Virus record (IMG/VR): IMGVR_UViG_3300010049_000010
Coordinates: 64,749-128,748 of that record
Source: a virus
Lineage: Duplodnaviria > Heunggongvirae > Uroviricota > Caudoviricetes
Reading direction: 5' to 3' (one strand)
DNA: 64,000 nucleotides
Shown here: positions 1 through 64,000 of the stretch, in pieces
Layout of the letters: each line of letters opens with the position of its first letter
How positions within the stretch are numbered: position 1 is the stretch's first letter
Notes under the pieces: generated by a model
Told to the model about the DNA's origin: nothing
The model's database searches: none
The model's input: the letters and a program-made list of their open reading frames with translations, nothing else
Position numbers and translations under genes: made by a program

Positions 1-109
1 GAATACACTCTTGAGCGATTTGCATTATTCATTGCTCTTGTCGTATATGCAAGTAAATTGAAAGCATTCCCATCTTGACCAGCAAGAGTATAAGCTTTTG
101 TAATTCTCA

Positions 110-490
110 TTAAGTCCTCACAATTAAATTTGATTTTTTCAAATTAAAATTATTTTTATCTTCTTTCCAAACTCTTTGATTTGAAGCTAAAATTGCTTTG
201 TTATAAGTTTCATATAAATAACGATACGGTGAAGTTGTATCAGTTTTCTGACCTTTATAAGTTGCGTTTTCTGCTAATCGGAGTTGTGGCTTAGTTGTAT
301 AACCTGTTTTCTTATTATGATAGGGCGCTTGGAATTTTAAGAATTGGGGAAGTCCACGCGTAACCATATCATCAATATTACCTTGAATAGTAAATGAATG
401 TTGTGGATATTTTCCAGGTGTAAATAATGCTTCATTATCATTAAGTTTTATAAATGAATTTTGCATATTATTTCCTCTGTAAAAGTGCAA
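110..490 (-). CDS. hypothetical protein (126 aa)
   Basis: Long ORF co-directional with its neighbours; I recognise no motifs. Confidence 0.4.
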   Translation of the reverse strand: MHFYRGNNMQNSFIKLNDNEALFTPGKYPQHSFTIQGNIDDMVTRGLPQFLKFQAPYHNKKTGYTTKPQLRLAENATYKGQKTDTTSPYRYLYETYNKAILASNQRVWKEDKNNFNLKKSNLIVRT

Positions 491-716
491 TTATTACTGC
501 CGCGATTCCTATTACAAGGAAGAACGCAAAAATTAATCCAATAAAACCTAGAACCAACGCAGCGCCAATCCAAAGCGGTGAAGTTACCCACCACCATGAC
601 CAAGAAATTGCGCCAGTGAGTTTTAATATGAGAAATATACAGAATAGGATAAAACAAGGTGAGCCGATGTTTATCGCATATTCCTTTTTAACTGTAATCT
701 TCGGTGTTTTATTCAT
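468..716 (-). CDS. small membrane protein with two predicted TM helices (holin-like)
   Basis: 82 aa with two long hydrophobic stretches (FILFCIFLILKL... and GAALVLGFIGLIFAFFLVIGIAAVIIALL) and a WSWWW motif. The holin call rests on topology only. Confidence 0.35.
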   Translation of the reverse strand: MNKTPKITVKKEYAINIGSPCFILFCIFLILKLTGAISWSWWWVTSPLWIGAALVLGFIGLIFAFFLVIGIAAVIIALLQRK

Positions 717-751
717 AATAATATATAAGAATAAATTAACTAACGTTCAAA

Positions 752-2119
752 TTAAGATTGATCACCTATACAATTCATTACTTTGCGTTTTCCGTGTTTA
801 GAAACGGCGTCTTTTAAATCTTTCTCGCTCATTCCGTATTTACTGAGAAGTTTTAATGCTCTATTCATGAACCAATTGATATCAACTAATTTTTGTCCAT
901 ATTCATCAGCAAGTTTATTGTATTTTGGGAAATCTTCTTCAATCCACCAAAGTAATACGTTTGCGGCGTCTGTTCCTTTTAGATGAGGTTTCCAAAATTT
1001 ATCATCTTGGAAGGCTGCTTCAAATTTATCTATAAATGATTTAGAATCTTTAACTTCTTGTTTAATACCTTTCTCATCTTTACCAGCAGTTTGTTCTACA
1101 GTTTCTGTGGCATAATCTTTTAAGTAACTAGCTACTTTGTCATTGCCAAAATATTGCATCGCTGTCATTAATTCTTTTCCGGCGATGTTATATTTTTCCA
1201 TTATTTCCTGGGCATTTTGTAATAATGCCGCAACACTATTTCGCGCTATGCCAAATTTTTGCGCCATTTGTGGAAATGCTGCTGCTGAATTATTTATCGT
1301 TTCGTGAAATACATCAGCAACAGTAACATTTTTAGTTCCTTTTTTAAGTGCAGGATCTTTTGTGAATTGTTTCCATTTAGATAAAAACTTTTCAGCATTT
1401 ATTTTATCATCGACGTCATCAAAAGTGGAGTCATGATATCCTCCTCCGCCAGATGAAGTATCATCACCATCTGGATTCCAAGATAATTCTTTATCTCTTT
1501 CAGCCCAAGATGGATCATAATTATTGACTTTTACTTCTTTATTTTCTATTGCTCCGCCTGACAATTCTCTGCCGGTCATTCCACCAGCCATTTTTGTCAC
1601 ATTAGAATTTCTAGCTGCGTTAAATAATTTACTAGCATATAATTTAGCAAATGCGCCATATAAATTACCTTTATTTTGTTCTATTTTAAATGCATCAATA
1701 ACAGAAACAGTATCAGCTCTCGTTTTACCTTCTAATTCAGCTTCCCAAGAAGTGTTATAACCTTCGTTGAACTCATCAAATCCTTCAACCAACACGAACC
1801 AAGCTATTTCTAACCAATCATCCCAAGCATTTTCATTATTTATTCGATAACTTTTTATTTGACTATTTGAACCCATGAAGTTTTTATCAAATACATTGTA
1901 AATAGTCCCACCCATTTGAACGAATAAAAATTCTAAAGCTGTTTTATCTTTTTTCTTTGCTGCTTTTATTACATCTTCAGCAGATCTATTAGCCCATTTT
2001 TTTAAAGAATATTGGTCCACTACACTAGCCACATCAAAGTTTACGCGGCCTTCTTTTAATCTATTTTTTCTTAATTTATCTCTAATCTGGAGGATCATTG
2101 ACTTCATTATTTCATTCAT
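752..2119 (-). CDS. hypothetical protein (455 aa)
   Basis: Long ORF with a central Gly/Ser/Asp-rich loop; the A/T box taaactaactatt abuts its ATG on the minus strand. Function unrecognised. Confidence 0.5.
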   Translation of the reverse strand: MNEIMKSMILQIRDKLRKNRLKEGRVNFDVASVVDQYSLKKWANRSAEDVIKAAKKKDKTALEFLFVQMGGTIYNVFDKNFMGSNSQIKSYRINNENAWDDWLEIAWFVLVEGFDEFNEGYNTSWEAELEGKTRADTVSVIDAFKIEQNKGNLYGAFAKLYASKLFNAARNSNVTKMAGGMTGRELSGGAIENKEVKVNNYDPSWAERDKELSWNPDGDDTSSGGGGYHDSTFDDVDDKINAEKFLSKWKQFTKDPALKKGTKNVTVADVFHETINNSAAAFPQMAQKFGIARNSVAALLQNAQEIMEKYNIAGKELMTAMQYFGNDKVASYLKDYATETVEQTAGKDEKGIKQEVKDSKSFIDKFEAAFQDDKFWKPHLKGTDAANVLLWWIEEDFPKYNKLADEYGQKLVDINWFMNRALKLLSKYGMSEKDLKDAVSKHGKRKVMNCIGDQS

Positions 2120-2135
2120 AATAGTTAGTTTACAA

Positions 2136-2147
2136 TAACTAATTATT
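2136..2147 (+). promoter_or_regulatory. conserved A/T box TAACTAATTATT directly abutting the ATG
   Basis: The same box abuts start codons at 25882, 39494, 47831, 28838(-), 47334(-) and 2119(-). These genes lack a Shine-Dalgarno site. Confidence 0.45.
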
Positions 2148-2687
2148 ATGAATAGTTTCTATAATGACTTAATCAATAACAATACTTTAGCGCCTCTTCA
2201 AGAGGAACAGCTAAAAGAATATTACAATCCAACAAGTTTAGGTGAGCATGACATAAAGATATTACAATCTATATCACATTCATCAATTCGTGCTATTGAA
2301 ACGACAATCGGAGCCTTAACTCACTTAGCTTCTAATCTTAAGATTTACAAAGATTGTATGATCGCTTCAATTAACTTACAAGCTGAAAGCGCGGACATTG
2401 CGACAAAATACACAAAAGAAATACCACAACAAAGCAACATATTACCCGGCATCGTTTCAGCCCCACAATCATTTGATTTATCTGCAATTAGAACTGATAA
2501 TGAAAGGATGATGAAAATTAAGAAAGATAAGGATAAGATCCAACAGCAAAAAGACACTTATTTAAGAGTGGCTAAAGAAGACGTTAGATTATTTTTATCA
2601 GCTTGGAAAAAATTAAATATTAGCAATGCTGCCTTTGACGAGTTCATTGATAGCTTAAATAAACAGATAACAGATGGGGGTTATTAA
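2148..2687 (+). CDS. hypothetical protein (179 aa)
   Basis: ORF preceded directly by the conserved box taactaattatt-ATG. Confidence 0.5.
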   Translation: MNSFYNDLINNNTLAPLQEEQLKEYYNPTSLGEHDIKILQSISHSSIRAIETTIGALTHLASNLKIYKDCMIASINLQAESADIATKYTKEIPQQSNILPGIVSAPQSFDLSAIRTDNERMMKIKKDKDKIQQQKDTYLRVAKEDVRLFLSAWKKLNISNAAFDEFIDSLNKQITDGGY

Positions 2688-3433
2688 TGAGAACGTTTAA
2701 ACAAATATTAAGAGAAGCAGTAGATTATAAAGATGCAGAAGGTTTTGATATAGATAAACCTTACGTTATTGATAATGAGGGAAATAGGGGAAATATAACT
2801 TTTGATGCGAATGATTATTTTGAGGCTGATGAAGATTCTCAATTCTATGAAGATGATGATGTTATGTTTGGAAATCAAAAAACTGAAAAGTTTAGAATGG
2901 AACACGATGATTTAGATTCAGATTACTGGATGCAGTGCGGTCTTTGGGAACAATTACCTGAAAGTGATGAAGCTGTTTTTGAAGCATTTATTGACGGTGA
3001 AATTGATCAAGAAGAAGCTACTAAAATTCTTGTATTTTCATATCACTGGGAATTAGAAGATGCTGAAAGAGAATTAAATGGTGGCGGTGACGCTCTTGGT
3101 GACAATTATATAAATCATATTAAAGGAAATAGATCACAACAAGCTACTTGGAAAGCTGCGGGCTTAGATGATGATTCTATTGGAGATGGTTCTCAATTTG
3201 ATGATGATATTTATGAAGATGAAGATGACGACTATGATGATGGAACACAATTTGATCCAAACCCAAGAAGTCCAGCAAAATATGATTTGATGGACGACGC
3301 GATGGACATTGACGATATGGAAGATGACTTTTATGATGACGAAGAAGATTATGATATAGGTTCACTTGACAGTGGAGATGGTTGGGATGAATATGACGAT
3401 GACGATGACGATGATGAAGACTGGGACGACTAA
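2687..3433 (+). CDS. highly acidic protein, MRTFKQILRE family (putative packaged internal protein)
   Basis: Its N-terminus MRTFKQILREA is shared with the ORFs at 43845, 44717 and 12967. The C-terminal half is extremely D/E-rich (…DDDDDDEDWDD). Confidence 0.55.
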   Translation: MRTFKQILREAVDYKDAEGFDIDKPYVIDNEGNRGNITFDANDYFEADEDSQFYEDDDVMFGNQKTEKFRMEHDDLDSDYWMQCGLWEQLPESDEAVFEAFIDGEIDQEEATKILVFSYHWELEDAERELNGGGDALGDNYINHIKGNRSQQATWKAAGLDDDSIGDGSQFDDDIYEDEDDDYDDGTQFDPNPRSPAKYDLMDDAMDIDDMEDDFYDDEEDYDIGSLDSGDGWDEYDDDDDDDEDWDD

Positions 3434-4275
3434 TGGCGATATTTAAGTGTGAGGGTTGTAAAAAATCTGAATCCTTTTGTGAAAATGTATGTTCAGAATT
3501 AGATGGTTGGACTTGTGATATTTGTGAAGATGATTTTCAAGCTCATGAAAATGACGTTCCATCTATAGGCGATAAAGTTTTTTGCAGTGAAGAATGCTAT
3601 GAAAAAGGCGTATATAAATATAAATTAGGAGAAAATATGAATAAAGAATCAATGTTCAATGAAATATATAAAGATTCTCTAAGAGAGGGATTTTTTAAAG
3701 ACGCGGCTGCGAGTATTGCGCAAGAACTTCCATTTGATAAGCCTAAACAATGGGCGAAAAAACATTGGAAATCTGCTTATCCAGAAGAATATGCAAAATT
3801 TGAAGCTGATAAAAAAGAAAAAGATAGATTAGAAAGAGAAGCAAAAGAAGCTGAATATGCTGCGCTAGAATTGAAAAGACGTGATGAATATGAAACAAAA
3901 TATCCAGGTAAAAAAGAAGAAAGACTTAGAGATGAAAAAATCAAAGAATTTTTAAAAAGTGGAACTTGGGATGGTTACTTAGGATATAATAAGCCTAATG
4001 ATTGGAAAGCTTATTTAGATGATCATTGGAAAGATCTTAAAGATGAATTTAATCTATCAAGTGAAAAAGCTGTTAAATCAGCATTTGTACGTTTTATGAA
4101 AGAAACTGGTCAAATTTCATCACAAATACATGCAACAGCTTGGAAAGCAATTGCGAATAAAGAACCTTTATATAAAGGCAAGAAACGAGTTAAAATAAAT
4201 GATTATTTAACAGGTGAAGAGCCAACAACATTATCAGAATCATTTGCATCAATTTACAGGAGAAGCAATGGATAA
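3433..4275 (+). CDS. Cys-rich (zinc-binding-like) N-terminus, K/E-rich protein
   Basis: N-terminal cluster CEGCKKSESFCENVCSELDGWTCDICEDD…CSEECYEKG; the start overlaps the upstream stop (ATGA-type coupling). Confidence 0.5.
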   Translation: MAIFKCEGCKKSESFCENVCSELDGWTCDICEDDFQAHENDVPSIGDKVFCSEECYEKGVYKYKLGENMNKESMFNEIYKDSLREGFFKDAAASIAQELPFDKPKQWAKKHWKSAYPEEYAKFEADKKEKDRLEREAKEAEYAALELKRRDEYETKYPGKKEERLRDEKIKEFLKSGTWDGYLGYNKPNDWKAYLDDHWKDLKDEFNLSSEKAVKSAFVRFMKETGQISSQIHATAWKAIANKEPLYKGKKRVKINDYLTGEEPTTLSESFASIYRRSNG

Positions 4276-4894
4276 ACAATTTTTAATTCATAGACAAACT
4301 ATTGGTATATTGGGAATTATATTGCCATTCGCATGTTTATTTTTTGGTATGTTAGATCCGGCAGCAACAGGCGGGTGGTTTCACAGTATGTCAGCTACAT
4401 ATTTTACTAATGCGAGAGATATTTTCGTAGCAGTATTAATGATGGCAGGCGCTTTTATAATTACTTATTCAGGTTATGACTGGAAAGACAGACTTGTAAA
4501 TATATCTGCTGGTATTATGGCATTTGGAATCGCATTATTTCCAACAGCACCAAGCGGGTTAGAAATTGCTAAGATTGGATTGTTTTCCGTTCCTGTTGGT
4601 ATATCTGCTGTATTGCATACTATTTGTGCCGTATTATTTTTTGGATTACTCGCGTTAAACATACTTTGGTTATTTACTAAAGGCGAATCGGGAACTCCTA
4701 AAAAGAAACTTAGAAACTTAATTTATATGATATGTGGTTGGGGGATTGTGGGATCATTCGCACTAACTGCTATTGGACTTATATTTAACTTCCACGATAT
4801 GTGGATTTGGATTATGGAAGCAGTAATGCTTATTTTATTTGGTGGAGCGTGGTTAACAAAAGGAAAAGCTATTAAGATATTGAATGATATCTAA
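4268..4894 (+). CDS. polytopic integral membrane protein
   Basis: About six hydrophobic helices. The start was moved to the ATG for MDKQFLIH, because the track start at 4214 overlaps the previous gene. Confidence 0.5.
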   Translation: MDKQFLIHRQTIGILGIILPFACLFFGMLDPAATGGWFHSMSATYFTNARDIFVAVLMMAGAFIITYSGYDWKDRLVNISAGIMAFGIALFPTAPSGLEIAKIGLFSVPVGISAVLHTICAVLFFGLLALNILWLFTKGESGTPKKKLRNLIYMICGWGIVGSFALTAIGLIFNFHDMWIWIMEAVMLILFGGAWLTKGKAIKILNDI

Positions 4895-4925
4895 CTATCT
4901 ATTATTAAAGGAGCGTTGAGGCATA

Positions 4926-5969
4926 ATGAAAATTCGAGAACTTTTTAAGAACAAAAAAACAGCTCTAATATCAGTCGTGGGGATTGTATTAGTAATATTG
5001 TTTTGTATATGTTTAACTATAATGTATAACATAATGACTATTGAGAAGGATTCTAATTTTGCTGTGCACCAGATATTACAAAATAAATGGTCATACACCG
5101 AATCCTTTATGAGAAAACTGTTGATTGAAAATGCAGAATTAGCGGAGAATTTAGCTGACCAAATTATTTTAGATGCAAGAAGATTCTCAGATGAACAATT
5201 AACACATTATCTTAATACGATAAACTTAGCTGATGAAAATGCATTTAGACCTCTAATTGAAGACGTAATAAAAGGAGTATATTTTAGAGATATACCAGCA
5301 GATTGGAATGATCCTTTCGTAATGATAATCGGAAAAAACAGAGAAGAAGATTCTTTTATTCTAACGGATTTTTCTGAAAATTGTTCAATTGAAGATTATG
5401 CTTCTGAAGGTGAAATCGTAAGATATATGGAAGACGAATACAGATTACATGCAGACCCTGTTTTAGCAAGACATGCATTTAATAATATAATGGATTTTAA
5501 ATCTGGAGAAATTTGGGAAGGCGTAAATTTCTTCCAATTTTTGGACTGGTTACCCAGTGCAGCGAGATTTGAATCCTATGACTACAGAGGATTAAGAAAA
5601 GCGTTCTTTGATAATGATGGTGATTTAAGAAAAACTTTTGGAGCCATTGAAATTTTGACTCCATATTATATTTATAGAGACAGAGATATTGTAGGGAATC
5701 CTAGAATCGTTAATAGACAAATATCAGATACAAGAATTATTGTTGTTGTAAGCGCATTTAATCCTTATGATATAATGGTACGAGATTATGATTTCAATGC
5801 AAGGACGCGACAATATTTACAATCAATCGAAAATATCAGACTCGAACATCAAAAATCAAAAACCTTCTTATTGAAACTTAATCTTCTTTTACTCGTCATT
5901 GATATACTTGGAATCGCCCTAATTTATGCAGTTTTAATCAATTTACGAAAGAAGAGCGGACAACAATAA
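4926..5969 (+). CDS. membrane-anchored protein (N- and C-terminal TM)
   Basis: AGGAG Shine-Dalgarno site 8 nt upstream; TM helices at both ends. Confidence 0.5.
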   Translation: MKIRELFKNKKTALISVVGIVLVILFCICLTIMYNIMTIEKDSNFAVHQILQNKWSYTESFMRKLLIENAELAENLADQIILDARRFSDEQLTHYLNTINLADENAFRPLIEDVIKGVYFRDIPADWNDPFVMIIGKNREEDSFILTDFSENCSIEDYASEGEIVRYMEDEYRLHADPVLARHAFNNIMDFKSGEIWEGVNFFQFLDWLPSAARFESYDYRGLRKAFFDNDGDLRKTFGAIEILTPYYIYRDRDIVGNPRIVNRQISDTRIIVVVSAFNPYDIMVRDYDFNARTRQYLQSIENIRLEHQKSKTFLLKLNLLLLVIDILGIALIYAVLINLRKKSGQQ

Positions 5970-5983
5970 GGAGTGTGATTTAA

Positions 5984-6955
5984 ATGGAACAAGAAGCAAC
6001 GGAGTTACTCAATTTAATAGTAGAAACTAGTACCACTGGTGACATTTCTCAAACTATTATAGTGATTGCACTTGAATTATTATTCTTTCTCGCCGCATCT
6101 TCAATAGGTTTAATATTTAGAAACATGTTGGGAGATAAAAAGTTTAGACCTTGGAAAGATATTGGATTTGTAGTAATCACTACTATTATATTATTCACTA
6201 TCGGAAATTGGGTTAAAACATTAATACCAGACTCAAGATTATTCTTCTTAGTAAGCGCAGTTATTGCAGCATATCTTCCAAAAATATTTATGGCTCCAAA
6301 AAAGGGAAGTATATTCGCTAAAATCGTAGCAGTATTTAATCCTCGATGGGCAGAAGTTATAGAAGAAATACATAAGAAAGACGAGATAAATTACGATTGG
6401 GAAAAACAAGGTGATAGAAGGGGTGCAACATCAGGTACTATAAATAATAGGCGTGCTGAAGACAAAAAAATCACTTTTGATAAAGAAGATTTCATATTAA
6501 AAGAACCTCTCGAAATAGCAAGATATCTTGAACCAACTAATCTCTTTGGAAAAATAGAAGGTGATTGTGTAATATTAAAAGATAATATAGCAACTTTTAA
6601 TTTTTATGGTGCGGAACAAATGGATAATAATGTGTTCAGAATCGCAATACCTGATGAATTAAAAACTTATAAAAATGTAAGAATCTCTTTACGATTAACA
6701 GAAAAGAGAATGATTGAAGCTGGAAAGAAAGTTAAGATACAATTCAAAGCTGGACCTGATAAAGACTTATTACCTTATGATAAGTTTGAATTGCATTTTG
6801 ATGAAGTCAATGATTCTAACAGCCAAGAAATACAGATGAGTAAATTACCTCATGGTGCAGTATACTTTTGTCATAATCGTTATGGACACGGTTCTGGAAA
6901 GCCTGTAGAATATTCTCTTGAAGTTACAATGATACATTTCTTTGACAAAGAATAA
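5984..6955 (+). CDS. membrane protein with a soluble C-terminal domain
   Basis: AAGGAG Shine-Dalgarno site; three N-terminal TM helices. Confidence 0.5.
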   Translation: MEQEATELLNLIVETSTTGDISQTIIVIALELLFFLAASSIGLIFRNMLGDKKFRPWKDIGFVVITTIILFTIGNWVKTLIPDSRLFFLVSAVIAAYLPKIFMAPKKGSIFAKIVAVFNPRWAEVIEEIHKKDEINYDWEKQGDRRGATSGTINNRRAEDKKITFDKEDFILKEPLEIARYLEPTNLFGKIEGDCVILKDNIATFNFYGAEQMDNNVFRIAIPDELKTYKNVRISLRLTEKRMIEAGKKVKIQFKAGPDKDLLPYDKFELHFDEVNDSNSQEIQMSKLPHGAVYFCHNRYGHGSGKPVEYSLEVTMIHFFDKE

Positions 6956-6987
6956 TTCATTAATATGAGCTCTTAAAACTAAATAAT

Positions 6988-9249
6988 ATGGCAAAAGAGA
7001 AATTAAACGAGTCAACATACCAAAGTGGACAAAGACCAAAATCAGAAATATTCAAATCAAGTTTTAATAAAAGATTATCCTCATTGTGGGGCTGGCAAGG
7101 CGTACAGAAAAAAGACGCTCAATCAGAGTTTGAAAAAGTAAATGGACTTAGACTTGTAAAAGTAGATGTTCAAAATGATTCATATAGAGTTAAGCACGCA
7201 GCATTAGGTTCGATATTTAAGTCTGCGCCGTTAGCTACATCGTTAAATAAGTATTTCAACGCTTATGTAAATGAAACGACGCTCGTGTATTCTGACATTG
7301 CAGAAAGACAACAAAGATTAAATGAATTAAGATTTGCTGTTTTAAATGATCCATTTTTATCTCGAGTTTGCCAACTTGTATCAGATGAAGCTACACAATT
7401 AGATGACCAAAATAGATTATTATCAGTAGAGTCACCATCAATACCATTCGTAAATAAATGTTATGAATTATTTTCTCAATGGGGTTTAACGCAACAAAGA
7501 ATTAGCTCAGTTTGTTATGACCTCGAACAATATGGTGAAGCACTTTGGTCACATAGAGTAACGGAGAAAGGCGTAGAAAGCATACAGCCTCTTAAAGTTC
7601 CAGCATTAAAAGAAAGATTAGAATTTAGTGCGGCCCGCATGGCTGAAGTTGTATCTCAAATGACAGGCGAACAAGAAACTATGAAGAATCGTTCTACTAA
7701 AATTGGACGATTAGTAGACCTAATTACAACTCGATCAGGCAGAGATCAACTTTCAGATCTAGATGAAAATTTTGCTGATATGTTTAGCTCAAAATTATTA
7801 GGCTTTGAATTCGCCGATGGAATAATAGTACCACCTTGGTTAATTTCTCACTTCAGATATAGAGCTGATAACTCAGAATTTTTCCCTTATGGAACGCCAC
7901 CTCTTTTAATGGCGCTAGCTCCATTTAAGATGTGTTATTCAACAATGCAATTACAAGGATTAGCGAGAGCGAGTTCTTTCCCAGTTCAAATATATAAAGT
8001 AAAACAAACAGAAGGTGTTGGTGTTGCAACCGCATTTGAAACAGTAAACTCAGTTCGAGAAGATTATGAGAATATCGGAGTAAGCCCACTTTCTAATTCA
8101 CTTGAAGTTTATACTGTCAATACTAAAATTTGGGTGCCAGATGGTCTTCTAGAATTCGAAGTGCAAAAATCTGAAGTTGATATGGACTTTACTGGCGACT
8201 TAGAAATGTATCAGGACAGGGTAGCGACAGCTTGTGGTATTCCGAAAGGATATCTTGACCAAGAGTTTGGTGGTTTTGGACAAAGTGGTATCGCATTAAT
8301 GGAACAATACAAACCATTTGGACGACATGTCTATACTATCCAATCTAGTTTCTTGGAAACGCTCGGACAACTTATAAGATTACATTTCGCAATTACTGGC
8401 GAGTTTGACTACAATATCCCATTCGTATTATCAATGCGTTTCCCTGCTGAAGATATGGGTGATGAAAAACGAGAAGCAAGATCAGCTTCAGTTGAACTTG
8501 CTAACGGTATTATTGAGATGTTACAAGGCGTTCTCGGAATGGAAGAAGGTGAACCACTTCCAGAAGATGTAGTAGCAGATATTTTAAGCAAATACACATT
8601 CTTAGATCCAACAGATTTACAACGATGGATCCGATTATCAGCAATAGCTAAAGCTGCAGCTGCCGCTAACTCAGAAGGAGAGGACGCCGATGATGATGGC
8701 AGTGGAGGGGACGACTTCGGCGGAGATATGGGTGGAGGAGATATGGGCGGAGATGATATGGGTGGCGATGAAGGCGGTGGAGATGAGGGTGGTGGAGACA
8801 TGCTTGAATCTATGTCAAAAGAAGCCAGAACATATTATCTTAAAACGAGAAAATTACTCCAAGAAAAAGAAAATAAAAAATTAAAAGAAAAGAAATTAAG
8901 ACGATTAAAAGAAATAAGTGAAAGATATAATGAAAGTAAAAATGAGATATATTTTAATTTCTTAAAAGAAAATCACTTTACTGAATGGCAGAGACCGGGA
9001 AAAGGCCACGAAATGATGATACCTAAAGTATTACCAACTGGCGTATATAAACATATGTATGAGACTTTTAAAGTATTAACTGATGATGCGTCTAAAAACT
9101 TATTAAGCGGAGCAGGCAGATTACGAGAAAGAGAAATGAGCGTAACTGATATGTTAAATGCGTCTAAACAAGATAATATGACTTTAGATGTTATGTTAAG
9201 CCAGCCTCTTCAAGAAAAAATGACTTCTGAGCTCGATGAAAATCTATAA
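6988..9249 (+). CDS. large hypothetical protein (753 aa) with a GGDMGG low-complexity repeat and a basic coiled-coil C-terminus (possible virion protein)
   Basis: The aactaaataat-ATG box abuts the start. It carries the repeat GGDMGGGDMGGDDMGGDEGGGDEGGGDM and then a KKLKEKKLRRLKE stretch. Confidence 0.5.
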   Translation: MAKEKLNESTYQSGQRPKSEIFKSSFNKRLSSLWGWQGVQKKDAQSEFEKVNGLRLVKVDVQNDSYRVKHAALGSIFKSAPLATSLNKYFNAYVNETTLVYSDIAERQQRLNELRFAVLNDPFLSRVCQLVSDEATQLDDQNRLLSVESPSIPFVNKCYELFSQWGLTQQRISSVCYDLEQYGEALWSHRVTEKGVESIQPLKVPALKERLEFSAARMAEVVSQMTGEQETMKNRSTKIGRLVDLITTRSGRDQLSDLDENFADMFSSKLLGFEFADGIIVPPWLISHFRYRADNSEFFPYGTPPLLMALAPFKMCYSTMQLQGLARASSFPVQIYKVKQTEGVGVATAFETVNSVREDYENIGVSPLSNSLEVYTVNTKIWVPDGLLEFEVQKSEVDMDFTGDLEMYQDRVATACGIPKGYLDQEFGGFGQSGIALMEQYKPFGRHVYTIQSSFLETLGQLIRLHFAITGEFDYNIPFVLSMRFPAEDMGDEKREARSASVELANGIIEMLQGVLGMEEGEPLPEDVVADILSKYTFLDPTDLQRWIRLSAIAKAAAAANSEGEDADDDGSGGDDFGGDMGGGDMGGDDMGGDEGGGDEGGGDMLESMSKEARTYYLKTRKLLQEKENKKLKEKKLRRLKEISERYNESKNEIYFNFLKENHFTEWQRPGKGHEMMIPKVLPTGVYKHMYETFKVLTDDASKNLLSGAGRLREREMSVTDMLNASKQDNMTLDVMLSQPLQEKMTSELDENL

Positions 9250-9260
9250 CTAAATATCTA

Positions 9261-11069
9261 ATGGATATTTTACTTCATGAAACGCAATTAAAGCATTTCG
9301 TAACATCTGGAATAACTAATAAGTCAATTCAAAAAGAAGGCACGGGGGATGTCGACCTTAAAAGAGCTCTCTTAAATTATCCCTCATCATTGCATCTCGT
9401 ATATGAAGTAGATTCATCAAAGGGTGGCGCTACTATTTTTACTGCAAACGGACAAGAATTAGCAGGCTTAAATAGGGGATATACGGTCCAACTTTACTTT
9501 GAAAATATAAAAAATATAATGCCAAATAATTTTACGTCTCTTCCATATAGCCAACAAGCTGCTATATTACAGAGAGTGTTTGATAAAGCTGATGTAAAAG
9601 TTCAATGCGATTGTGGAAGTTTTTACTGGCAAGGCATGTCTGAAAAAGACAGCGATAAGGGAAATACACGCCCACCATTTAGTGGGCATCCAGGAAAAGA
9701 TATTTGGGCAAGCAGGCATAATGCAAGCGGGAATGTCCAGGGACAACAATTGTGTAAGCACCTTTGGGCGGCTGTAGAACATATAGACGGGGATATCCCA
9801 AATATAGTAAAGAGCTTGTCTGGCACTAAGGCTACTACCTCAGCTGCAACTGCTACAACACAACCAACTGACGCATTAGAAGCTCCAGACCAACCAGCAG
9901 GATTGCCGGATGAAAGAGTAAAATCTAAAGGTGGAATTAAATCAGATAAGGCTGCGGATGCAGTTCAAGCTGATATTGATGAAGTTCAATCAAGATCAGA
10001 ACAGAATGATTTGCCAACTTTAGACACAACTGAAACAGAAGCTAAACCAGTTGAAGAAGAAACTGAAGCTCAAGAAGGACCTGAAGACGCAGAACCACCA
10101 ATTGAAGAACCAAACGTTAGCAAAAGTTTAGAACCTGAATTAGAAAAAGAAGAAGATGATTTGCTTGAAGAACCTCTAGACACTAAAAGTAAGCCTGTTG
10201 GACTTGTAGAGTCATTTGAAAATATATATTCAAATTCATTAAAAGAAATGATTGCGTTACCAATTCTTAGAACAGGTGGATATTATGATGATATAGAGTT
10301 AGAAGCTGATAATGATGATGCAGATGAAATAAGAGAAAAATTAAATAATATTATAATTCCAGCTAAAAAATGTTTATCATCAATAGGGGTTGATGATGAT
10401 TATTATGCGTCTGAATTGATTTCAATGTTAGGGAAATCAAAAAATGATAAATCATTTGTAATTATAGATACTGATATGAATCCTGTAGGTTTTTCAATAT
10501 TTAAAGTTCGAGGAAAAAAGAAAATAAAAGACATTTTAGTTATTAGTTTTTTAGATACTAATAATATGTCGATTGCAAAACATATTATTGAAAAAGTTGA
10601 AGAGTTTAGAAAAAAAGGTTTTGAACTTGTTTGGGACGTATTTTTAGATAATCCAATCAAACGAGCTTATGATAGATTTGTTGATAAATTAGGCGGGGAA
10701 AGCTGGGATGAATATTTGCATGAAGTTGATCGTCCAGTAAGACGATATAAATTAAGTCCATTAACAGAAAGACTACAAGAAATTTTAGAATATGTAGGCG
10801 ATTGTACAGATGATAATTATGCCGGCTATAGAGATGAAACTTGTATGGCACAAGACTTAGGTTATTATTCTACATTTAATGAAGATTCAGATGGTAAGGA
10901 AAAAGATAGTAATTTTTCTAAAATAAGTGAAAAAGAATTTATTAAAATGTGCCCGGACTTTAAAAAAGTAATCGGACAAAATGAATGGTTATTCCTCAAA
11001 AGATTTGATGACACAGTTTATTGTGCGTATAATTATGATGATGACATTCATTATTTTTGGGCCGACTAA
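9261..11069 (+). CDS. SWIM-type zinc-finger protein with an acidic E/P-rich linker
   Basis: A CxC…CxH arrangement (QCDCGSFYW … QLCKHLWAAVEH), followed by a long acidic low-complexity segment. Confidence 0.45.
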   Translation: MDILLHETQLKHFVTSGITNKSIQKEGTGDVDLKRALLNYPSSLHLVYEVDSSKGGATIFTANGQELAGLNRGYTVQLYFENIKNIMPNNFTSLPYSQQAAILQRVFDKADVKVQCDCGSFYWQGMSEKDSDKGNTRPPFSGHPGKDIWASRHNASGNVQGQQLCKHLWAAVEHIDGDIPNIVKSLSGTKATTSAATATTQPTDALEAPDQPAGLPDERVKSKGGIKSDKAADAVQADIDEVQSRSEQNDLPTLDTTETEAKPVEEETEAQEGPEDAEPPIEEPNVSKSLEPELEKEEDDLLEEPLDTKSKPVGLVESFENIYSNSLKEMIALPILRTGGYYDDIELEADNDDADEIREKLNNIIIPAKKCLSSIGVDDDYYASELISMLGKSKNDKSFVIIDTDMNPVGFSIFKVRGKKKIKDILVISFLDTNNMSIAKHIIEKVEEFRKKGFELVWDVFLDNPIKRAYDRFVDKLGGESWDEYLHEVDRPVRRYKLSPLTERLQEILEYVGDCTDDNYAGYRDETCMAQDLGYYSTFNEDSDGKEKDSNFSKISEKEFIKMCPDFKKVIGQNEWLFLKRFDDTVYCAYNYDDDIHYFWAD

Positions 11070-11250
11070 ATGGAAGCACTCGTATCCTTTTTTGAACCAT
11101 TTATGGTAATGGTTTGGTTCGCAGGAGTTTATGGAGTCTTCATTGGATTAGCTTGGTGCATTCATCACGCCTATTGGTATATAAGATTATTTTTTCATCA
11201 TTTATTTCAAAAAGACTAATTTAAACTCATTAAATAAGGAGATTACTATA

Positions 11251-12309
11251 TTGAAAAGAGTAAAATTATTAGCACAGGCATTCTGTATGCTTGTCGTCGC
11301 GTTTTTCATCATGAGTTGTGGTGGAAAAGAAAAACTATATCTATTCAACTGGTGCTACTATACGCCGGAATCAGTTATTGAATTATTTGAAAAAGAATTT
11401 AACGTTAAAGTAGTTATAGACGAATTTGCGTCTAACGAAGATATGTTTGCCAAATTACGCTCAGGCGGCGGCGGTTATGACATTATTTTCCCTTCAGCTG
11501 ATTATGTTTCTATTATGATTCAGCAAGACATGCTTGCTACAATTGATCCTGATAGAATCCCAAATGTTACTAGATACTTAAATCCTGAAATTAGCAAGTT
11601 TACCGGCAAATTTGATGAGGGAAATAGATACAGTATTCCATATTATTTCGGCGCTGTAGGCATTATGGTTAATACGCAACGAGTGCCTAACTTTGAAAGA
11701 AGTTGGAATATTTTTGAGCGAACAGATCTTGCCGGCAGAATGATTATGTTAGATGATATGAGAGAAGTTATGTCAGCCGGTATTCTCAGATGGAATGCGA
11801 GGCCTGATATAAATACAGCTGATCCTGATATAATTCACTTTACGAGAAATCTAATCAATCAATTCTGGAAGCCTAATTTACTTAAATGGGATTCAGAGGC
11901 TTATGGTAAAGCATTCGCTAATGGTGACGCTTGGGTAATTCATGGCTATCCTGAAAATGTGTTTGAAGAAATTGCTGGAACTCCGCTCGAAGAATATACA
12001 GTATTTTTTATGCCACAAGAAGGCGGGACTGTATTTTTAGACAGCATGGTTATTCTTAAAACTTCTAAGAGACAAGATTTGGCTCATCAATTCATAAATT
12101 TTATTTATAGACCTGATATTTATGCGTTATTTGCAGATGAGTTTAGATTTCCAACTGAGCAAATTCACACTGAAGCACACAATCATACTGAGTCAATTCC
12201 AATGTATTCTGCGGCGGACGTATTAGGCGGACATATAATTATTGATGTGGGAACTGCATTAGATTATTATAATGAAGCTTGGTATAATTCTATCAGAGTA
12301 GGCAATTAA
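11251..12309 (+). CDS. PotD/PotF-like periplasmic polyamine (spermidine/putrescine)-binding lipoprotein
   Basis: TTG start with an AAGGAG Shine-Dalgarno site and a lipobox (FIMSC). LYLFNWCYYTPESVIELFEKEFNVKVV and SGGGGYDIIFPSADY closely follow the PotD/PotF N-terminal signature. Confidence 0.65.
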   Translation: MKRVKLLAQAFCMLVVAFFIMSCGGKEKLYLFNWCYYTPESVIELFEKEFNVKVVIDEFASNEDMFAKLRSGGGGYDIIFPSADYVSIMIQQDMLATIDPDRIPNVTRYLNPEISKFTGKFDEGNRYSIPYYFGAVGIMVNTQRVPNFERSWNIFERTDLAGRMIMLDDMREVMSAGILRWNARPDINTADPDIIHFTRNLINQFWKPNLLKWDSEAYGKAFANGDAWVIHGYPENVFEEIAGTPLEEYTVFFMPQEGGTVFLDSMVILKTSKRQDLAHQFINFIYRPDIYALFADEFRFPTEQIHTEAHNHTESIPMYSAADVLGGHIIIDVGTALDYYNEAWYNSIRVGN

Positions 12310-12331
12310 GTTTTTGATCTCACTAAATAAT

Positions 12332-12967
12332 ATGCAAACATTTAGTGAGATACATAAACAACATCTTAAAGAATTATACATACCCATAGGTTGGAAAAAT
12401 CCTCAAATTATAAATAAAGACACTGGTGACGTTTTAGATATTAAAATAAATAAAAAATTAAATAATATTCCATCTAAGCCAAATTGGGATCATGCTAATC
12501 GTGGAGGTTTTACTGACGCATATCGTCTTGTAAAGGACGCGGCTATAGACACAACTTATGGGTTTGAGTCCTTTTTAATTTTAAGCAATGAAGAAGATGA
12601 TGAACCAATTGGAGTCATTTCATTTAAGACGAGTGATGAATTAAATGGCGCGATGAAGCTTATATTAGACGAAAATGTTGATTGGGAATATGACCCTATT
12701 GCTGATTGTATAGTTGAAGCATATTTAGTTGGATTTAAAGAAAATAATTTTACTTTAGTAAAAGACATGTTTAGACTATTAGATCAAATGATTGAAAAAT
12801 ATGAATATATTGGTTGGTCAGTGCATAATAACGCGCCTGTAAAAAAGATATATGATAAAGTTTACAAGTCTAAAAAATATGAGATGTTTACAAGCAATCC
12901 TAGTTGCGATAAATATTCAGGTGAAGCATATACACAATATGTAATATTAGGAGATGGAAATCTATAA
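12332..12967 (+). CDS. hypothetical protein
   Basis: The start was moved to the ATG abutted by cactaaataat (MQTFSEIHK…), because the track start at 12314 is a TTG inside that box. Confidence 0.45.
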   Translation: MQTFSEIHKQHLKELYIPIGWKNPQIINKDTGDVLDIKINKKLNNIPSKPNWDHANRGGFTDAYRLVKDAAIDTTYGFESFLILSNEEDDEPIGVISFKTSDELNGAMKLILDENVDWEYDPIADCIVEAYLVGFKENNFTLVKDMFRLLDQMIEKYEYIGWSVHNNAPVKKIYDKVYKSKKYEMFTSNPSCDKYSGEAYTQYVILGDGNL

Positions 12968-13683
12968 TGAAAAGTTTCTCAGAAATATTACAAGAACAAA
13001 AATATAATAATACGAATAGAATTTATTATCATGGATCTAGAGATCCAAATCTTGATCTAAAAAACTTTTTCAAAAGAGGAGAAAATAATGCTCAATGTTT
13101 TTATTTAACTCCTACATATGATTATGCAGTTCAGTATGCTCGAAACAAACAAGAGATGGCACTGGCTTATAGATCAGATGCAAGTGTCGCTTCTGGGGAT
13201 GATTCTGCTGTTTATCATTGTAAAATAATTAAACCTCTAAATATTTGTAATGCTAAATCTAAAACTGACTATGAATTTCTATTACATGAAATAGAAAAAT
13301 TATTGTTTTACATAAATGATAATGATAGAATTGAACGACCTGAGGGTTGGTTAAAAAGAGCATGCAAAAGAGCTGCAGATCAACTTGTTTTTAGATTTAA
13401 GGAAGAAGATTGGATTGAAGTTATTCATGATGAAAATAACAGAGAACATGAATTGTCTTTTCCAATGAGAGATAAAATAATTGACGCTATTAAAAAAGGT
13501 GGATATGATGGTTATTATAATTTTGAAACGGAAAAGGATGAGTGCGGTCCGTCAATTGGAATTTTTTCTGGAGACTTAACTTCAAAAATAAAAATATTAC
13601 GAAAACAAATAATTAGATATAAATTATACAGTGACCCAGACGAGGATCCTAGATACTTTCGCCAGTACGGAAATTGGCAATAA
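12967..13683 (+). CDS. hypothetical protein, weak member of the MxxFxxILxE N-terminal family
   Basis: N-terminus MKSFSEILQEQ resembles the MRTFKQILREA family. Confidence 0.5.
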   Translation: MKSFSEILQEQKYNNTNRIYYHGSRDPNLDLKNFFKRGENNAQCFYLTPTYDYAVQYARNKQEMALAYRSDASVASGDDSAVYHCKIIKPLNICNAKSKTDYEFLLHEIEKLLFYINDNDRIERPEGWLKRACKRAADQLVFRFKEEDWIEVIHDENNREHELSFPMRDKIIDAIKKGGYDGYYNFETEKDECGPSIGIFSGDLTSKIKILRKQIIRYKLYSDPDEDPRYFRQYGNWQ

Positions 13684-13686
13684 AAA

Positions 13687-13717
13687 AGCCCGCATTGCTG
13701 CGGGCTGGATATTTTTA
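13687..13717. terminator. bidirectional rho-independent terminator
   Basis: 8-bp stem agcccgca/tgcgggct with loop ttgc, flanked by an A-run on the 5' side and a T-run on the 3' side. It lies between convergent genes. Confidence 0.65.
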
Positions 13718-13729
13718 AATAATTTTAAG

Positions 13730-14128
13730 TTACACGATTTCTGGAAGGTCGGCGAGTTCGCCATTGCCATCAACTGGGTTCACTTCTTCGACAGTGAAAA
13801 GTTCCGGCTGGGCATTTTTCTTCGCTCTGCGAGCTGATACCTTGCCGTTAACCTTGATTGAAAGGGCCGCGGTAAACTTTGCCTTTGCAGCATCGCGTTC
13901 GGCACGTGCTTCTGTGATAAGGGCGAGCCTTTCATCGCGTTTTGCCTGGCGTTCTGCCTTGCGGGCTTCAACAGCGGCGACGTAAGCGAGCTTGTTTGCA
14001 TCCTTGAACGCATCCATCTGTGTTTTGAGCAGGGCGTTGATTTCCGCGCCGACCGCAGGATTCTTTGCCATTTCTGTAGCAAAAGCCGCAAACAATTTTT
14101 CTGTTCTGTCTCTAAGATCTTTTCTCAT
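13730..14128 (-). CDS. basic Ala/Lys/Arg-rich small protein on a GC-rich (about 50%) island; putative nucleic-acid-binding protein
   Basis: The ORF exactly spans a roughly 400-bp block whose GC content is close to twice that of the flanks. Charged helical sequence (KAERQAKRDERLALITEARAERDAAKAKF). Confidence 0.5.
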   Translation of the reverse strand: MRKDLRDRTEKLFAAFATEMAKNPAVGAEINALLKTQMDAFKDANKLAYVAAVEARKAERQAKRDERLALITEARAERDAAKAKFTAALSIKVNGKVSARRAKKNAQPELFTVEEVNPVDGNGELADLPEIV

Positions 14129-14215
14129 TTTTCATTCTCCTTGAATGGTTGTTTATATTAGGTTTCCCTGATAATAATATATAAGATTTTTAGAAAAGCC
14201 GTTCAAAAAAGAAGT

Positions 14216-14671
14216 TTATCTTCTAGCGTAAAGCTGCCGCCACATTATCGGAATTTTGTTTAGTTTTGCGTTATTGAAGCCTAATTTTGCATAATAAGTC
14301 TTAAGTTTTACAGTTCTGGCTTGAAGCGTACAAGACGTCTTGCCCTCAGATTCGGCTATAGAAATGAAGTCAGTTATTATCGTTTTTCCAATACCTTGGT
14401 TTTGATATTGTTTAATCACTTCTAAAACGGATAAATGTATTGAATTAGGAAAGTAATTATTTTCACACACACATATAAGCGCCAAAGTATTTCCGTTATC
14501 ATAAATTAAATCATTATTTTCTTTAAGACATTCATACCAAGCATATTTAACTTCATCGTAATATCCGTCGCCATGAGTTCTATTTGGACCAATATATTGA
14601 AATACGAGCGGGAAATCCGTTTCAGTGTATTTTAACTCAATATCATTAGGAGTCGTTCTTATGTACCGCAT
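14216..14671 (-). CDS. GNAT-family N-acetyltransferase
   Basis: Acetyl-CoA-binding motif QNQGIGKTII; size 151 aa. Confidence 0.6.
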   Translation of the reverse strand: MRYIRTTPNDIELKYTETDFPLVFQYIGPNRTHGDGYYDEVKYAWYECLKENNDLIYDNGNTLALICVCENNYFPNSIHLSVLEVIKQYQNQGIGKTIITDFISIAESEGKTSCTLQARTVKLKTYYAKLGFNNAKLNKIPIMWRQLYARR

Positions 14672-15089
14672 TAGCTCTTTTCACCTTTATTCTTTGTAAA
14701 ACGTCAATTACAGTTTGTGGGTTTATATTTTTATAAAATGGTTCTTTTTTAAGTAATTCATTTGCTTCATGAAATTTATATTGTTTTTTATTTTTATTTA
14801 ATATTTCATGTATTTGTTCTGGGTCAACTTGTTCTTTTTTATAAAGTTCAGCAGCTGCCTTCATTCTAAATAAGTGATTTTCATTTTTAGTTAAATCATG
14901 CATTTGTTTCTGATTATCTGCATATTTATAAGCCATATTAGATATGAGAAAATCTTCTGATAATTTAGGTCCTGAATAATTTTCACACATTTCTATTATT
15001 TCTTTTAAAGCGATACCATATTCTTTATATTGAGATTTTCCAAGATTTAGAAAGCAAACTTCCCTATGTCTCAACTCTTTTAAGTTCAT
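14646..15089 (-). CDS. hypothetical protein
   Basis: ORF only. Confidence 0.4.
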   Translation of the reverse strand: MNLKELRHREVCFLNLGKSQYKEYGIALKEIIEMCENYSGPKLSEDFLISNMAYKYADNQKQMHDLTKNENHLFRMKAAAELYKKEQVDPEQIHEILNKNKKQYKFHEANELLKKEPFYKNINPQTVIDVLQRIKVKRANAVHKNDS

Positions 15090-15110
15090 AATATTTAGTT
15101 ACTAACTAAT

Positions 15111-15674
15111 ATGAATACAGGAAGAACAAGAACTTCATCAGTGCAAAGCAGATTAGCAATGGTTAACGATAAAATGAGAAGAAAATGCATTGATAATCAA
15201 TTATATTGGATTAGCAATCCAGTAGACTGTGTGAGAATGAGAACTAGAAAAACATATGAAGGAGATGATGAAAGTTATATTGTCGAAATGTGTGATGTTG
15301 TATCAGCAGTATTCCCGCCATTAGAAGACGTTCCATATCGCAAAGTAATGGTTGATGAAAAAACAAGGGCTTGGTCACTTACAAGTTTAGTTTCTACATT
15401 CGAAGAAGACGCAAAAGAAAAATTTTATACGTTACAAATACCTTATGAATTTGATATAAATGTTGGTGATATGTTATTTCGTATTATGTTAGATGAGTCT
15501 CAAAAATATCCAATAATTATTCCAATTCAAATACAAGAAATGTTAGGCACATTTGGTGGGATGATGTTGATAATGAATAAGTTTGTCGCGACTATTCCCA
15601 CTGACAATTTTCCAGATGAAATTATTAGCACAATTCAACAGATGGCAGAAAGACGTCAAATCATTCGTTACTAG
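15111..15674 (+). CDS. hypothetical protein
   Basis: ORF only. Confidence 0.4.
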   Translation: MNTGRTRTSSVQSRLAMVNDKMRRKCIDNQLYWISNPVDCVRMRTRKTYEGDDESYIVEMCDVVSAVFPPLEDVPYRKVMVDEKTRAWSLTSLVSTFEEDAKEKFYTLQIPYEFDINVGDMLFRIMLDESQKYPIIIPIQIQEMLGTFGGMMLIMNKFVATIPTDNFPDEIISTIQQMAERRQIIRY

Positions 15675-16024
15675 TCATTATCAGGATCAGCAATCAATCT
15701 ATCTGACGGGCCTTCAATTATTGGATCAGTATATTCAGTATAATCACTACCAAAATATTCTGTCTGAAGATTTTCTAATTGATGATTGCCTAATTTAGTA
15801 ACGTAATCAGATAATTCCCAACAACCTTTTCTCCATAGAATAATTTCTTGAATTGCGTAAGCGCCTTTTAACTTTGATATATCAAAATTAGAATTACGAT
15901 ATAAATCTCTGTAATCTGTTTCATACCGAGATTTTCTGAGCGTTTTAATATCATCAAAATAAGATGATGTTACAATTTTTTTATTCCGTCTTGTTTTCGA
16001 AAGTATCAACTGTCCCTCCTGCAT
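15671..16024 (-). CDS. hypothetical protein
   Basis: ORF only. Confidence 0.4.
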   Translation of the reverse strand: MQEGQLILSKTRRNKKIVTSSYFDDIKTLRKSRYETDYRDLYRNSNFDISKLKGAYAIQEIILWRKGCWELSDYVTKLGNHQLENLQTEYFGSDYTEYTDPIIEGPSDRLIADPDND

Positions 16025-16367
16025 TTAAGTGATCAAATATATTCCCATCTAATGTTTTTACTAATTGCCCATTTTCATAAAGATATGATTTACAAATAAA
16101 ACCATCGGGTCCGCTTGAAGATTGCACTGTCCAATATGGTTTAGCCCTTTCTTCGTCATATCGACCATAACCTGATCTCGCATACCAAACTTCGGCGCCG
16201 CCATGTTTGTGGCCCATATCATAAACTTCTTTGATAAGCGCTCTTGCGCCTTCTTTTGCTGCAGTTGTTCTAGCGAATTCTTCTATAAGACTTACTATTT
16301 GTTCATATCGAGGAGTGTCCTCATTCATCATTTCTTCCCATGCTACTTTTGTCATTTTTATTCCCAT
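15981..16367 (-). CDS. hypothetical protein
   Basis: ORF only. Confidence 0.4.
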   Translation of the reverse strand: MGIKMTKVAWEEMMNEDTPRYEQIVSLIEEFARTTAAKEGARALIKEVYDMGHKHGGAEVWYARSGYGRYDEERAKPYWTVQSSSGPDGFICKSYLYENGQLVKTLDGNIFDHLNAGGTVDTFENKTE

Positions 16368-16606
16368 GCACTATTATTATATACTATAAGGTCATTTTCT
16401 TTTATATCGAACTTAAAACCTATATTTTTTTCTTTATCGGCTAAACCAATAGATCCGATATTTTCGATATCAACCCACTCCGGAACTAACAAAGTATGTA
16501 TTACTTTTCCCTTTTCTTTACCATATAAAACTATTCTAAGTACTTTATTAGTTTCATCATTTTCATCTAATTTTCTAGGTGCTAGTCCTAATTTACAATT
16601 ATTCAT
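16358..16606 (-). CDS. hypothetical small protein
   Basis: ORF only. Confidence 0.35.
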   Translation of the reverse strand: MNNCKLGLAPRKLDENDETNKVLRIVLYGKEKGKVIHTLLVPEWVDIENIGSIGLADKEKNIGFKFDIKENDLIVYNNSAWE

Positions 16607-16982
16607 TTTTTATCTCCTTCTGAACAATGTTTATTTGTACAACAAAGTTTACATACATATTTTTGTAAGGCGCTGCCCTTTAATATTTTATTTATTTTAA
16701 CGATACAAAAATATAAACTATGAATCATTTCTTTTTGTTAAACTCCGTACATTCTGTTACTATTACTTCAGTAGTTTCTTCTATATCATCTAATTTATTT
16801 TTCTTATCACAAGAATATTTGCATTTATTACAGATACTATTTTTCATTTTTCACTTCTATCCTTAAACTTACAATTTATATATTTACATTTATCTGTGCA
16901 TAATTGTTTAGCTATTTCAACTACATCATTATCATATTTATACTCAACTTTTCCAAATAATTCTTTTAATGTCTCATATTTT

Positions 16983-17891
16983 TTACAATTTGGCGTTAAA
17001 TTCATAAAATCCTCCAGGAATGTTCATAACAAATTCTAAATTAGTTCCGTTTTCAACATTCCATTTTTCTAATTCTTTTTTAAGCTTAAACTTATTTATA
17101 TTTATTTCTCTTCCGTCAGAATATGACTCGCCTTTAGTTAAATCTGATTCATTTAATTCTATTTCCATTCCAATTCCAAAATAAGGTTCGCGATGGATTT
17201 TAACTACTTCATTTAATAATGCGTACACTACATCTTTTTCTTTTTTGAGCACATACATATCAATTGAGTCATGAACATAATTAAACACTCTAGATCTAAA
17301 TCCCCATTTTTTGAGATGCATATTTATACAAGTAACGTCAGGCATTGCGTGAACGATTTCAGCAGTTTGAATAGATGTATTACTGGCTACATTTTTTAGA
17401 TTAGAAAACATTTTAGAATATAATTTTCTGTCAATGCCAATTAAATTACCTTGGGCATTTTTAGACATTAATCTTAATTCTGGTAAGTGTCGAACTGGAC
17501 CAACCCAAGTTCTAACGTAACCATGTTTCATCGCGAACTTCTGTTCTCTTTCTACTCGCTCTAATAATGATGGATAAGTTTTGAAAAATAATTCTCTTAG
17601 TTTATTTCCCAATATAACGTATTTTAATTCTTTTTCGCTTAATTTATTTGTGGGATTTAATTTAGCTTGATTATATGCTTGCCAAAGATTGAAACTATCA
17701 AAAGCAGTTTCACAATCATCTTCAGTGAAACCTGCAGCTTTCATTTGTCTGCCTAATGTCGGACCTTGACAAGCAAATAATGTTGCAAGACCTACAGTTT
17801 TACCATTAAATCTCATCTGTTTAAATGGACTAAATTTTTTCAATTTGAGAAAGTCTTCCATTGTCATATCACGTTTTGTTATCTTATACAT
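16983..17891 (-). CDS. family-A DNA polymerase, C-terminal fragment (fingers O-helix plus palm motif C)
   Basis: KQMRFNGKTVGLATLF matches motif B (RRxAKxxNFGxLYG), and YVHDSIDMYV matches motif C (VHDE). Confidence 0.75.
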   Translation of the reverse strand: MYKITKRDMTMEDFLKLKKFSPFKQMRFNGKTVGLATLFACQGPTLGRQMKAAGFTEDDCETAFDSFNLWQAYNQAKLNPTNKLSEKELKYVILGNKLRELFFKTYPSLLERVEREQKFAMKHGYVRTWVGPVRHLPELRLMSKNAQGNLIGIDRKLYSKMFSNLKNVASNTSIQTAEIVHAMPDVTCINMHLKKWGFRSRVFNYVHDSIDMYVLKKEKDVVYALLNEVVKIHREPYFGIGMEIELNESDLTKGESYSDGREININKFKLKKELEKWNVENGTNLEFVMNIPGGFYEFNAKL

Positions 17892-17907
17892 TTATAATAA
17901 ATTAACC

Positions 17908-18144
17908 TCAATCAAATAATTCACAAGAGTCAGTCACATAATTTTCATTTTTGAGCGTTGCGACTTCATGTTTTAAGTTTTCAATTTCTTCAATTAGATA
18001 TTTAAACATTGGAAAAATATCTTCATTACGAGTATAACCACTCGTTTTTGGACAGCCTTTTTCATATTTACAATTATGACAATCTGGAATCATCATTCCA
18101 CAATGCTGTTTATATTCTAAACAATATTCTAATGGTTGGCTCAT
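17908..18144 (-). CDS. small Cys-rich protein located between the two polymerase fragments
   Basis: CLEYKQHCGMMIPDCHNCKYEKGCP; it ends …CELFD-COOH, which resembles the LFDEEEL family tail. Confidence 0.4.
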   Translation of the reverse strand: MSQPLEYCLEYKQHCGMMIPDCHNCKYEKGCPKTSGYTRNEDIFPMFKYLIEEIENLKHEVATLKNENYVTDSCELFD

Positions 18145-18479
18145 GATAACTCACTTAATCCTTTGAAATAATCTATATTTTTTTGCATACATTCCATTAC
18201 GTATTCTAAATCTTTAATTTTTTCTTCATATTTTGATTTCATTGCCTGTAATTCAATATCCTCACAAGAAATAAAATTATAACAAGGTCCTTCATTGGGA
18301 TATGAATCAGGAGTCGCGACATTACAAAATGAAATAGATTTAATATCTCCCATTTCAAAACTTATATCACAATCATGTAGTTTAATAAATGGAGTATTTG
18401 CGTTTGCTGGATTTCCAAAAAAGATATTGTAATGTTTAAGCATAATCAATCCACTCATCTGTTTGTTGGAATTCCGCAC
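18141..18479 (-). CDS. small protein located between the two polymerase fragments
   Basis: ORF only; I see no HNH, GIY-YIG or LAGLIDADG motif. Confidence 0.4.
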   Translation of the reverse strand: MRNSNKQMSGLIMLKHYNIFFGNPANANTPFIKLHDCDISFEMGDIKSISFCNVATPDSYPNEGPCYNFISCEDIELQAMKSKYEEKIKDLEYVMECMQKNIDYFKGLSELS

Positions 18480-20541
18480 CCTTAATTATAATTTCATCTT
18501 CCTCATCAATCATTCCGTATCTTTTAACTTTTATTTTTTGTGTTTCACCAAAGATAATTTTCTTTCCAGTTTCTTCACATTCAATTTCAATTACTTTAGT
18601 ATGAATTGGTTTAACAAAAGTTCCAACAGTTGTAGCTGAGTGAGCATCTTTATGTCCCTTTTCACCGTAGATTTCATAAGCAATTTGATCCACTCCGCCT
18701 TTGCTAATTCCATTATCAGCGAGTGCAAGACGAAATTGAAGTGAAGCAAAGTCGGCGGAAATTACAAGCCACTCGTCACTGTTATGTGATTCTGGTTCTC
18801 CAATTAAATCATCTTCTAATTGAGTAAGATTAGGCGGAGCTTCAAATAATTTCTTAATATGTTTAGCGATAGTTGAACCTGATGGTATTTGTTGAAAATT
18901 TGGATCATTCATTGCGTGGCGGAAACTTTCTGTACCGAATGTATTACAATTCGGATGTATTCTCCAAGTTCCATCTTCATGTTGCACCATCCATTTTCTC
19001 CAACCTTCAATAAATGTTCCTAATGCAACGTTATATGATCTAAAGTCTTTAAGTGTTTTAATTCCCGGAAGATTCAATAATTCATACTCATTAAGAACTG
19101 GGTCACCTGTTCCATATCCTCCGGCTTTTGATTCTGAGACTTTTGGCCATTTCATTTTCTCAAATAAAGCGCCTAATTCTTTTGGAGATTCAAATTTATA
19201 ATTTTCATCTACATTCCAAACTTTGGCTAATTCTTTTCTTAATTCTATTATTTTATCTCTAATTATTTTTTCAGACGCATCAAATTTTGCTGGACTAAAA
19301 TATATTCCTTCATATTCTACTTCAGTAACAGTGTTTGCGTTTGGTATCATTATTTCTTTATAGAAACGATTTATAGTCCATTCGGGTTGTTTCTCATTTG
19401 GGAATTTTTTATCTAACCATTTGCAGTGTTCATCGAGCGCTAACTGTAATCTCCAAGTCACTATTGGATCTAAACCGGCATATTTACAAAGCACCCCTCT
19501 CGGAATTTCGAGATAATTATTTACTTTTAATTTCTTTTTAATTTTATCTAATTCGTCATCATAGCCTATAAACTTTCCACAATAAAATACTGCCCCAGTT
19601 TTTAATCCCTTCGGCCTTCCTGAATTTATCGCATGAGATAATAAAGCCGTATCATCTGTTGGAAACCAACCTTTAACACCGTTCCACCAAATAAACTTCA
19701 TATCGAACTTTGCGTTAGATAAAGTGATTCGTCTAGCAGAAGTCAGTACTTGTTTTAATATTCTTTTATCTACAAGTTCCCAAGGTAATACGAAGCCGGT
19801 ATAACCATCATTGCTAAATTGAATATAACCTAATTTATCTCGTATAAAATGGAAACCGCCTGTTTCTGTATCAACTGCCAATAATTCAGAATTGACAAGT
19901 GATTTTAATATATCAGAAGCTTCTTCTTTAGAATTGGCCAAGACGATACTATAATCTCTATCATCAAGTGATTTAGTAGTCATATCATCATTTTGAATTA
20001 ATTTTAATCTTGAACGAAAAGTTTTAGTAAAGAAGTTAGTTGGATCATTTCCCAATTGAATCGGATATAAATCTTTAATGTTTGCGACTGGATAAATCCA
20101 TTTGTCGGGACCGCCAATAAATTCCGAACCGCAAAAATATCTTGGACTATTCAATTTATCATCAATAAATTCATAATAGTTTACGTCACCTGATTTGTTT
20201 AGAATACGAATTGTTGATCCGAAAGCGATTATACATTCGCATTCTGTTTCATCAAAACTTAGATATTGTCTCCAAGGACTTTCAATTGAGAGTAAAAATG
20301 TAGTTGAATCTTCTTTTGGATTTTTTACAGATATTGCAGATACAATATTATATGATTTAATACCTGCTTTAATTATATCTTTTTCTAAAGTGTCTAAATA
20401 TATTTTTGATAAAATATCATCAACCAGAAAGAGATAATATTTCTCCCCTGGTTGATATTTTTCGCGTAATAAGCAATCATGCTTTTCTAAATTTTGTTTA
20501 GGTTTTTCCGTTTGTCGAACGCCACCAAAGTTAAATGCCAT
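18436..20541 (-). CDS. family-A DNA polymerase, N-terminal fragment (3'-5' exonuclease plus palm motif A)
   Basis: Exonuclease motif I LLAVDTETGG, motif II SNAKFDMKFI and motif III KYAGLD. The pre-motif-A signature NTFGTESFRHAMNDPNFQQIP matches TGRLSSxxPNLQNIP, and motif A is VISADFASLQFRLAL. Confidence 0.8.
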   Translation of the reverse strand: MAFNFGGVRQTEKPKQNLEKHDCLLREKYQPGEKYYLFLVDDILSKIYLDTLEKDIIKAGIKSYNIVSAISVKNPKEDSTTFLLSIESPWRQYLSFDETECECIIAFGSTIRILNKSGDVNYYEFIDDKLNSPRYFCGSEFIGGPDKWIYPVANIKDLYPIQLGNDPTNFFTKTFRSRLKLIQNDDMTTKSLDDRDYSIVLANSKEEASDILKSLVNSELLAVDTETGGFHFIRDKLGYIQFSNDGYTGFVLPWELVDKRILKQVLTSARRITLSNAKFDMKFIWWNGVKGWFPTDDTALLSHAINSGRPKGLKTGAVFYCGKFIGYDDELDKIKKKLKVNNYLEIPRGVLCKYAGLDPIVTWRLQLALDEHCKWLDKKFPNEKQPEWTINRFYKEIMIPNANTVTEVEYEGIYFSPAKFDASEKIIRDKIIELRKELAKVWNVDENYKFESPKELGALFEKMKWPKVSESKAGGYGTGDPVLNEYELLNLPGIKTLKDFRSYNVALGTFIEGWRKWMVQHEDGTWRIHPNCNTFGTESFRHAMNDPNFQQIPSGSTIAKHIKKLFEAPPNLTQLEDDLIGEPESHNSDEWLVISADFASLQFRLALADNGISKGGVDQIAYEIYGEKGHKDAHSATTVGTFVKPIHTKVIEIECEETGKKIIFGETQKIKVKRYGMIDEEDEIIIKGAEFQQTDEWIDYA

Positions 20542-20551
20542 ATAAATTAAA

Positions 20552-21304
20552 TTAACTTAATTGAATATTTTCTTTTTTAGATTTTGAACCTTTAACAGGA
20601 ATTTGATTTGGAATAATTGCGCTCTTTTTTGGAACAGTAATAGAAAGCATTCCATTTTCTAATTCAGTTGATGCGTCTTGCAGAGAATATTCATCTGAGT
20701 CTATATAAATATTTATCTCTTGAGTAGTTTCTTTTAAACCTTGACAAATATAGATATAATCTTCTCCAATTAAATCATCATCTATATTTCGAGCAAATAA
20801 TTTGAGCATGAAACCATCTTTAATTATTTGTAGAAATATTCTATCAGAAGTGTAACCAGCAATTCCAATTTCGTAAATAATATTTTCATAATTGTCTTTT
20901 TTAATATTATATGGCAATTTTGAGTCTATTAAATCTTTATCTAGTTTATTTGGAACATTTTTTTGTCTGTGATAAAATTTAATTTCTTCTTCTGTTTGAG
21001 GTTGTATGTTTGGAATGATGTGAACCGCTGGAACTGATTTTACAGTGCCTGGAATTAATTCATCAGTGTTCCAACCATTATTCCAATGACCACCAGTCGT
21101 TCCATTTCTTTGATTATAAAAATCATCGATATGCATTGGATTATAATCTACAATGTGATTATTTTCTGGACGATAAGTCCAATCAGTGTTAGTAGTTACA
21201 CGATAGTGACCTGTTACATCTCCAGTAGTATTTTGATGATTAGACATCGAAACATTTCTACCTTGAGATCCGAATACTGCTTTGAATTTTTCTTTTGTGT
21301 TCAT
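20552..21304 (-). CDS. Hsp20/alpha-crystallin-like protein
   Basis: C-terminal ENGMLSITVPKK matches the alpha-crystallin-domain signature GVLTxxxPK. GGAGGA Shine-Dalgarno site upstream. Confidence 0.45.
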   Translation of the reverse strand: MNTKEKFKAVFGSQGRNVSMSNHQNTTGDVTGHYRVTTNTDWTYRPENNHIVDYNPMHIDDFYNQRNGTTGGHWNNGWNTDELIPGTVKSVPAVHIIPNIQPQTEEEIKFYHRQKNVPNKLDKDLIDSKLPYNIKKDNYENIIYEIGIAGYTSDRIFLQIIKDGFMLKLFARNIDDDLIGEDYIYICQGLKETTQEINIYIDSDEYSLQDASTELENGMLSITVPKKSAIIPNQIPVKGSKSKKENIQLS

Positions 21305-21490
21305 AATTCCTCCTAGCGAATTACTTATTTGTGTGGTCCATTTTACTGCGACCTAATAGTTAGTTAAAATTCGGGTTACCGCGTCCAGATTCCGCCTCGC
21401 GATAAATTCCCCGGACAGATTTCTTCATCCGTTTTTAAATACATCTCTTGTTAACCTTGCTCCCAAGTCGATCGAGAAGTTATTATTATA

Positions 21491-22129
21491 TTAACTGAAA
21501 ATATCGGGCAATTCTTCCCTGCATTTATCTCGTAACATATTAAATACTGCTTGAACATCGGGATGTGCTTTTTTACTGCATCGTAAATTAAACATATGAA
21601 ATAATTGACGCCAGTTACATTTCATATAAATATCACACTTAGTTGCAAGTGGTAAAACAGACGCAGCATTTTCAGCATTTAATTTATTATCTAATAATTC
21701 AAGATATCTTTGTTCTGATTCAATCATTGAATGATACCAAACACTATATTGTTTATTAAGTGAGCCATCTTCATTTTCTTGTTTAAGAACTGTCGGTTGC
21801 ACTACTGTAATTTCATTACCAAATTTATCTTTACTATAATTACAGTAACGTGTAGATTCAATTGCGAATGAACAATGACGATGTCGAGTAATGTCTCGCT
21901 TTGATCTAATATCAGTTGTGATTTTACAAATAAAATTACCAAATTCAATCATTGCACCATGGTCTTCTTTTAATAACATTTGATCAAATTTAATATAACT
22001 TGTATCAGTAATTTTATCACCTGATTTCCAACAATTGCGACCAGCTAATTCGATAAATTTTGCTTCCATTTCCCATTGTTCTTTAGTTGCAGGATAAATT
22101 ATTTCTGCACTATGTTGTACTATTTTCAT
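21491..22129 (-). CDS. thyX: flavin-dependent thymidylate synthase ThyX
   Basis: The ThyX signature RHRHCSFAIES (RHR-x7-S) and a length of 212 aa. Confidence 0.8.
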   Translation of the reverse strand: MKIVQHSAEIIYPATKEQWEMEAKFIELAGRNCWKSGDKITDTSYIKFDQMLLKEDHGAMIEFGNFICKITTDIRSKRDITRHRHCSFAIESTRYCNYSKDKFGNEITVVQPTVLKQENEDGSLNKQYSVWYHSMIESEQRYLELLDNKLNAENAASVLPLATKCDIYMKCNWRQLFHMFNLRCSKKAHPDVQAVFNMLRDKCREELPDIFS

Positions 22130-22401
22130 TTTAAATGCTCCGATAATAAGTGATATGTAATTAAAACTGCTGCAAAAACTCCAGCGTTTCCAAAAAATGA
22201 ATCCATAAATGAAACTGATATTAAACTAATCATAAAAATAACGATTTTATCAATTATTTTTACGATTTTCTCTTTCTTTGATTCTTTCATTTTCATAGAT
22301 TAACTTTGCTTCCATTTCTTCTCGAACTCGACGATATAAAATAAGAAACTCTTTCATCTCTTTGATTTCATCCTCGTTCTGTTTTTCTTTCTTGTTATTC
22401 A

Positions 22402-22602
22402 TTAGAATCTAATTGTATGGACTTGAGGTCCCTGTTGTTGCATTCTTTCCATTTGCATTCTCTGATCTTGAGTAAGTTCCATATCTCCCCTTACACCACA
22501 TTTTTGACATGCAACTGGGAAACCTTCGTGAATTTTATAAACTAATAACGATTGGCATTCTTGGCATTGAGCCACACTGTAAGCCATTGATTTTAATATC
22601 AT
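22402..22602 (-). CDS. small zinc-ribbon protein
   Basis: CQECQ … CQKCG. Confidence 0.4.
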   Translation of the reverse strand: MILKSMAYSVAQCQECQSLLVYKIHEGFPVACQKCGVRGDMELTQDQRMQMERMQQQGPQVHTIRF

Positions 22603-22728
22603 AATTTTAAAGAAATGGCGATAGAATTTTTGGATATTCTTCTATCGCCGTTCTCCTTTTACGGAGACCGATGCCAGATATTTATAGAGCGCAGCACCTC
22701 GCTCATATATTTAGTATATTAACTACTC

Positions 22729-22758
22729 AAAAAAAAATACTCTCCTCGAAAGGAGAGT
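22729..22758 (-). terminator. rho-independent terminator (minus strand)
   Basis: Perfect 8-bp stem actctcct/aggagagt with loop cgaa, followed on the minus strand by T9. Confidence 0.7.
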
Positions 22759-22957
22759 CAATCAAACTGCATTTTTAATTTTAAGCCAGGATGCAGTAAA
22801 CTAGGCTAATCATTTCCAAGTTTAATTAAAAATGACATTAATCTATTATGTTTGGTTATTATTGGTCCATTTCTTAAATCAAGTTTTTTAGGCCAAAATA
22901 ATTTTCTTGCCAAACGTTTAAAAGGGTTTTTTATTGGTTCAAAATCTTTACAAAACA

Positions 22958-23371
22958 TCAATATCCTCCTTCTTGTTCTATAAACAGTTCATCGTCAGAC
23001 CATTTAATTTCAGCATTGCATAAATAAGCATCAATTGAGTCACCGCAATCATCACCAAAACCACCTGTATAAACAGTCCAATCTTTTTTCAAATAACTTA
23101 GAATAATATCATCAATTTCAGTTTCATCTTCTAAACCATATTCTTCGCAATATTCTTTGATGCCTTTTACACCTTTATATTCTTCTCCATTTTCACATGC
23201 CGCGACGAATGTTTTACCCCAACCTTTAAAAGAGTTTTTAATTGGATAATTTTCTGGCGTAACACCAAATATCTCATCAATTTTCTTTTCAAGATCTTTT
23301 TTATTTCCATTAAATGCTAACACAAATGATGATGAACTTGAATTGCTCACGAATCCATTTCTAATTTTCAT
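22958..23371 (-). CDS. MKIRNGFVSNSSSSSF-family protein (paralog 1)
   Basis: Its N-terminal 16 aa are shared with the ORFs at 24035 and 30393. Confidence 0.55.
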   Translation of the reverse strand: MKIRNGFVSNSSSSSFVLAFNGNKKDLEKKIDEIFGVTPENYPIKNSFKGWGKTFVAACENGEEYKGVKGIKEYCEEYGLEDETEIDDIILSYLKKDWTVYTGGFGDDCGDSIDAYLCNAEIKWSDDELFIEQEGGY

Positions 23372-23539
23372 ATCTGTTTCCTTTTTTCTTTAATTTTTTC
23401 TAATATTTCTATTTCTCTTTGTATTGCGCTAATTGATCTATCTTCAACTGTAAGAAAATTATCAGCTATAGCGATACATTCTAATTTTTCACATAATGCT
23501 GTACAATTACAAGTATCATCTTTATTCAAATATCCACAT

Positions 23540-23878
23540 TTATCCATTTTTTACTTCCCAATCTTGTTCGTTATTTAAATGTCCATTTTTATCAATAGTT
23601 TCATAAATATCTGCTTTGTATTCAAAGCCATTTCTTTCTAAGTTTCTTTTTACACGTCTCAATAAAGTTTTATCCATTATTAAAATACTTTCTTCCAAAA
23701 ACATTAAAGCTTTAATTCCAGTAAACCATAATGGGGGAGTGAGTAGAATTAACATTCCGATGTGATGATCAGCACCAAAATAAATTATAAATGGTATCGC
23801 AAAAATAAATAATATTACACAATAAGAAATAAGTTTAATGAAACAATAAATTAAATCTCTTGTAAATGATTTAAACAT
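23540..23878 (-). CDS. small membrane protein (two TM helices)
   Basis: Hydrophobic helices. Confidence 0.4.
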   Translation of the reverse strand: MFKSFTRDLIYCFIKLISYCVILFIFAIPFIIYFGADHHIGMLILLTPPLWFTGIKALMFLEESILIMDKTLLRRVKRNLERNGFEYKADIYETIDKNGHLNNEQDWEVKNG

Positions 23879-24034
23879 CTATATCCTCGATTAAGTTTTC
23901 TATTCCGTCTCTGAAAGCATCAATCATATCTTGATAAATTTCTTCTTCTGTCAATTCTCCCGAATCATCCATTGACATATTTTCCGTAATTTCCAAAATA
24001 GATTTTAGTCGTTCAATAATTAATGCTTGTGTCA

Positions 24035-24400
24035 TCATCCTTCTCCATCACCTGTGACGATAATTAAGTCGTCTTTAGTTTTTCCAGTTATTTTTAATAA
24101 TTCTTTTATTTCTGTTTTCTCATGTATGTCTTTAATAGGAAGCACCATTTGCCCAATGCAGCAGTCTTCATAATCTATATGAAGCATTGTAGCTCCAATA
24201 TATTCTTTATCATCAACCGTTTCATGCTGTAAATTTAAATGGTCAGAAAAAACATAATATGGCCCACTGTTAAATTTATCTTCTAAATTTTTATCCGTAT
24301 TATATTTTTCAATAATGTCTTTTATATCGTCAACTTGAATCGCAACTAAAATAAAACTACTTGCAGAACTATTAGATACGAAGCCATTTCTTATTTTCAT
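24035..24400 (-). CDS. MKIRNGFVSNSSASSF-family protein (paralog 2)
   Basis: Shared N-terminus. Confidence 0.55.
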   Translation of the reverse strand: MKIRNGFVSNSSASSFILVAIQVDDIKDIIEKYNTDKNLEDKFNSGPYYVFSDHLNLQHETVDDKEYIGATMLHIDYEDCCIGQMVLPIKDIHEKTEIKELLKITGKTKDDLIIVTGDGEG

Positions 24401-24409
24401 ATTATTTCC

Positions 24410-25585
24410 TTATGGAAGCATTTTAGCTACAACGGCTTTAATATCAGGATTTTCTATAATTATAGAAATACCATTAGGTTGATCCATTTTAGTAGACGAA
24501 TATTTAATAGTAAATGTTTCATATTTATTTAACATATTTTCTAATATCTTAAAGTGTTGCGTTGGAATAATGAACTCAAAATCATCTTTTCCATCTGTAT
24601 CAGCAGTAATCTCAACAGGTAATACAGTTCTAATTTCTACTTCCATATTATCATAGAATAATTCTATTTCTTTATTTTTCTTAAATCCTTTTGGGGTTCG
24701 GAAATTAACTTGAGAATATCTCCAAGATGTAGAATCAAATACGCCGTCAAATTCAGATATAACTTCAAAGAACTTTTTCGTATTTATTTCAGTTGTGATT
24801 AATTTTGTGTCTACTGGGCAAATTGCGTCTAGATCTTGTTCAGTAGGATAAGTCCAACTAAAAGTTTTCGGCACAAATATAATCTGTATTCCATAATTTG
24901 CAATATCAAAATAGAAAAATTTCTTATCAGATGATATCTTAAATGAATCAACGTTCTTAAATAACGATATAATATCTCTATCAATTAAGATTTCTTCTGT
25001 TTTTGGCACTGATTTTTCTTTTGCGCTAATAATACAAAGATTATCAGCCGTTTTAATATAATTTTTACCAATCATTATTTGATGATTAGTGTCTTGAAGC
25101 TTTGTAACGTTAGCTAAATCAGTCATTACGTCTTTTGACGTTAAGCTTATTTCAATAGGCGCTTTGAACTCAGGCAACGCTAATTTAGTTTTTATATTGT
25201 TTTGGATTTCTTTAAGAGCAGCTGCATCTAATGATGATGATATGAGAGCTTGATTTATTACTATTTTACTAGTCTTTGATTTAACTGTCATTTTATCATT
25301 TGCGATAGAGATGTTGATTTCATCAGACTTAGTTTTCTCTAAATAAGTAATAAACTTAGATAATTCTAAACTAAATGATAATTCATCTTTACTGTCAACA
25401 TCGAAAGCAGCTTCTATGTGGCCCGCTCCTGCCGTATCAGCAATTCCGTAAATCAGTAATTTATTCTTGTTAAGAATAAAAACGTGCTTTTCAGCGATTG
25501 GAGAAAAATTCTCCATTTTTTTAATGTAATCTGATAATACTTTTAACCGACTTATTTGGTCTTTTTTAATTATGAACTCTGTCAT
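24410..25585 (-). CDS. possible DnaN-like sliding clamp
   Basis: 391 aa. The N-terminal pattern (ISRLKVLSDYI … KLLIYGIADTAGAGHIEAAF) resembles a beta-clamp domain I. AGGAG Shine-Dalgarno site. Weak call. Confidence 0.35.
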   Translation of the reverse strand: MTEFIIKKDQISRLKVLSDYIKKMENFSPIAEKHVFILNKNKLLIYGIADTAGAGHIEAAFDVDSKDELSFSLELSKFITYLEKTKSDEINISIANDKMTVKSKTSKIVINQALISSSLDAAALKEIQNNIKTKLALPEFKAPIEISLTSKDVMTDLANVTKLQDTNHQIMIGKNYIKTADNLCIISAKEKSVPKTEEILIDRDIISLFKNVDSFKISSDKKFFYFDIANYGIQIIFVPKTFSWTYPTEQDLDAICPVDTKLITTEINTKKFFEVISEFDGVFDSTSWRYSQVNFRTPKGFKKNKEIELFYDNMEVEIRTVLPVEITADTDGKDDFEFIIPTQHFKILENMLNKYETFTIKYSSTKMDQPNGISIIIENPDIKAVVAKMLP

Positions 25586-25604
25586 TTTAACTCCTGTTTT
25601 TATA

Positions 25605-25859
25605 TTAACTTAAACCTTCTAGGACCATTTTTAAGTTGTCAAGCAAACAAGGTCCATTTTGGCCTTGTCCATTTATTCCAACTGTTTCGAGATATAAAGT
25701 TTCCTCATCTTTTCCGTATTCCCATTCAATAAGAACTGCCCACTGTCCAATCATTCCCCTAACTTTACACATTTCTTGATCGGGAAAATCAGTTGCAGTG
25801 TCAATTACAAATTTTTCGGACAATAAATCTTTTAATTTTAATCTTAATTCATCTTTCAT
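25605..25859 (-). CDS. hypothetical small protein
   Basis: ORF; the A/T box abuts its start. Confidence 0.4.
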   Translation of the reverse strand: MKDELRLKLKDLLSEKFVIDTATDFPDQEMCKVRGMIGQWAVLIEWEYGKDEETLYLETVGINGQGQNGPCLLDNLKMVLEGLS

Positions 25860-25881
25860 AGAGTTATATTAACTAATTATT

Positions 25882-26133
25882 ATGAAATGGTCATTTAAGA
25901 TTGAGAAGAAAGTTCTTAAGACATTGTTAGAATTAGCTGCTGATTATGATGAAGCTAATAAAATTATGGAAAAATATACAGATGCTCCAGCTATTAAAGA
26001 TAAATTACAGCTATTAGAAGAACTTTATGGTGACCAAATTCAAATACTAGATGACCATAAACATGACGGAAGTAATCCCAGAACAGATTATGAAGTTATG
26101 ATAGCAACTATAATAAATAAGAAATGGTGGTAA
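25882..26133 (+). CDS. hypothetical small protein
   Basis: ttaactaattatt-ATG. Confidence 0.4.
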   Translation: MKWSFKIEKKVLKTLLELAADYDEANKIMEKYTDAPAIKDKLQLLEELYGDQIQILDDHKHDGSNPRTDYEVMIATIINKKWW

Positions 26134-26136
26134 ACA

Positions 26137-26457
26137 GTGCACTCAAGATATGACTATTTTAAAGATTCACAAGTTTTAGATGTTGATGGTCAATTATTTC
26201 CAGATCCTCTTTTTAATTATAATATTGGCGCAATTTCTAAATTACCTACTGAATATAAAATTACAGTAAGAGATTTAACTCGTTTTTGGACTTTTATGTG
26301 GGAACAGTATGGAATGAATGAAAAAGATGACCAATTTCTAAACATTAATGGAATTAAATATATAATGGACCTCAAACCAGGTGACACAGTTTATAAAGTA
26401 GTTCCTGAAGATTTAGATGGATTTTTTAAGAACAAACAGATCGGAAAAGAAGAATAA
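26137..26457 (+). CDS. hypothetical small protein
   Basis: ORF only. Confidence 0.4.
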   Translation: MHSRYDYFKDSQVLDVDGQLFPDPLFNYNIGAISKLPTEYKITVRDLTRFWTFMWEQYGMNEKDDQFLNINGIKYIMDLKPGDTVYKVVPEDLDGFFKNKQIGKEE

Positions 26458-26458
26458 A

Positions 26459-27025
26459 TTATTTTTTCATTATATCTAATAATTCGTAAATAAAATCCCA
26501 CTGTTCATTTGTAAAAACGTAACGTTTATCTTTCCTGCATTTATCAGCCCAACTTTGGGGTGTATTTCCTCTTTCTTCAGCAGTTGCACACCAATCTGCA
26601 GCTAATTCAATAAGCGCTTCATCGTCCATTTTCTCGCCATTTACAGATTTTAATTCTGTGTTGTCTCTATCATTAAAATCTGTAACTTGTCTTGGAGTGA
26701 AGTCATCATCCCAATATTCAGGGTGATGAGAATTATTTACAATATGACTAACAGTCGCATCATCTAAATCAGAAGTATATTCTAAATCACATTCTAAATT
26801 ATTTAATTTACAATGATATAAATAAGATATAACGCAATATTGGTCATAAACTGCTCCACCTACACATTTATCTTTATCATGTTTAAAAGCAATGAGTTCA
26901 GCATCATTTTCTGAAAAATCTAATTCCTTAGCTAATTCAGATTTGGCGAATTTTTTAAGATATTTTTCAACTCTTTCACGATGAATATTTATTCTTTCAT
27001 TATGAATCTGTTCTATTTTAATCAT
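26459..27025 (-). CDS. hypothetical protein
   Basis: ORF only. Confidence 0.4.
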   Translation of the reverse strand: MIKIEQIHNERINIHRERVEKYLKKFAKSELAKELDFSENDAELIAFKHDKDKCVGGAVYDQYCVISYLYHCKLNNLECDLEYTSDLDDATVSHIVNNSHHPEYWDDDFTPRQVTDFNDRDNTELKSVNGEKMDDEALIELAADWCATAEERGNTPQSWADKCRKDKRYVFTNEQWDFIYELLDIMKK

Positions 27026-27074
27026 TAATCACCGTCAAAATGATGATCTAATTCTTTTAAGTTTTGTTCTTTCA

Positions 27075-36243: not shown

Positions 36244-36465
36244 CTAGTTTTCATTTATTTGATCCCATGCTGAATCCCAGCCAACTTGATGTCCATGCTC
36301 GTAACCGTTGTCATTGCCGGATTCCCAAGCGTCTTCTCTTTCTGCTTCAACTAATTCATCAATAAAATCTGTAAGCTCTTCAGCAAGCGCGTCATTCATT
36401 ATGCGATAATTTGCTAAAATAGCTGATAAATTATCTATTATTTCGTCACGTGTTTTAGTTTCCAT
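36244..36465 (-). CDS. small acidic protein
   Basis: ORF only. Confidence 0.35.
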   Translation of the reverse strand: METKTRDEIIDNLSAILANYRIMNDALAEELTDFIDELVEAEREDAWESGNDNGYEHGHQVGWDSAWDQINEN

Positions 36466-36880
36466 TTCTGTATTTTCCTTTTAATAATTCGATTGGCCCT
36501 TTGAAAGTCCCAGTGTGACCTGCTTTTGTAAAAATAAGAGGATATCTGCTGTTTTTAGTTTTGAAGTCTACGATTGTGATAACTTCGCCTTTTATTGTAA
36601 GCCACTGCGCACCTATAAACCCACCGTCAAAATCACTGTGAATTTCGTTACAGTGAAAAAGTTTTCTGGCGACTGCTCGACAAGCTCTCATTTCGAGATT
36701 TCTGTCAACAATCGGTTTTCCGCCCCACATATTTTTGACTTCAAGTTTTGTGTGAAAGCCTGCATCGTTGTATGAAATGTTATTCAAATTTATCTTGACA
36801 TTGTAATTTTTTTCTAGTTGAGCAACCGCACTGGCAAAGTCTGCTCTAAACTCTTTTAATGTTTGTTCGTTCATATTCAT
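36455..36880 (-). CDS. hypothetical protein
   Basis: ORF only. Confidence 0.4.
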   Translation of the reverse strand: MNMNEQTLKEFRADFASAVAQLEKNYNVKINLNNISYNDAGFHTKLEVKNMWGGKPIVDRNLEMRACRAVARKLFHCNEIHSDFDGGFIGAQWLTIKGEVITIVDFKTKNSRYPLIFTKAGHTGTFKGPIELLKGKYRNGN

Positions 36881-36896
36881 AATAATATATAAGATA

Positions 36897-38147
36897 TTAT
36901 GAATTTATGTTCAAACCTACTAACTTCCCAAGTTTAGTGTCTTCTTTAACAAGTTTTAATAAATAAGGGTTTGATTTAGCATCAAAAATATTTTTAGATA
37001 AATCAGTAATTGATCCATCTTTTACTGCCATATTATATAATTCAGTTCCTTTATAAATAATAACAGAACAATAAAAAACTCTATCAAAACCAATTTGTTG
37101 TATCTCTGGGATATTATATCTTACATCATTAATATTGTCCCATGGAAATCCAATTAGAACATTAGAACGAACTTCAAAATCATATTGTTGAAATAATTTA
37201 ATCACATATTCTAAATTATCTAATTTTGTTAGACCTAATTTTCCTACATTTTTCATTGAGTCAAAAGATACTGAATCAAGATTAAGACATACAACACAAA
37301 TTTTTGAATTATTTCTATCACATATTTCACTATATAATCTGACAAGATCTTCATCAACCATAGTAAAATCAATATCTAAAAAATATATTTTGCAATTTTT
37401 TTCTTTAAGAAATTGCATGATAGTCATCCAATATTCTTTTTCAGCCCAAGGCACATCATCTAATATAAGAAACGATTGAGCTCCATTATCTATGTAATAT
37501 TGTAAATCTGAAATTACTTTTTCTATAGATGGATATGACCTAATACAATTTCTTATTAAAGGATTTGGACAAAATACGCATGCATTTTCGCATCCTCTAG
37601 TAATCATAATAGGCATGTGTTTTTCTATTCTTTGAATAGGTTTTAATATATCTAAATCTTTTAAAACATAATTATAAACATTTTCTTTTCTCATTGTATA
37701 CCAATAAGGAGTATTTAGTAAATATTCTTTTTTGTTTTCAGCTTCAATAAGTTCTTTCATCGGAACTTCACCCTCACCCATACAAATACCATCAAAATAT
37801 TGAATAAGTTTTTCTTTTTCTATATTAGAATAATATCCGCCCGCTACAATAAGAGAATTTTTATATCTTTTCTTTATTTTAGTAATAAATTTAATAAGTC
37901 TTTTTTCATCATTTGGAATAAAAGAGAGAGATACTCCTACAATGTCTGGTTTCCAAAAAATGAATTTAGGAGTTCTATATATTATTTCAAATTTGTTAAT
38001 AATATCTGAACAAAATGATTTAATACATTCTAATCCAAAATGAAAAAATTTGATAGAGAAAAAAACTTTATGAAATGAATATGCGAGAAAATGAAATAAA
38101 TCAAATAAAGTAAATTTATTATAATATTTTATTAGCAATATATTCAT
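36897..38147 (-). CDS. B12-binding-domain radical SAM enzyme (paralog A)
   Basis: N-terminal Rossmann-like cobalamin-binding region (…SLIVAGGYY…GEGEVPMKELIE) and a CX3CX2C motif (GCENACVFC). Confidence 0.65.
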   Translation of the reverse strand: MNILLIKYYNKFTLFDLFHFLAYSFHKVFFSIKFFHFGLECIKSFCSDIINKFEIIYRTPKFIFWKPDIVGVSLSFIPNDEKRLIKFITKIKKRYKNSLIVAGGYYSNIEKEKLIQYFDGICMGEGEVPMKELIEAENKKEYLLNTPYWYTMRKENVYNYVLKDLDILKPIQRIEKHMPIMITRGCENACVFCPNPLIRNCIRSYPSIEKVISDLQYYIDNGAQSFLILDDVPWAEKEYWMTIMQFLKEKNCKIYFLDIDFTMVDEDLVRLYSEICDRNNSKICVVCLNLDSVSFDSMKNVGKLGLTKLDNLEYVIKLFQQYDFEVRSNVLIGFPWDNINDVRYNIPEIQQIGFDRVFYCSVIIYKGTELYNMAVKDGSITDLSKNIFDAKSNPYLLKLVKEDTKLGKLVGLNINS

Positions 38148-39360
38148 CTTTATATAACCTTTTAGTTTCTTTGTTTATTACAAGTTTCTTGTATTTAATT
38201 TTGGTCCAAGGAGATACTGCAATAAGTTGTTCATCATCAATTAAGTTTTGTTTTTTAGCTTCATTATAAAGTTGTGTTCCATAATATAATTCTAATTCAG
38301 CTAAATTATAACTATCAATATTATATTCTTTTACAAAATCATTTATTAGTGGGGAATAATCTATATTTTCTTCCCATGGAAATCCATAAATAAAAATAGT
38401 CTGTACTTTTAATTTATATCTTTGAATTAATCTTATTTTTTCTTTAAAAATTTCAAAAGTTCCAGGTTTTCCCGTTTTATTAAAAAATTCCTCTGTCGGA
38501 ATACAATCTATATTAAGAGCAATTGCTGATTTAGATTTATTACAACCAGCATAAGAGTTTAAAATATTTTCAGTAATATAAATAAAATTATTATGTAATA
38601 CATATGCGGTAGCTTTATTTTCAGTTATAAAATCTAAAGTTTCACACCACAATTTTTCATTTTTAAAAGGACTATCATCTATAAAGAAAAAACCTTTAGC
38701 TCCTTTTGATATATAATATTTTATATCTTCTTTTACTTTTTCTATTGATTTCTCTCTATATGGCGGCGAATTATCAAACTTACAATAAATGCATTTTTCT
38801 GGACAATTTTTAGTAATAGTTAAAACTACTTTTTTACCAGTAAATTCTACTGGTTCTAATAAGTCTAAATCTTTCATAATATATGAACTAAAATTAGTTT
38901 TATTTTTAGTGTACCAATATGGTGTTTGTTCTAAGTAAGCTTTTTTATCAGTAGCTTCTAACAATTCTTTAAATGGTATTTCTCCTTCTCCTAAACATAT
39001 AGCATCTACATAATCTATAAATTTTTCTTTCATCACTTCAGCATACATTCCACCTAAAATAATAAGAGAATTAGGAGATCGTTTTCTTATTTTTTGAAAT
39101 ATTTTTATATTTCTATTATGATCATTATGAAGAATAACCATTGATATTGCAATTATATCGTAATTTTTCTTAAACTCAAAAAACCACGGCATATAATCAA
39201 ATATCTTCATAAAAGCAGTTGTATGTTTTTTACAATAAGATTTTATAGTAAGAAGTCCGTGATTCTTAAAAAAATTGTCAAAATTTATAAGTTTGAACAC
39301 TATCTTAAAAAATAAAGAAAGACCATTTTTATATAAGTTTCCTATCATCAATACTTTCAT
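38119..39360 (-). CDS. B12-binding-domain radical SAM enzyme (paralog B)
   Basis: Same architecture as paralog A: …SLIILGGMY…GEGEIPFKELLE plus CX3CX2C (NCPEKCIYC). Confidence 0.65.
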   Translation of the reverse strand: MKVLMIGNLYKNGLSLFFKIVFKLINFDNFFKNHGLLTIKSYCKKHTTAFMKIFDYMPWFFEFKKNYDIIAISMVILHNDHNRNIKIFQKIRKRSPNSLIILGGMYAEVMKEKFIDYVDAICLGEGEIPFKELLEATDKKAYLEQTPYWYTKNKTNFSSYIMKDLDLLEPVEFTGKKVVLTITKNCPEKCIYCKFDNSPPYREKSIEKVKEDIKYYISKGAKGFFFIDDSPFKNEKLWCETLDFITENKATAYVLHNNFIYITENILNSYAGCNKSKSAIALNIDCIPTEEFFNKTGKPGTFEIFKEKIRLIQRYKLKVQTIFIYGFPWEENIDYSPLINDFVKEYNIDSYNLAELELYYGTQLYNEAKKQNLIDDEQLIAVSPWTKIKYKKLVINKETKRLYKDEYIANKIL

Positions 39361-39493
39361 ATAATCTATATTAACTTTATATTTTATAAATTTTAGTATG
39401 AAATTTCTTTCCTTTTTAAAGATAAATTTAGAAATGCAAGAATTTGCCGACTAAACGGCTTTTTACAATAGATAATTCATTAAACTAATTATT

Positions 39494-42400
39494 ATGTATA
39501 CTTTGCGGGAAAGATATGAACAAATCAAGTTACGAGAAGATACTCACAGTTTGCATGTAGAAGACAGTCTTCTTAAGGGAAAAGATTATATAGAGAGAAT
39601 GCTAGGTTTCTTTAATCATGCTTTAGAGATAGTAGAGGGAAGTGATGATAGTAGTCAACCTAGACCTACAATTAAGTATGATGGAGCGCCTGCAATCGTA
39701 ATGTGGTCACAAAGAGAAGACATCAATGAAAGTTATGGTATTAGCACAAAGTCACTTTTTAACAATAATCCTAAATATTATGGTTCTGACGAGGAAATAG
39801 ACGCCGACAAAGATCGGGCTGATAGTCTTAAAATTAAGATGAAAATGGCTCTTAAATTAGCAGCTGAAAAGATTATTCCAGAGGGTGAGATTTGGCAAGG
39901 CGATTTGCTTTGGACAGCAGGTGATATTAAGAGCATAACTGATGATGGAATAAATTACGTTATTGCAAAACCAAATACTTTAGGATATGCAGCTCCAGCC
40001 GATTCAGATGTCGGTGAGAGAATGAAGAATAGCGATATTGGCATTGTATTTCATACGAGATATAAAGGTCCACTTGATGAGGTTAAACAGTCTAATGATG
40101 TGGATATTTCCGAGTGCAAAAATATACCAGATTGGGCATTTATATTTGACGCGAAGCTTCCCGATTTAAGGGGGAAAGTAACTTTTGATTCTAATGCGTC
40201 TCGTGGACTTAAGAATAGTATTGGAGAATTAAGAAGAAAATGCGCTGATTTAATGGACCACGAAAATTATGATGATTTAGTAAGCAATGAAGATTTTATC
40301 AATTTTTATATGATGACTCTTCAAAACCACAAAATAGACAAAGGTGAAAAAATTGATCCTGAAACTTTTAAGGAAGAACTTCATGATTGGATTAATGTAA
40401 AAATGCACAAAAAATATAATGACTTGAGCAAGTTAAAAACGAAAGCTGGCAGAGATAAAAAGCGAGACACTATTTTATCTACTAGCAGAGAATTACATTA
40501 TATTTGCAGAGAAAATGGAGACTTAATTCACAGTATAGCAGACGCATTATATTGGGCGACTTATATTAAGGGAATTTTGATAGAACAATTTAACAAAGCT
40601 CAAGAATGGATAACCAAGGTTGAAATGAGATCCGGAGGATGGAAGAACACCTCAGGCGAAGGATTCATGATTAGCGATAATGATGGAAAATTTGTTAAGT
40701 TTGTAGACAGATCTGCATTCAGTTATTTTAATAGGTCATCTGAAGTTGTAAAGGGCTTTGAAAGAATAACGGAAAGCGAAGAAAATAAGTGGAATAGGGA
40801 TGAACGCCTTGGCAAAGTTGGTCTTTATGATGATGATGATTGGCATGAAGCAATAGAAGATGATGATGAAGATAAAAATACTGAGGTTGATGAAAATGAA
40901 CAAGTTATTGAAATTGAAACAGAATTATCAGTAGAAGAAATTGAAAATATATGTCTCCGTGTTTTATCTGAAAGTTTAAGAGAAGCTTTTGAGATGGTGG
41001 ATACAGATAGCATTGAAAAAAGATTAAAAGCGATTAAGAGTGATAAATCTGTTACTTGGGTTTGGATAGAAAAAATAAATAAAAAAGCTAAAATTCATTA
41101 CTCAAGAGCAGAAAAAAAACCATCTGGAGGAAATTGGATAGAAGTTAAAAGAAAAGTTGAAATGTCTAATTCATCTAAAAAACCAATTGATAATTCAGAA
41201 AGATTTTTAATTAATAAAAATAATGATCAAAATAAAAATTTATGTTTAATTATAAAAAATATTTTAATTCCGAACATAGAAGACTGGTCTATTTGGAAAA
41301 ATATTGGTTTACAAATAAGTAAATCAGATTCGAGTTCATCTATTTTAGTTAATGTTTGGAAGGACGATGACCCTTTAGGTGGAAATGAAATAGAAGAACT
41401 CTCACTTGGTTTAAAAGGAGTGGATGGTGAAGATTGGTCTTGTAGTGATAATAAAAATAAAAGATTAAGTTTAACTTATAAAAAATTTACAATAAATTTT
41501 AGAAATACAGGTGGAGGAAAAGCAACTGTTATTTATTTTGATAAAAATGGAAACTTAAAATCAATTGAAAAATCATCAAATAAATTTAGTGATTCTGTTA
41601 TTACATCTATACAAGAATCATTAACAGGATTATTTTTAACAATGTCTTTTAATAATGATAAATCAAATTATGCTAAATATGAAAAAATATTATTAACGAT
41701 AGATAATCCTATTTTTGTTAAAAACTTAGTTCAAAAGGATTCAAGCACTTTTAATGTTTCAGGTTTTTCTAATGTTTTAAATTCTTGGAGAGAATCAATA
41801 AAAAATAGTTCTTCTGAAATAATTAAAAGAAAAATTCTAGGTTCATATAAAAAATTATCAAGTGGGCAATGGAAAATAATTCATCCAAGTCTTTATAAAA
41901 CTGACGATTCATATCTTAATTCTATTATTGATTTTAATCCTTATTTAAGTAGACATCTTTTTTCTAATTTTAATTATAAAAATATAATGAGTAGAGATAC
42001 TGCAAATCCTGCAGATATATTTATTATTAATACTGGAACATCATCTTATGATAAATCATTATCTTATGATAGTTTAATTGAAGATTTAAATAATTTAAGA
42101 AAAGATCAATTATATAAAAAAGGTGGAGAATTAAAAAGTTTAACAAGTGTTACCGCATCCACTGAAAATATAAGAGATGCTTTTGTTGCTACACTTAATA
42201 AATATTTTGATGCCGGAATTCTTATTGGAATAAGTTTAAAGAAAACTACTAAAAATGCTAATGTAATTAAATCAGCAACTCATAATTCTTTAAGTGAAAA
42301 TTTAAATAAAGATGATTTATCTTGTTTTGTTTTTAATGATAACAAAAATGATACAATAAAAAGTTTTTCTTTCTCAGGACCACCATATTTAAATAAACAA

Positions 42401-43009
42401 AATAAAAATAATGGAAAAAGTGCTTATTTAATTATAAATGTAGATGGAAATCATCTACATTTAGGAAAAAATATTGCAGAATTAAAAATGGATATTAGAA
42501 TTCCAAGTAGCGGTAATATAAATTCTCCTCCTGTTTCTGAGATAATAATGAATCAATCAGAAGCTAGATTTGGAAAATCTACTGAAGCAGTTAGACTTGT
42601 TTTAAATAATTTTAGAAAAAGATATAAATCAAATATTGCTTCATATATTACAAAATTTTTAAATCAAGAAAATGTTACTTTACGTGAATCTTTAAGATTA
42701 TTTGAAGAAGTTTATAATATATCAAATCGTTTATATGAAGATGAAGATGAAGATGATACTCCAGATAATATTAATTTAAAAGGAAGAATTGATGAAAATA
42801 AAGTGAAAGCTTTAAAAGCAAATTTTTATTTAAAATGTTTAATTCAAGAAATAGGTGGAAGTGTTTCTAATAATAATATAAATTCTTTAATAAAAGAGAA
42901 CTTAACTAAAGTTTTTGCACGTGGCATGAAATATAAGATATATTCATTAAGAACAAAATTATTTGAAAGTTTTAATAATGGTGTAGTAAATTATTTTAAA
43001 ATATTTTAG
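39494..43009 (+). CDS. giant protein (1171 aa): N-terminal RNA/DNA-ligase-like nucleotidyltransferase domain, an acidic linker, and about 600 aa of N/K/S-rich low complexity
   Basis: Motif I TIKYDGAP (KxDG), motif IV GEGFMI and motif V KFVKFVDR. The C-terminal half is compositionally extreme. Confidence 0.45.
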   Translation: MYTLRERYEQIKLREDTHSLHVEDSLLKGKDYIERMLGFFNHALEIVEGSDDSSQPRPTIKYDGAPAIVMWSQREDINESYGISTKSLFNNNPKYYGSDEEIDADKDRADSLKIKMKMALKLAAEKIIPEGEIWQGDLLWTAGDIKSITDDGINYVIAKPNTLGYAAPADSDVGERMKNSDIGIVFHTRYKGPLDEVKQSNDVDISECKNIPDWAFIFDAKLPDLRGKVTFDSNASRGLKNSIGELRRKCADLMDHENYDDLVSNEDFINFYMMTLQNHKIDKGEKIDPETFKEELHDWINVKMHKKYNDLSKLKTKAGRDKKRDTILSTSRELHYICRENGDLIHSIADALYWATYIKGILIEQFNKAQEWITKVEMRSGGWKNTSGEGFMISDNDGKFVKFVDRSAFSYFNRSSEVVKGFERITESEENKWNRDERLGKVGLYDDDDWHEAIEDDDEDKNTEVDENEQVIEIETELSVEEIENICLRVLSESLREAFEMVDTDSIEKRLKAIKSDKSVTWVWIEKINKKAKIHYSRAEKKPSGGNWIEVKRKVEMSNSSKKPIDNSERFLINKNNDQNKNLCLIIKNILIPNIEDWSIWKNIGLQISKSDSSSSILVNVWKDDDPLGGNEIEELSLGLKGVDGEDWSCSDNKNKRLSLTYKKFTINFRNTGGGKATVIYFDKNGNLKSIEKSSNKFSDSVITSIQESLTGLFLTMSFNNDKSNYAKYEKILLTIDNPIFVKNLVQKDSSTFNVSGFSNVLNSWRESIKNSSSEIIKRKILGSYKKLSSGQWKIIHPSLYKTDDSYLNSIIDFNPYLSRHLFSNFNYKNIMSRDTANPADIFIINTGTSSYDKSLSYDSLIEDLNNLRKDQLYKKGGELKSLTSVTASTENIRDAFVATLNKYFDAGILIGISLKKTTKNANVIKSATHNSLSENLNKDDLSCFVFNDNKNDTIKSFSFSGPPYLNKQNKNNGKSAYLIINVDGNHLHLGKNIAELKMDIRIPSSGNINSPPVSEIIMNQSEARFGKSTEAVRLVLNNFRKRYKSNIASYITKFLNQENVTLRESLRLFEEVYNISNRLYEDEDEDDTPDNINLKGRIDENKVKALKANFYLKCLIQEIGGSVSNNNINSLIKENLTKVFARGMKYKIYSLRTKLFESFNNGVVNYFKIF

Positions 43010-43018
43010 GAGATTAAA

Positions 43019-43858
43019 ATGAAAAAGATTAAAGAAATTTTAGCACTAGAATCTCCAATAGTTAACGCTTATAAAAAACAGCTCGACCTAATTAAATCTG
43101 CCGAAAAAAGAAGAAAATTAGAAAACTTACTAAGAACAGCAGCTCATAAAAATATATCTGGTCAAGCAAGCTCAACAGGAAAATATCATCCTAAGTTCGC
43201 TAATTCTGAATTTGGCTTGTCAAAACATACTAAAGCAGTAGTTAGAATTGTTCAAGTTATTTGCACAGTATTTGAAGAATTAGACCCTGATGTTATGATT
43301 ATAGCGGCTATCGCACATGACATGTTTAAATACGGAAGTGAAGACGCAGAACATACTTCTTGGGCTCATGCGAAAGACGCAGGAATGGCTTTACATCAAG
43401 TTGGATTAAAAGATGAAGCTAGACTTGTATATTGTCATATGGGAAACTTTGATAAAAAAGCAGCAGCACCAAAAGAATTAGACGAAAAATTATTACATCT
43501 TGCTGATTATATAGCAAGTCAGAAATTTATTAATATCAATTTTGATAAGGACCATAATTTATTGGAGGAAGATATGAAATCATTTATGCAAATATTTAGA
43601 GAAGCTCATCCATATCATGATAGTAATCGGCCAAGAGATAGTAAAAAACATGTAGGGATGCCTAAGTATATAATTCACAATGATTACTTATTAGAAAAAG
43701 ATGGTAAAGAATATTGTGTAGTAGAATATTTTCCAAGCGCATCATTTAATAAAAAGAAACATCATTATAATCCTACGCCAATTTATTCACATTGGTTAGA
43801 AGATAAAAGACTAATTGCACAAGCAGATAAGGCAGTAAAAGAATATGAAGAGTTTTAA
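43019..43858 (+). CDS. HD-domain phosphohydrolase
   Basis: H … HD motif (IAAIAHDMFKYG); paralog of the ORF at 57229..57810 (shared SSTGKYHP motif). Confidence 0.6.
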   Translation: MKKIKEILALESPIVNAYKKQLDLIKSAEKRRKLENLLRTAAHKNISGQASSTGKYHPKFANSEFGLSKHTKAVVRIVQVICTVFEELDPDVMIIAAIAHDMFKYGSEDAEHTSWAHAKDAGMALHQVGLKDEARLVYCHMGNFDKKAAAPKELDEKLLHLADYIASQKFININFDKDHNLLEEDMKSFMQIFREAHPYHDSNRPRDSKKHVGMPKYIIHNDYLLEKDGKEYCVVEYFPSASFNKKKHHYNPTPIYSHWLEDKRLIAQADKAVKEYEEF

Positions 43859-44717
43859 ACAAATATTACGAGAAGCTATAAATCCCTATGGTTCAGATGA
43901 GGGATATAATGATACTTGCGCAATAGCAATATCTCCTAGAAAAGAAGTTTTTTATCTTTCAGCATACCATCAACATGAAGGACTTTTAGAAAAATATTTT
44001 GATGATTTAGAAGGTGATGAATTATTAAATAAATCTTATGAAACAGGTTGGATAAGAATAAGAGTAAGTCATCATAAAAAGTGTATGATTTTTATAGATA
44101 TTTCTAGATTTAATAAAAAAAATTTAGAAACTCTATGGGACTTCTTTATGGATATGGATGATTTAAATTCTCGATTAACGCATTTTGATTCTGAAGATGG
44201 GGGCCCAAATGAATATAGTCCAAATATAAAAAAATGTGAAAATATTTATATTACTGAAAATTATAATGATAAGATTATTACAATAAAAACAAATTTTAAA
44301 GATATTATAAATTTAAAATTAGAAAATCAAGAATATAGATTAAATAATGTTACTGCAAATATAAAACCACAAGAGTTATTAGATAATTATACCTTTGAAG
44401 AAAGAAAAAAAGAAACTTCAAAATTTAAAATGAAACGTAATTTTATTTATATGTTTGATAAACATAATAATCTTTTAAATAAATGTTTACGTTTTGATGG
44501 TTTTGATTTAAGTTATGGAAGGGGCTCGCGTGATCCATCTAAGTTTACTAAAACATACTTAAATAAAAATCTTTACGAATATTGGTTTGGTGAAGCTTAT
44601 GAAGGCAAAAACGCAGAAAAAGCTGAATATGCAATCTTAAATGATATTAAATTTGAAAATTTAGATGAATTAAGAGATTATTTACAAAATGATTTTGATA
44701 TAAAGGATTTAAATTAA
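43845..44717 (+). CDS. MKSFKQILREA-family protein
   Basis: Shared N-terminal decapeptide. Confidence 0.5.
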   Translation: MKSFKQILREAINPYGSDEGYNDTCAIAISPRKEVFYLSAYHQHEGLLEKYFDDLEGDELLNKSYETGWIRIRVSHHKKCMIFIDISRFNKKNLETLWDFFMDMDDLNSRLTHFDSEDGGPNEYSPNIKKCENIYITENYNDKIITIKTNFKDIINLKLENQEYRLNNVTANIKPQELLDNYTFEERKKETSKFKMKRNFIYMFDKHNNLLNKCLRFDGFDLSYGRGSRDPSKFTKTYLNKNLYEYWFGEAYEGKNAEKAEYAILNDIKFENLDELRDYLQNDFDIKDLN

Positions 44718-45202
44718 TGCGAACATTTAAACAGATATTACAAGAAAGCACTGATGAATGGTTTATGACTAAGAAAAAAGTCTATACAATACAAGGAAGA
44801 ATATCTAATAAAACAGAAAGATATAAAAATAAATTAGAAGGTAATTCTTATGATATGTCTGACCCTCAATATGCAGATGATGAATGGGTAATTTTAAAAG
44901 GTACTGTAGGTGAACTGTGGCCTAATACTTTAGCTAAAACTTGTAGGACATATGGGGTAACTCCAGAAGATTTTGTTGAAGGCGAGTGGATTGACTTAAC
45001 TACACAAAAAGAATACGCATTTACAAATTGGGCCAAAATGAATACTGAACATATTGATTTACCAACAATGCATAATACTATGCATGGAAATCCTGGTAGT
45101 TATCTTGTTTGCACATTAGAAGATAAAGAAAAGAAAAATCCTTGGATAATACATGAAGATGTATTTCCTAACACATATTATACTAGGAATGAAGAAATAT
45201 GA
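44717..45202 (+). CDS. MRTFKQILQE-family protein
   Basis: Shared N-terminal decapeptide. Confidence 0.5.
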   Translation: MRTFKQILQESTDEWFMTKKKVYTIQGRISNKTERYKNKLEGNSYDMSDPQYADDEWVILKGTVGELWPNTLAKTCRTYGVTPEDFVEGEWIDLTTQKEYAFTNWAKMNTEHIDLPTMHNTMHGNPGSYLVCTLEDKEKKNPWIIHEDVFPNTYYTRNEEI

Positions 45203-45828
45203 AATTAACAGAATTACAACATGCTAAAAGAGCAGTTATAAACTTTGGTCGACTAAATCCACCAACAATAGGTCATGTAAAATTAGCTCGAGTTATGGCC
45301 GAAGCAGCAGAAGCATTAGACGCAACACCACTTTTATTTCTTTCTAATTCTTATGATGGAATACAAAGCGGGAAGAGTAAGCCGCCATATAAGAATCCCT
45401 TGCCATTCAGTTCTAAAATCAAATACTGTAAAGATGGCATTGGAGAATATGTGAATATTATTGATTCCAGAGTAATGAACTTATATGACGCATTAGCTGA
45501 AGTTTACAGAGCCGGTTATACTGAATGTTATCTTTTTGGTGGTGATGATAGAGCTGATGATTTTGATAAAGTTAAATCATATAATGGAAGCGAGAAATTA
45601 AGAGACAATCAATTTTTTGATTTTAAGATATTAGAAGTAATAAATGCTGGCAAGCGAGATGAAAATAGTAATAACGTTGAAGAGCAAGCTAGCGCATCAC
45701 TATTACGAAAATGCGTAGTAGATTTAGATTATGAGCGTTTTGAACAATTCGCAGGAACAAAAACTTTAACAGAAGAAATGTTTGAAGAAGTTGCTTTAGA
45801 AATGGGTATTGAATTTGATTGGGAGTAA
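45199..45828 (+). CDS. HxGH/ISSTxIR-superfamily nucleotidyltransferase (NMNAT-like)
   Basis: FGRLNPPTIGH matches the (H/T)xGH motif; SASLLRK matches ISSTxIR. Confidence 0.5.
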   Translation: MKLTELQHAKRAVINFGRLNPPTIGHVKLARVMAEAAEALDATPLLFLSNSYDGIQSGKSKPPYKNPLPFSSKIKYCKDGIGEYVNIIDSRVMNLYDALAEVYRAGYTECYLFGGDDRADDFDKVKSYNGSEKLRDNQFFDFKILEVINAGKRDENSNNVEEQASASLLRKCVVDLDYERFEQFAGTKTLTEEMFEEVALEMGIEFDWE

Positions 45829-45839
45829 AACTAAATAAT

Positions 45840-46448
45840 ATGAAATTATTTGAAAATATTTATAATCAATCATTACAAGAAAATTATAAAAAAACTTGTA
45901 GTAATTGTAATAAAAAATTTATATCAAAGATAGATATTTTTGGGCACACACTTTGTCCAACATGTGAAAAATCGGCCGCGAAATGTAAAGTTTGTGGTGA
46001 AAATATGCATGGTATGAAAGGTTGGCCGGAAGAACGAAAACTTGGAAAATGTTCTAATTGTTGGACTAAACAAGATTTGATTACTATTGGTTGGGAGCAA
46101 GATGAAAAAACTAAACGCGATGCGTTGAAAAATGCTGAAAATACTTTTATTAAATTAGAAATTGATGATGGCGATTTTATAATAAACCCTATGTCTTTCC
46201 CTGGTGGTGATGAATGGACTGAAGTTGATGATGGTGAATTTATTTATGAAGGAACAGTTGCTCAATTTATAGATGATATAACAAGCTACTATGATTACAG
46301 TCGTAACTCAGACAGAGAAGTACAAATATTTACTATATCAAAATCAAAGATTGCTGGATATTGTGTTGCAACACCTATTGGAAAAATATTTTCGTTTCAT
46401 AATAGATATGATGAAACGATTGCTTGTAAAGTTATAGAAAGGAGATAA
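45840..46448 (+). CDS. Cys-rich zinc-binding protein
   Basis: CSNC…CPTC…CKVC…CSNC. The start was moved to the ATG abutted by aactaaataat. Confidence 0.45.
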   Translation: MKLFENIYNQSLQENYKKTCSNCNKKFISKIDIFGHTLCPTCEKSAAKCKVCGENMHGMKGWPEERKLGKCSNCWTKQDLITIGWEQDEKTKRDALKNAENTFIKLEIDDGDFIINPMSFPGGDEWTEVDDGEFIYEGTVAQFIDDITSYYDYSRNSDREVQIFTISKSKIAGYCVATPIGKIFSFHNRYDETIACKVIERR

Positions 46449-46450
46449 TA

Positions 46451-46843
46451 ATGAAAACTTTTGCAGAAATATATGGAAAACCATTAAGAGAAATGAAAGG
46501 GAGAATTGAAAGAAAAGAATTTGAAGATGGAACAGTTTCAACAGATTATTCTCCTGAATGGGAAGAAAGCGATGTGTCTGAATATATAGCTGATCTTCAA
46601 AAAGCTTTACCTATGATTGACCCTGAAAAAGTTGCTTCTGTAGCAATGAATAGTTATGACGACCACTGGGGATTCGGTGTTGAAGACGTTGAAAGAGATT
46701 TTGTAGACATTCTTGAAGAAATGGGTATTGAATACCAAGGCGATAATGCTGGTGATGTTTATGAAGATCTAAATAATGTTACGTCTAAATGGTGGAATAA
46801 AGGTGAAGACGTTGAATATGACGACGAAGAGTATGAAGATTAA
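46451..46843 (+). CDS. acidic hypothetical protein
   Basis: ORF only. Confidence 0.4.
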   Translation: MKTFAEIYGKPLREMKGRIERKEFEDGTVSTDYSPEWEESDVSEYIADLQKALPMIDPEKVASVAMNSYDDHWGFGVEDVERDFVDILEEMGIEYQGDNAGDVYEDLNNVTSKWWNKGEDVEYDDEEYED

Positions 46844-47334
46844 TCAATAAAATGGAAATAATATTTAGGGGTTCCTTCAAAGGGAACCTCTACTCGTATT
46901 TGAACATAGTTTAGTTCGTCATCAATATCAACTTCACATTCATAAGTGTCATATCGTTTAACATCCGGTTTCTTTTCAGGTTTATAATTCTTTTCGGAAT
47001 GTTCAAATTCCATATCTTTTAAAATATCATCCAACGAAATTACAGTAGATAATACGTCATGCATATAATCAGCGTCGTTATTTCGAGAGCTGAATACTTT
47101 AGCAGCTCCTTTAGTTTCTCCTCTTAATGCGGCGGAAATTGACCAAAAAAATTCTCTAAATCCTTTTTCAGTTATCATTATATTTCGTCCGTCTTTTGTT
47201 TGAACTTTCTTTCCAAGATGATTTCGTTTAAAATAATTTTCAGCAAATTTATAAGTTTCTCGGAATGATGGATTATATAATTTTTTATCAATTGGCTCAG
47301 CATTTACGCGCTCATAGATTTGTTGGAACGTCAT
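46840..47334 (-). CDS. hypothetical protein
   Basis: tactaattatt-ATG box. Confidence 0.45.
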   Translation of the reverse strand: MTFQQIYERVNAEPIDKKLYNPSFRETYKFAENYFKRNHLGKKVQTKDGRNIMITEKGFREFFWSISAALRGETKGAAKVFSSRNNDADYMHDVLSTVISLDDILKDMEFEHSEKNYKPEKKPDVKRYDTYECEVDIDDELNYVQIRVEVPFEGTPKYYFHFID

Positions 47335-47355
47335 AATAATTAGTAACTAAATAAT
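47335..47355. promoter_or_regulatory. bidirectional pair of A/T boxes (tactaattatt-ATG on the minus strand; aactaaataat-ATG on the plus strand)
   Basis: The two box variants sit back-to-back between divergent starts at 47334 (-) and 47356 (+; a 20-aa ORF, MKLFEQ…). Confidence 0.4.
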
Positions 47356-47427
47356 ATGAAGTTATTTGAACAAATCTCTTGTGAGTGGGATCGAGCTGTA
47401 GAAGAGGATGAAAGTTAATTTACAAAT

Positions 47428-47814
47428 ATGGCAGGACGTAGAAGTTCAGACGACCCAAAATGGGCAGAAACTAAAAAGATAGTCGATAAACGAGATCGAC
47501 GTCAATGCCAGTTTGAGAAATGTTTATCTCTCAAAGAATCATATCAATTAAAAATAGACGGCCCAACTGTATTAGACCGCGCACATATTTTCGCAGCATC
47601 AGCAAGACCAGATCAAATATATAATCCAAAAAATGTAATTACGCTCAGAAGATTTATTCACCAGAGAATGGATGGATATAAAAATCCAATTACGGGTGAC
47701 CCAATAGATTATAATGAAACTATGTTTTGGTGGCATAGAATATTAAAAAAATTTGTTGATGATTATGAGCCAGATGTTGATTATGAGGAACTTCTAAAAG
47801 CCGAGATTAGATAA
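47428..47814 (+). CDS. possible HNH-family endonuclease
   Basis: CQFEKC … RAHIFAAS … NVITLRRFIHQ gives an H-N-H spacing. Weak call. Confidence 0.35.
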   Translation: MAGRRSSDDPKWAETKKIVDKRDRRQCQFEKCLSLKESYQLKIDGPTVLDRAHIFAASARPDQIYNPKNVITLRRFIHQRMDGYKNPITGDPIDYNETMFWWHRILKKFVDDYEPDVDYEELLKAEIR

Positions 47815-47830
47815 ATTTTACTAATTATTT

Positions 47831-50800
47831 ATGGCAGATGGAATTTCAATCGGTAGTGCTGAAACGAGTCAACAACTTAATAGTTTAAATGACGCAATAG
47901 CAGGAACAACGTCTGCATTAGGCGCTGACGGAGCGCTTGCAAATAAAATGGAAGGTATTACTGAAAAACTTAATTCTGTTATTCAAACAGAAGTCACTAA
48001 TCTTCCAACAGAAATACAAAAAGTTTTAGAAGCTCTGTCTGTAAGCACATCTAATTTAGATTCACTTAAAAAACACTTTGAAGATGAAGCTAAAGAAGCA
48101 AATGCTAAGAAACAAAAATTAGCTGATGCAGCTAAAACTGGAAAAAAAGATTTTAAAGACAATGACGTCGCGAAATTGCCAGCTGAAATGTCTGCTGGAT
48201 CACTATTTCTCGGCGGCCAACTTAAATTATTATTAGGTGAAAAATCACTTATATTTGCTGGAATTGCTGATATTGCTAGAACAAGTGATTTAATTTATAA
48301 ACACATAACAGGCGAAGGCAGTAAAAAGAAAGACGATAAAAAAGGAAAAGGCAAAGATGGAAAAGGAGCTGAAACTCCTGGTCTTAAACATAAGGGTGGA
48401 GGATGGGAAGATTTATCTAAAACTTTAATGTCTTTCGCTAAAGCAGCACTTGTAATAAGCATAATGACTCCTGTTTTTTTAATTGGATTGGTAGCTCTTA
48501 AAGTTGCAGGAAAATTTATGGACTCCGCAGCGAAATTATTTCTATATGAGAAAGATGGAAAGACTGCAAAAAATTGGAAAAAAGAACAGAATAAGTTAAA
48601 AGAAGCTTTAAAGTTTACTACTATGCTTCTGGGATTATTTAAAAATTTAATATATGTCGCATTATTTTGTGTGGGAATGTTATTTATAGTTCTTCCAGCT
48701 ATAATAGGCGTATTTGCTGCAATGTTATTTTTACTTGTAATTAAACTTTTTGCTAATGTAGCGACTAAAATGAAATTAGACAAAAAAGTAGTAATAAATA
48801 TAATGTGGGCTAGATTTTTATTCCAACAATTAGTGCTTACTATGTTATTTGCATCGCTTATAATTATATTTATTCTCCCAGCTATATTAGGTATATTTGC
48901 AGCTATTATATTTATGTTGGCATTTAAGTTATTATCTTTGATAGCAGGCAAATTATTAGGTGGAGTATTTAAGTTCTTAATTGTTGTAGTTTTAATGGCA
49001 ATTGCAATGTTGTTTTTCGCAATAACATTATTTATAATGACTAAAGTTGTTACACTTAAGTCAATACTAATCGCTATTGTTTCATTAGTCGCAATTACTT
49101 TATTATTAGCTATTGTAGCTCTTATAGGTTTCGGCGCGACATATGTGCTTCCATTTATTGCAGCATTTGCGTTAGCTTGTATATTTATGGCATTGGGATT
49201 CATTTTATTCGTATTAGCTCTTAAAATACTCAGTTTAGTTACAATAGATTTAATATTAGAATCAGCTGAAAAGATGCTGTTTATTGGTAAGTTTTTCTTG
49301 ATGTTCGCATTATGTATTCCAGTTTTCTTAATTGGTATGTATGCGGCGATTTATTTAATGATCGCATCAGTTGCATTATTTATTGGTATGCTATTTTTAT
49401 TCTTAGCTCTTTTCTTTTTGAAATTAGTTATTGGATCAATAGAGCAATTACTTAAAATGCCAATATCATTTATTCCAGAAGGCGCGCCCGAATGGATGGG
49501 TGGATTAGGCGCAATAGCTATGATTGCGATATTTTTCTTAGGATTATTTTTATTACTACCTGTTTTAATTCTTGCAGTTGTGCCTGCTGTATTATTGGCG
49601 GTAACTTCAATATTATTACTTGTTGGATTTTTAGCATTATCTGGTGCAGTTGCAATGGCTGGAATTGTAGCAAATATTTTTAATGATAATGAAAATATAA
49701 AAAGTGTTGGATTAATAATGAGTTTATTTTTCTTATGCTTGATTCCTGCTGGATTAGCTGCTTTAATTTTACTTCCATTCGCAGTTATTTTCTTAGCTGC
49801 AGCTGTAATATTACTTGTAGCATTTACCGCATTAACGGGAGTAATAGCATTAGCAAAAGTTTTAGCAAAAGGTTTTAGCGCAGATGGGGAATTAGGAACA
49901 AAAGACAAACGAAAAGAAGTTGGTGACGCAATTGCAAGTGTTTTTGGTATGATTGCTAATAAAGATCTTATAAAAGCTGCCCTAAAAGTATTATTTGTCG
50001 GCGCGCCCGTTTTAGCAGCTTCTCTTATGATGTTGGCAATATTTTCTTCAATTGTTGGTTGTTACAGGGGAATAAAAGAAATACAAGAAATACAAGAAAG
50101 TTTAAATCCTGTGGCTGTTGGATTCGTTTTTAAGGCAGTTGAAGATCTTGCAAAAGTAGTTGAGCGAGCTGCTGATATAACAAAAGATGTGGCTTTAAGA
50201 GGTTTAGGAAAATTTAGACTAGGCATTGGCGGAGTTATAGAAGCTATAAATGGTATTGTTGACGTTATTATTAAACTTGCTAATTTTGAGAAAGACGCAA
50301 GTGCATATGGTTATGAAGGTGGTGGTGCGGCTTTAATAAGAGAAGCTTGTAGTCAACTTCAATTTATTATTAGAGAATTTTTTGGTCTTAATGCTGATGG
50401 AACTAAAGATGATTCTAATCCTTTTTCTATTATGAATGTTTTTGGAGCAATCGGGAAAATAAAAGGCGGAGATTTAAAAACAGTAAATGCGTTAGCTCCA
50501 CTTGCTGAAGGTTTGGGCGCTATTGTTGATCTTGTTATAAAAGTAAGAGATGTTAATGATGTTGGAAAAGCTAAAGAAAATATGATAGAAATATTTGAGT
50601 TTACGCAATCATTAAGTAGACTAACAGGAGTTTTAACTTCAGGAGCTCTTAAAAAGGGTGACACTCCTAGAATTTTAAAACGTGTAAATGAAGATATTAT
50701 GCCTCATATTCCAACTTTCTTAGATAAACTTCAAGAAATTTCTGAGAAAGCTAGGGGAATTGATTTAGTTGAATTACAACTTCAAGAATGTTTAGTAACA

Positions 50801-51103
50801 CCATTAGTAGATTTAGGCACTAAAAATATAGGTAGAGAAATAGATAAAATATCTCAATCAATTGGAAAACTTAATAGAGAATTAAGTAAAATGACGAGAG
50901 AAAATGGAAACGTAATTGGTTCATTAGGAAACATTGGGGCAGCGGCTATATTATCTTTAAAAGGAGATAGCGGTGGTGGATCTAGAGGTCCTGACCAAAA
51001 TACTAATTTATTAAGAATGATTGAACAACACTTAAGATTAATTTGTGATGCGACTGAAGAAAATAATAAGACAGAAAATGACCATACAAGTTTTACAGCG
51101 TAG
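47831..51103 (+). CDS. tape-measure-like giant protein: N-terminal coiled-coil and about 20 TM helices
   Basis: 1090 aa with a repeated ILPAILGIFAA hydrophobic module; it sits upstream of the M23 peptidase gene. Confidence 0.45.
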   Translation: MADGISIGSAETSQQLNSLNDAIAGTTSALGADGALANKMEGITEKLNSVIQTEVTNLPTEIQKVLEALSVSTSNLDSLKKHFEDEAKEANAKKQKLADAAKTGKKDFKDNDVAKLPAEMSAGSLFLGGQLKLLLGEKSLIFAGIADIARTSDLIYKHITGEGSKKKDDKKGKGKDGKGAETPGLKHKGGGWEDLSKTLMSFAKAALVISIMTPVFLIGLVALKVAGKFMDSAAKLFLYEKDGKTAKNWKKEQNKLKEALKFTTMLLGLFKNLIYVALFCVGMLFIVLPAIIGVFAAMLFLLVIKLFANVATKMKLDKKVVINIMWARFLFQQLVLTMLFASLIIIFILPAILGIFAAIIFMLAFKLLSLIAGKLLGGVFKFLIVVVLMAIAMLFFAITLFIMTKVVTLKSILIAIVSLVAITLLLAIVALIGFGATYVLPFIAAFALACIFMALGFILFVLALKILSLVTIDLILESAEKMLFIGKFFLMFALCIPVFLIGMYAAIYLMIASVALFIGMLFLFLALFFLKLVIGSIEQLLKMPISFIPEGAPEWMGGLGAIAMIAIFFLGLFLLLPVLILAVVPAVLLAVTSILLLVGFLALSGAVAMAGIVANIFNDNENIKSVGLIMSLFFLCLIPAGLAALILLPFAVIFLAAAVILLVAFTALTGVIALAKVLAKGFSADGELGTKDKRKEVGDAIASVFGMIANKDLIKAALKVLFVGAPVLAASLMMLAIFSSIVGCYRGIKEIQEIQESLNPVAVGFVFKAVEDLAKVVERAADITKDVALRGLGKFRLGIGGVIEAINGIVDVIIKLANFEKDASAYGYEGGGAALIREACSQLQFIIREFFGLNADGTKDDSNPFSIMNVFGAIGKIKGGDLKTVNALAPLAEGLGAIVDLVIKVRDVNDVGKAKENMIEIFEFTQSLSRLTGVLTSGALKKGDTPRILKRVNEDIMPHIPTFLDKLQEISEKARGIDLVELQLQECLVTPLVDLGTKNIGREIDKISQSIGKLNRELSKMTRENGNVIGSLGNIGAAAILSLKGDSGGGSRGPDQNTNLLRMIEQHLRLICDATEENNKTENDHTSFTA

Positions 51104-51111
51104 GAGTTTAA

Positions 51112-51717
51112 ATGAGTGATAAAAAATTAGATGCTTCAAAATTTCCTTGGTTGCAAAGTGATGGAAAAAAGGGAGCTGAAAAACCGCCTATGGATAATGT
51201 TAGTAAACTTGAAGAAATCGGACAAACGAAATATGTTGTCCCAAATGGGCTTATAACTTTTGGTTGGAAAGCAAGAAGTTATCCAGATCATAAAGGTATT
51301 GATATTATTCCCAAAAGAACTGGGTCCGCACCTACGGGAACCCCTATTTATTCTTTATTAGCTGGGTTTGTCGTTACAAGTGTTGATATATTTCCAAATA
51401 ATCAAAGTATTTATAATGATAATCCTAAAGATATGAGTAAAGCATTTGGAAATTATGTTGTTGTTTTAAGTAGTGGTGGTATATATGCTTATTATTGTCA
51501 CTTATATTCAGTAGAAGTAGAAAAATATACTAGAATAAAACGAGGTGAACTAATTGGAACTATGGGTGATACTGGAAATAGCGCCGGCGATCATCTTCAT
51601 TTTGAATTAAGACGTAGGAGTATGTCGCCAGCAAGCGCATTTGATCCGACTCCTTATTTTGGTTATGAAGTATGTAATAATCCACCACAAAGAAGAACTG
51701 GTAGACAGTCAAGATAG
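51112..51717 (+). CDS. M23-family metallopeptidase (lysostaphin-like; virion-associated or endolysin)
   Basis: HKGIDI (HxxxD) and GDTGNSAGDHLHFELR (HxH). Confidence 0.75.
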   Translation: MSDKKLDASKFPWLQSDGKKGAEKPPMDNVSKLEEIGQTKYVVPNGLITFGWKARSYPDHKGIDIIPKRTGSAPTGTPIYSLLAGFVVTSVDIFPNNQSIYNDNPKDMSKAFGNYVVVLSSGGIYAYYCHLYSVEVEKYTRIKRGELIGTMGDTGNSAGDHLHFELRRRSMSPASAFDPTPYFGYEVCNNPPQRRTGRQSR

Positions 51718-51726
51718 GAGTAAAAT

Positions 51727-52950
51727 ATGGCAATAGTAAAAATGGAAGAAAGTAAATTAAGAACCAGACAAGGAAATAATGTGGCCATGATAAATACATC
51801 TCCAACTCCCGATGGATTAACTAATTTAGTAACCCAAGATAGCACAATTGAAAATTTTTCAACTGTTCCCGCAAATTTAGATGATAATACAGGGGTGCAT
51901 TTTTATCCTCATATAAATAAATTTAAAGTTGTTGAACTTGCTGTTAGTTCTTTGCATGTACAATATCCATTACAAATAACGAGTCCTCAATGGGGAAATT
52001 GGCGGAATAGTCACCCTGACCAAAAAGATTGGGCTGGTGGAACAACTAATGTAGATGATAGAATTTTATTATTTCCAACTAATAAAACATTTGCATTTAA
52101 TTATTCTCATGAATATGGTAATGCTTGGGAAAAATTATCAAGTACTGGTATGTTAAGTAAAGTTCAACAGGGTCTTGAAGCAATGAGAAGTTTAGCTATG
52201 ATGGCAGGCGCATCAGGTGTTAGTACTGGTGGAAAAATGATTTCTCGCTATACCAATACTCCAGTTTGGAATAAATCTACTCCAGTTAAATACACTTCAA
52301 ATTTAGAATTTGAATTTCATTTTGGTCAAGCGGGTATTTACTCAGGAGAGGAAGAAGTTGTGAAACCTATACTTAGATTAATTCATTTATTTTCTCCATT
52401 ATTAGTGGGTAATTATGCAAGAGGTCCTGTTCCAACGGCGCCAACTTATTTGGCCGCCATGCTTTCTTTAATAGGAGATAAAGATAGGGCCCAAATGGGA
52501 GACTTAGATACAGCAAAAAATGATGCCTCAAAAATAAGCACTGATGCCCCAGTGGATGATAAAGGCAACGCCGTTGCAGAATCAGATAAAGATAGAAACA
52601 AAAGACTTTCAGGAATGGCTACTGCTATGGGTGGTATTGTTAATAAGTTAACTCAGTTAGAAGAAATGCTTATGAAAAAAATGGATGATTCTATTGGTAG
52701 AGCATTAAATGGATGGCGTGCTAGCGATGGTTGGCAAGGTGGATCTAGAGGTCTTTGTATTAGAATGGGAAGAATGTCATTAGGACCTTATGTAGTAAAA
52801 GAAGTTAATTGGGATTTTGATTTTACTCAAACAGATGAGTTTGGTTTTCCATATAAAGGTAAAATTACATTTGGTGGATTAGAATCTATCTTTGTTGCTA
52901 ACCCAAGTCAAATACAACATCATTTTGGTGGAAATAATACTAGAAGTTAA
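51727..52950 (+). CDS. hypothetical structural (tail/baseplate?) protein
   Basis: Its position after the tape-measure-like and M23 genes; GGAG Shine-Dalgarno site. Confidence 0.4.
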   Translation: MAIVKMEESKLRTRQGNNVAMINTSPTPDGLTNLVTQDSTIENFSTVPANLDDNTGVHFYPHINKFKVVELAVSSLHVQYPLQITSPQWGNWRNSHPDQKDWAGGTTNVDDRILLFPTNKTFAFNYSHEYGNAWEKLSSTGMLSKVQQGLEAMRSLAMMAGASGVSTGGKMISRYTNTPVWNKSTPVKYTSNLEFEFHFGQAGIYSGEEEVVKPILRLIHLFSPLLVGNYARGPVPTAPTYLAAMLSLIGDKDRAQMGDLDTAKNDASKISTDAPVDDKGNAVAESDKDRNKRLSGMATAMGGIVNKLTQLEEMLMKKMDDSIGRALNGWRASDGWQGGSRGLCIRMGRMSLGPYVVKEVNWDFDFTQTDEFGFPYKGKITFGGLESIFVANPSQIQHHFGGNNTRS

Positions 52951-53951
52951 ATCAATTTTATTATATCTCTCATTCTTTGTTGATAATCATTTCCTCTAAT
53001 TAGAGTCAACCGGTAACACATATTTAATTGCATTCTATATTGTTCAATGAGATAAGTTTCGTCCTCTTTTCTGGTAGACTCTAGAAATCTATATCCATCG
53101 TTAACCCAATCAACCTCAGAAGAAAGAATGAATATCTGATCATAATCTTGTAATTTAATTATTTCTTTAATGAGATTTGAATCAGCGCCTTTATGATATT
53201 TTTCTAAATAATATCTAGTGACTACTGCATCACTGTCAACAAATAAATATTTATTAGAATGCTCTAAAGCATCTTGTTGAGCAATCCAATGTTTCATAGC
53301 GATATTATCAAACTGTTTGACTGTTAATTGATTAGCATGTTTCTCACAATAATCTCTGCCAATTTCGTGCACATAATTAGTGTTAAAATATTTAGCCAGA
53401 TTTCTTGCCATTGTAGATTTACCTACGCTTTCAACTCCAGTAAATAAAATCTTTTTAGTAAAATGAGGTCTTGTTATTGGCAAAATATATTCCCAATACT
53501 TAAATGGGTCTTGTCGTATTTCAGTAGCAGATATATTTACGAAACTTCTGTCTCGATCTAATATAACGTGTTTCGCGTTTGGATAATTAACTTTAAAGAA
53601 TTGGTCATAAGCTGGTTCAGAACTAAACACGTGAGTCAGCCCCGGAATCATTTTACGAACTTGAGCCGTGCCTTTAGTCCAATCATATTCCATCTCATCA
53701 TATTCTATTTCAAGTAAGTCAACTTCCTTGCCCAATTTTCTCAATTCAGATATAGAATGTCCAATCCAAGATTTTCGTAATTCAGGAGACATTTCTTTAA
53801 TACCTTCTTTTTCACAAAGTTGTTTGTCAAATTCTTTATTATGAAATAAAATTATGTAGAGCTTATCAACATGAGTGAGCGCTTCCATTGCTGCATAATG
53901 GTGACCACTGTGAAATGGAAGAAATTTTCCGCCATATTGTCCAATTTTCAT
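52947..53951 (-). CDS. nadR: NadR-like bifunctional NMN adenylyltransferase / ribosylnicotinamide kinase
   Basis: GGKFLPFHSGHH matches HxGH and ISATEIRQ matches ISSTxIR. The C-terminal P-loop is GVESVGKST. Confidence 0.75.
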   Translation of the reverse strand: MKIGQYGGKFLPFHSGHHYAAMEALTHVDKLYIILFHNKEFDKQLCEKEGIKEMSPELRKSWIGHSISELRKLGKEVDLLEIEYDEMEYDWTKGTAQVRKMIPGLTHVFSSEPAYDQFFKVNYPNAKHVILDRDRSFVNISATEIRQDPFKYWEYILPITRPHFTKKILFTGVESVGKSTMARNLAKYFNTNYVHEIGRDYCEKHANQLTVKQFDNIAMKHWIAQQDALEHSNKYLFVDSDAVVTRYYLEKYHKGADSNLIKEIIKLQDYDQIFILSSEVDWVNDGYRFLESTRKEDETYLIEQYRMQLNMCYRLTLIRGNDYQQRMRDIIKLI

Positions 53952-53952
53952 T

Positions 53953-54162
53953 TTATTCTCCTGTAAAATATTGTTTTTTATTCCATTTTCTTCTGGATTC
54001 TATATCTTCTAAAAATTTATCTGGATTTATATCTAATTCTTCAGCGATTGCTTCAACTAGATAATTTGTTCTTTCTGGATAGTGATAAATATAAGTATTT
54101 ATGTTTTGAGTTAGTTCTTCTAGTTTAACAGGTTGAACTATTTTGCCTTTGAGTCGTTCCAC
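53953..54162 (-). CDS. hypothetical small protein
   Basis: ORF only. Confidence 0.35.
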   Translation of the reverse strand: MERLKGKIVQPVKLEELTQNINTYIYHYPERTNYLVEAIAEELDINPDKFLEDIESRRKWNKKQYFTGE

Positions 54163-54481
54163 AAGATCCTCCTATATTTCTAGTACTGCAAGTGCTTCTG
54201 TTGGCGCTTCCCCCGCCGCCTCCACCCATGTATGGCATTTTAGGTGGGACATTTGGATTAGGCGCGCCACAACTTCCAACATCATCGTCATAATCAAATT
54301 CATCTTCTATTTTTTGCATTGATAATCTATTTTTCTTTTGCTTTATTAGTTTATCGAGGTCATGTTGTGCTATTGTTTCTATTAATTTTTCTCTTAACTC
54401 AGGATATTTCTCAGATAACTCTTTGGCTTGTTGAGCTATTTGAGACATTGTTTTGACGTAATTTTTATTAGTTTCTAACAC
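54125..54481 (-). CDS. small protein with a Gly/Ser/Thr/Cys-rich C-terminus
   Basis: …GGGGGGSANRSTCSTRNIGGSCGTTQRQNSSTC-COOH. Confidence 0.45.
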   Translation of the reverse strand: MLETNKNYVKTMSQIAQQAKELSEKYPELREKLIETIAQHDLDKLIKQKKNRLSMQKIEDEFDYDDDVGSCGAPNPNVPPKMPYMGGGGGGSANRSTCSTRNIGGSCGTTQRQNSSTC

Positions 54482-54490
54482 ATAATTAGA

Positions 54491-54817
54491 TTAACAGCTT
54501 CTAGAAAATCCCGCACCACAAGAAGATGATGAATATGTATATCCTTTTCGTTCCATTTCTTTTGATGATACTCTAGTATTAGGTCCTTCTTTAATTAAAT
54601 TATATAATTCGCGCGCCTTTGCTAATACACTTTTAGCGTATGGGGTTCGCGCATTATCTAATTGTACAATAAACTCATACACATCTGATCTAAAATCATC
54701 TATTTTTTGTTTTGAGCTTCTTTGTCTGCTACTTCCGCCACATTCTCTTAAATGTTGTTGGCCTTCAACTAATTTATTTGAGGCTTGATACACACTTTCG
54801 AATAATTTACTAATCAT
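54491..54817 (-). CDS. small protein with a Ser/Cys-rich C-terminus
   Basis: …YTYSSSSCGAGFSRSC-COOH. Confidence 0.45.
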   Translation of the reverse strand: MISKLFESVYQASNKLVEGQQHLRECGGSSRQRSSKQKIDDFRSDVYEFIVQLDNARTPYAKSVLAKARELYNLIKEGPNTRVSSKEMERKGYTYSSSSCGAGFSRSC

Positions 54818-54826
54818 TTTAACTCC

Positions 54827-55735
54827 TTACCAGGAATTAGTGACAAGCCCGTCATTATAAATTACTTTGTAATTTTTGCGGCCTTTTAAGTAGTCCCTCA
54901 CATTCCTAATAATTAGTTTAAGTTTTTCAGAATTCGTCATAGTGTAGTTCACATCATCGACCATCGCACAGCCCCGTTTAACTAGGATCTTAATTCCTTT
55001 GAACATCTTTTTGGATAAGTCTTTTGGCCATTTATTTCCTTTGAGAAAAGTACTGCATCCTGATGATATTGGTGGACCTAGTTTAAGATCAGGCCAAATA
55101 TCTTTTATTCCAACGTGTAAATCGGGTTTGTGCGTTAATTCGTTTATCTTGATATATTTTACACCCCAGTGAGCAAGTTCCATTAATTCCATTTTAACTT
55201 GATGTTCAAATTCTATATGTTTTTTAACAAGACAAAAAGACACTCGAAACTTATCAGCATAACCGTCTTTAATAAGTTCTCTAACGAATTGCTGTCTCCA
55301 AGTATTTGGCTTACTCATTCCCATTATATCCATAGCAGTATTTGGATAAGCTGAACCAATAGATATATTGCATCCATCTAAACGGTTTAATAATTCTTTG
55401 AATCTAAATTTCTGTAATTCGTGATTTAAGTTTGGTGGTAGAGCTGTAAACATTGTTATTTCTTTAACGTAAGGTCTAATGAAATCTACTAACATTTTTA
55501 CTTTGTCAGGATAGAGCATTGGCTCTCCACCTTCAATTACGACAGATTGCCAACCAGTTTTAATGATATTATCTGCTATTTTTTCAACATCAATATTTTC
55601 TTTACATCCTTTCTTTGTTTTTTTAGCTAAACAATGAATGCATGCGTATGGACATTTTCTAGTTAAAGCTATATTTATGTATGGTGCACTTCCATCGCAA
55701 TTATTTCTAAAAGTAATATTATCCTCCGAATATAG
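54827..55735 (-). CDS. radical SAM enzyme whose CX3CX2C motif lies upstream of the first canonical start codon
   Basis: In the same frame, upstream of the track start (MLYPD at 55519), I read …TRKCPYACIHCLAKK…VVIEGGEP. The frame is open back to 55735 with no ATG, GTG or TTG. GGAGGA lies upstream of an in-frame ATT. Confidence 0.55.
   Translation of the reverse strand, partial: LYSEDNITFRNNCDGSAPYINIALTRKCPYACIHCLAKKTKKGCKENIDVEKIADNIIKTGWQSVVIEGGEPMLYPDKVKMLVDFIRPYVKEITMFTALPPNLNHELQKFRFKELLNRLDGCNISIGSAYPNTAMDIMGMSKPNTWRQQFVRELIKDGYADKFRVSFCLVKKHIEFEHQVKMELMELAHWGVKYIKINELTHKPDLHVGIKDIWPDLKLGPPISSGCSTFLKGNKWPKDLSKKMFKGIKILVKRGCAMVDDVNYTMTNSEKLKLIIRNVRDYLKGRKNYKVIYNDGLVTNSW

Positions 55736-64000: not shown

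Follow-up and report, generated by a model that had tools for sequence, protein, structure and literature searches.

A conserved A/T-rich box fused to the ATG of Shine-Dalgarno-less genes in a giant termite-gut phage: a candidate late promoter for leaderless mRNAs

Late genes of the Bacillus jumbo phage AR9 are read by a non-virion multisubunit RNA polymerase from promoters of the form A-11ACA-(6N)-T-A/G+1, which were mapped by dRNA-seq (PMC5312081; PMC7598289), and the 5′ UTRs of this phage are 26-491 nt long (PMC5312081). The jumbo phage phiKZ has a late promoter, T-3ATG+1, with almost no conservation upstream and with G as the start site, and it makes no leaderless transcripts (PMC8244752). 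A dual gene-start architecture is known from the GeneMarkS-2 ‘group C’ genomes (Actinobacteria, Deinococcus-Thermus) and from the extended -10 middle and late promoters of Thermus phages, in which a promoter box lies close to the ATG of operon-first genes, at a set distance from it, and these genes have no Shine-Dalgarno (SD) sequence, and internal genes have an SD. In poxviruses a late-class initiator (TAAATG) overlaps the ATG. The late promoter of phage T4, TATAAATA (gp55, gp33, sliding clamp), consists of one AT-rich element of 8 bp, has no -35 region and serves the late virion class; it lies at about -13 to -6, centred on -10, with the start ∼6 nt downstream.

Here we compare these systems with an element found in a 64,000-nucleotide stretch (the window) of a 328-kb contig from an uncultivated giant phage of termite guts, which has no cultured relative. 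The initial annotation had described an A/T-rich box fused to the ATG of genes lacking an SD site, and this observation is confirmed, as the box stands at the ATG of many SD-less genes in numbers far above chance. Its consensus, here called box A, is 11 bp long, (A/T)ACTAA-n-TA-w-T. All 12 starts named in that annotation could be verified in the sequence: exact (A/T)ACTAATTATT-ATG precedes 2148(+), 25882(+), 39494(+), 28838(-) and 47334(-), the variant (A/C)ACTAAATAAT-ATG precedes 6988(+), 12332(+), 45840(+) and 47356(+), the degenerate boxes read AACTAACTATT at 2119(-) and AACTAATTAAAT (12 nt) at 30382(-), and at 47831(+) the box is present but is separated from the ATG by one extra T. We add box copies at 15089(-), 15111(+) and 56844(-), degenerate copies at 59347(-), 61071(-) and perhaps 9261(+), and two copies away from an ATG, at 21355-21365(-) and 54908-54918(-); the motif thus extends beyond 47830, where it had been said to end (e.g. 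54908-54918(-), 56844(-), 59347(-) and 61071(-)). A second motif, motif B (GTTAATnTA), heads the replication genes, which carry it instead of box A. The sites of both motifs in the window are:

2137..2147, plus strand: box A AACTAATTATT, adjoining ATG 2148 (179 aa) and heading the plus-strand unit 2148-13683
2120..2130, minus strand: box A AACTAACTATT, adjoining ATG 2119 (455 aa); divergent partner of the box at 2137, with 28 bp between the ATGs
6977..6987, plus strand: box A AACTAAATAAT, adjoining ATG 6988 (753 aa; weak match to the T4-type portal family)
12321..12331, plus strand: box A CACTAAATAAT, adjoining ATG 12332 (211 aa; capsid-targeting-like N-terminus)
15090..15100, minus strand: box A AACTAAATATT, adjoining ATG 15089 (147 aa)
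15100..15110, plus strand: box A TACTAACTAAT, adjoining ATG 15111 (187 aa), 21 bp from ATG 15089
25871..25881, plus strand: box A AACTAATTATT, adjoining ATG 25882 and overlapping the opposite-strand motif B of ATG 25859
28839..28849, minus strand: box A AACTAATTATT, adjoining ATG 28838 (587 aa)
30383..30394, minus strand: degenerate 12-nt box AACTAATTAAAT, adjoining ATG 30382 (homing endonuclease, phrog_655)
39483..39493, plus strand: box A AACTAATTATT, adjoining ATG 39494 (1171 aa, DUF6267) and heading the plus-strand unit 39494-46843
45829..45839, plus strand: box A AACTAAATAAT, adjoining ATG 45840 and directly preceded by the TAA stop of the upstream gene
47335..47345, minus strand: box A TACTAATTATT, adjoining ATG 47334 (164 aa, LPD3 domain, capsid-targeting-like N-terminus)
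47345..47355, plus strand: box A AACTAAATAAT, adjoining ATG 47356 of an ORF of only 19 codons (47356-47415)
47819..47830, plus strand: box A TACTAATTATT with one extra T, before ATG 47831 (1090 aa)
56845..56855, minus strand: box A GACTAAATAAT, adjoining ATG 56844 (73 aa), with the upstream gene's stop inside the box
59348..59358, minus strand: degenerate box AACTATTTAAT, adjoining ATG 59347 (510 aa)
61072..61086, minus strand: motif B overlapping a near-box, GTTAATCTAACTAAT, adjoining ATG 61071, with a terminator hairpin and T tract directly upstream
21355..21365, minus strand: box A AACTAACTATT without ATG, followed by AGG, 50 nt upstream of the SD-led gene start 21304
54908..54918, minus strand: box A AACTAATTATT without ATG, followed by AGGAAT, 90 nt upstream of the SD-led gene start 54817
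20548..20556, minus strand: motif B GTTAATTTA; ATG 20541 (DNA polymerase A, large part) 9 nt past GTTAAT, no SD
17898..17906, minus strand: motif B GTTAATTTA; ATG 17891 (DNA polymerase A, C-terminal part) 9 nt past GTTAAT
39367..39375, minus strand: motif B GTTAATATA; ATG 39360 (radical SAM protein) 9 nt past GTTAAT; divergent partner of the box at 39483
25601..25609, minus strand: motif B GTTAATATA, then an 18-nt leader with AGGAG and ATG 25585 (391 aa)
36082..36090, minus strand: motif B GTTAATTTA, then a 20-nt leader with GGAG and ATG 36064 (DNA ligase)
47414..47422, plus strand: motif B GTTAATTTA; ATG 47428 (HNH-like, 128 aa) 8 nt past GTTAAT

The fused form ACTAAnTAnT-ATG (ACTAANTANTATG) occurs 13 times in the window compared to 0.09 times expected from dinucleotide shuffles, and ACTAANTANT occurs 17 times (6.0 expected), with 13 of the 17 adjoining an ATG and one more lying 1 nt off. 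Conservation in the logo is limited to -11 to -1, with positions -10 to -6, -4, -3 and -1 invariant or nearly so and none upstream of -12; in 80 family gene starts chosen by ACTA at -10 to -7 alone, A-6 is found in 75 and T-4, A-3 and T-1 in 79 each. The absence of SD sites from box genes also holds, as none of 13 has a core (at least 4 nt of a GGAGG-like purine-rich core, 5-10 nt upstream of the start) compared with 34 of the 68 genes having neither motif (Fisher's exact p = 4.5e-4). Against the promoter reading, 5′ ends of box genes proved at least as structured as those of the remaining genes. A scan of the whole window gave no Rfam family at or above its gathering score. Inside genes the box core is not depleted in either the sense (11 observed, 5.4 expected) or the antisense orientation (6 observed, 7.2 expected), where a strong autonomous promoter might be avoided.

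Comparison with related contigs marks box A as a hallmark of the clade of the window phage: among 2.9 million viral contigs the double-box pattern occurs in this clade only, at 12 loci in 5 contigs. Of 110 unique family boxes, 76 stand directly against an ATG whose ORF has 40 aa or more, the use of ATG being by construction of this count, and 8 more lie at +1 or +2. At the junction orthologous to the 187-aa/147-aa gene pair, both genes and both boxes are kept in 8 lineages, with a spacer of 1-9 nt. The box-to-ATG spacing is 11 nt in the window and in L003, 12 nt in L004 and 14 nt in L007, a drift that is the behaviour of a core promoter element and not of start-codon context. Relatives keep the portal N-termini MAK/MAD/MAN, even where an SD takes the place of the box, and the targeting signature stands at the very start of three box genes; by these sequence comparisons the box-adjoining ATG is the true start.

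The genomic surroundings of the boxes point to a function in the DNA. All five divergent junctions in the window (2119/2148, 15089/15111, 25859/25882, 39360/39494 and 47334/47356) have box A or motif B on each side, box A being present at all five, and in four of them the gap between the ATGs is only 21-28 bp. A hairpin and T tract lie 9-12 nt ahead of the motif and ATG at 61071(-) in the window, in L131 (the window's own contig) and in L172, which leaves no room for another promoter. Boxes without an ATG are followed directly by a leader that begins with an SD, as in AACTAATTATT followed by AAGGAGAATATACA-ATG in L015, or with AAGGAATAATA-ATG (L167) and GAGGAGACACAAA-GTG (L004) as the sequence after the box, and boxes tied to GTG or TTG starts have an SD leader instead (L004, L008). 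Six of the 15 window boxes lie within same-strand gene arrays, some overlapping the stop codon of the preceding gene, an arrangement that an RNA-level signal would fit equally well.

If +1 is assumed to be the A of the ATG, box A reads AACT(-11 to -8)-N6-T(-1)-A(+1) and matches the AR9 late promoter in three of four bases and in its full geometry. Both are compact elements with no -35 region, a tetranucleotide at -11 to -8 (AAC identical) and, on that assumption, a purine at +1. Both also come from jumbo phages whose early genes have an AT-rich promoter class of their own (a putative one here), and in both some genes appear to have early and late promoters in tandem (here 21304 and 61071 in the window, and L142); motif B is also present in the intergenic region of the 21304 gene, upstream of the box at 21355..21365(-) and ending at 21490. 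Under the AR9 rule transcripts of L007 would start at a purine 3 nt ahead of the ATG in 3/3 cases. In L004 the same rule gives a pyrimidine start, which speaks against a promoter unless the spacing there is N7. The differences are that the fourth base is T here and A in AR9, that the six ‘N’ positions are conserved here (AAnTAw), that transcription is predicted to begin here at the A of the start codon and not 26-491 nt ahead of it, and that AR9 requires uracil in the template strand whereas the window phage encodes ThyX (21491-22129) and so presumably has thymine DNA. AR9-like polymerase genes were likewise not found in the sequence sampled here. The search combined Pfam and PHROGs, each run on the window and on selected large ORFs from relatives, with signature-motif scans and sequence comparisons to solved structures. 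No multisubunit or single-subunit RNA polymerase, sigma factor or gp55-like factor was found in the sampled sequence, which comprised ∼84 kb of the 328-kb contig of this phage together with parts of relatives, nor did these ∼84 kb or the 471 kb (redundant) of family loci yield a split beta/beta′ or a gp226/gp68-like specificity subunit.

The TATG of the phiKZ late promoter is present at every ATG-fused box, and both are jumbo phages in which the late promoters (candidate ones here) show hardly any conservation further upstream; however, applying its G start here would place the start codon outside the mRNA. Neither of the phages that share this late-promoter geometry makes leaderless mRNAs, a counterpoint to the promoter reading. 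The dual gene-start architecture of group C and the Thermus phages appears to hold here as well. Their extended -10 type fits motif B well (xGnTAATnT + 6-7 nt + ATG), which has the feature of sigma-70-type leaderless promoters, a Pribnow box (TAnnnT) whose end is 6-8 nt from the ATG, and from which transcription would start at the ATG as well. Box A differs in having no Pribnow box (no TAnnnT at -12 to -7) and in being conserved right up to -1. We rejected it as a sigma-70-type leaderless promoter, as -12 to -7 reads wAACTA with A and not T at -7 in 15/15 sites; consensus sigma-70 promoters are not enriched (92 observed, 95.5 expected). Half of the phage genes have a strong AGGAG, so the host is not obviously rich in leaderless mRNAs. 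The box variant ACTAAATA has 6/8 bases of the T4 element, and the head biology here looks T4-like (weak portal match, capsid-targeting-like N-termini). A T4-type gp55 promoter was nevertheless rejected because ACTAAATA lies at -10 to -3, and T4 spacing would put the start at ∼+4, inside the coding sequence; gp55 and gp33 homologues were not detected in the sampled sequence. Poxvirus late promoters embody the same concept of a late-class initiator overlapping the ATG, but they belong to eukaryotic viruses of the cytoplasm, whose sequence and machinery are unrelated and whose mRNAs have poly(A) heads.

The initial annotation had also offered a translational regulator site and an RNA-processing site as alternatives, and both are weakened by the computational tests. 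The box could act in the 5′ UTR or intercistronic RNA, recruiting the ribosome or a phage initiation factor in place of an SD and resembling an A/U-rich or ‘epsilon’-type enhancer. The fixed register with the AUG, the missing SD sites, the boxes between same-strand genes and the undepleted antisense copies (as expected if RNA sense alone counts) would all suit such a signal. Some boxes read TTAACT, which also occurs within TTAACTTTA, the epsilon enhancer of T7 gene 10. We nonetheless consider this reading unlikely: an SD substitute would be redundant directly before an SD leader or 50-90 nt upstream of SD-led genes, the invariant C at -9 is untypical of A/U-rich enhancers bound by ribosomal protein S1, and lineages that keep the core differ in how far it lies from the AUG (11, 12 or 14 nt). 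It would further need a separate promoter, for which the 21-28 bp junctions leave only the interior of the neighbouring gene and the terminator sites only the sequence upstream of the terminator, and which the lack of conservation upstream of -12 does not support.

Cleavage of a polycistronic RNA at the box by a phage or host endoribonuclease, e.g. between T(-1) and A(+1), would yield mRNAs with a 5′-terminal AUG or strip upstream RNA; it explains the exact register and the absence of SD sites and is compatible with boxes inside operons and directly before SD leaders. Its chances appear slim, as it requires readthrough from inside the opposite gene at all five divergent junctions as well as through terminators, has no nuclease candidate tied to the motif, and would make the likeness to the mapped AR9 geometry a coincidence. 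We give very little credence to the box being an operator, often in inverted pairs (TTAGT..ACTAA), for a repressing or activating phage regulator with the promoter elements elsewhere. The double boxes at divergent junctions do form palindromes, and unrelated bacterial contigs with the double-box pattern hold perfect operator-like palindromes, yet the majority of boxes are single and non-palindromic, and a dimeric binder would hardly tolerate the 1-16 nt range of spacers seen between paired boxes. An operator would also give no reason for the strict register that the boxes keep with the ATG and with the base at which SD leaders begin, and a separate promoter has no room.

The initial suggestion, that promoter and translation start coincide and yield (near-)leaderless mRNAs of one temporal class, is the best fit to all computational tests and is supported by them. 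From the divergent junctions, the terminators, the ATG-less boxes ahead of SD leaders, the shift in spacing between lineages and the AR9 geometry we infer that box A is a promoter element, and we think it fairly probable that the 11-bp box is a compact phage-specific promoter for leaderless first-gene mRNAs of the late class. Transcription would start at the A of the adjoining ATG or up to ∼4 nt upstream, which would make the mRNA of the first gene leaderless; the first gene of a unit would then be translated from a 5′-terminal AUG without an SD, and later genes in the unit would keep ordinary SD sites. Motif B, at the head of replication genes, looks like an early or middle promoter. Box-led units are enriched in virion-type genes: all eight proteins with a capsid-targeting-like N-terminus are encoded in them, three by box genes themselves, the portal-like gene has a box, and a tail-fibre gene in L007 has the box variant. 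Encoding portal, tail-fibre and head-targeted proteins gives these units a late-class look, and on this gene content box A most likely defines the late (virion) class of this phage.

Box A, an 11-bp element of the form (A/T)ACTAA-n-TA-w-T, was found at every start for which the initial annotation had named it, although the ATG at 47831 lies one base further from the box and the ATG at 47356 opens a mere 19-codon ORF. Copies at 15089 (–), 15111 (+) and 56844 (–) had been overlooked, as had degenerate copies at 59347 (–), 61071 (–) and perhaps 9261 (+) and two copies away from any ATG. In the window, ACTAANTANTATG occurs 13 times against 0.09 expected, and the 10-mer alone, with no ATG required, has 17 copies where 6.0 are expected, 14 of the 17 being at an ATG or 1 nt from one. 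A logo of 15 sites, numbered with the A of the ATG as +1, has A-10, C-9, T-8, A-7, A-6, T-4, A-3 and T-1 near-invariant and no conservation upstream of –12. The proposal that genes with the box at their ATG (box genes) lack a Shine-Dalgarno (SD) site is borne out by the counts, as an SD core of at least 4 nt precedes 0 of 13 box genes vs 34 of 68 genes with neither box A nor a second motif, GTTAATnTA (motif B; Fisher's exact p = 4.5e-4). There is no avoidance of the box core within genes, which gives no support either way, and 5′-end folding does not differ between box genes and other genes, the former being no less structured. Sigma-70 consensus promoters are not enriched in the window, there is no Rfam match, and the literature on the motif strings yielded only unrelated work, mostly on yeast expression vectors.

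An exact-protein look-up placed the window on a 328,413-bp metagenomic contig (ENA ERZ27264051 k141_7313039), and the window therefore belongs to an uncultivated jumbo phage. It has no nucleotide match to GenBank phages, its portal and 1090-aa proteins have no match in them, and protein matches to cultured relatives are distant only (DNA polymerase A and DUF6267). In IMG/VR the portal protein retrieved relatives with 76%, 68%, 55% and 50% identity on contigs of up to 329 kb. The 76% relative (L003) shares the 11-nt box, both at orthologous starts and at others, in the 68% relative (L004) the distance from box to ATG is 12 nt in 5 of 6 cases, and in the 50% relative (L007) AACTAAT stands 14 nt from the ATG. 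The family loci hold 110 unique copies of ACTAAnTAnT, with 76 of them directly before an ATG whose ORF has 40 aa or more, 8 at +1 or +2, 4 directly before an SD leader and 22 in other settings. When family starts were anchored on ACTA at –10 to –7 only (n = 80), the positions outside this anchor were A-6 in 75, T-4 in 79, A-3 in 79 and T-1 in 79 of the 80. An orthologous divergent pair of genes (187 aa and 147 aa) has kept both boxes in eight lineages, while the spacer between them varies in sequence and in length (1–9 nt).

Searched with a single box, the viral contigs gave an overwhelming number of chance matches. The palindromic double-box pattern CATANTANTTAGT-N(0-16)-ACTAANTANTATG proved specific, with 12 loci among all viral contigs, all on five contigs of this clade. 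JGI metagenome matches with ORFs on both sides came from few datasets, Ga0099364 and Ga0123353 among them; a MAG derived from Ga0099364 carries the label Th196P3, in which Th196 denotes the higher termite Termes hospes and P3 a hindgut compartment (PMC7024585). Many other genome and metagenome matches, perfect palindromes without flanking ORFs in unrelated bacteria, were set aside. Fitting the palindromic search pattern also surfaced an unrelated perfect inverted repeat, CATACTAGTTAGTATG-N(7-10)-CATACTAACTAGTATG, in Methylovorus genomes and high-G+C metagenome contigs (loci L144, L147, L170, L171, L177, L181, L182, L193 and L194); it lies 5′ of a ~178-aa ORF in four of them (L144, L147, L181 and L193) and looks like an operator site.

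At each of the window's five divergent junctions, both sides carry box A or motif B, and in four cases just 21–28 bp separate the ATGs. This argues for a promoter, because each unit must have one and the box is the only conserved sequence available. At 61071 (–) in the window, at L131 on the same contig and at L172 in the family, a terminator hairpin with its T tract ends 9–12 nt before motif and ATG, and the downstream transcript must therefore begin within ~20 nt of the ATG. Where the box stands away from an ATG, it is immediately followed by a purine-initiated leader that opens with an SD sequence, as in three family cases:

final T of the box, then AAGGAGAATATACA-ATG
final T of the box, then AAGGAATAATA-ATG
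final T of the box, then GAGGAGACACAAA-GTG

In the window, the final T is followed by AGG.. 50 and 90 nt upstream of SD-led genes. A box directly before an SD sequence is unexpected for an SD substitute and expected for a promoter with its +1 at the first base beyond it. The distance from core to ATG differs by lineage while the core itself is kept, which we also count in favor of a promoter. Judged by the encoded N-termini, the ATG of the box genes is the true start, because portal N-termini are conserved even in relatives with an SD site instead of the box, and because three box genes open with a conserved N-terminal signature. We thus consider it fairly probable that box A is a promoter with its transcript start at the ATG: transcription of the unit would begin right behind the box, at the A of the ATG, and give a leaderless mRNA.

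Box A may instead act within the RNA, either as an initiation signal independent of an SD site or as a processing site, but both would require promoters that are not visible in the sequence, and both fit poorly with the box-then-SD arrangement, the adjacency of terminators and the lineage-specific spacing. The palindromic pairs would suit an operator, whereas the single boxes, which are the majority, and the variable spacer would not. Position rules out a T4-type late promoter geometry, from which RNA would start within the coding sequence, and a sigma-70 –10 element, as position –7 lacks a T. Position –26, where nothing is conserved, rules out an archaeal TATA box, and a three-frame stop-codon block is ruled out since it holds for the TAACTAAATAAT variant only.

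The nearest known relative of box A is the late promoter of the jumbo phage AR9, A-11ACA-(6N)-T-A/G+1, whose start was mapped by dRNA-seq and primer extension (PMC5312081; PMC7598289). The geometry of the box, AACT(–11 to –8)-N6-T(–1)-A(+1), is that of the AR9 promoters, with the +1 here being predicted, and we count this match in favor of a promoter. Applied to L007, the AR9 rule predicts a +1 of A, A or G three bases before the ATG; applied to L004 it would place the start on a pyrimidine if the spacing is not one base longer in this relative, and this we count against the promoter. Box A differs from the AR9 element in being fused to the start codon and more information-rich. In AR9 and in the jumbo phage phiKZ late promoters have been mapped and no leaderless mRNAs were found (PMC5312081; PMC8244752), and fusion to the ATG is therefore no known property of that system. 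In a dual model for leaderless-rich bacteria, a promoter box lies at a fixed short distance from the first-gene ATG and SD sites serve internal genes (PMC6028130); motif B fits this model, whereas box A is unlike a Pribnow box.

Motif B, mostly with an A before it, heads a second gene set, again with nothing conserved upstream, and it is conserved across the clade. Its copies in the window include:

47414–47422, plus strand, motif B
61078–61086, minus strand, motif B
57816–57824, minus strand, motif B
56614–56622, minus strand, motif B
39367–39375, minus strand, motif B
36082–36090, minus strand, motif B
32532–32540, minus strand, motif B
30695–30703, minus strand, motif B
25865–25873, minus strand, motif B
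25601–25609, minus strand, motif B
20548–20556, minus strand, motif B
17898–17906, minus strand, motif B
others, minus strand, motif B

GTTAAT lies 8–9 nt from the ATG where there is no SD site or 18–23 nt from it where there is one (family-wide, 15 at 8 nt, 7 at 9 nt and 9 at 18–23 nt). Written as xG(–14)nT(–12)AATnT(–7), the motif reads like an extended –10-like element, and at the 8-nt spacing the canonical start would coincide with the A of the ATG. The two motifs stand in tandem, B then A, before 21304, at 61071 and in the family locus L142. The genes headed by motif B (both DNA polymerase parts, ligase, a clamp-sized 391-aa protein, radical SAM genes and an HNH-like gene) are of replication-type functions. 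The HNH-like gene (47428–47814) follows directly on the 19-codon ORF (47356–47415), which lies behind a perfect box, opens with the N-terminal signature of the eight proteins below (MKLFEQI) and looks like a gene remnant from a mobile endonuclease insertion.

Eight otherwise unrelated window proteins, all eight in units led by box A, open with M-(K/R)-(T/S)-F-x-(Q/E)-I-(L/Y)-x-(E/Q), and one of them contains an LPD3 'polyvalent protein' domain. Their ORFs start at:

2687, plus strand
12332, plus strand
12967, plus strand
43845, plus strand
44717, plus strand
45840, plus strand
46451, plus strand
47334, minus strand

T4 internal protein III has a similar capsid targeting sequence of 10 residues (MKTYQEFIAE), which includes an L/I-x-E protease site. 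Residues 4 and 7 of this targeting sequence direct head targeting, and residues 8 and 10 cleavage (PMC9026906). By this resemblance the eight proteins are probably packaged in the head or ejected. The portal-like gene also has the box, a unit with an M23 peptidase and a PmgG-like gene is box-led, and a tail-fibre gene of L007 is led by a box variant. Because these genes and those of the signature proteins are all box-led, we infer that box A would mark the late (virion) class, with motif B marking a replication class.

No RNA polymerase, sigma factor or gp55/gp33-like protein was found in the window, in 10-kb flanks on each side or in the sampled relatives. No enzyme that reads the box emerged from Pfam and PHROGs searches of all window ORFs and many large ORFs of the relatives, nor from searches of ten proteins against sequences of solved structures; 471 kb of family loci, scanned for DFDGD, HGxKG and T7-type motifs, gave negative or uninformative results. 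When viral contigs were scanned for NADFDGD in AT-rich codons, the matches listed were mostly giant-virus contigs. Four small, unrelated proteins of the replication cluster end in (D/S/Q)LFD(D/E)(E/N)EL:

30694–31140, minus strand
31137–31448, minus strand
32540–33061, minus strand
33098–33316, minus strand

Clamp-binding tails are known from T4 gp33, gp55 and gp43. The shared ending could be such a tail, and if it does bind the clamp the four proteins would be candidate late-transcription factors. PHROGs gave nothing for any of them, nor did PDB sequence searches for the 148-aa and 173-aa proteins.

The window has 31% G+C, tightly packed ORFs on both strands and no tRNA genes. The genes recognised in it are:

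16983–17891 and 18436–20541, minus strand, split family A DNA polymerase
ATP-dependent DNA ligase, ThyX and PD-(D/E)XK nuclease
two B12-binding radical SAM proteins
52947–53951, NadR
55719–56381, PnuC
11287–12309, solute-binding protein
RNA ligase with kinase
M23 peptidase
T4-type portal, weak match
DUF6267 protein, also found in T4-like cyanophages

Two small ORFs separate the polymerase parts, motif B stands directly 5′ of each of their ATGs, and the relative L138 has its DNA polymerase A split likewise. A homing endonuclease (29738–30382, minus strand; phrog_655, E = 1e-41) with its own slightly degenerate box sits amid the replication genes. Three small minus-strand proteins (22958–23371, 24035–24400 and 30393–30677) have the N-terminus MKIRNGFVSNSS(S/A)SSF in common; the first two, the only ones scanned, match phrog_7397 (function not assigned). 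A G+C-rich hairpin at 13687–13706, with T tracts on both strands at the convergent junction 13683/13730, looks like a bidirectional terminator. Past the right edge of the window, genes for a Cpn60/GroEL-like chaperonin and a SAM synthetase follow on the same contig (L129, 1–293 and 2783–4432), and the 329-kb relative has a gene for a hybrid sensor histidine kinase that includes a receiver domain (L141, 7631–9748).

Taken as one, these readings would describe a termite-gut jumbo-phage clade in which an 11-bp, ATG-fused promoter gives obligately leaderless mRNAs of the virion genes, being read by a new polymerase or specificity factor that current profiles miss, with a second, also leaderless-positioned promoter class for replication genes, as a programmed, clade-wide strategy in an SD-using host; that the whole of this holds we regard as unlikely. 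The clade that carries the box has no cultured member. The box yields a clade-specific search pattern and is short and information-rich enough for direct in vitro testing. As an 11-bp rule it would serve to call gene starts and transcription units in these genomes, whose box-led starts will be placed wrongly by standard gene finders relying on a ribosome-binding site. If the promoter reading is true, it points to a polymerase or specificity factor that reads the box, and the promoter geometry recalls the template-strand-reading enzyme of AR9. If the box does start transcripts at the ATG, this clade would show clearly that whole temporal classes of a phage can be built on leaderless expression in an SD-using host.

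Follow-up and report, generated by a model that had tools for sequence, protein, structure and literature searches.

Genomic context and tagged genes

The window, a stretch of 64,000 nucleotides, is part of the 328,413-bp contig of an uncultured jumbo phage with a genome G+C content of 31.7%. The readable sequence comprised the window and about 10 kb of flank on each side, 84 kb of the 328-kb contig. No close cultured relative was found for the phage, megablast of the window produced no hit in the phage collection, and scanning IMG/VR with the DUF6267 protein likewise uncovered no sequence closely related to the window. Among the proteins that the phage encodes are a GroEL-like chaperonin and a split DNA polymerase of family A, not of the T4-type family B.

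A ten-residue N-terminal tag is shared by ten or more genes of this phage that are otherwise unrelated. The consensus is M-(K/R)-(T/S)-F-x-(Q/E)-I-(L/F/Y/H), followed by [L/I]-x-E closing at residue 10 or 14, and the tag was found at no fewer than eight ORF starts, at two in-frame nested modules and at one gene starting past the window end. Two classes can be distinguished, a decapeptide with L/F8 and E10 (residues 1-10) and a longer form with L12-x-E14 (residues 1-14). The initial annotation had described a family of four ORFs (of 248, 290 and 161 aa, and one at 12967), all of which exist where it placed them and with the lengths it gave; the observation is thus real, but the count was too low and took in neither the 14-residue class nor the tags of nested modules.

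On the plus strand, the first tagged ORF (2687-3433, 248 aa) begins with MRTFKQILREAV, giving MRTFKQILRE followed by AV. The mature part of its product contains 36% Asp plus Glu and has a net charge of -73. Its earlier description as a DNA mimic draws on this charge and was not sustained, the protein having no match in Pfam, PHROG or PADLOC. The adjoining ORF (3433-4275, plus strand) contains a nested in-frame module at 3637-4275, starting at 3637 or 3652 with MNKESMFNEIYKDSLRE followed by G; the module has its own GGAG, 5-nt spacer and ATG, and a Cys-rich Zn-ribbon-like segment lies upstream of it.

Two further plus-strand ORFs are located at 12332-12967 (211 aa, 14-residue class, MQTFSEIHKQHLKE followed by L) and 12967-13683 (238 aa, MKSFSEILQEQK, giving MKSFSEILQE followed by QK). 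The 238-aa protein is an ORFan that retrieved only itself in a search of 5.8 billion proteins. It carries the segment YYHGS and was considered as an Alt-like ADP-ribosyltransferase (ART); this assignment was rejected on the evidence at present, a profile of four such enzymes from contig L010 (see below) aligning only with its tag.

The context of the tagged cluster is a plus-strand operon head at 39494-43858 that encodes DUF6267 ligase-like and HD proteins and has ACTAATTATT directly before its ATG. The N-termini of the ligase-like protein (MYTLRERYEQIKLRE...) and of the HD protein (MKKIKEILALE...) are only loosely tag-like. A tag-led 94-aa module with its own GGAGG (43574-43858, plus strand; MKSFMQIFRE followed by AH) forms, by in-frame fusion, the end of the HD-domain ORF at 43019-43858; a 193-aa paralog at 57229-57810 corresponds over its whole length to residues 14-182 of this HD domain.

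Next on the same strand are ORFs of 290 aa (43845-44717, MKSFKQILREAI, MKSFKQILRE followed by AI), 161 aa (44717-45202, MRTFKQILQEST, MRTFKQILQE followed by ST), 202 aa (45840-46448, MKLFENIYNQSLQE followed by N) and 130 aa (46451-46843, MKTFAEIYGKPLRE followed by M). No homolog of the 290-aa protein was found among 1.84 billion representative proteins, and the 161-aa protein has two homologs, P0002 and P0003, which are 60% identical and both tagged, P0003 having a 21-aa insertion directly behind the tag. The 202-aa protein contains Cys-rich Zn-ribbon motifs downstream of the tag, and ACTAAATAAT lies directly 5' of both its ORF and that at 12332. The mature part of the 130-aa protein is again acidic, with 31% Asp plus Glu and a net charge of -27.

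The last gene is on the minus strand, with its 3' part in the window at 63019-64000 (window-equivalent coordinates 63019-64362) and its start 362 nt beyond the window end. It encodes a 447-aa low-complexity, repeat-containing, P/A/G-rich protein beginning with MKSFTDLVRE followed by YS.

The neighbours of the tagged window genes are DUF6267, HD and cytidylyltransferase genes; their operons hold these nucleic-acid enzymes, and recognised head genes are not adjacent. Profile searches of the window and flanks (84 kb) detected no homologs of gp17, gp20, gp21, gp22 or gp23. Sequence searches of PDB with seven window proteins gave nothing significant, PADLOC reported nothing relevant among the tagged proteins, and none of the tagged window proteins matched an ART family or a T4 internal-protein family in Pfam or PHROG. 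Alignment-free structure predictions for the 238-aa and 407-aa proteins had mean pLDDT values of 32 and 35 and were unusable.

Recurrence of the tag and selection on the peptide

The tag pattern fits 7 of 27 gene starts on the plus strand; of 63 starts on the minus strand none fits it, and of 454 internal Met positions two do. Likewise, four tag pairs have at least six of nine N-terminal residues in common, as against none of 80,100 control pairs taken from protein interiors. The recurrence is far beyond chance. Behind the tag, the bodies are unrelated ORFans; stripped of it, they have no significant mutual similarity, which agrees with the initial annotation. Most of the products are acidic or neutral, the mature pI being 4.0-6.6 in 7 of 10.

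A second N-terminal family, MKIRNGFVSN, was also observed, in which three pairs share at least six of nine N-terminal residues; none of the 80,100 control pairs does.

Synonymous variation between copies, noted earlier, is confirmed at residue 2 (AGA/AAG/CGA) and residue 3 (ACG/AGT/ACA). Among 33 distinct tags, seven codons are used at T/S3, with Ser3 encoded from both the AGY and TCN families, six Leu codons at Leu8, and three Ile codons. Upstream of the tags no nucleotide conservation was found except for Shine-Dalgarno purines. Since the residues are kept while synonymous codons vary and upstream sequence is not conserved, these data indicate that selection acts on the tag peptide, not on the DNA. 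In 16 of the 33 tags the Glu is followed by Ala or Ser, a preference not imposed by the search pattern. M1, F4, I7 and E10 do not vary among 29 tags, for most of which that pattern had fixed F4, I7 and E10.

Distribution of the tag in other contigs

About 30 further contigs, viral or metagenomic and with G+C contents of 25% to 45%, have ORFs headed by the same decapeptide, and wherever the neighbours could be read they are T4-superfamily head and neck modules. A strict DNA pattern matched 11 loci in IMG/VR and 32 in JGI data. All of the IMG/VR matches and all placed matches in AT-rich JGI contigs (17 loci) lie no more than 23 residues from an upstream stop, with one exception, one of three tags of contig L046, which is 67 residues away. 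By comparison, 596 Gb of cellular genomes yielded seven matching loci, and the four that could be placed are three internal sites and a 14-codon ORF. A 40-aa profile run against the 5.8-billion-protein set returned only 10 candidates.

The commonest PHROG families among 99 neighbouring ORFs are terminase, portal, neck gp14, head maturation protease, tail tube and tail sheath. In L001, L011, L033, L036 and the cultured Sinorhizobium phage phiM12, a tagged ORF is found between the portal gene (gp20) and the protease gene (gp21), and in L006 and L031 in the gp17-gp20 interval. In L002 and L004, tagged ORFs fill the gp16-gp17 and gp13-gp14 gaps, and those of L046 are situated around gp13/gp14. Cyanophage S-CAM9 lacks the strict tag in its portal-protease slot, which shows that the tag is not universal in the T4 superfamily. 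When the tagged proteins of L002 and phiM12 were compared with cultured phages by tblastn, no homologs turned up beyond their own groups, the phiM9 paper holds no proteomic data on the 135-aa ORF of phiM12, and the string MKTFKQ was not found in the literature searched.

The 243.7-kb contig L010 encodes four tandem Alt-like ADP-ribosyltransferase paralogs starting with MKSFKQILKE, MKTYKELLEK, MKTLKELLEE and MITFKELQEK. These four N-termini join the window tag to the T4 form, and do so on an enzyme class that T4 packages by its capsid-targeting sequence (CTS).

A candidate capsid-targeting propeptide

The likeness to the T4 CTS that the initial annotation had pointed out is upheld, and is much strengthened by the head-module contigs and the Alt-like paralogs. 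The prohead-protease-type L-x-E context that it described is found as [L/I]-x-E at residue 10 or 14, as sequence context only. Because the tag matches the T4 head-loading signal, the tagged proteins are probably packaged or injected. The reading favoured here, with somewhat better than even confidence, is that the shared N-terminus represents a T4-type capsid-targeting propeptide by which a set of cargo proteins is loaded into the head.

In the mechanism that we infer for this phage, the tag would form a short amphipathic helix, hydrophobic at positions 4, 7 and 8, which docks the newly made protein on the scaffolding core during prohead assembly. Cleavage by a gp21-type prohead protease would follow after the Glu of [L/I]-x-E, at residue 10 or 14 depending on the class; the cut tag would exit the head, and the mature protein would remain inside to be ejected with the DNA. 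One signal could in this way load ten or more cargo or core proteins that are unrelated and evolve fast, two of them very acidic. Counting against this reading are the enzyme operons, the family-A polymerase and lack of a close cultured relative, the acidic products, the two internal tags, the S-CAM9 slot without the strict tag, and the fact that neither gp21 nor gp17, gp20, gp22 or gp23 was seen in 84 kb. A prohead protease gene, which the initial annotation suggested looking for, was not found in the part read, while gp21 is present in other tag-bearing contigs.

Alternatively, the tag could mark parts of the prohead core or scaffold that are degraded and expelled at maturation, like T4 gp67 and gp68, and are not delivered to the next host. 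The slot of these T4 prohead core proteins between portal and protease is the commonest position of tagged ORFs in T4-like contigs (small ones in phiM12, L001, L011, L033 and L036), the acidic poly-Asp/Glu tail of gp67 resembles the 2687 protein, and the 447-aa tagged protein, like scaffolds, is disordered and rich in repeats. The bodies of gp67 and gp68 have no sequence homology to the tagged proteins, their N-termini (MEGLIEAIK... and MLLIPETHE...) match the tag only loosely, and the tagged window genes have no adjoining portal or protease gene. Against this explanation, at least ten different core proteins would be unusual, the Alt-like enzymes of L010 are tagged as well, and fast-diverging ORFans such as those of the window are more typical of host-interaction proteins. 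This explanation is considered unlikely.

The location of the window's tagged genes in enzyme operons, not with head genes, would also suit targeting to a site other than the capsid, such as a membrane, a replication compartment, a chaperonin or a protease adaptor, the likeness to the CTS then being convergence towards a short amphipathic helix. The phage-encoded GroEL-like chaperonin and the lack of a visible protease in the 84 kb fit this idea. Against it, the same decapeptide stands within head-morphogenesis modules of many independent contigs and passes gradually into the T4 form among the Alt-like paralogs, and nothing points to any specific other destination, which makes such targeting quite improbable. 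Finally, it is very improbable that the peptide has no function and reflects AT-rich 5' codons favoured for translation initiation or shared recombination junctions of cassettes, as could be suggested by the low genomic G+C, the AT-rich commonest tag codons (AAA, TTT, CAA, ATA, TTA) and the two tags on modules fused in frame to upstream ORFs like joined cassettes, since the amino acids are constant while their codons vary, the upstream nucleotides are not conserved, the tag occurs across contigs of widely different G+C content, and within one genome the tagged starts fall on plus-strand genes and on none of the 63 minus-strand genes.

Proteins injected with phage DNA act ahead of any phage gene expression; in T4, the restriction inhibitor IPI* and Alt, which modifies RNA polymerase, are among them. 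Fast sequence evolution makes such proteins difficult to recognise, and a short conserved tag would let packaged proteins be predicted by sequence alone, including those of uncultured phages. In the phage studied here, the tag singles out at least ten ORFans to be considered first for early functions in anti-defence or host takeover. Its conservation from phiM12 to marine T4-like phages and this phage makes it a possible sequence-only marker, which, if the capsid-targeting reading is true, could apply to injected proteins such as anti-defence proteins. A broader proposal, put forward tentatively and rated somewhat below even, is that a jumbo phage with non-T4-like replication loads an 'ejectome' of at least ten proteins, among them very acidic ones and modules joined to nucleic-acid enzymes, by means of a T4-type tag that serves as their marker. 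The data also place the T4 CTS consensus well outside the T-even phages, which bears on the use of CTS fusions for loading cargo into other phage capsids.

Comparison with known systems

The closest known system consists of the CTS of T4 IPI, IPII and IPIII, with which the propeptides of gp24 and Alt, each 10 residues long, are grouped (Mullaney & Black 1996; PMC9026906, PMC5694885). T4 genetics assigned residues 4 and 7 to targeting, as determined in IPIII, and residues 8 and 10 to processing (PMC9026906). The T4 propeptides (MKTYQEFIAE in the IPs, MAKINELLRE in gp24, and MELITELFD as the N-terminal duplicate in Alt) and the tag have in common the pattern M-x-x-hydrophobic4-x-(E/Q)6-hydrophobic7-hydrophobic8-x-E10, residues 4 and 7 being F and I in the tag, Y and F in the IPs, and I and L in both gp24 and Alt.

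Both signals are located at the extreme N-terminus, with lengths of 10-14 residues for the tag and 10-19 in T4, both have Ala or Ser behind the [L/I]-x-E context, which for the tag is a feature of sequence, and both place several unrelated, fast-evolving proteins of one genome under one signal. In related contigs the likeness extends to the head gene module and the Alt-like ADP-ribosyltransferases. The consensus itself differs, with F4/I7/L8 and K5-Q6 here and Y4/F7/I8 in T4, and this phage has a second class with the putative cleavage motif at residues 12-14 as well as two tags heading modules fused in frame to upstream ORFs. The T4 IPs are highly basic, whereas the tagged products are mostly acidic or neutral, and the 328-kb phage differs from T4 in its family-A polymerase and in that T4 core genes were undetected in the 84 kb read.

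The phiKZ-like giant phages (SPN3US, phiKZ, 201phi2-1) are also jumbo phages. The N-terminal propeptides of their ejection proteins differ from the tag in being mostly longer than 100 residues, in having the motif A/S/G-x-E instead of L/I-x-E, and in that no decapeptide is shared by unrelated proteins. Nevertheless, many of their head-internal proteins are cut after Glu by a gp21-related protease, and the SPN3US paralogs gp53 and gp54 have identical 15-residue N-termini that were called CTS-like (PMC5694885).

The family of tagged genes

The four ORFs listed in the initial annotation, 2687-3433 (248 aa, N-terminus MRTFKQILREAV), 43845-44717 (290 aa, MKSFKQILREAI), 44717-45202 (161 aa, MRTFKQILQEST) and 12967-13683 (238 aa, MKSFSEILQEQK), are present as described. 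They share their N-terminus and little else, as that annotation held, and the bodies stripped of this tag have no significant mutual similarity. A six-frame scan with inspection of the DNA extended the family beyond these members. ORFs 12332 (MQTFSEIHKQHLKE), 45840 (MKLFENIYNQSLQE) and 46451 (MKTFAEIYGKPLRE) carry a 14-residue version of the tag, in which F4 and I7 are retained and the terminal L-x-E is shifted to residues 12-14. Internal tags, each preceded by its own Shine-Dalgarno sequence, were found at 43574 (MKSFMQIFREA after GGAGG-aagat-ATG, within the HD-domain ORF 43019-43858) and at 3637 (MNKESMFNEIYKDSLRE after GGAG-aaaat-ATG, within ORF 3433-4275). The 193-aa paralog encoded at 57229-57810 aligns over its whole length with residues 14-182 of the HD-domain ORF; the tag at residue 186 therefore opens a separate 94-aa module, fused in frame. 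MKSFTDLVRE, the eleventh copy, belongs to a 447-aa gene on the minus strand, the first 362 nt of which lie just past the window end. The likeness of the tag pairs was reached by none of 80,100 interior control 9-mer pairs.

At the level of sequence, the tagged proteins of the window are ORFans. None of them significantly matched a named family in Pfam, PHROG or PADLOC, and their sole matches at E<=0.01 were weak ones to unnamed PHROGs, to Zn_ribbon_6 (the 45840 protein) and to a Cas12a profile, the last being probably a low-complexity artefact. Homologs of the 290-aa protein were absent among 1.84 billion representative proteins, and those of the 238-aa protein among 5.8 billion proteins. The 161-aa protein has two homologs with 60% identity, both retaining the tag (MKSFEQILRESE and MKTFEQILRESE); one has a 21-residue insertion directly after it, as expected of a tag that forms a module of its own at the N-terminus.

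Genomic setting

The window covers positions 199,648-263,647 of the 328,413-bp ENA metagenome contig ERZ27264051:k141_7313039 and thus belongs to an uncultured jumbo phage, with no close relatives among cultured phages or in IMG/VR. It has 31.7% G+C and no tRNA genes. The family-A DNA polymerase is split (16983-17891(-) and 18436-20541(-)): one ORF contains the exonuclease and the initial portion of the polymerase domain (profile positions 7-152), and another, about 550 nt downstream beyond two small ORFs, contains the last part (profile positions 239-369). Also encoded are an ATP-dependent DNA ligase, a PD-(D/E)XK-type exonuclease, a DUF6267 protein with a KxDG ligase-like motif, two paralogous HD proteins, a cytidylyltransferase, a NadR-like enzyme and PnuC-like transporter, an RNA ligase and AAA_33 kinase, an M23 peptidase and two radical-SAM proteins. 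Confined to the 10-kb flanks (L014, L015) are genes for a GroEL-like chaperonin and a fragment of a SAM synthetase, and the first part of a 4,569-aa gene. DUF6267 and the cytidylyltransferase are common to the window and marine T4-like Kyanoviridae phages, including Melnitz. Genes for nucleic-acid repair and nucleotide metabolism are densely grouped at 39494-43009, 43019-43858, 45199-45828 and 57229-60628(-).

The 10-mer ACTAAWTAWT has 13 occurrences, where 3.8 are expected, including plus-strand copies at 2138-2147, 6978-6987, 12322-12331, 25872-25881, 39484-39493, 45830-45839 and 47820-47829 and minus-strand copies at 15090-15099(-), 28839-28848(-), 47335-47344(-) and 56845-56854(-). On both strands it stands in place of a Shine-Dalgarno sequence, abutting the ATG start codon in 10 cases and ending one base short of it at 47820-47829; at operon heads it appears to serve leaderless or near-leaderless mRNAs as a promoter or initiation element. 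Another recurrent element, AGTTAAT(n)TA, is found some 10-15 nt upstream of other start codons (those of 16983-17891(-), 18436-20541(-), 24410-25585(-), 38119-39360(-), 47428(+), 56368-56607(-) and 57229-57810(-)) and may represent a second promoter class.

Three small proteins (22958-23371(-), 24035-24400(-) and 30393-30677(-)) form a second N-terminal-motif family, sharing MKIRNGFVSNSS(S/A)SSF and little else, with no match in Pfam. An island of 51% G+C at 13700-14200, within the 31.7% G+C genome, contains ORF 13730-14128(-), whose 132-aa product is rich in Ala, Lys and Glu; the island was probably inserted recently from a foreign source. A 407-aa protein (51727-52950(+)), encoded downstream of a 1,090-aa protein and the M23 peptidase, gave weak, patchy phmmer matches (E about 0.03) over residues 224-321 to many histone H2A chains; the alignment spans a low-complexity stretch, the AlphaFold model (pLDDT 35) is unusable, and the likeness is probably spurious.

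Distribution of the tag

Scanning IMG/VR with the strict back-translated pattern ATG MRN WSN TTY AAR CAR ATH YTN MRN GAR yielded 13 matches at 11 loci, all at ORF starts. JGI metagenomes yielded 32 loci, six of them from a GC-rich bacterial family whose members have the peptide internally; at the 17 AT-rich loci placed, every match is <=23 residues from an upstream stop except one of three tags in contig L046, at 67 residues. Among 185,579 bacterial and archaeal species, one genome each (596 Gb), there were only seven loci, and the four placed comprise one 14-codon ORF and three internal sites, in a RecQ-like helicase and in that GC-rich family. These scans indicate that the N-terminal tag is essentially a phage feature. 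The GC-rich family (L021, L024, L028, L035, L042, L052 and L056; GC 58-67%), from Chthonomonadaceae MAGs and soil metagenomes, carries ...PQPDLSMKSFKQILQEIGTMERL... internally, and this is an unrelated coincidence.

In other phages the tag is tightly associated with head modules of the T4 superfamily and with Alt-like enzymes. Among 99 ORFs adjoining tags in other contigs, the PHROG families found most often were terminase large subunit (5-6 ORFs), portal (4) and neck protein gp14 (4), followed by head maturation protease (3), tail tube, tail sheath and ADP-ribosyltransferase (3). When reference proteins of T4 and phiM12 were mapped, tagged ORFs fell between portal gp20 and protease gp21 in contigs L001, L033, L011 and L036; between terminase gp17 and portal in L006 (which additionally encodes gp21 and gp23), L031 and the more distant lineage L047; in the gp16/gp17 and gp13/gp14 slots in L002 and L004; and around gp13/gp14 in L046, with four tags. 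L002 has five tags, and its terminase shares 55% identity with its counterpart in Sinorhizobium phage phiM12. Cultured phiM12 itself has a 135-aa ORF starting MKSFKQLVETVN, at 29851-30258 of NC_027204, between gp20 and gp21, the position of T4 prohead core genes 67 and 68. The strict tag is absent from the portal-protease slot of cyanophage S-CAM9, and so is not universal in the T4 superfamily.

Enzymes of the ADP-ribosyltransferase class (Alt) are packaged by T4. Contig L010 (243.7 kb) carries a T4-type baseplate wedge gene (PHROG 219, E 1e-135) and, after it, a tandem array of four Alt-like ADP-ribosyltransferase paralogs, whose N-termini are MKSFKQILKE, MKTYKELLEK, MKTLKELLEE and MITFKELQEK; the tag of the window thus grades into the T4 form inside one paralog family. 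Cultured T4-like Methylophilales phage Melnitz-3 (L012) has starts resembling the T4 capsid-targeting sequence (CTS) on two genes (12203 and 14914) flanking its DUF6267 homolog, a 361-aa gene directly upstream (MQGFKTFLSEAK) and a 650-aa cytidylyltransferase gene separated from it on the downstream side by one small ORF (MKKFSEIIEARG), which suggests that this enzyme cluster may be tagged in marine T4-like phages too.

Possible role of the tag

Comparison with these phages makes it reasonably probable that a T4-type mechanism operates here. The tag would dock proteins onto the prohead scaffolding core and be cleaved off after Glu by a gp21-type protease, and the mature proteins would remain in the head, to be ejected as cargo or, if they are core components, to be degraded. 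Such a tag would provide a sequence-only marker for packaged proteins. Reservations arise from the family-A polymerase, the mostly acidic mature products (among them those of 2687 and 46451), the lack of the strict tag from the portal-protease slot of S-CAM9, the operon partners of the tagged genes, which are nucleic-acid enzymes with no head genes adjacent, and the absence of T4-type terminase, portal, protease, scaffold and capsid genes from 84 kb of the 328-kb contig.

That the tagged proteins are core components and not cargo, with identical entry and a different fate, is unlikely for the family. For the acidic 2687 protein, which the initial annotation suggested may be a DNA mimic, its charge being the only evidence, a core role would be at least as likely, because a comparable poly-Asp/Glu tail is present on gp67, a core protein of T4. 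A signal to some destination other than the capsid would accommodate the enzyme operons; beside the head-module association in other phages, it appears slightly less likely still.

Selection acts on the peptide. Across 33 distinct tags the residues are fixed and the codons variable (seven for Thr/Ser at position 3, six for Leu, three for Ile), and upstream only ribosome-binding purines are kept. At position 11, free in the search pattern, 11 of the 33 have Ala and 5 have Ser. M1, F4, I7 and E10 are invariant in 29 tags, and L8 nearly so; the invariance of F4, I7 and E10 is not an independent test, since the pattern imposed them for most of these tags, and the variants within the window keep F4 and I7 regardless of it. 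A non-peptide account, through translation or recombination, is highly improbable, since variable codons under fixed residues, the lack of other upstream conservation and the presence of the tag at 7 of 27 plus-strand but 0 of 63 minus-strand gene starts (and 2 of 454 internal Met positions) argue strongly against it.

Comparison with T4

The CTS concept dates back some 30 years, and the literature already notes CTS-like N-termini in relatives of the T-even phages. The breadth of one near-invariant decapeptide, from phiM12 and marine T4-like phages to a 328-kb phage, seems to be undescribed in the literature searched, as do the number of tagged genes in a single genome, the 14-residue class and the fused modules. 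T4 internal proteins are basic, whereas the mature tagged products of this phage are mostly acidic, and its replication genes, with a family-A polymerase, are unlike those of T4. The packaging signal proposed here has close counterparts in T4. The internal-protein CTS, MKTYQEFIAE, is removed by a single cut and then exits the head (PMC8442874); in the T4 genome, gp24 starts MAKINELLRE, followed by S, and the duplicated Alt N-terminus is MELITELFD. These N-termini and the window tag have in common M-x-x-hydrophobic-x-(E/Q)-hydrophobic-hydrophobic-x-E. According to a review, suppressor analysis by Mullaney and Black assigned targeting to residues 4 and 7 and processing to residues 8 and 10, and T4 propeptides are 10-19 residues long (PMC9026906). 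The likeness to the T4 CTS proposed initially is thus a position-by-position fit that goes beyond vague resemblance.

Follow-up and report, generated by a model that had tools for sequence, protein, structure and literature searches.

Phages need polyamines to replicate and to condense their DNA, and a phage gene for a predicted polyamine-binding lipoprotein raises the question of where such a gene came from and what it does for the phage. We addressed this question for potD, carried on a 64-kb stretch of viral DNA (the whole stretch analyzed, hereafter the window). The gene and the elements that define its 5' end are the following.

11251..12309, + strand: phage potD, 352 aa, a predicted Treponema-type PotD polyamine-binding solute-binding lipoprotein; an orphan, with no potA, potB or potC in the window.
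11237..11242, + strand: Shine-Dalgarno sequence AAGGAG, 8 nt 5' of the potD start codon, as read from the sequence.
11251..11319, + strand: lipoprotein signal peptide (aa 1–23), made up of the n-region MKRVK, the 16-residue hydrophobic core LLAQAFCMLVVAFFIM and the lipobox IMS-C.
11317..11319, + strand: Cys23, the predicted lipidation site, in the lipobox I-M-S-C.

The start codon of potD is TTG. The JGI gene call gives a product of 332 aa without a signal peptide because it begins at an internal ATG ("MSCGG"). The upstream AAGGAG site therefore backs the TTG start and with it the complete signal peptide, and the same 352-aa product was called independently by ENA on a 99.995%-identical contig. 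Cys23 is shared by all 14 homologs of one alignment, and its conservation in a 120-sequence alignment is 90% or higher. It aligns with the lipobox cysteine of host PotDs, whose spirochaetal lipoboxes are comparable (IMGC, MVSC, TGSC), and with that of the two other phage PotDs, which carry FMGC and LSSC. With its Sec-type signal peptide and lipobox cysteine, the product is a predicted lipoprotein of the spirochaetal kind, and the lipobox signal peptide noted in a preliminary description of this DNA holds up.

The family assignment was supported by profile and structural comparisons. Pfam SBP_bac_8, SBP_bac_1 and SBP_bac_6 all matched phage PotD above their cutoffs, the NCBIfam PotD profile matched over positions 9–346 of 348 (E 6.7e-45), and the best solved relative was the Treponema pallidum protein TpPotD (PDB 2V84; residues 27–349, E 5.6e-87), values far beyond chance. 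The NCBIfam equivalog cutoffs were missed (153.5 versus 582 bits for NF007048, PotD; 115.9 versus 636 bits for NF007962, PotF), so the protein is a member of the family and no ortholog of E. coli PotD/PotF. An AlphaFold2 model computed with the 120-sequence alignment had a pLDDT of 92.7 and was kept, while a run with 14 sequences gave 56.9 and was discarded. Foldseek returned 2V84 as the top match of the model (TM 0.85/0.94, rmsd 1.7 Å), and its top 30 matches were all polyamine receptors. Homology and model together point to a type II periplasmic-binding-protein fold with full-length PotD/PotF homology. The PotD/PotF identity first proposed for this product is thus confirmed by profiles, solved relative and predicted fold alike, the last being a check that the preliminary description had itself suggested; the likeness that it saw in the N-terminal 120 aa is real, but that limit was too modest, as the match is full-length.

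The window is a fragment of a jumbo phage. An independent 328-kb assembly (ENA ERZ27264051 k141_7313039, 328,413 bp) was 99.995% identical and carried potD in the same context, and the relatives of the window are IMG/VR viral contigs (UViGs). Replication and repair genes include a split PolA, ThyX, an ATP-dependent DNA ligase, a PD-(D/E)XK nuclease and an RNA ligase, and a DUF6267 protein common to T4-like phages is also encoded. The window yielded no recognizable capsid or terminase gene, a megablast search with 15 kb of it found no match among GenBank phages, and PHROGs gave almost no matches for 20 of its large ORFs. The clade was traced through the following gene.

6988..9249, + strand: putative portal protein, 753 aa, a marker of the phage clade (Pfam Portal_T4, E 0.002, below threshold).

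There were 274 homologs of this protein, several of which (47–54% identical) have precomputed PF07230 matches, and homologs lie on contigs of 200–375 kb; tblastn against GenBank phages found nothing. The portal assignment, which rests on the sub-threshold Pfam match and on the precomputed matches of its homologs, is probable and not proven because a six-sequence profile found nothing in the PDB. The replication and repair genes, DUF6267, the portal-like protein and the IMG/VR relatives bear out the earlier view that potD is phage-encoded. It lies inside the phage genome and not at a prophage/host junction: the putative portal gene and g9261 precede it, and conserved phage genes, PolA and ThyX follow. 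Among about 50 window ORFs scanned there were no other polyamine-related genes. A GNAT protein at 14216..14671 was considered as a spermidine acetyltransferase and rejected: it has generic GNAT Pfam matches and one weak PDB match (E 1e-4), so no polyamine link can be claimed. Also encoded in the window is a further import/salvage pair, made up of a PnuC transporter and a NadR-like enzyme.

Within this genome potD occupies a variable cargo slot bordered by conserved phage genes.

9261..11069, + strand: g9261, 602 aa, a conserved phage gene; upstream border of the slot.
11070..11219, + strand: small hydrophobic (transmembrane-like) ORF, 49 aa, which fills the gap between g9261 and potD and co-occurs with potD.
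12314..12967, + strand: g12314, 217 aa, starting 4 nt past the potD stop; a weak paralog of central g9261.
12967..13683, + strand: g12967, 238 aa, a conserved phage gene; last of the + strand block and downstream border of the slot.
13687..13706, no strand: GC-rich hairpin of 8 bp (6 G-C) with T-runs on both strands; terminator-like, closing the + strand block that contains potD.

Homologs of g9261 follow the portal-like gene in six relatives (L001, L002, L012, L114, L115 and L116), and L001 has homologs of g12967 at 19326..19913 and 18320..18811; g12967 itself had no family match. In a second phage, L012, a 60-aa homolog of the 49-aa ORF precedes potD (46% identity, E 2e-10), and none was found in relatives without potD at this site. 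Since it starts 4 nt after the potD stop, g12314 is probably co-translated. BLASTP relates it to g9261 (24% identity over 211 aa, E 4e-5); it had no tblastn match in L001, L002 or L114–L116, no Pfam, PHROG or PADLOC match, and none of the other loci examined has it. Around potD, promoter-like (sigma-70) sites were scarcer than in shuffled sequence and the hairpin at 13687..13706 was the only one, and in a consensus scan terminator-like sites were no more numerous than in shuffled sequence. The contents of the slot vary. In the closest large relative, L001, it holds a hybrid sensor kinase (15936..18053; dCache-like, HisKA, HATPase, REC) whose dCache match is below the Pfam threshold, and a fourth relative has an orphan binding lipoprotein of the amino-acid type (SBP_bac_3).

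We next consider the origin of the gene. The best 80 genome matches of phage PotD were all from metagenome-assembled genomes (MAGs) of termite-gut Treponema or other spirochaetes (47–60% identity; termite-gut name codes are decoded in PMC7024585), and the closest cellular homologs were termite-gut Treponema PotDs at 53–58% identity. In a neighbor-joining tree the phage PotDs branch off basally to the termite Treponema clade, with long branches. Uncultured termite-gut spirochetes (Treponema) are suggested as hosts of the likewise uncultured phage by the resemblance of a single gene and by the sources of the samples. The GC3 of phage potD is 0.28, between that of host potD (~0.42) and that of phage genes (0.16–0.24); its codon composition is shifted towards the phage. 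The protein differs from the host at 39 of the 160 most conserved columns and retains 76% of the host columns conserved at 95% or more. L012 carries a syntenic potD ortholog in the same place (66% identity). Between the two genes dN/dS was 0.16–0.31, with dS near saturation, and by this measure purifying selection has kept potD in two phages or more. Another PotD lies at a different locus in a 329-kb relative; judged by locus comparison, PotD reached a second locus in this phage clade, by new entry or by relocation. A cellular origin combined with retention under selection in phage lineages, as these comparisons indicate, is the pattern of a phage auxiliary metabolic gene.

These data also bear on whether potD is mis-assembled host DNA or a recent capture useless to the phage. 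Such artefacts are common: each supposed phage PotD among GenBank phages, like six of seven from IMG/VR, is an E. coli potC-potD flank beside a prophage integrase. Here, phage genes flank potD on both sides in two independent assemblies, potC is absent, GC3 is ameliorated and the best cellular match is only about 58% identical; a syntenic ortholog with dN/dS below 1 exists in another phage, and ORF, signal peptide and pocket are intact. This explanation is already largely refuted, and we regard it as highly improbable. We conclude from these comparisons that phage PotD is a complete, host-derived Treponema-type PotD solute-binding lipoprotein.

What the protein binds can be approached through its ligand pocket, compared at 14 positions mapped from E. 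coli PotD. Phage PotD keeps W34, Y37, S82, D169, E172 and D264 and has the Treponema-type residues Y36, D84, Y233 and F300, as in the characterized TpPotD. None of the acidic cage residues (D84, D169, E172, D264) is lost and every aromatic cage position (equivalents of E. coli W34, Y37, W229, W255 and Y293) is kept, the aromatic substitutions being conservative, and the protein thus has the amine-anchoring acidic residues and aromatic box of PotD/PotF proteins. Loss of this cage, singled out in the preliminary description as the result that would speak against a polyamine binder, was not what we found; the cage is present in its Treponema form. The match to the host consensus was 10/14 for phage PotD, 14/14 for the PotD of the 329-kb phage and 12/14 for TpPotD, which is known to bind polyamines. 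The four departures of phage PotD (T35C, Y262F, K330I, V236N) are common to the window and L012 and fall at positions 89–99% conserved in 117 cellular relatives, which could mean that the same mechanism serves another ligand, with the pocket retuned to agmatine, cadaverine, norspermidine or a similar amine, given that specificity in PotF/PotD is determined by residues of the distal site and the aromatic box (PMC8666671). We think such retuning quite unlikely: the charged anchoring residues and aromatic box are all kept, and the 329-kb phage PotD has an unmodified host pocket. Moreover, two of the four changes yield PotF-like residues, a phenylalanine and an aliphatic residue at the distal site, which occur naturally as F276 and L348 at the corresponding sites of PotF, a putrescine binder (PMC8666671). 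Because of these two changes, the specificity of phage PotD may, speculatively, be shifted towards putrescine.

The retained pocket also bears on superinfection exclusion or envelope masking, in which phage PotD would block DNA entry or receptor access and the fold would be a scaffold only. Phage lipoproteins such as T5 Llp and Cor of phi80/N15 mediate exclusion, a small membrane protein co-occurs with potD, and the slot that holds the gene is variable and moron-like. For a mere scaffold, however, there would be no need to keep the pocket and 76% of the most conserved host columns under purifying selection, and phage PotD is unrelated to, and much larger than, the known exclusion lipoproteins. 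PADLOC found no match for potD, the small transmembrane ORF, g12314, g12967 or g9261, so that similarity does not place potD among anti-phage defense or superinfection-exclusion proteins. An exclusion role therefore seems very doubtful to us.

No PotA, PotB or PotC homologs were found by tblastn in the 64-kb window, and the phage loci L010 and L012 likewise lack potA/B/C, whereas potA-potB-potC lies directly upstream of potD in every cellular locus long enough to show it; within the window, potD is thus not part of an adjacent PotABCD-type ABC importer. Docking contacts of E. coli PotD involve loop 210–224 (PMC11414716). The presumed docking loop of phage PotD keeps the host-invariant K220 and G225 and matches the host consensus at 10/15 positions, compared with 6/15 for TpPotD and 13/15 for the 329-kb phage PotD. 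In the lineage of the window and L012, host-conserved loop residues are changed (A215S, F218Y, G221A, F227A), as is an N-lobe contact (Y56I). Together with T35C and Y262F, these changes mean that productive coupling to host PotBC is not guaranteed.

From sequence and from analogy with cyanophage PstS, we propose that phage PotD probably, though by no means certainly, docks on the host PotBC-PotA importer and raises polyamine uptake. After export by the host Sec system, the protein would be lipidated at Cys23 and tethered to the cytoplasmic membrane on its periplasmic side, where it would capture putrescine and/or spermidine. Docking on the host PotB/PotC permease with its PotA ATPase would add receptor capacity, and the infected cell would import more polyamine, to serve replication, translation and the charge neutralization and condensation of a very large phage genome. 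The logic is the same as that of cyanophage PstS feeding host PstCA. Genes for polyamine enzymes are widespread in viruses (PMC9992855). In P. aeruginosa, replication of phage genomes is inhibited when polyamine levels in the cell are high (PMC9992862), so a phage need not profit from additional import. The preliminary description had offered three functional options: uptake as auxiliary metabolism, superinfection or receptor masking, and a host that depends heavily on PotD-type transport. The first is the best supported, though sequence cannot decide between them.

The inhibition seen in P. aeruginosa supports an opposite role, in which phage PotD acts as a sink or decoy that sequesters periplasmic polyamines or blocks PotBC, lowering or buffering entry; the phage might then escape, for example, polyamine-triggered replication inhibition or kin-lysis "danger" signaling. 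In that species the inhibitory polyamines are imported after kin lysis (PMC9992862). The substitutions of the window and L012 at host-conserved docking-loop and N-lobe positions, and the absence of a permease or ATPase partner, fit such a role as well. On the other hand, a stoichiometric sink is a weak control of a small abundant solute, the polyamine defense is known only from a gamma-proteobacterium with Gac/Rsm, and PstS, the phage solute-binding protein for which there are experiments, increases uptake. The 329-kb phage PotD is host-like in both loop and pocket, as expected for a working receptor. We consider a sink or decoy rather unlikely.

Ligand-loaded PotD could instead be a co-receptor for a host or phage chemoreceptor or histidine kinase, reading polyamine levels, for example as a sign of neighbor-cell lysis, and not importing them. 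Solute-binding proteins act as chemoreceptor co-ligands in other bacteria, and the same slot in L001 holds the hybrid sensor kinase. The title of the TpPotD report (Machius et al. 2007), as cited in PMC8666671, likewise speaks of a putative "polyamine receptor". Yet potD has no neighboring gene for a signaling partner in the window, L012 or L010, transporter operons house all the cellular relatives, the dCache match is sub-threshold, and a common variable slot implies no common function. This sensor role is unlikely in our judgment. More broadly, the second-locus PotD, the amino-acid-type lipoprotein and the sensor kinase in relatives suggest that this phage clade has repeatedly taken on ligand-binding cargo for the periplasm as an adaptation. 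It is conceivable, if doubtful, that the clade equips the treponeme periplasm with ligand-binding proteins and that PotD, instead of or besides scavenging a nutrient, belongs to a phage-run polyamine-sensing system. Its elements may be PotD at two loci, the amino-acid-type lipoprotein and the Cache-type sensor kinase in the same slot, and polyamines from lysed neighbors may be read to time lysis, sense superinfection or counter polyamine-based defense.

Returning to PotD as a receptor for host-driven uptake, several known systems are comparable. First, TpPotD (Tp0655, 2V84) is a lipoprotein with ~46% identity over the full length and the same spirochaetal pocket (Y for E36, D for Y85, aromatics at the 229/255/293 equivalents), from which phage PotD differs at T35C, Y262F and K330I. 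TpPotD reportedly prefers putrescine over spermidine; it is chromosomal and part of a cellular transporter, whereas the phage copy is an orphan. Second, the PotD1/PotD2 proteins of termite-gut Treponema, from potA-potB-potC-potD-potD operons (e.g. L007–L009, L016), are the closest sequences and share length, lipobox cysteine and pocket consensus; their genes always follow potABC and have a GC3 of ~0.4, unlike the partnerless, long-branched phage gene. Third, E. coli PotD/PotF (1POT, 1A99, 8Y5H/8Y5I) share family and fold (E ~1e-40, TM 0.75–0.82). PotD residues W34, Y37, S83, D168, E171 and D257 are conserved in the phage protein, but identity is ~30%, and phage PotD has Y for E36, D for Y85, F for W255 and I for Q327. 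Fourth, T5 Llp and Cor of phi80/N15 are also phage-encoded lipoproteins exported to the host envelope, but are small, unrelated and without a ligand-binding fold.

We found no genuine phage PotD outside this clade in GenBank phages, IMG/VR or BFVD. Escherichia phage vB_EcoS-813R8 (GenBank) and six IMG/VR UViGs were rejected as precedents, their E. coli potC-potD by a prophage integrase being host flank, and "phage" matches from Listeria, Staphylococcus and Enterococcus were short unannotated fragments of 26–30% identity. Virus-encoded polyamine enzymes concern the same metabolite class and share the rationale that polyamines are needed for virus replication; they comprise speD/AdoMetDC, ODC, ADC, spermidine and homospermidine synthases and spermidine N-acetyltransferase (PMC9992855). 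These enzymes are cytoplasmic, while phage PotD would act on import from outside the cell, and the 2023 survey of polyamines in the virosphere makes no mention of transport, uptake, PotD or binding proteins (PMC9992855). Phage potD would therefore add transport to the known viral routes of polyamine manipulation, in phages whose ~330-kb genomes should make counter-ion demand during packaging extreme. The closest functional parallel is cyanophage PstS, likewise a host-derived orphan phage solute-binding protein, which is believed to couple to the host ABC permease and increase phosphate uptake in infected cells, as was demonstrated for P-SSM2 (bioRxiv 10.1101/2021.07.20.453049). The two differ in protein family, substrate, host phylum and ecology, and PstS occurs widely and has experimental backing, whereas phage PotD is known from sequence and, to date, from a single jumbo-phage clade. 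If it works as proposed, phage PotD would extend the strategy of "phage receptor + host pump" exemplified by PstS to a new substrate, to another host phylum, Spirochaetota, and to a gut ecosystem.

The potD gene of the window starts at a TTG codon, with an AAGGAG ribosome-binding site 8 nt upstream.

11251..12309 (+), potD ORF, TTG start, 352 aa

The product begins with MKRVK, followed by a 16-residue hydrophobic stretch and the lipobox I-M-S-C23; the preliminary description had placed an ORF with a lipobox signal peptide here, and both its exact coordinates and the signal were recovered. The ENA gene call on a 328,413-bp contig yields the same 352-aa product. The JGI call of the identical database protein (P0001) begins at an internal ATG, giving a 332-aa protein ("MSCGG...") that has lost the signal peptide, and the call from a second phage (P0002) is shortened at the N-terminus in the same way. 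With starts miscalled at an internal ATG, automated annotation would miss the lipoprotein nature of these proteins.

Assignment to the PotD/PotF family was supported by profile and structure comparisons. Pfam SBP_bac_8, SBP_bac_1 and SBP_bac_6 all matched over threshold, and the NCBIfam PotD profile was covered from position 9 to 346 of 348 (E 6.7e-45), at a score of 153 bits that is far under the E. coli equivalog cutoff of 582. The PotD likeness previously noted in the N-terminal 120 aa is thus real, but it is not restricted to that segment, as the whole protein matches. We place the protein as a family member nearest to TpPotD (Tp0655), the polyamine-binding lipoprotein of Treponema pallidum, and not as an equivalog of E. 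coli PotD or PotF; TpPotD is also its best solved relative (PDB 2V84; residues 27-349, E 5.6e-87). An AlphaFold2 model built on a 120-sequence alignment reached a pLDDT of 92.7, an earlier model on 14 sequences (pLDDT 56.9) having been set aside as poor. The predicted structure superposes on 2V84 with a TM of 0.85/0.94 and an rmsd of 1.7 Å (Foldseek), and the 29 matches that follow are all polyamine receptors (PotD, PotF, SpuD/E, VcPotD1), so that the structure prediction suggested in the preliminary description returned a polyamine-receptor fold. To describe the ligand pocket, 14 positions from E. coli PotD (residue sets of PMC8666671 and PMC11414716) were projected on 28 sequences. W34, Y37, S82, D169, E172 and D264 are retained, and Y36, D84, Y233 and F300 are the residues of TpPotD and of all termite-gut Treponema PotDs, indicating that the acidic/aromatic cage, whose loss the preliminary description held would count against its reading, is conserved in its spirochaetal form.

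Several features support a phage origin for the window, whose G+C is 31.7%.

6988..9249 (+), portal-like protein, 753 aa, sub-threshold Portal_T4 match (E 0.002)
16983..17891 (-), family-A DNA polymerase, N-terminal part (exonuclease and palm start) of a split gene
18436..20541 (-), family-A DNA polymerase, C-terminal part of the split gene
57229..60628 (-), HD-domain protein, AAA_33 kinase-like protein and RNA ligase in a row

The portal-like protein had no match in a profile search against PDB; its 274 homologs lie on contigs as long as 375 kb, and several of them have precomputed Portal_T4 matches. Across relatives the protein varies most in its C-terminal part, and it contains a strongly acidic low-complexity stretch, GGDMGGGDMGGDDMGGDEGGGDEGGGDM (8700..8850); a 248-aa ORF at 2687..3433 likewise has a D/E-rich acidic tail. 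The DNA polymerase, which has a 3'-5' exonuclease domain, is encoded in two parts separated by ~540 nt and small ORFs, a split also present in the ENA gene calls. The window further encodes ThyX, an ATP-dependent DNA ligase, a PD-(D/E)XK nuclease, an LPD3-domain protein, an M23 peptidase adjoining the gene for a 1090-aa multi-transmembrane protein, and a 1171-aa protein with the DUF6267 domain common to T4-like cyanophages and other large phages, while the HD, AAA_33 and RNA ligase genes suggest an RNA-repair module of T4 Pnk/Rnl type. No tRNA, capsid or terminase genes were found in the window, and no housekeeping genes among the ~50 ORFs scanned. Relatives include six IMG/VR viral contigs, two of them of 329 kb and 258 kb. 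The 328,413-bp ENA contig carries an identical portal and is 99.995% identical to window positions 1..19249, and a 261-kb JGI contig carries the identical PotD; two independent assemblies therefore put potD between the same phage genes, in keeping with the earlier claim of a phage-encoded PotD/PotF-type lipoprotein. A jumbo phage source is well supported, short of final proof.

The gene is also retained under selection. A syntenic potD lies on a 2.6-kb contig of a second phage, whose Ga0123356 prefix is that of MAG contigs from Emb289P3 (Embiratermes neotenicus P3 gut). Gene order is as in the window, with the C-terminus of a conserved phage gene (window 9261..11069, +), a small hydrophobic ORF and potD; this potD likewise starts at TTG, its signal peptide closes with FMGC, and it shares 66% identity with ours. 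Between the two, dN/dS is 0.16-0.31, with dS near saturation. Given the agreeing assemblies and this ratio, we find it hardly credible that potD is an artefact or dead cargo. The hydrophobic protein directly upstream of potD (49-60 aa, MEALVSFFEPFMVMVWFAGVYGVFIGLAWCIHHAYWYIRLFF...; window 11070..11219 (+), second phage 1220..1402) was not found in the examined relatives without potD at this slot. The ORF after potD, 12314..12967 (+), is weakly paralogous to the middle of the conserved gene (24% identity, 211 aa, E 4e-5), and no family match was found for it.

The gene itself is of host origin. Among 5.8 billion proteins, its nearest relatives are an identical copy and one protein at 68% identity, after which come hundreds at 50-58%, many of which bear the name Treponema sp. 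In species-representative genomes, the best 80 potD-like loci are all in MAGs of Treponema or other spirochaetes, and the MAG codes Co191, Emb289, Nc150, Th196 and Nt197 denote higher-termite gut samples (PMC7024585). In a neighbour-joining tree, read by topology and branch length, the phage PotDs are long-branched and join the termite Treponema PotD1/PotD2 clade at its base, inside TpPotD. GC3 is 0.28 for potD, compared to ~0.42 for the host gene and 0.16-0.24 for neighbouring phage genes. On cellular contigs potA-potB-potC invariably precede potD, and a second potD paralog often comes after it; the phage gene is an orphan, with no PotA, PotB or PotC homologs found in the 64-kb window.

Relatives carry differing genes after the portal, which marks the region downstream of it as a variable cargo slot. 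The nearest large relative (UViG 3300010167_000010, 329 kb; portal 75% identical) has no potD there. Its slot holds a 705-aa hybrid sensor histidine kinase (locus L001, 15936..18053; HisKA, HATPase_c and REC, with a dCache_1 match under threshold), which is a phage-borne two-component sensor. With a sensor in the same slot, a sensing role for the potD product comes to mind, though we consider it quite unlikely. In this relative the homolog of the conserved gene (12269..15892) is interrupted, as a 161-aa N-terminal ORF and an 832-aa ORF; between them, in opposite orientation, lies a 193-aa basic repeat protein that had no match in a Pfam search and may be a homing-endonuclease-like insert. The same genome encodes another PotD lipoprotein (MKRLVFLLLVIFCLSSC...; locus L010, 10007..11041) ~57 kb from its portal, among methyltransferase-like, Nudix, SLT transglycosylase, SbcC-like and GHMP-kinase genes. 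This second protein shares 48% identity with that of the window, has the host consensus at 14/14 pocket positions, and may reflect independent capture or relocation within the clade. In a 90-kb relative (ENA ERZ27257348 k141_859843; 79% portal identity) there is an orphan SBP_bac_3 (amino-acid-type) binding protein of 262 aa, with the lipoprotein signal MRKIALILLAFCLFAC (16290..17078, -); its gene is inserted a few genes beyond the potD site, flanked by homologs of 14646..15089 and 15111..15674 of the window. In two further relatives, a binding protein was sought up to 10 kb from the portal and not found. Periplasmic ligand-binding proteins are a recurrent cargo of this phage clade.

The best explanation, which we hold to be probable, is that the potD product joins the host importer and raises polyamine uptake. 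Exported and lipidated in the infected cell, it would bind putrescine and/or spermidine and dock on the host PotBC-PotA importer, and the additional polyamine would help to replicate and package a very large genome. Cyanophage PstS may serve as a model by analogy: it is abundant in infected cells and binds phosphate with high affinity, and uptake rate is raised alongside (bioRxiv 10.1101/2021.07.20.453049). The residues through which E. coli PotD touches PotBC (the 212-222 loop and Y56/T58; PMC11414716) were projected on the alignment. The phage protein retains the host-invariant K220 and G225 and matches the host consensus at 10/15 loop residues, altering four host-conserved loop residues plus Y56. 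For TpPotD, whose partner is a different PotBC, the figure is 6/15, indicating that the docking loop co-varies with the permease; the pattern is compatible with docking as well as with none. In the pocket, 4/14 positions differ from the host consensus (T35C, V236N, Y262F, K330I), all four shared with the second phage's ortholog; where our protein has F262 and I330, natural PotF has F276 and L348. Speculatively, these changes could shift ligand specificity, and the same importer role with another amine as ligand is a slim prospect. In P. aeruginosa, phage replication is inhibited when polyamines accumulate (PMC9992862), which would fit a protein that sequesters polyamine or acts as a decoy, a reading we think unlikely. 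Superinfection exclusion is slimmer still, and a PADLOC search of potD and its neighbours gave no match. The observation in the preliminary description is confirmed, and its interpretation is supported. Besides potD, the window holds another import-and-salvage pair, which serves NAD salvage, and two adjacent paralogs overlapping by ~30 nt:

55719..56381 (-), PnuC-type nicotinamide riboside/NMN transporter
52947..53951 (-), NadR-like protein (cytidylyltransferase-like domain and AAA_28)
36897..38147 (-), B12-binding radical SAM protein, ~415 aa
38119..39360 (-), B12-binding radical SAM protein, ~415 aa

No genuine earlier phage PotD was found in GenBank phages, IMG/VR, BFVD or the full-text literature, where searches for phage potD as an AMG gave no match. 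Among the GenBank "phage" PotD matches at ~30% identity is an E. coli record (ON470619.1) that proved to be the potC-potD chromosome flank with an adjoining prophage integrase. A broadened motif scan of IMG/VR gave seven matches, six of which, in isolate-genome UViGs, were the same E. coli flank and not phage; the seventh was the 329-kb relative. BFVD viral structures included no PotD-like match, the best being Bug/TTT-type binding proteins (TM <=0.46), and a survey of virus-encoded polyamine metabolism nowhere mentions transport, uptake or PotD (PMC9992855). Phage potD brings import into the biology of viruses and polyamines; the case is clean, recurrent and open to testing, though no conceptual surprise. 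Like cyanophage PstS, it is a host-derived orphan solute-binding protein AMG; what is new is its substrate, host phylum, lipoprotein form and jumbo-phage setting.

Follow-up and report, generated by a model that had tools for sequence, protein, structure and literature searches.

A conserved GC island in AT-rich jumbo phages is an old single-gene unit whose codon choice may serve high-level translation

The DNA analyzed here, a stretch of 64,000 nt that we refer to as the window, belongs to a 328,413-bp metagenomic contig and has a GC content of 31.7% upon recalculation, rather than the 28% quoted in the initial annotation. Encoded on the contig are a split family-A DNA polymerase, ThyX, and an ATP-dependent ligase. 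PHROGs matches are very scarce among its open reading frames (ORFs), and none of the cultured-phage matches listed for its DNA polymerase exceeds 25% identity. The source is taken to be an uncultured jumbo phage. Among the replication genes, on the minus strand, lies an ORF for a 132-amino-acid orphan basic protein (13730..14128), the last gene of a minus-strand block that faces a plus-strand block at a terminator hairpin. Directly upstream, and outside the unit that we describe, is a GNAT acetyltransferase gene (14216..14671, minus strand; Pfam Acetyltransf_1/7/10 and PHROG acetyltransferase), a conserved neighbor with a separate promoter.

The small gene is flanked by signals of its own. A sigma-70-type promoter can be read from the sequence at 14178..14206 on the minus strand, with the -35 element TTGAAC (14206-14201), a 17-nt spacer, and the -10 element TATATA (14183-14178); a generic promoter scan passes over it because that scan demands a T at the end of the -10 hexamer. 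Both elements are included in a conserved motif, TTTTGAAC-N15-CTTATAT, which in its strict form is found upstream of the gene in 10 of 11 family members and, in the 11th (L012), precedes a small upstream ORF. The strict motif is rare, with three copies in the 64-kb window and about one per locus in relatives, while its relaxed form is enriched in the window (seven matches versus 1.4 expected from shuffles). The other two strict copies, at 750 and 36914 on the minus strand, precede genes with the next-highest GC3 values (ranks 3 to 5 of 88), which are still phage-like for AAA and AGA.

Between promoter and start codon is a 5' leader of about 45 nt (14129..14173, minus strand) that contains a Shine-Dalgarno site, AAGGAG (14142-14137), 8 nt ahead of the ATG, and possibly a small stem-loop (14173-14156, core AGG-GAAA-CCT). 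All 11 members have AAGGAG or AGGAG. In all 10 leaders analyzed, RNAfold places a short hairpin close to the predicted 5' end, with stems that vary in sequence (GGGA/TCCC, TCCAGC/GTTGGA, CTGGAT/ATCCAG, and CCCC/GGGG); as these stems measure only 3 to 6 bp, we regard the leader hairpin as a tentative feature.

On the other side of the coding sequence, an intrinsic terminator hairpin, AGCCCGCA-GCAA-TGCGGGCT (13687..13706, both strands), is common to the convergent genes 12967..13683 (plus strand) and 13730..14128 (minus strand). It has an 8-bp stem with six G-C pairs and a 4-nt loop. On the minus strand it is followed by a perfect T-run (TTTTTT), on the plus strand by a weaker one; the strong bidirectional terminator of the initial annotation is indeed strong in the direction of the small gene but less so in the other. 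A GC-stem hairpin follows the stop codon in all nine members with enough downstream sequence and is backed by a T-run in most of them (weak in L001 and L010), and the hairpins of L007, L013, and L016 are nearly the same in sequence as that of the window.

The initial annotation had drawn attention to a GC island of about 400 bp at this ORF with a codon usage foreign to its surroundings, and both observations hold. The ORF has a GC content of 50.9%, and the top 400-bp segment of the entire window (start at 13661) reaches 51.5%, about 4.4 standard deviations above the sliding 400-bp mean (31.6%; standard deviation, 4.5%), so that the composition is clearly not uniform. The values for GC1, GC2, and GC3 are 0.63, 0.41, and 0.49, respectively, compared with a mean GC3 of 0.21 ± 0.07 for the 87 other ORFs and a range of 0.12 to 0.29 for the other long ones. 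This places the gene first in GC3 among the real genes in the set of 88 ORFs, the sole value above it belonging to a 53-amino-acid alternative-frame ORF that we regard as spurious. Four further GC maxima in the window (at approximately 8.4, 9.6, 31.5, and 63.6 kb) fall within large ORFs of ordinary GC3 and can thus be attributed to amino acid composition.

The excess at the small gene has two components. When the 132-amino-acid protein is back-translated with the codon usage of the window, the result has a GC content of 38.6% ± 1.2% and a GC3 of 0.18 ± 0.03, so that synonymous codon choice accounts for about 12 of the 19 GC points in excess; the remaining 7 or so reflect the richness of the protein in Ala (20.5%) and Arg. 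The synonymous component would be the one under selection. Contrary to the initial annotation, the borders of the island do not both coincide with those of the ORF. The 3' border is the stop codon, but the GC-rich block (approximately 13726-14075; about 54% GC) is smaller than the ORF because the first 13 codons or so are AT-rich (28% GC for codons 2 to 13). Such an AT-rich start holds for most members, in which codons 2 to 11 have a mean GC content of 36% versus 46 to 59% (mostly 52 to 59%) later in the gene (11 members), and AGA codons are concentrated there.

Differences from homologues fall at positions 1, 2, and 3 of 49, 44, and 86, respectively, of 127 codons, a pattern that marks the frame 13730..14128 as truly coding. 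It is exceedingly improbable, in our estimation, that the composition instead reflects a second, overlapping feature, such as an antisense or alternative-frame gene or a noncoding RNA of the attenuator-like leader type. Candidates for such a feature do exist, in the form of open frames at 13780..14091 (minus strand, 103 amino acids) and 13764..13985 (plus strand, 73 amino acids) and a match to the Rfam Trp operon leader (Trp_leader, RF00513) at 13680-13778 on the minus strand (38.6 bits, E = 1e-6). Yet the alternative frames do not exceed in length those arising in synonymous shuffles, nor do they stay open from member to member, and substitutions are distributed as expected for the annotated frame. 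The RF00513 match, which falls short of the 41-bit gathering score, owes its bits to the terminator hairpin, runs into the 3' end of the conserved coding sequence, and comes without a Trp-rich leader peptide; it was rejected.

The family to which the protein belongs is purely metagenomic and very small, comprising roughly 15 to 20 clusters. A word-indexed search of 5.8 billion proteins returned 3 matches to the 132-amino-acid protein, and a profile search of 1.84 billion representative proteins returned 14, including 3 long, repetitive sequences that are probably spurious; a few further family members came from a second indexed search. None of the matches in the profile search or the second indexed search was a bacterial homologue, and tblastn against 50,697 GenBank phage records gave no match to the protein. 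The gene is present on three IMG/VR viral contigs of 108 to 329 kb. The initial annotation had suggested looking for the same unit in other phages or in bacterial genomes; it was recovered from the former, with DNA gathered for 11 distinct members that are all on metagenomic phage-like contigs, whereas none of 185,579 bacterial and archaeal species genomes yielded a relative in a pattern scan.

In all 11 members the gene is a GC island, with a GC content of 44 to 59% versus 26 to 48% for the rest of the contig, an excess of 10 to 26 points over its own contig, and a GC3 of 0.38 to 0.69. This is true even of the relative with a 48% GC contig. In six lineages (the window, L001, L007, L008, L013, and L016), the p147 and GNAT genes are followed by this gene in one and the same slot, and no relative was seen without it. 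Pairwise identities of 41 to 59% for the gene compare with 39 to 56% for p147 and GNAT, and the identities of the gene track those of p147 and GNAT (r = 0.63 to 0.70) as the two neighbors track each other (0.63). Third codon positions differ at 62 to 68% between members, indicative of synonymous saturation, and despite this the GC3 of the gene is 0.25 to 0.35 above that of its neighbors in each phage. The gene unit is thus old and vertically inherited within a clade of AT-rich jumbo phages.

This history bears directly on the origin proposed in the initial annotation, that of a single-gene "moron" acquired recently by horizontal transfer from a GC-rich donor and not yet ameliorated. A composition and codon usage foreign to the rest of the window and a unit with its own promoter and terminator are what such an event would leave behind. 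Still, a recent arrival sits poorly with a GC island that six diverged lineages share at one position, that codiverges with its neighbors, and whose synonymous sites are saturated between members. Moreover, its promoter is AT-rich, conserved across the family, and used by other phage genes, no bacterial homologue was found in the 185,579 species genomes or the 1.84 billion representative proteins, and the retention of GAA and GAT codons (see below) is unlike the imprint of a generic GC-rich donor. We therefore abandon both the recent acquisition and the high-GC donor, the former being, by our assessment, very improbable. The comparison with the morons of lambdoid prophages remains apt with respect to architecture, as these likewise combine a single gene with a sigma-70-like promoter of its own, an intrinsic terminator, and, typically, a deviant composition. 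Morons are, however, defined by their presence or absence between adjacent genes of related phages and by recent import, whereas the present unit is fixed in its slot in six lineages, codiverges with its surroundings, and shares its promoter type with other genes.

Some indication of the host, and of the fate of foreign DNA in this lineage, comes from a PotD-like binding-protein gene at 11251..12309 in the window. Its product is 49 to 55% identical to proteins of Treponema and other spirochaetes, which makes it plausible that the gene is host derived. On the basis of this one auxiliary gene, the clade probably infects Treponema or related spirochaetes. The GC3 of the PotD-like gene is 0.28 in the phage versus 0.54 to 0.69 in the bacterial (spirochaete) loci. 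Amelioration thus operates in the lineage, and it follows that the GC island must be actively maintained.

What is maintained is best seen in the codons themselves. We pooled the codons of the 11 members (1,478 codons) and used the long ORFs of the same contigs as background. AAG accounts for 83% of the Lys codons in the family versus 18% in the phage background, and CAG for 83% versus 19% of the Gln codons. Conversely, TTA drops to 4% from 59% (Leu), ATA to 10% from 40% (Ile), and AGA to 23% from 62% (Arg), whereas CCC, GGC, GCC, ACC, and ATC are all increased. Glu and Asp behave differently, with GAA at 73% (background, 86%) and GAT at 70% (background, 76%). This codon-specific contrast, in which AAA, CAA, and TTA give way to AAG, CAG, and CTN but GAA and GAT persist, is present in every member; in L017, for instance, AAG is used at 23 of 24 Lys codons and GAG at only 1 of 11 Glu codons.

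Compared with loci of the inferred host clade, a set that is without ribosomal-protein or other highly expressed genes, the codon fractions of the family correlate better with the Treponema loci (r = 0.73) than with the phages' own genes (r = 0.40). The host-versus-phage log-likelihood ratio of the gene in the window is +0.49, the sole positive value among the 88 ORFs, with the rest at -0.58 ± 0.22. The resemblance to the host loci is not exact, since AAG at 83% in the family overshoots the 39% observed in Treponema. The other ORFs of the window lack such a codon bias and have GC3 values of at most 0.36. With the bias thus confined to one gene, translational selection would have to act on it almost uniquely.

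The similarity to Treponema codon usage might also be taken as a trace of descent. According to such a reading, the gene was captured from a GC-richer host before the clade radiated, and its composition is a relic, the decay of which was halted or slowed by selection. Phages of this kind do take host genes, as illustrated by the PotD-like binding protein and by hybrid histidine kinases. Against this, neither the pattern scan nor the profile search uncovered a bacterial homologue, the promoter and leader are of the phage type, and a passive relic should have decayed as the PotD-like gene has done. We consider an ancient capture unlikely; it would, in any event, depart from our preferred explanation in origin only.

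Alternatively, it may be GC content itself that is selected, at the level of the nucleic acid. The GC-rich sequence could make the mRNA resistant to AU-specific RNases or prolong its life in another way, could let the DNA evade silencers or nucleases that target AT-rich sequence, or could contain a cis-acting DNA element (an origin, packaging, or nucleation site) overlapping the gene. A fitted, one-parameter uniform GC shift describes the pooled codons about as well as the parameter-free Treponema table (-1.698 versus -1.742 bits per codon), the island stands out whatever the GC content of the phage, including the 48% GC relative, and the combination of a 5' hairpin and a 3' terminator would suit a stabilized mRNA. 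On the other hand, the fitted shift predicts about 50% for each codon pair and mispredicts Lys, Gln, Glu, and Asp: the former two flip to more than 80% G-ending codons in every member, while the abundant Glu and Asp codons mostly stay GAA and GAT although GC could be gained there for free. Furthermore, RNA folding of the coding sequence is not in excess of that of synonymous shuffles (mean z = 0.07 for 11 members), synonymous sites show no nucleotide conservation, and there is no marked GC skew in the window. Selection on GC as such is in our view an improbable explanation as well, if a slightly less remote one than the ancient capture.

We consider it probable that the GC-rich codons are kept by selection for efficient, high-level translation with the tRNA pool of the host. 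GC-rich codon choice would then most likely serve the bulk production of a small basic protein. The unit would function autonomously, reading from a host-type promoter through a short leader, a strong Shine-Dalgarno site, and the coding sequence to an intrinsic terminator. Its codon bias, which shuns AAA, CAA, TTA, ATA, and AGA, favors AAG, CAG, CTN, ATC, and CGY, and leaves GAA and GAT in place, would match the gene to the host tRNA pool. No tRNA genes were detected in the window or in nine related loci. Expression is probably early, given the conserved host-type -35 element of the promoter, at a stage of infection when few genome copies would be present. Efficiently translated genes keep their initiation region unstructured, and the AT-rich first 10 or so codons are consistent with this rule and may serve to keep the start of the message open. 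In its strong initiation signals and AT-rich start of the coding sequence, the gene resembles translationally optimized genes in general. It is known that phage codon usage shifts between early and late genes in a manner partly tied to adaptation to host tRNAs (Mioduser, Goz, and Tuller, 2017; PMC5683454). The differences in codon use between phage gene classes described there, partly linked to host tRNAs and GC, are akin to ours but represent statistical shifts between classes, whereas here one gene lies about 20 GC points above its genome throughout a clade, in a pattern that is sharply codon specific (AAG and CAG but GAA).

As to the product, the initial annotation's description of a small, basic protein rich in Ala, Lys, and Arg is correct (Ala, 20.5%; Lys plus Arg, 19%; pI 9.4). 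AlphaFold2, run on a shallow alignment of three sequences, models a helix at residues 2 to 22, a long helix at residues 24 to 106, and a disordered tail (pLDDT 78 and pTM 0.37, with pLDDT <50 for residues 110 to 120). The protein is predicted to be alpha-helical and is probably a coiled coil. The net charges of the successive segments in the window protein are +2, +9, and -7. Across 16 members, the net charge is 0 to +4 for residues 1 to 50 and +7 to +13 for residues 51 to 105, whereas the tail is at -5 to -8 in the subfamily of the window and about neutral in the other subfamily, the sequences of which end in ...LADLPNL. The family shares the motifs AY-A-V-ARKAER, EAKAKFAAALAIKVNG, and, within the tail, EV(V/N)(D/P)...G(G/A)L(A/S)DLP. 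The acidic tail of the window protein (residues 106 to 132 approximately, encoded by 13733..13813 on the minus strand, as delimited by alignment of the C termini of 16 members) combines G-x-LADLP with a C-terminal EIV, which is EIF or DIF in relatives. The (E/D)I(F/V) terminus occurs in 7 of the 16 members, and LADLP is the more widely shared of the two.

Scans of the protein and 12 members against Pfam, NCBIfam, and PHROGs gave scattered single-member matches, none of them consistent. A sequence profile search of the PDB produced nothing (best E = 0.22), and neither did Foldseek against the PDB and BFVD, for which a single long helix is a poor fold query. Like the nucleoid-associated or histone-like proteins HU/IHF, H-NS, Lsr2, and Hc1, a type to which the initial annotation likened it, the family is small, basic, and rich in Lys, Ala, and Arg, but no member matches the Pfam or NCBIfam models of these proteins or any solved structure.

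The charge distribution, the predicted helices, and the tail motif are the grounds on which we propose a nucleic acid-coating role, and it is plausible that the protein is an abundant nucleic acid binder. Our best guess would be an abundant nucleic acid-coating protein, helical and basic, that recruits a partner through its acidic tail, with the conserved LADLP...(E/D)IF sequence as the putative docking motif. The phage DNA-binding proteins phi29 p6, T7 gp2.5, and T4 gp32, which are made early and in abundance, have acidic C-terminal tails, and the docking tails of bacterial SSB, T7 gp2.5, and phi29 p6 are acidic with a hydrophobic or aromatic end. By analogy, a small protein with a basic body, encoded among replication genes and with signs of very high expression, may be of the same general kind as p6, gp2.5, and gp32, and the tail of the family is likewise acidic and disordered, ending in ...EIF or ...DIF where SSB has ...DDDIPF and gp2.5 ...DF. 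This is a matter of resemblance only, as there is no sequence or fold similarity of the family to p6, gp2.5, gp32, or SSB; instead of the OB fold of SSB and gp2.5 or the fold of p6, its body is predicted to be entirely helical. In a scan for other phage proteins with an acidic ...IF C terminus, only a few loose cases were found.

A more specific scenario, which we put forward tentatively and regard as possible but doubtful, links these elements. The clade would keep one early gene permanently in the codon usage of its spirochaete host, which is richer in GC, so as to obtain stoichiometric amounts of the product at a time when the cell contains only the one genome that has entered and has yet to be remodeled by the phage. 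The protein itself would be a novel helical "phage histone" or genome coat without an OB fold, and its LADLP...EIF tail would mimic the docking peptides of the SSB/gp2.5 type.

Our findings have implications beyond this locus. Compositional islands are routinely interpreted as evidence of recent horizontal transfer, and this usual interpretation would be wrong for the present 20-point GC island, which is ancient, passed on vertically, and preserved by selection. What is unusual here is the size of the codon effect and its clade-wide conservation for a single gene. The contrast between the gene and the rest of the genome amounts to a natural experiment on the strength of codon selection far from host composition. 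Judging from its sequence features, this orphan family gene is probably among the most strongly expressed of its jumbo-phage clade, which makes the protein a reasonable starting point for work on expression and binding. If the scenario outlined above is true, a gene-specific GC island would serve as a sequence-only marker of the most translated early protein in uncultured phages, and the orphan family would represent a new class of replisome- or nucleoid-organizing protein.

The GC-rich island at 13730..14128, which encodes a small basic orphan protein, is not the only local GC maximum in the window. Four others (8321-8900, 9501-10140, 31361-31980, and 63441-64000) reach 45 to 48% GC, all within large ORFs. 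There, however, GC1 and GC2 are high while GC at the third codon position (GC3) is ordinary (0.16 to 0.24), and these maxima, unlike the island, are effects of amino acid composition.

The next-highest GC3 values in the window (0.34 to 0.36) belong to genes downstream of additional copies of the TTGAAC-N15-CTTATAT promoter motif, found on the minus strand at 723-750 and 36887-36914, with a relaxed copy at 32695-32724, also minus. Behind the extra copies stand a gene for an 82-amino-acid membrane protein (468..716) and an operon of small genes (36455..36880) that runs on into an ATP-dependent DNA ligase. Since the -10 element of the copy at 36914 lies just a few nucleotides from an ATG, the predicted mRNA may be near-leaderless.

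A few other proteins carry an acidic C-terminal tail with a hydrophobic final residue, all encoded on the minus strand, in the related phage contig L008 (6437-7831) and in the window (30694-31140 and 23871-24038). Their tails (…DAGDGDLIF, …SDLFDDEELI, and …NLIEDIDV) might mark more clients of the putative site at which the island protein docks, or the resemblance might be coincidental.

With respect to enzymes, three related contigs encode large hybrid sensor histidine kinases near the island gene, again on the minus strand (L007, 8418-10535; L013, 3880-6006; L016, 8467-10566), with HisKA, HATPase_c, and Response_reg domains and, in one case, dCache. Such kinases are unusual phage cargo. In the window, a 416-amino-acid ORF of very low GC content (24%; 36897-38147, minus strand) contains a CxxxCxxC-like motif (…RGCENACVFCPNP…) that suggests a radical-SAM enzyme; no match to it was found in PHROG. 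The family A DNA polymerase is split over two minus-strand ORFs, 16983-17891 and 18436-20541, with small ORFs intervening. One product has 701 amino acids (exonuclease and polymerase domains) and the other 302 (polymerase domain), a layout also present in L001 and L016.

The only clue to the host that we found is a PotD-like lipoprotein gene (SBP_bac_1/8; 11251-12309, plus strand) with a lipobox. Its product is 49 to 55% identical to proteins of Treponema sp. (metagenome-assembled genomes), Rectinema, and other Spirochaetes, and its GC3 (0.28) is nearly down to the phage level. It is likely an auxiliary gene of host origin.

The promoter-gene-terminator unit of the island also occurs in L017, a 213-kb contig (30% GC) from a jumbo phage that is more distantly related and has a gene for a Cpn60 chaperonin as well. 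Its island gene has the strongest codon bias of all (AAG for 23 of 24 lysines; GC3, 0.64). The context differs, however, the unit (gene at 8001-8429) being placed after a DUF6267 protein of 1,138 amino acids (4473-7889). Two explanations fit: a rearranged genome, or a unit that has travelled as a cassette over a long evolutionary span.

Follow-up and report, generated by a model that had tools for sequence, protein, structure and literature searches.

Organization of the polymerase locus

The window, the whole 64,000-nucleotide stretch of DNA analyzed here, belongs to an uncultivated jumbo phage with a contig of ∼328 to 330 kb. Four ORFs lie on its minus strand between positions 16983 and 20541, as described in a first-pass annotation made from the sequence, and the two outer ones carry complementary halves of a family A DNA polymerase. 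The large subunit (18436 to 20541, minus strand; 701 amino acids) is composed of an N-terminal region of about 200 residues, a 3′-5′ exonuclease domain, the thumb, the palm as far as motif A, the first helices of the fingers, and a beta-rich tail. Pfam places DNA_pol_A_exo1 (PF01612) at residues 203 to 370 (19432 to 19935; E value of 1e-9), and the Exo I, II, and III strings DTE, NxxFD, and YxxxD are found in the translation, within LLAVDTETGG, NAKFDMKFI, and KYAGLD. The same ORF matches DNA_pol_A (PF00476) over profile positions 7 to 152 of 381 (E value of 5.9e-17) and aligns with Klenow over residues 262 to 573. It also contains NDPNFQQIP and motif A, DFASLQFR (18730 to 18753), whose catalytic aspartate is D597.

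The catalytic domain is not contained in a single polypeptide, as a TAA stop codon follows residue 701. The small subunit (16983 to 17891, minus strand; 302 amino acids) has its own ATG with an in-frame TAA directly upstream and consists of a head strand (MYKITKRD), the O-helix, the remainder of the fingers, and the motif C part of the palm. Its Pfam match covers positions 239 to 369 of the 381 in DNA_pol_A (E value of 2.2e-8), so that the two matches correspond to complementary portions of one domain. PHROG 17 (“DNA polymerase”) likewise matches both halves, in the consecutive ranges 624 to 1071 and 1056 to 1242. The O-helix, RFNGKTVGLATLF, presents the motif B pattern R27-x3-K31-x3-L35-x3-F39 (17775 to 17813), and motif C reads YVHDSID (17259 to 17279). 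All the motifs quoted in the first-pass annotation are thus present.

The two ORFs between the halves are designated cargo ORF a (18141 to 18443; 100 amino acids) and cargo ORF b (17908 to 18144; 78 amino acids), both on the minus strand. Cargo ORF a had been drawn from 18479. The ORF itself stands, but its start is most likely the ATG at 18443, which matches public gene calls, the GTG at 18479 being less likely. The four ORFs are tightly packed. The first pair overlaps by 8 nt and the second by 4 nt, and 16 nt separate cargo ORF b from the small subunit; the ATG of cargo ORF a overlaps the polymerase stop codon as ATGCTTAA, and its own stop overlaps the following ATG (ATGA). A scan for promoters and terminators between the halves returned nothing above chance. 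With this packing, the four ORFs would form one translationally coupled unit.

Catalytic residues

The residues that define a family A polymerase are distributed over the two chains, with the motif A aspartate (D597) on the large subunit and the motif B pattern and the motif C His-Asp pair on the small one. In 26 sequences that share 35 to 75% identity, R27, K31, F39, H207, and D208 of the small subunit are invariant. The Klenow counterparts of the motif B residues are presumably R754, K758, F762, and Y766. Two departures from Pol I are found throughout the clade. Motif A (DFASLQFR) has a glutamine where DYSQIELR of Pol I has the steric-gate glutamate, and motif C reads VHDS versus the canonical HDE. 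Given these substitutions, the activity or substrate preference of the enzyme could differ from that of canonical polymerases.

Position of the break and the fingertip module

The break had been assigned to the border between palm and fingers. An alignment that includes Klenow moves it to the tip of the fingers, inside a beta-rich insertion that is specific to this lineage and has no equivalent in Klenow. The large subunit ends after the “DAHSATT” helix and an extra tail of about 55 amino acids, and the polypeptide resumes about 25 residues before the O-helix. This tail module (residues 645 to 701, VIEIECEETGKKIIFGETQKIKVKRYGMIDEEDEIIIKGAEFQQTDEWIDYA; 18439 to 18609), which is predicted to contain beta strands, has a mean pairwise identity of 58.6%, on par with the catalytic domains. 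By comparison, the loop termed site 1 (residues 576 to 592, ...PPNLTQLEDDLIGEPESHNS...; 18766 to 18816) has the lowest conservation in the large subunit, with a mean pairwise identity of 46.5%. Site 1 is uninterrupted in the window protein, is the second break point in relatives whose polymerase is in three pieces, and is where the tails of the N1-class homologues begin. The module at that second break site, before motif A, is homologous to the tail module of the window (hhalign, 95.9%), and “LEDDLIG” in the site 1 loop may be a remnant of it. Outside polymerase pieces, searches for the module in the ORFs of the window and of 26 loci gave no match.

Some homologues (P0028, P0032, and L019) continue through the break position without interruption. 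The AlphaFold2 (AF2) model of P0028 matches Bst and Klenow Pol I with a probability of 1.0, and in it the break position falls in a linker (residues 123 to 135; pLDDT of <50) with strands on either side. When the halves from the window are concatenated, AF2 returns the palm and fingers of Pol I, with the O-helix as helix 144 to 159. Strands are modeled for the head and for the initial portion of the tail, whose second half has a pLDDT of <50. In the uninterrupted relatives the module contains a hairpin, to whose two arms the final strand of the large-subunit tail (...DEWIDYA) and the opening strand of the small subunit (YKITKR) would correspond. The fingertip insertion would then likely act as a clasp, in addition to the normal large interface between palm and fingers.

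Conservation and rearrangement of the pieces in relatives

Both halves are found as separate genes in a deep clade. The C half has about 55 homologues, all stand-alone and nearly all of about 300 amino acids, which share the MYKITKR start and extend down to 36% identity. About 58 homologues of the N half were retrieved at E values below 1e-80, and they end at the same place. The two pieces were found together in 10 contigs (paired by equal size of contig), and every contig of sufficient length contains both. When the region was compared with 50,697 phage records, megablast gave no match, and tblastn matched only distant PolAs at <25% identity. An IMG/VR scan with the single N-half sequence also gave no match, and the IMG/VR relatives were obtained by an alignment-based scan with C halves. 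An alignment mixing N halves and the fused homologue was left out because of global misalignment.

The arrangement of the pieces varies considerably. The halves overlap by 8 nt with no intervening sequence in L009 and are separated by a 30-nt gap in L007, by a 53-amino-acid ORF in L008, and by a 280-amino-acid IspH/LytB gene in L001 (Pfam E value of 1.7e-61). In L020 the gene order is reversed, with the C gene ahead of the N gene; in L010 to L012 the motif A piece lies on the strand opposite to C, 3.3 kb away; and the distance between pieces can exceed 10 kb. Three relatives (L003, L024, and L025) have the polymerase in three pieces, with an extra break before motif A, and L024 shows an 8-nt frame disruption directly after motif A. 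The outgroup L023, at 28% identity, has a single ORF of 842 amino acids. The same break is also present in the deepest branches of the clade, and from this distribution it is judged to be old and common to the whole clade.

Small genes between the halves

Neither cargo ORF belongs to a family in Pfam or PHROGs, and neither matches an HNH, GIY-YIG, or LAGLIDADG nuclease there, in agreement with the earlier reading that they lack homing-endonuclease motifs. Their description as Cys-rich holds only modestly (five cysteines in 100 amino acids and six in 78). Cargo ORF a is an ORFan, its sole match among 5.8 billion clusters being itself. Cargo ORF b contains four conserved cysteines (C-x13-C-x2-C-x5-C), a coiled-coil segment, and the acidic ending ...SCELFD that had been pointed out previously. 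It has one homologue among 1.84 billion representatives, P0144 (43% identity, E value of 8.4e-10), whose neighbors are genes unrelated to polymerase. L024 also has two ORFs at this position, and their comparison with the cargo ORFs of the window gave E values of 0.29 and 0.55, which are not significant. Among the cargo genes of the relatives, Pfam and PHROG searches identified only IspH/LytB (strong) and ART-PolyVal (weak). At its other break site, L024 carries a 292-amino-acid ORF with an HNH-like motif recognized by eye and no family match. Turnover of cargo at the junction is fast.

The first-pass annotation implied that the two small genes had interrupted the polymerase gene. L007 and L009 have the split but lack these genes, and in L001 and L008 other cargo takes their place, so the two genes inserted later, at a junction that was already there. 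By sequence comparison, they are unrelated passengers that arrived after fission.

Gene fission and alternative explanations

The locus probably encodes a two-subunit, family A replicative polymerase that arose by gene fission at the fingertip, with an active site predicted to form by noncovalent association. The fission lies within the lineage-specific beta-rich insertion that separates the “DAHSxT” helix from the O-helix. The 701-amino-acid subunit would contribute the exonuclease, the thumb, the first fingers helices, and the larger share of the palm, with the motif A aspartate. The 302-amino-acid subunit would contribute the O-helix with motif B, the portion of the fingers absent from the large subunit, and the His-Asp pair of motif C, so that the active site would form solely when the two polypeptides associate. 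The first-pass annotation had favored a split, heterodimeric polymerase over a pseudogene, and this proposal is borne out by the separate genes across a deep clade, the invariant catalytic residues, and the rearranged pieces in relatives.

An intron, on which that annotation had fallen back, would mean that a group I or II element with two ORFs interrupts the gene and that RNA splicing restores a single mRNA. The insert does hold ORFs without known function, and group I introns are often found in phage polymerase genes according to literature cited within PMC10580990. However, Rfam gave no match, either at an E value of ≤1 in positions 16500 to 21000 or at the gathering score in the whole window, and shuffled versions of the insert RNA fold as well as the insert itself (minimum free energy z = −0.04). 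Apart from the 16-nt spacer, the 544 nt between the halves are wholly coding; start codons overlap the preceding stop codons, and no noncoding space lies between the ORFs. Moreover, the tail and head that flank the insert are under selection and conserved as protein, and its removal would leave extra translated residues. The halves of L009 have nothing between them, and no cis-splicing could join the pieces in relatives where their order is permuted, they lie on opposite strands, or they are separated by >10 kb. These observations make an intron extremely improbable. A split intein, in which tail and head would ligate the halves by protein trans-splicing, would accommodate this dispersal, which resembles that of split dnaE genes. 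By eye, the tail shows the “G....[DE]L...D.IL” pattern of Hint domains, and the head, M-[YL]-K-I-T-K-R, resembles the start of DnaE C-inteins. Nevertheless, this reading is very improbable, as Pfam detects no Hint or intein match and the module profile retrieves no intein among PDB sequences at an E value of ≤10. The tail has only ∼55 residues and the head ∼8; there is no conserved Cys or Ser at the module start, no TxxH, and no terminal HN; the +1 residue is variable (T, D, E, or Q); and in-line homologues retain the module as a permanent insertion.

Decay into a pseudogene is scarcely credible, as is an error of assembly or sequencing. The frame disruption of L024 is the one feature in its favor, whereas in the window both ORFs are intact, the catalytic residues show the invariance described above, and the break point is conserved clade-wide. 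The annotation had named an assembly error as a possible outcome, but the region agrees in three assemblies: across its 3,559 bp, a Logan contig shows 100% identity and the 328-kb ENA contig a single mismatch. There is a small chance that the cargo ORFs are remains of a homing-endonuclease cassette whose insertion split the gene in this genome. T4-like phages provide precedents in mobE in nrdA and seg in gene 43 (PMC2988022), and both the HNH-like ORF of L024 and the quick turnover of cargo are in line with it. Against it stand the same break without cargo, with unrelated cargo, and in the deepest branches, the lack of nuclease family matches for either ORF, the ORFan status of cargo ORF a, and the location of the only homologue of cargo ORF b away from polymerase genes. 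It is also quite improbable that the pieces no longer cooperate, with, for example, the large one active by itself as an exonuclease or in DNA binding and the small one in a different role. Their separation by more than 10 kb or onto different strands in some relatives would be compatible with this, as would the glutamine in motif A and the HDS of motif C. Yet neither piece occurs without the other in contigs of sufficient length, and the motif A aspartate, the motif B R/K/F, and the motif C H-D are invariant. Isolated fragments would not keep such polymerase-specific residues on both sides. The comparison of sequences thus identifies a true gene fission rather than an intron, an intein, a pseudogene, or an assembly error.

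Comparison with known split polymerases

One close precedent in design is the bicistronic gp43A/gp43B polymerase of the T4-related Aeromonas and Acinetobacter phages 25, 44RR, 31, 65, and 133 (Petrov et al., 2006 and 2010, via PMC2988022 and PMC3061061). The two ORFs lie 2 bp to 3 kb apart, sometimes with an endonuclease gene between them, and the halves copurify and are active (PMC2988022, PMC3061061). A Pfu polymerase engineered with a fingertip split is fully active, with changed substrate tolerance (PMC3061061). As in the window, the gp43 break falls in the variable tip of the fingers and shares out the catalytic motifs between the two sides. However, gp43A/gp43B belong to family B (RB69/T4 gp43 fold), so the family A polymerase of the window, which would resemble them in its mode of action, is not a member. 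The portions of PMC2988022 and PMC3061061 dealing with gp43A/gp43B describe neither three-piece or permuted versions nor a repeated break-site module.

Within family A, split PolA genes occur in the OM43 phages MEP401 and MEP402 and in related marine viral genomes (PMC10580990; OP830906), where the authors left the intron question open (PMC10580990). As in the window, the cut is within the polymerase domain, in MEP401 with one small ORF in between. The MEP401 break lies just before motif A (gp13 ends in ...IKTLFLSRYGE and gp15 starts with MILNADAKALEW), in the same loop as site 1 of the three-piece members of this clade, whereas that of the window lies between motifs A and B. MEP401 also lacks the tail module, and these are 43-kb podophages. 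BLASTP between MEP401 and the window proteins detected no similarity, which indicates an independent event. PolA is split between exonuclease and polymerase in the T7-like cyanophages S-SBP1 and S-TIP37 (PMC10201439, PMC12695635), and LUZ24-like phages encode a “DNA polymerase part I/II” (PMC3890496). The cyanophage fission arose from a frameshift and a new start codon (PMC10201439, PMC12695635), a route much like the 8-nt overlap of L009. In these phages the break is at the exonuclease/polymerase boundary, whereas in the window motif A and motifs B and C are on different chains.

In other jumbo phages, a minimal Pol III alpha is encoded in two distant genes and the beta and beta′ of multisubunit RNAP in pieces, and the same survey, which puts T7-type PolA in group 3.1, reports no split there (PMC7824862). 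As here, separate genes are predicted to build a single active site, in different enzyme families. The split DnaE inteins of cyanobacteria also combine dispersed pieces of a polymerase gene with short complementary N and C elements at the break. Unlike them, the window proteins lack the residues for splicing chemistry, and uninterrupted relatives retain the module.

Implications

The fingertip-split family A polymerase extends a known kind, with precedents in the PolB fingertip splits of T4-like phages and the PolA splits of the MEP401 type. Natural “genes in pieces” polymerases would now reach the catalytic core of family A, in a clade of phages of ∼300 to 390 kb with motif A and motifs B and C on separate chains, at times three; a recent family-wide survey of PolA found exonuclease/polymerase splitting only and termed it a first (PMC10201439). 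The two naturally tolerated cut sites and the candidate clasp module may be usable for engineering split Pol I-type enzymes. The frequent fission, refusion, and relocation, together with the fast-turning cargo, would offer a tractable system for the breaking and rejoining of essential genes. For annotation, split halves are easily mislabeled as partial genes or pseudogenes, and marker surveys that read position 762 and nearby PolA motifs in one ORF would miss or misplace them.

The beta-module formed by tail and head might, in an unlikely but conceivable scenario, be a portable in-frame element that works as a self-complementing clasp and is perhaps spread or exploited by selfish DNA. If so, an essential enzyme would tolerate a cut at the DNA level by re-forming noncovalently, a third solution besides self-splicing introns and inteins. 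Within this one polymerase, the module occupies two loops, one ahead of motif A and the other ahead of motif B, and each copy is cut at the same hairpin. Its presence and split state differ between near relatives, and in one case an HNH-like ORF adjoins it.

Two polymerase genes with two small genes between them

All coding sequence within positions 16983 to 20541 lies on the minus strand, as read from the ORFs. The large polymerase protein (701 aa; 18436 to 20541) is followed by a 100-aa ORF, whose most likely start is the ATG at 18443, by a 78-aa ORF (17908 to 18144), and by the small polymerase protein (302 aa; 16983 to 17891). The genes are closely packed: the polymerase stop and the first codon of the 100-aa ORF overlap as ATGCTTAA, the two small ORFs share ATGA, and a spacer of just 16 nt lies between the 78-aa ORF and the ATG of the 302-aa ORF, immediately 5' of which stands an in-frame TAA. 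Pfam places DNA_pol_A_exo1 at residues 203 to 370 of the large protein, which also covers positions 7 to 152 of the 381 in the DNA_pol_A profile, while the small protein covers positions 239 to 369. Both proteins match PHROG 17 ("DNA polymerase") over consecutive profile ranges, and phmmer against PDB sequences aligns residues 262 to 573 of the large protein with Klenow 81 to 376 and residues 96 to 142 of the small protein with Klenow 462 to 508. The first-pass annotation of two polymerase ORFs with two small genes between them is thus borne out, and every motif string that it gave was found in the translations. Residues 1 to 202 of the large protein (20541 to 19936), ahead of the exonuclease, have no match in Pfam or PHROG; this region of about 200 aa has a mean identity of 59.6% among close relatives in the clade.

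Two other assemblies contain the 3559 bp: a Logan contig (SRR10512954) matches at 100% identity, and an ENA contig of 328,413 bp differs by a single mismatch. Each carries the identical four gene calls (701, 100, 78, and 302 aa), which rules out an assembly artefact.

Position of the break and unusual motifs

Motif A of the large protein reads DFASLQFR (D597). The chain then runs through "...HKDAHSATTVGTF", which we take to be the counterpart of DIHRATAAEVF in Klenow, and for about 55 more residues (VIEIECEETGKKIIFGETQKIKVKRYGMIDEEDEIIIKGAEFQQTDEWIDYA) before the stop. The small protein begins MYKITKRDMTMEDFLKLKKFSPFKQMR-FNGK-TVGL-ATLF, with the O-helix Arg and Lys (R27 and K31) about 25 residues from its start. 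Because of this extra tail and the position of the O-helix, and from the alignment of both halves to Klenow, the break falls within the fingers, in an insertion absent from Klenow, and not at the border of palm and fingers that had been proposed.

Across the whole clade, motif A (18730 to 18753) is DFASLQ, with Gln replacing the steric-gate Glu of Pol I, and motif C (17259 to 17279) has HDS instead of HDE. At the equivalent of position 762, the window and its nearest relatives have Leu and others have Phe; the 766-equivalent is Phe. Given these residues, nucleotide selectivity may be unusual.

Homologues and their gene arrangements

The split is old and extends throughout the clade. Among 5.8 billion protein clusters, the C half retrieved 55 homologues, down to 36% identity, nearly all of them stand-alone proteins of about 290 to 340 aa with the common start M-[YL]-K-I-T-K-R; R27, K31, F39, H207, and D208 are among the residues invariant in an alignment of 26. 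The roughly 58 specific homologues of the N half form two length classes: the longer (about 685 to 714 aa) has the same end point as the window protein, and the shorter (about 613 to 653 aa) stops after "...F-x-x-PP" plus a tail, without motif A. The largest contigs with these genes measure 293 to 386 kb, and one of 299,025 bp (LSPZ01000001; locus L003) is the largest contig of a termite-gut virus-particle metagenome. No close relative was found among 50,697 deposited phage records. The sole match among 185,579 species-representative genomes (C half, 40% identity) is on a 306-kb contig (JAZNWZ010000130.1; L030), probably from a jumbo phage, that was assigned to a gut MAG of "Candidatus Fimenecus sp."; this assignment either hints at a Clostridia host or is a binning error.

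Thirty loci were compared for arrangement. The halves overlap by 8 nt (ATGTATAA) in L009 and are separated by a 30-nt gap in L007, by a 53-aa ORF in L008, and by a 280-aa IspH/LytB gene (Pfam E value, 1.7e-61) in the closest large relative (L001/L002/L006; C half, 75% identity). The full-length IspH/LytB gene, of the isoprenoid pathway, lies at L001:7154-7996 on a 329-kb phage contig; it is unusual both as an auxiliary metabolic gene and for its location. The C gene stands directly 5' of the N gene in L020 and upstream of a gene for the exonuclease-bearing piece (N1) in L013 to L018, where the motif-A piece (N2) was not found within the locus. In L010 to L012, a separate 124-aa motif-A piece is encoded on the opposite strand, 3.3 kb from the C gene, and the exonuclease piece lies at a distance of over 10 kb. 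Three pieces (N1, N2, and C), with various genes between them, occur in L003, L024, and L025. N2 and C are fused in a single 465- to 469-aa protein in L004/L005; L019 is also uninterrupted across the window's break, and the 889-aa protein P0110 across the other. The outgroup (L022 and L023; 28% identity) is unsplit, L023 being a single 842-aa ORF.

Since permuted and opposite-strand genes could not be joined by cis-splicing or read-through, the pieces must be translated separately. In a neighbour-joining tree of C pieces, the window adjoins L024 (three pieces) and L001 (two pieces), and the fused L004/L005 are nested within split lineages; because of these placements, fission at the fingertip is taken as ancestral or recurrent, with re-fusions and a second break that toggles among close relatives. 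The earlier reading as a split heterodimeric polymerase is well backed by comparative genomics, and the window probably encodes such an enzyme.

Several of these loci have further features near the polymerase pieces, where gene order has been reshuffled. A 112-aa gene just upstream of the fused gene (L004:66-404) resembles by eye a 117-aa ORF of the window (15671 to 16024; VTSSYFDD..NSNFD..ELWR.GC.ELS), about 1 kb downstream of the C half. N2 of L024 (4078-4170; ENA ERZ27257297, a 12-kb contig) is disrupted directly after ...GDFASLQ by an apparent 8-nt insertion (TGAATTAA) that leaves its remainder in another frame, which could be an assembly error, recent inactivation, or recoding. Exactly between N1 and N2 of this locus, a 292-aa ORF (3207-4085) has an HNH-like motif by eye (EFEWHHCLPR...NNQALLTYKEHYRAHE) and no match in Pfam or PHROGs; it is possibly a homing endonuclease at that break site. 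Mutually similar genes with H-G-S/T ... GYDGF ... E patterns lie between polymerase pieces in two distant relatives (L003:7224-7979; L025:8258-9034 and 7705-8142, minus strand), one with a weak Pfam match to ART-PolyVal (E value, 0.011).

Intron, intein, and pseudogene readings

An intron joining the halves by splicing had been offered as an alternative, and the insert was folded and searched for a known core. No Rfam match at an E value of ≤1 was found in 16500 to 21000 with permissive filters, and no family reached its gathering score anywhere in the window. The folding energy of the 544-nt insert is −96.3 kcal/mol, in line with that of its shuffles (−96.06 ± 5.84; z = −0.04), and the insert has zero non-coding room, so that an intron is very unlikely. 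Against an intein, which would rejoin the halves as protein, stand the lack of any Hint family in Pfam, the lack of any intein among PDB sequences at an E value of ≤10 in a search with the profile of the beta-rich insertion at the break (the module), and the retention of this module by in-line homologues. Conserved splicing residues are also missing from it: no nucleophile, TxxH, or terminal HN is conserved, and the would-be +1 residue is variable. Decay to a pseudogene, which the first-pass annotation had doubted, is countered by the intact ORFs, the invariant catalytic residues, and the conservation of the tail, the N-side part of the module (58.6% mean pairwise identity, versus 60 to 65% for exonuclease and palm and 46.5% for the loop before motif A). 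Promoter-like and terminator-like sites between the halves were not above chance, which is weak evidence against separate transcription of the two halves.

A related module at both break sites

Tails are found at the window's break, at the fingertip (site 2; VIEIEDDNGKKIIFGEEQKIKIKRLGLVDDEKELVIKGKEFTEEDIFLDY), and at the ends of N1-type proteins, in the loop before motif A (site 1; EFIEVEDDKGNKWDNSLYINVITQRGSVRFEDLVETDEILEY). With an HMM of site-2 tails, the site-1 tails reach 15 to 23 bits, and none of 2,700 shuffled tails exceeds 8.9 bits; the reciprocal HMM cross-matches too, and hhalign gives 95.9% probability over 44 columns (E value, 5.9e-9). These profile matches indicate that the two tail sets are homologous. 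The following pieces also start in similar ways: this N-terminal stretch (the head) reads MLKIEK, MGLKITK, or MALKIKR downstream of site 1 and, downstream of site 2, MYKITKR or MLKITKR. Tail and head are joined by a short hairpin (...GDILEGKKVVSIEHR) in the in-line L019 and by a 13-residue linker in the in-line protein P0028.

The AlphaFold2 model of P0028 (mean pLDDT, 74.4), which matches Bst and Klenow Pol I with probability 1.0, has strands at 73-79, 85-89, 93-96, and 108-111, a linker at 123-135 with pLDDT below 50 that coincides with the cut position of split homologues, and a strand at 138-144 (the head), followed by a helix leading into the O-helix. The concatenated N2 segment and C half of the window gave a similar model (mean pLDDT, 76.2), with strands over YKITKRD and the beginning of the tail, whose second half has low confidence. 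We infer that tail and head may together form a single small beta domain that spans the chain break and would help to keep the subunits associated. Site 1 of the window consists of just a short loop (PPNLTQLEDDLIGEPESHNSDEW), whose LEDDLIG may be left over from a module since deleted. When every ORF of the window and the loci was searched, the module turned up in polymerase pieces alone.

Comparison with known split polymerases

In T7-like cyanophages, the family-A polymerase is split at the exonuclease/polymerase boundary (PMC10201439; PMC12695635), described as a first for PolAs (PMC10201439), and a split at this boundary is annotated in LUZ24-like phages as well (PMC3890496). The OM43 phages MEP401 and MEP402 are reported to have a split within the polymerase domain, the two parts flanking a single small ORF, and the nature of this split was left open (PMC10580990). 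We place that break just before motif A, in the site-1 loop; by BLASTP, the enzyme is unrelated to that of the window. The closest functional analogue is the family-B gp43 of T4-related phages, split at the fingertip into ORFs 2 bp to 3 kb apart, whose halves co-purify and are active, as is Pfu with an engineered fingertip split (PMC2988022; PMC3061061). Split Pol III alpha and split RNAP are known in jumbo phages (PMC7824862). An incomplete search of the literature found no published PolA cut between motifs A and B, no three-piece or permuted PolA, and no paralogous modules at polymerase break points.

The small genes and the wider genome

Searches of Pfam and PHROG gave no family and no nuclease match for either of the small proteins, in agreement with the earlier remark that they lack recognisable homing-endonuclease motifs. 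The 100-aa protein found no relative besides itself in 5.8 billion protein clusters. Among 1.84 billion representatives, the 78-aa protein has a single relative, P0144 (43% identity; E value, 8.4e-10), with which it has in common four cysteines (C-x13-C-x2-C-x5-C), a coiled-coil stretch, and a terminal SELFD; P0144 is encoded on a 1.9-kb contig among neighbours unrelated to polymerase. ORFs in the corresponding place of L024 show no significant similarity to the small ORFs. Because the junction is empty or otherwise filled in relatives, the small genes are passengers in an already existing intergenic junction and did not cause the split. Several more tiny ORFs on either side of the polymerase region (16725 to 17005, 22402 to 22602, and 23368 to 23547) have CxxC-type cysteine patterns, and small proteins with cysteines seem to characterise this genome in general and not the junction.

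No tRNA gene was found in the 64-kb window, and its large ORFs at 6988 to 9249 and 9261 to 11069 match no Pfam family. Precomputed Pfam annotation of relatives identifies a hybrid sensor histidine kinase/response regulator of about 700 aa (dCache_1, HisKA, HATPase_c, and Response_reg) a few kilobases from the polymerase (L001:14257-16374; L024:8671-10770) and a eukaryotic-type topoisomerase IB (Topoisom_I plus Topo_C_assoc) at L003:1-586. In the window, 21491 to 22129 is the counterpart of a ThyX (Thy1) gene called in L028, 34694 to 36064 matches ATP-dependent DNA ligase, 36897 to 38147 matches a B12-binding radical SAM protein and has a similar-sized neighbour (38119 to 39360), and the 1171-aa protein encoded at 39494 to 43009 contains a DUF6267 match.

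Follow-up and report, generated by a model that had tools for sequence, protein, structure and literature searches.

Two adjacent genes of a phage-like genome of ~328 kb encode class-B radical SAM proteins, here termed RS1 and RS2, which belong to a rare, phage-specific clade and are paralogs that separated long ago. Both are genuine members of this class and probably cobalamin-dependent C-methylases; their annotation at the level of the enzyme class is well-founded. The analysis was carried out on a stretch of 64,000 nucleotides of this genome, referred to below as the window, and on homologous loci from other contigs.

Two paralogs with radical SAM and cobalamin-binding motifs

The ORF of RS1 (413 aa; positions 38119-39360, minus strand) is the first gene of a leftward transcription unit. 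It overlaps by 29 nt with that of RS2 (416 aa; 36897-38147, minus strand). The two proteins are 36% identical over 396 alignment columns (BLASTP, E 7e-71), in agreement with the first-pass annotation of this DNA, which had recognized two adjacent paralogs of 416 and 413 aa. That annotation also described the genes as tandem duplicated, which holds for the adjacency of the paralogs but not for a recent duplication. The related contigs that were sampled carry a single copy of the gene, and since the mutual identity of RS1 and RS2 is no higher than their identity to the single-copy homologs of other contigs (31-40%), the duplication is ancient. RS1 is the more diverged of the two paralogs, and RS2 is nearer to the homologs that related phages carry in single copy; identities to the proteins P0002 and P0003 are 38-40% for RS2 and 33-37% for RS1. 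Upstream of RS1, an AT-rich divergent intergenic region of 133 bp (39361-39493, unstranded) separates it from a DUF6267 gene and is presumed to be the promoter region of the leftward unit. The promoter and terminator scan performed no better than on shuffled sequences, and because sigma-70-like matches were no commoner in this region than in the shuffles, we claim no specific promoter there.

Each protein contains exactly one CX3CX2C motif, which in translation is CPEKCIYC in RS1 (residues 186-193; 38782-38805, minus strand) and CENACVFC in RS2 (residues 186-193; 37569-37592, minus strand), so that the motifs NCPEKCIYC and GCENACVFC reported in the first-pass annotation were correctly read. 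The three cysteines, which provide the [4Fe-4S] ligands in the radical SAM superfamily, are invariant across 45 homologs. In the Pfam search, the Radical_SAM family PF04055 matched RS1 with 47.1 bits, above the cut-off of 29.5, and RS2 with 27.6 bits, slightly under it. The partial (beta/alpha)6 TIM-barrel core of the superfamily is present, and in fold searches the core of the RS1 AF2 model resembled many radical SAM structures.

Strong fold matches were obtained with MiaB, MtaB and RimO, which would be expected if RS1 and RS2 were methylthiotransferases acting on tRNA or ribosomal protein. The related model TIGR00089 matched RS2 with an E-value of 1e-9, and RNA-repair-type genes are encoded elsewhere in the window. 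However, the scores against TIGR00089 are 38 and 23 bits compared to a cut-off of 251, and outside the radical SAM core the family profile has no alignment to MiaB or RimO. The three N-terminal cysteines of the auxiliary cluster are missing, with C122 alone conserved and C43 replaced by Ala in the homolog P0023, and no TRAM domain was matched in Pfam. The missing cysteines effectively refute the methylthiotransferase assignment, which was rejected for this reason and for the lack of a TRAM match, and which we consider extremely improbable.

In both proteins, the radical SAM core is preceded by a five-stranded Rossmann domain, as is characteristic of class B. This Rossmann-like N-domain is seen in the AF2 models of RS1 and RS2, the secondary-structure elements of the latter (pLDDT 89.5, pTM 0.89) being ordered as in the former, and for the RS1 model it was also recovered by fold searches. 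The B12-binding family PF02310 matched only in its second half (profile positions 50-120), with 31.2 bits for RS2 and 28.3 bits for RS1, a near miss of the gathering score of 32.1, which is not a biochemical criterion. Solved class-B enzymes hold cobalamin base-off by three sequence motifs: beta3 carries G/A-x-S/T-x-X, beta4 carries Gly-Gly, and alpha5 starts with Gly-Glu (PMC9204698). The corresponding segment of RS1 (residues 68-127; 38980-39159, minus strand), located by translation, these published motifs, profile alignment and the AF2 model, has A71-x-S73 on beta3, G103-G104 at the end of beta4, and G124-E125-G126-E127 leading into alpha5. Likewise, the segment of RS2 (residues 68-127; 37767-37946, minus strand), located by translation, conservation in the clade and the AF2 model, has G71-x-S73, G103-G104, and G124-E125-G126-E127, with strands modeled at residues 69-74, 99-103, and 120-122 and a helix at 127-135. 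Across nine sequences (five members of the clade and four TPR-fused relatives), S73, G103, G104, and G124-E127 do not vary, and every cofactor motif is kept in RS1 and RS2.

Among the proteins with this fold, AprD4 and ArsL bind no cobalamin, and thus the fold alone is insufficient to assign a cofactor (PMC12931638). Accordingly, we considered whether RS1 and RS2 are cobalamin-independent, AprD4-like or ArsL-like radical SAM proteins with a vestigial Rossmann domain, catalyzing dehydration, 3-amino-3-carboxypropyl transfer, or another non-methylating reaction. This is very unlikely given that all three cobalamin motifs are invariant. In addition, the whole N-domain of the family profile aligns in register with the cobalamin domains of TokK and CysS, whereas the N-domains of AprD4 (a radical SAM diol dehydratase, PDB 6fd2) and ArsL do not align to it; with AprD4 and MgmA, as with MiaB and RimO, the alignment is restricted to the radical SAM core. 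All NCBIfam matches of RS1 and RS2 are far under their cut-offs, including those to ArsL (NF040542; 55 and 42 bits, cut-off 450), whose model names an RCCLKC motif that is absent here, and to AprD4 (NF033070; 26 bits, cut-off 500). The class-B architecture proposed in the first-pass annotation is upheld by motifs, profile alignments and fold searches, and we regard a class-B cobalamin architecture of RS1 and RS2 as likely.

An orphan phage clade and its nearest relatives

An exhaustive search of 1.84 billion representatives recovered five members of the RS1/RS2 clade, after which the scores dropped from ~560 to 209 bits, making it an orphan. No close relative was found in ~185,000 cellular species genomes, and PHROGs gave no match to RS1 or RS2. 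The 50,697 GenBank phage records that were searched contained no DNA match and no protein match to RS2, and for RS1 they yielded one weak match to an unannotated protein. No report of class-B radical SAM enzymes in phages turned up in a literature search. The clade appears to occur in only a few phage genomes, all of them very large. Uncultured Caudovirales encode B12-like radical SAM proteins in BFVD (e.g., A0A6J7XS70 and A0A6J5LGQ4) that share this two-domain fold (Foldseek, E 1e-13 to 8e-10, TM 0.57-0.62), but with 490-650 aa and 11-16% identity they fall outside this clade.

The nearest cellular relatives found with the family profile are four uncharacterised TPR-fused bacterial B12-binding radical SAM proteins (P0004-P0007; E 1e-30 to 1e-33), which have in common with the phage clade DAICLGEGEIPF and a (S/T)PY(W/F) linker motif. 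Their genes lie in conserved clusters, where they are always followed by a gene for a 501-aa aldo-keto reductase; genes for FkbM-type methyltransferases, a family-2 glycosyltransferase (GT2) or another radical SAM protein also flank them. This setting is suggestive of small-molecule or glycan tailoring, in which the RS pair would act on a sugar, lipid or cofactor, for instance a host surface polysaccharide or a nucleotide-sugar, and many characterised class-B enzymes do act on sugars, lipids or tetrapyrroles (PMC12931638). On the other hand, P0004-P0007 are just 22-26% identical to the phage proteins and ~130 residues longer, including the TPR domain, and no glycosyltransferase or sugar-nucleotide gene was found beside the phage genes. 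We therefore consider such a role quite unlikely.

The best structural match of the phage proteins is the protein glutamine C-methylase MgmA/QCMT (PDB 9ccb), which is comparably minimal in size (417 residues in its solved structure). MgmA/QCMT and Mmp10 modify methyl-CoM reductase, and PoyB and PoyC modify proteusins; by the same token, RS1 and RS2 could be C-methylases of a phage or host protein or of a ribosomal peptide. P0023, a member of the clade, is encoded by the last of three consecutive radical SAM genes, and one gene of this trio weakly matches SPASM-type peptide maturases. In addition, eight small ORFs located ~3 kb downstream of the RS pair on the same strand (30694-33955) have a common conserved C-terminal tail, which could in principle serve as a common recognition element. 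However, the likeness to MgmA is at the level of the fold only, with 18% identity, and MgmA/QCMT is an archaeal enzyme that acts on McrA, a substrate with no counterpart in the phage. The scores against TIGR04014 (QCMT) are 34.8 bits for RS1 and 25.3 bits for RS2, compared to a cut-off of 360, which places neither protein among the MgmA/QCMT equivalogs. Family libraries gave no match to a RiPP recognition element, no precursor peptide was identified, and the arrangement of three radical SAM genes occurs at the P0023 loci only. No tail-bearing ORF was found in the flanks of the other family loci, and because the sampled loci show no such co-occurrence with the radical SAM gene, the acidic-tail ORFs are only a speculative lead as substrates. 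Overall, a protein or peptide substrate is doubtful.

TokK and CysS (PDB 7kdx and 9n1b) are cobalamin-dependent iterative C-methylases of the carbapenem and cystobactamid pathways. They are longer than RS1 and RS2 (620-680 aa), with large C-terminal domains that the phage proteins lack, and share ~15% identity with them. The lower-face Tyr/Trp of TokK is not conserved in the phage family, which has V/S/K/I at the equivalent position.

Genomic context of the radical SAM genes

In the window, the RS pair heads the strand that also bears the genes for an ATP-dependent DNA ligase (34694-36064, minus strand), a PD-(D/E)XK nuclease (28858-29745, minus strand), ThyX (21491-22129, minus strand; Pfam Thy1, 119 bits), and PolA. 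The first three had been listed in the first-pass annotation as encoded by the same phage, and all three were located. In the distant relative L137, whose PolA and ThyX are 40 and 35% identical to those of the window, the homolog P0060 sits between a 392-aa gene and ThyX-PolA. A 391-aa protein encoded in the window (24410-25585), for which no Pfam, PHROG or PDB match was found, has a homolog in L137 whose gene directly precedes that of the radical SAM protein. Contig L001 (329 kb) has its radical SAM homolog amid genes for primase, thymidine kinase, RecA, and dUTPase. In this lineage, the radical SAM gene has long been part of the replication module, which comprises ThyX, PolA, ligase, and nuclease. 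Residence in such a module is a general property of early and middle phage genes.

The direct neighbours of the radical SAM gene differ in every locus. Large ORFs adjoin it in three loci (1171, 1099, and 1767 aa); these were considered as conserved neighbours and rejected, being unrelated to one another. An all-against-all BLAST of the ORFs of six contigs (L001, L005, L009, L013, L014, and L020) against those of the window revealed only the radical SAM gene as shared, with the one marginal exception of a giant ORF of L005 that matched positions 63019-63951 (E 6e-5). No genes for cobalamin uptake or salvage and no known DNA-hypermodification genes were found in the 64-kb window, in which ORFs shorter than 120 aa were mostly unscanned. 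Many ORFs of the window had no match of any kind.

Proposed activity and candidate substrates

Class-B enzymes usually methylate unreactive carbons, with OxsB and BchE as non-methylase exceptions, and we lean slightly toward RS1 and RS2 being functional cobalamin-dependent enzymes of this class that carry out methyl or alkyl transfer. By analogy with TokK, CysS, and MgmA/QCMT, one SAM would methylate cob(I)alamin to yield methylcobalamin, and a second SAM would be reductively cleaved at the [4Fe-4S] cluster to generate a 5'-deoxyadenosyl radical. This radical would abstract a hydrogen from the substrate at an unactivated C-H, and the resulting substrate radical would take the methyl group from methylcobalamin. 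Being co-transcribed and translationally overlapping, the paralogs may most simply act at two sites or in successive steps on one substrate. Paired enzymes of this kind are found in the biosynthesis of bottromycin, polytheonamide, and thienamycin.

In the first-pass annotation, the class-B architecture had been linked to a DNA or RNA base, or else a peptide, as the substrate; the architecture stands, but the substrate assignment is neither supported nor contradicted, and the context points both ways. In favor of a nucleic acid, the gene is part of the module for replication and nucleotide metabolism both in the window and in two further phage contigs. Against it, the nearest structural neighbour, MgmA/QCMT, acts on protein, and the closest cellular relatives are found in glycan-like clusters. 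A search for nucleic-acid-binding domains in the family gave no match. Protein charge was rejected as a hint of nucleic-acid binding, since the pI values of the family (5.2-8.9) are inconsistent and thus uninformative.

Because the genes are proposed to be expressed with the module for replication and nucleotide metabolism, our best single guess for the substrate class is phage DNA or a nucleotide precursor, although this is tentative and of fairly low probability; DNA modification by RS1 and RS2 is plausible but unsupported. The more specific proposal is that the pair alkylates carbon atoms of phage DNA, or of a deoxynucleotide precursor, by cobalamin-dependent radical chemistry, as part of the replication module of a lineage of jumbo phages presumably of termite-gut type. 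This is unlikely; to our knowledge, such chemistry is known for no DNA modification. The only functional precedent found for the DNA-modification hypothesis is M6 gp53, a phage radical SAM enzyme that acts on DNA as the N-alpha-GlyT isomerase of thymidine hypermodification (PMC8989533). M6 gp53 is spore-photoproduct-lyase-like, without a cobalamin domain, and thus belongs to a different family from RS1 and RS2; its partners are the 5-HMUDK, aGPT-Pplase and PLP enzyme encoded in the same cluster (PMC8989533). In contrast, neither a 5-HMUDK nor an aGPT-Pplase nor a PLP-decarboxylase of this kind was found in the 64-kb window.

The stable presence of the gene in the replication module, together with the two ancient paralogs and their intact cofactor motifs, suggests that a function specific to phages is under selection. 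Some of the most difficult alkylations in biology are the work of class-B radical SAM enzymes, for which we know of no established role in any virus. The function of RS1 and RS2, as these results suggest, would make the phage dependent on the cobalamin of its host. Identification of the substrate would reveal either a chemically new kind of nucleic-acid modification in viruses, or that phages tailor proteins or metabolites by radical chemistry.

Cofactor domains of the radical SAM pair

The first-pass annotation had reported two adjacent radical SAM paralogs, and both ORFs are present on the minus strand: RS1, the upstream member, at 38119-39360 (413 aa), and RS2 at 36897-38147 (416 aa). Their products are paralogous, with 36% identity (E = 7e-71). 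The two reading frames share 29 nt, an overlap that is genuine because the N-terminus of RS2 (MNILLI...) agrees with those of its homologs. The CX3CX2C motif that had also been noted was found once per protein, as CPEKCIYC in RS1 and as CENACVFC in RS2, in both cases at residues 186-193. For the Pfam Radical_SAM family, whose cut-off is 29.5 bits, RS1 scored 47.1 and RS2 27.6, while the B12-binding family PF02310 (28.3 and 31.2 bits, respectively) fell slightly below its cut-off of 32.1 and matched over profile positions 50-120 only; Radical_SAM_N2 was the third Pfam family reported. NCBIfam matches were spread across B12-radical SAM families, ArsL and MiaB/RimO, every one far below its curated cut-off, and a search of PHROGs returned zero matches for either protein.

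AlphaFold2 produced confident models of RS1 (pLDDT 84.4, pTM 0.85) and RS2 (pLDDT 89.5, pTM 0.89) with an identical order of elements, namely a Rossmann domain of five strands (at about 2-7, 50-55, 69-74, 99-103 and 120-122) ahead of a radical SAM partial barrel. A Foldseek search of the PDB, using the RS1 model only as the query, placed MgmA/QCMT first (E = 5e-17, TM 0.70), followed by MtaB, CysS, MiaB, OxsB, TsrM, AprD4, TokK and RimO. The predicted fold can thus be assigned firmly to the 'Rossmann plus radical SAM' group, which spans cobalamin enzymes as well as the cobalamin-free AprD4 and ArsL (PMC12931638). Methylthiotransferases also fall within this group.

In solved class-B enzymes, base-off cobalamin binding is defined by three motifs: G/A-x-S/T-x-X in the loop from beta3 to alpha3, Gly-Gly on beta4, and Gly-Glu at the start of alpha5 (PMC9204698). 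RS1 contains A71-I-S73, G103-G104 and G124-E125-G126-E127; RS2 shares the GG and GEGE motifs and has G71-V-S73 as its first, and in both models these residues fall on the expected elements. None of S73, G103, G104 and G124-E127 varies among the five clade members or the four nearest cellular relatives. The family profile aligned with TokK (E = 6e-17) and CysS (3e-13) with the entire N-domain in register with their cobalamin domains, whereas its alignment with AprD4, MgmA, RimO and MiaB was confined to the radical SAM core. The methylthiotransferase reading was rejected: a single N-domain cysteine (C122) is conserved, C43 being alanine in P0023, a clade member from another contig, and no TRAM domain was matched in either protein with Pfam. 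The ArsL motif RCCLKC is likewise not present in RS1 or RS2. The cobalamin motifs, the N-domain alignment and the failed methylthiotransferase and ArsL signatures argue that RS1 and RS2 are very probably genuine class-B enzymes, predicted to bind cobalamin. The class-B architecture proposed at first pass therefore appears right, the modelled Rossmann domain included.

Gene content of the phage

The window is AT-rich (GC about 26-39%) and shows no DNA similarity to any of 50,697 GenBank phage records; RS1 is present on the 328,413-bp ENA contig ERZ27264051 k141_7313039. The ORFs are dense and the majority are orphans, a phage-type gene set nonetheless being recognisable. ThyX (21491-22129, minus strand), an ATP-dependent DNA ligase (34694-36064, minus) and a PD-(D/E)XK nuclease (28858-29745, minus) were all located, in agreement with the first-pass annotation. 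A family-A DNA polymerase is split over two minus-strand ORFs (18436-20541 and 16983-17891) about 540 bp apart, the downstream one holding DNA_pol_A profile positions 239-369 of 381, which is the C-terminal part. An HNH/NUMOD3-like ORF (29738-30382) and an HNH_2-like ORF (47428-47814) suggest homing-endonuclease activity in this genome. A NadR-like AAA_28 NTPase (52947-53951, minus) and a PnuC-type nicotinamide mononucleotide transporter (55719-56381, minus) suggest phage-encoded NAD+ salvage. An HD-domain protein (57229-57810, minus), an AAA_33 kinase (59358-59891, minus) and an RNA ligase (59891-60628, minus; Pfam RNA_ligase, 92 bits) together resemble the polynucleotide kinase/RNA ligase tRNA-repair systems of large phages; no tRNA genes were found in the window. 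An M23 peptidase is encoded at 51112-51717.

A DUF6267 domain (39494-40750, plus; 179 bits) forms the N-terminal 400 residues of a 1171-aa protein (39494-43009). In GenBank phages the matches to this domain (27-29% identity) are hypothetical proteins, chiefly of T4-like cyanophages; a few come from other large phages, among them Methylophilales phage Melnitz and Stenotrophomonas phage DLP_6. The protein has a KYDG motif similar to nucleotidyltransferase (ligase or capping) motif I. A bacterial extracellular solute-binding protein (11251-12309, plus; SBP_bac_8/1/6, E = 1e-17), cargo unusual for a phage, precedes two orphan ORFs (12314-12967 and 12967-13683).

Because of the phage-type gene set, and since a related 329-kb contig is entered in IMG/VR as a viral genome, a jumbo phage is a well-supported source. 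No capsid or terminase genes are present in the window, so the window alone does not prove phage identity.

Rarity and history of the clade

A word-indexed search recovered only P0002, P0003 and P0023 as close relatives (30-35% identity). When 1.84 billion representatives were searched exhaustively with HMMER, these three and the pair scored 560-627 bits, the next scores falling to 209 bits (P0060) and then 174 bits, with 33,491 superfamily members in total at E<=1e-3. Among the next-best matches on this list were giant proteins (2,000-6,450 aa) with 3-5 B12-radical-SAM-like stretches each, including P0061, P0067, P0070, P0112 and P0143. Genomes from about 185,000 species of bacteria and archaea contained no close relative (best, a partial match of 28% identity), a metagenome scan led back to the same small group of contigs, from only a few JGI and ENA samples, and GenBank phages gave a single weak, unannotated match. 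About five uncharacterised 'uncultured Caudovirales' proteins in BFVD share the two-domain fold with unrelated sequence, so the enzyme class is not unprecedented in viral metagenomes. RS1 and RS2 are new members of a known enzyme class, in a distinct, orphan, phage-specific clade.

The 36% identity between RS1 and RS2 is no higher than that to single-copy homologs, to which RS2 (35-40%) is closer than RS1 (31-37%). Of positions constant in all other members, 18 are altered in RS1, among them the RG preceding the first cluster cysteine, which is replaced by KN, and 11 in RS2, where the changes are mostly conservative; all cofactor motifs are retained in both. These identities and changes point to either an ancient duplication or acquisition of RS1 from a related phage. 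The other loci carry one copy each within the <=10 kb of DNA per side.

Neighbourhoods and candidate substrates

The immediate neighbours of the gene vary between loci without conservation, and the large ORFs adjoining it are unrelated to one another. In the window, the pair is divergent from the DUF6267 gene, and behind it come three small orphan ORFs and the DNA ligase; on the 329-kb contig the homolog is flanked by RecA and a 1099-aa coiled-coil-like ORF, and primase, thymidine kinase and dUTPase genes are close by; on L005 it comes after an ORF of >1767 aa. The nearest outlier, P0060 (27% identity to RS2; ICFGEGE and SPSWYT kept), is encoded on L137 (26.7 kb), from a distant relative of the window phage (PolA 40%, ThyX 35% identity). 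A 392-aa orphan there is 32% identical to the product of window 24410-25585, and the order is 392-aa gene, radical SAM, HNH-like, ThyX, 173-aa gene, PolA. The same genes occur in the window in like order and strand, with about 13 kb of extra genes in between. This shared order argues that the radical SAM gene is an old component of the lineage's replication and nucleotide-metabolism module.

The enzyme class of RS1 and RS2 is assigned with reasonable confidence, and the reaction, by analogy, would be C-methylation, the most common one in class B. As the substrate, DNA or a nucleotide is placed first, as a tentative and rather doubtful choice. The gene lies in the replication module of three phage lineages, and the module holds thymidylate-metabolism genes (ThyX, TK, dUTPase); in phages, membership of such a module carries little weight as an argument. 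Against this choice, the window yielded none of the known hypermodification partners, domain searches gave no match to a nucleic-acid-binding domain, and the pI is inconsistent across the family. Moreover, M6 gp53, the one phage radical SAM enzyme characterised as a DNA modifier, is SPL-like, unlike the class-B pair (PMC8989533).

A protein substrate is ranked below DNA or a nucleotide. In its favour, the nearest structure, MgmA/QCMT, is a protein methylase of equal size. On L009, L013 and L014, P0023 stands at the end of an uninterrupted run of three overlapping radical SAM genes (L009 614-3729), behind a 306-aa NrdG-like, activase-type partner and a 288-aa partner that has a Cys-rich C-terminus and weak SPASM-maturase-like or viperin-like matches. 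This triplet, on a short phage-like contig, could be a cassette for multi-step radical maturation. Small proteins with a shared tail are also encoded near the pair: at 30694-33955 (minus), eight mostly small back-to-back ORFs (30694-31140, 31137-31448, 32540-33061, 32883-33101, 33098-33316, 33313-33498, 33498-33677 and 33677-33955) have unrelated bodies and a common acidic C-terminal tail, (L/F/I/M)-F-D-(D/E)-(D/E/N)-E-(L/I) plus 0-2 residues, as in ...SELFDEEELE and ...TELFDDDEL, and the stop codon of one overlaps the start of the next. The tail occurs in 8 of 216 ORFs and in none of 200 shuffles, and its codons vary synonymously, so the peptide is conserved and not a DNA repeat. Like acidic tails of the SSB or gp2.5 type, it has the look of a docking or recognition tag through which the eight proteins would contact a single hub protein; that a modifying enzyme might use it as a common recognition element is speculation.

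A glycan or small molecule also ranks below DNA or a nucleotide, and is suggested by the nearest cellular relatives. On three bacterial contigs (L008, L135 and L136) the TPR-fused B12-radical SAM proteins (550-554 aa) always have a 501-aa aldo-keto reductase next downstream; upstream lie either FkbM-type methyltransferases and a GT2 glycosyltransferase or a further radical SAM gene. This set forms an uncharacterised conserved cassette, and the L008 reductase has ferredoxin-like matches as well.

DNA hypermodification by RS1 and RS2, as raised at first pass, is a possibility, and nothing in the sequence points as yet to a new mechanism. What is unusual is the fixation of two class-B radical SAM genes in the replication module of a jumbo phage.
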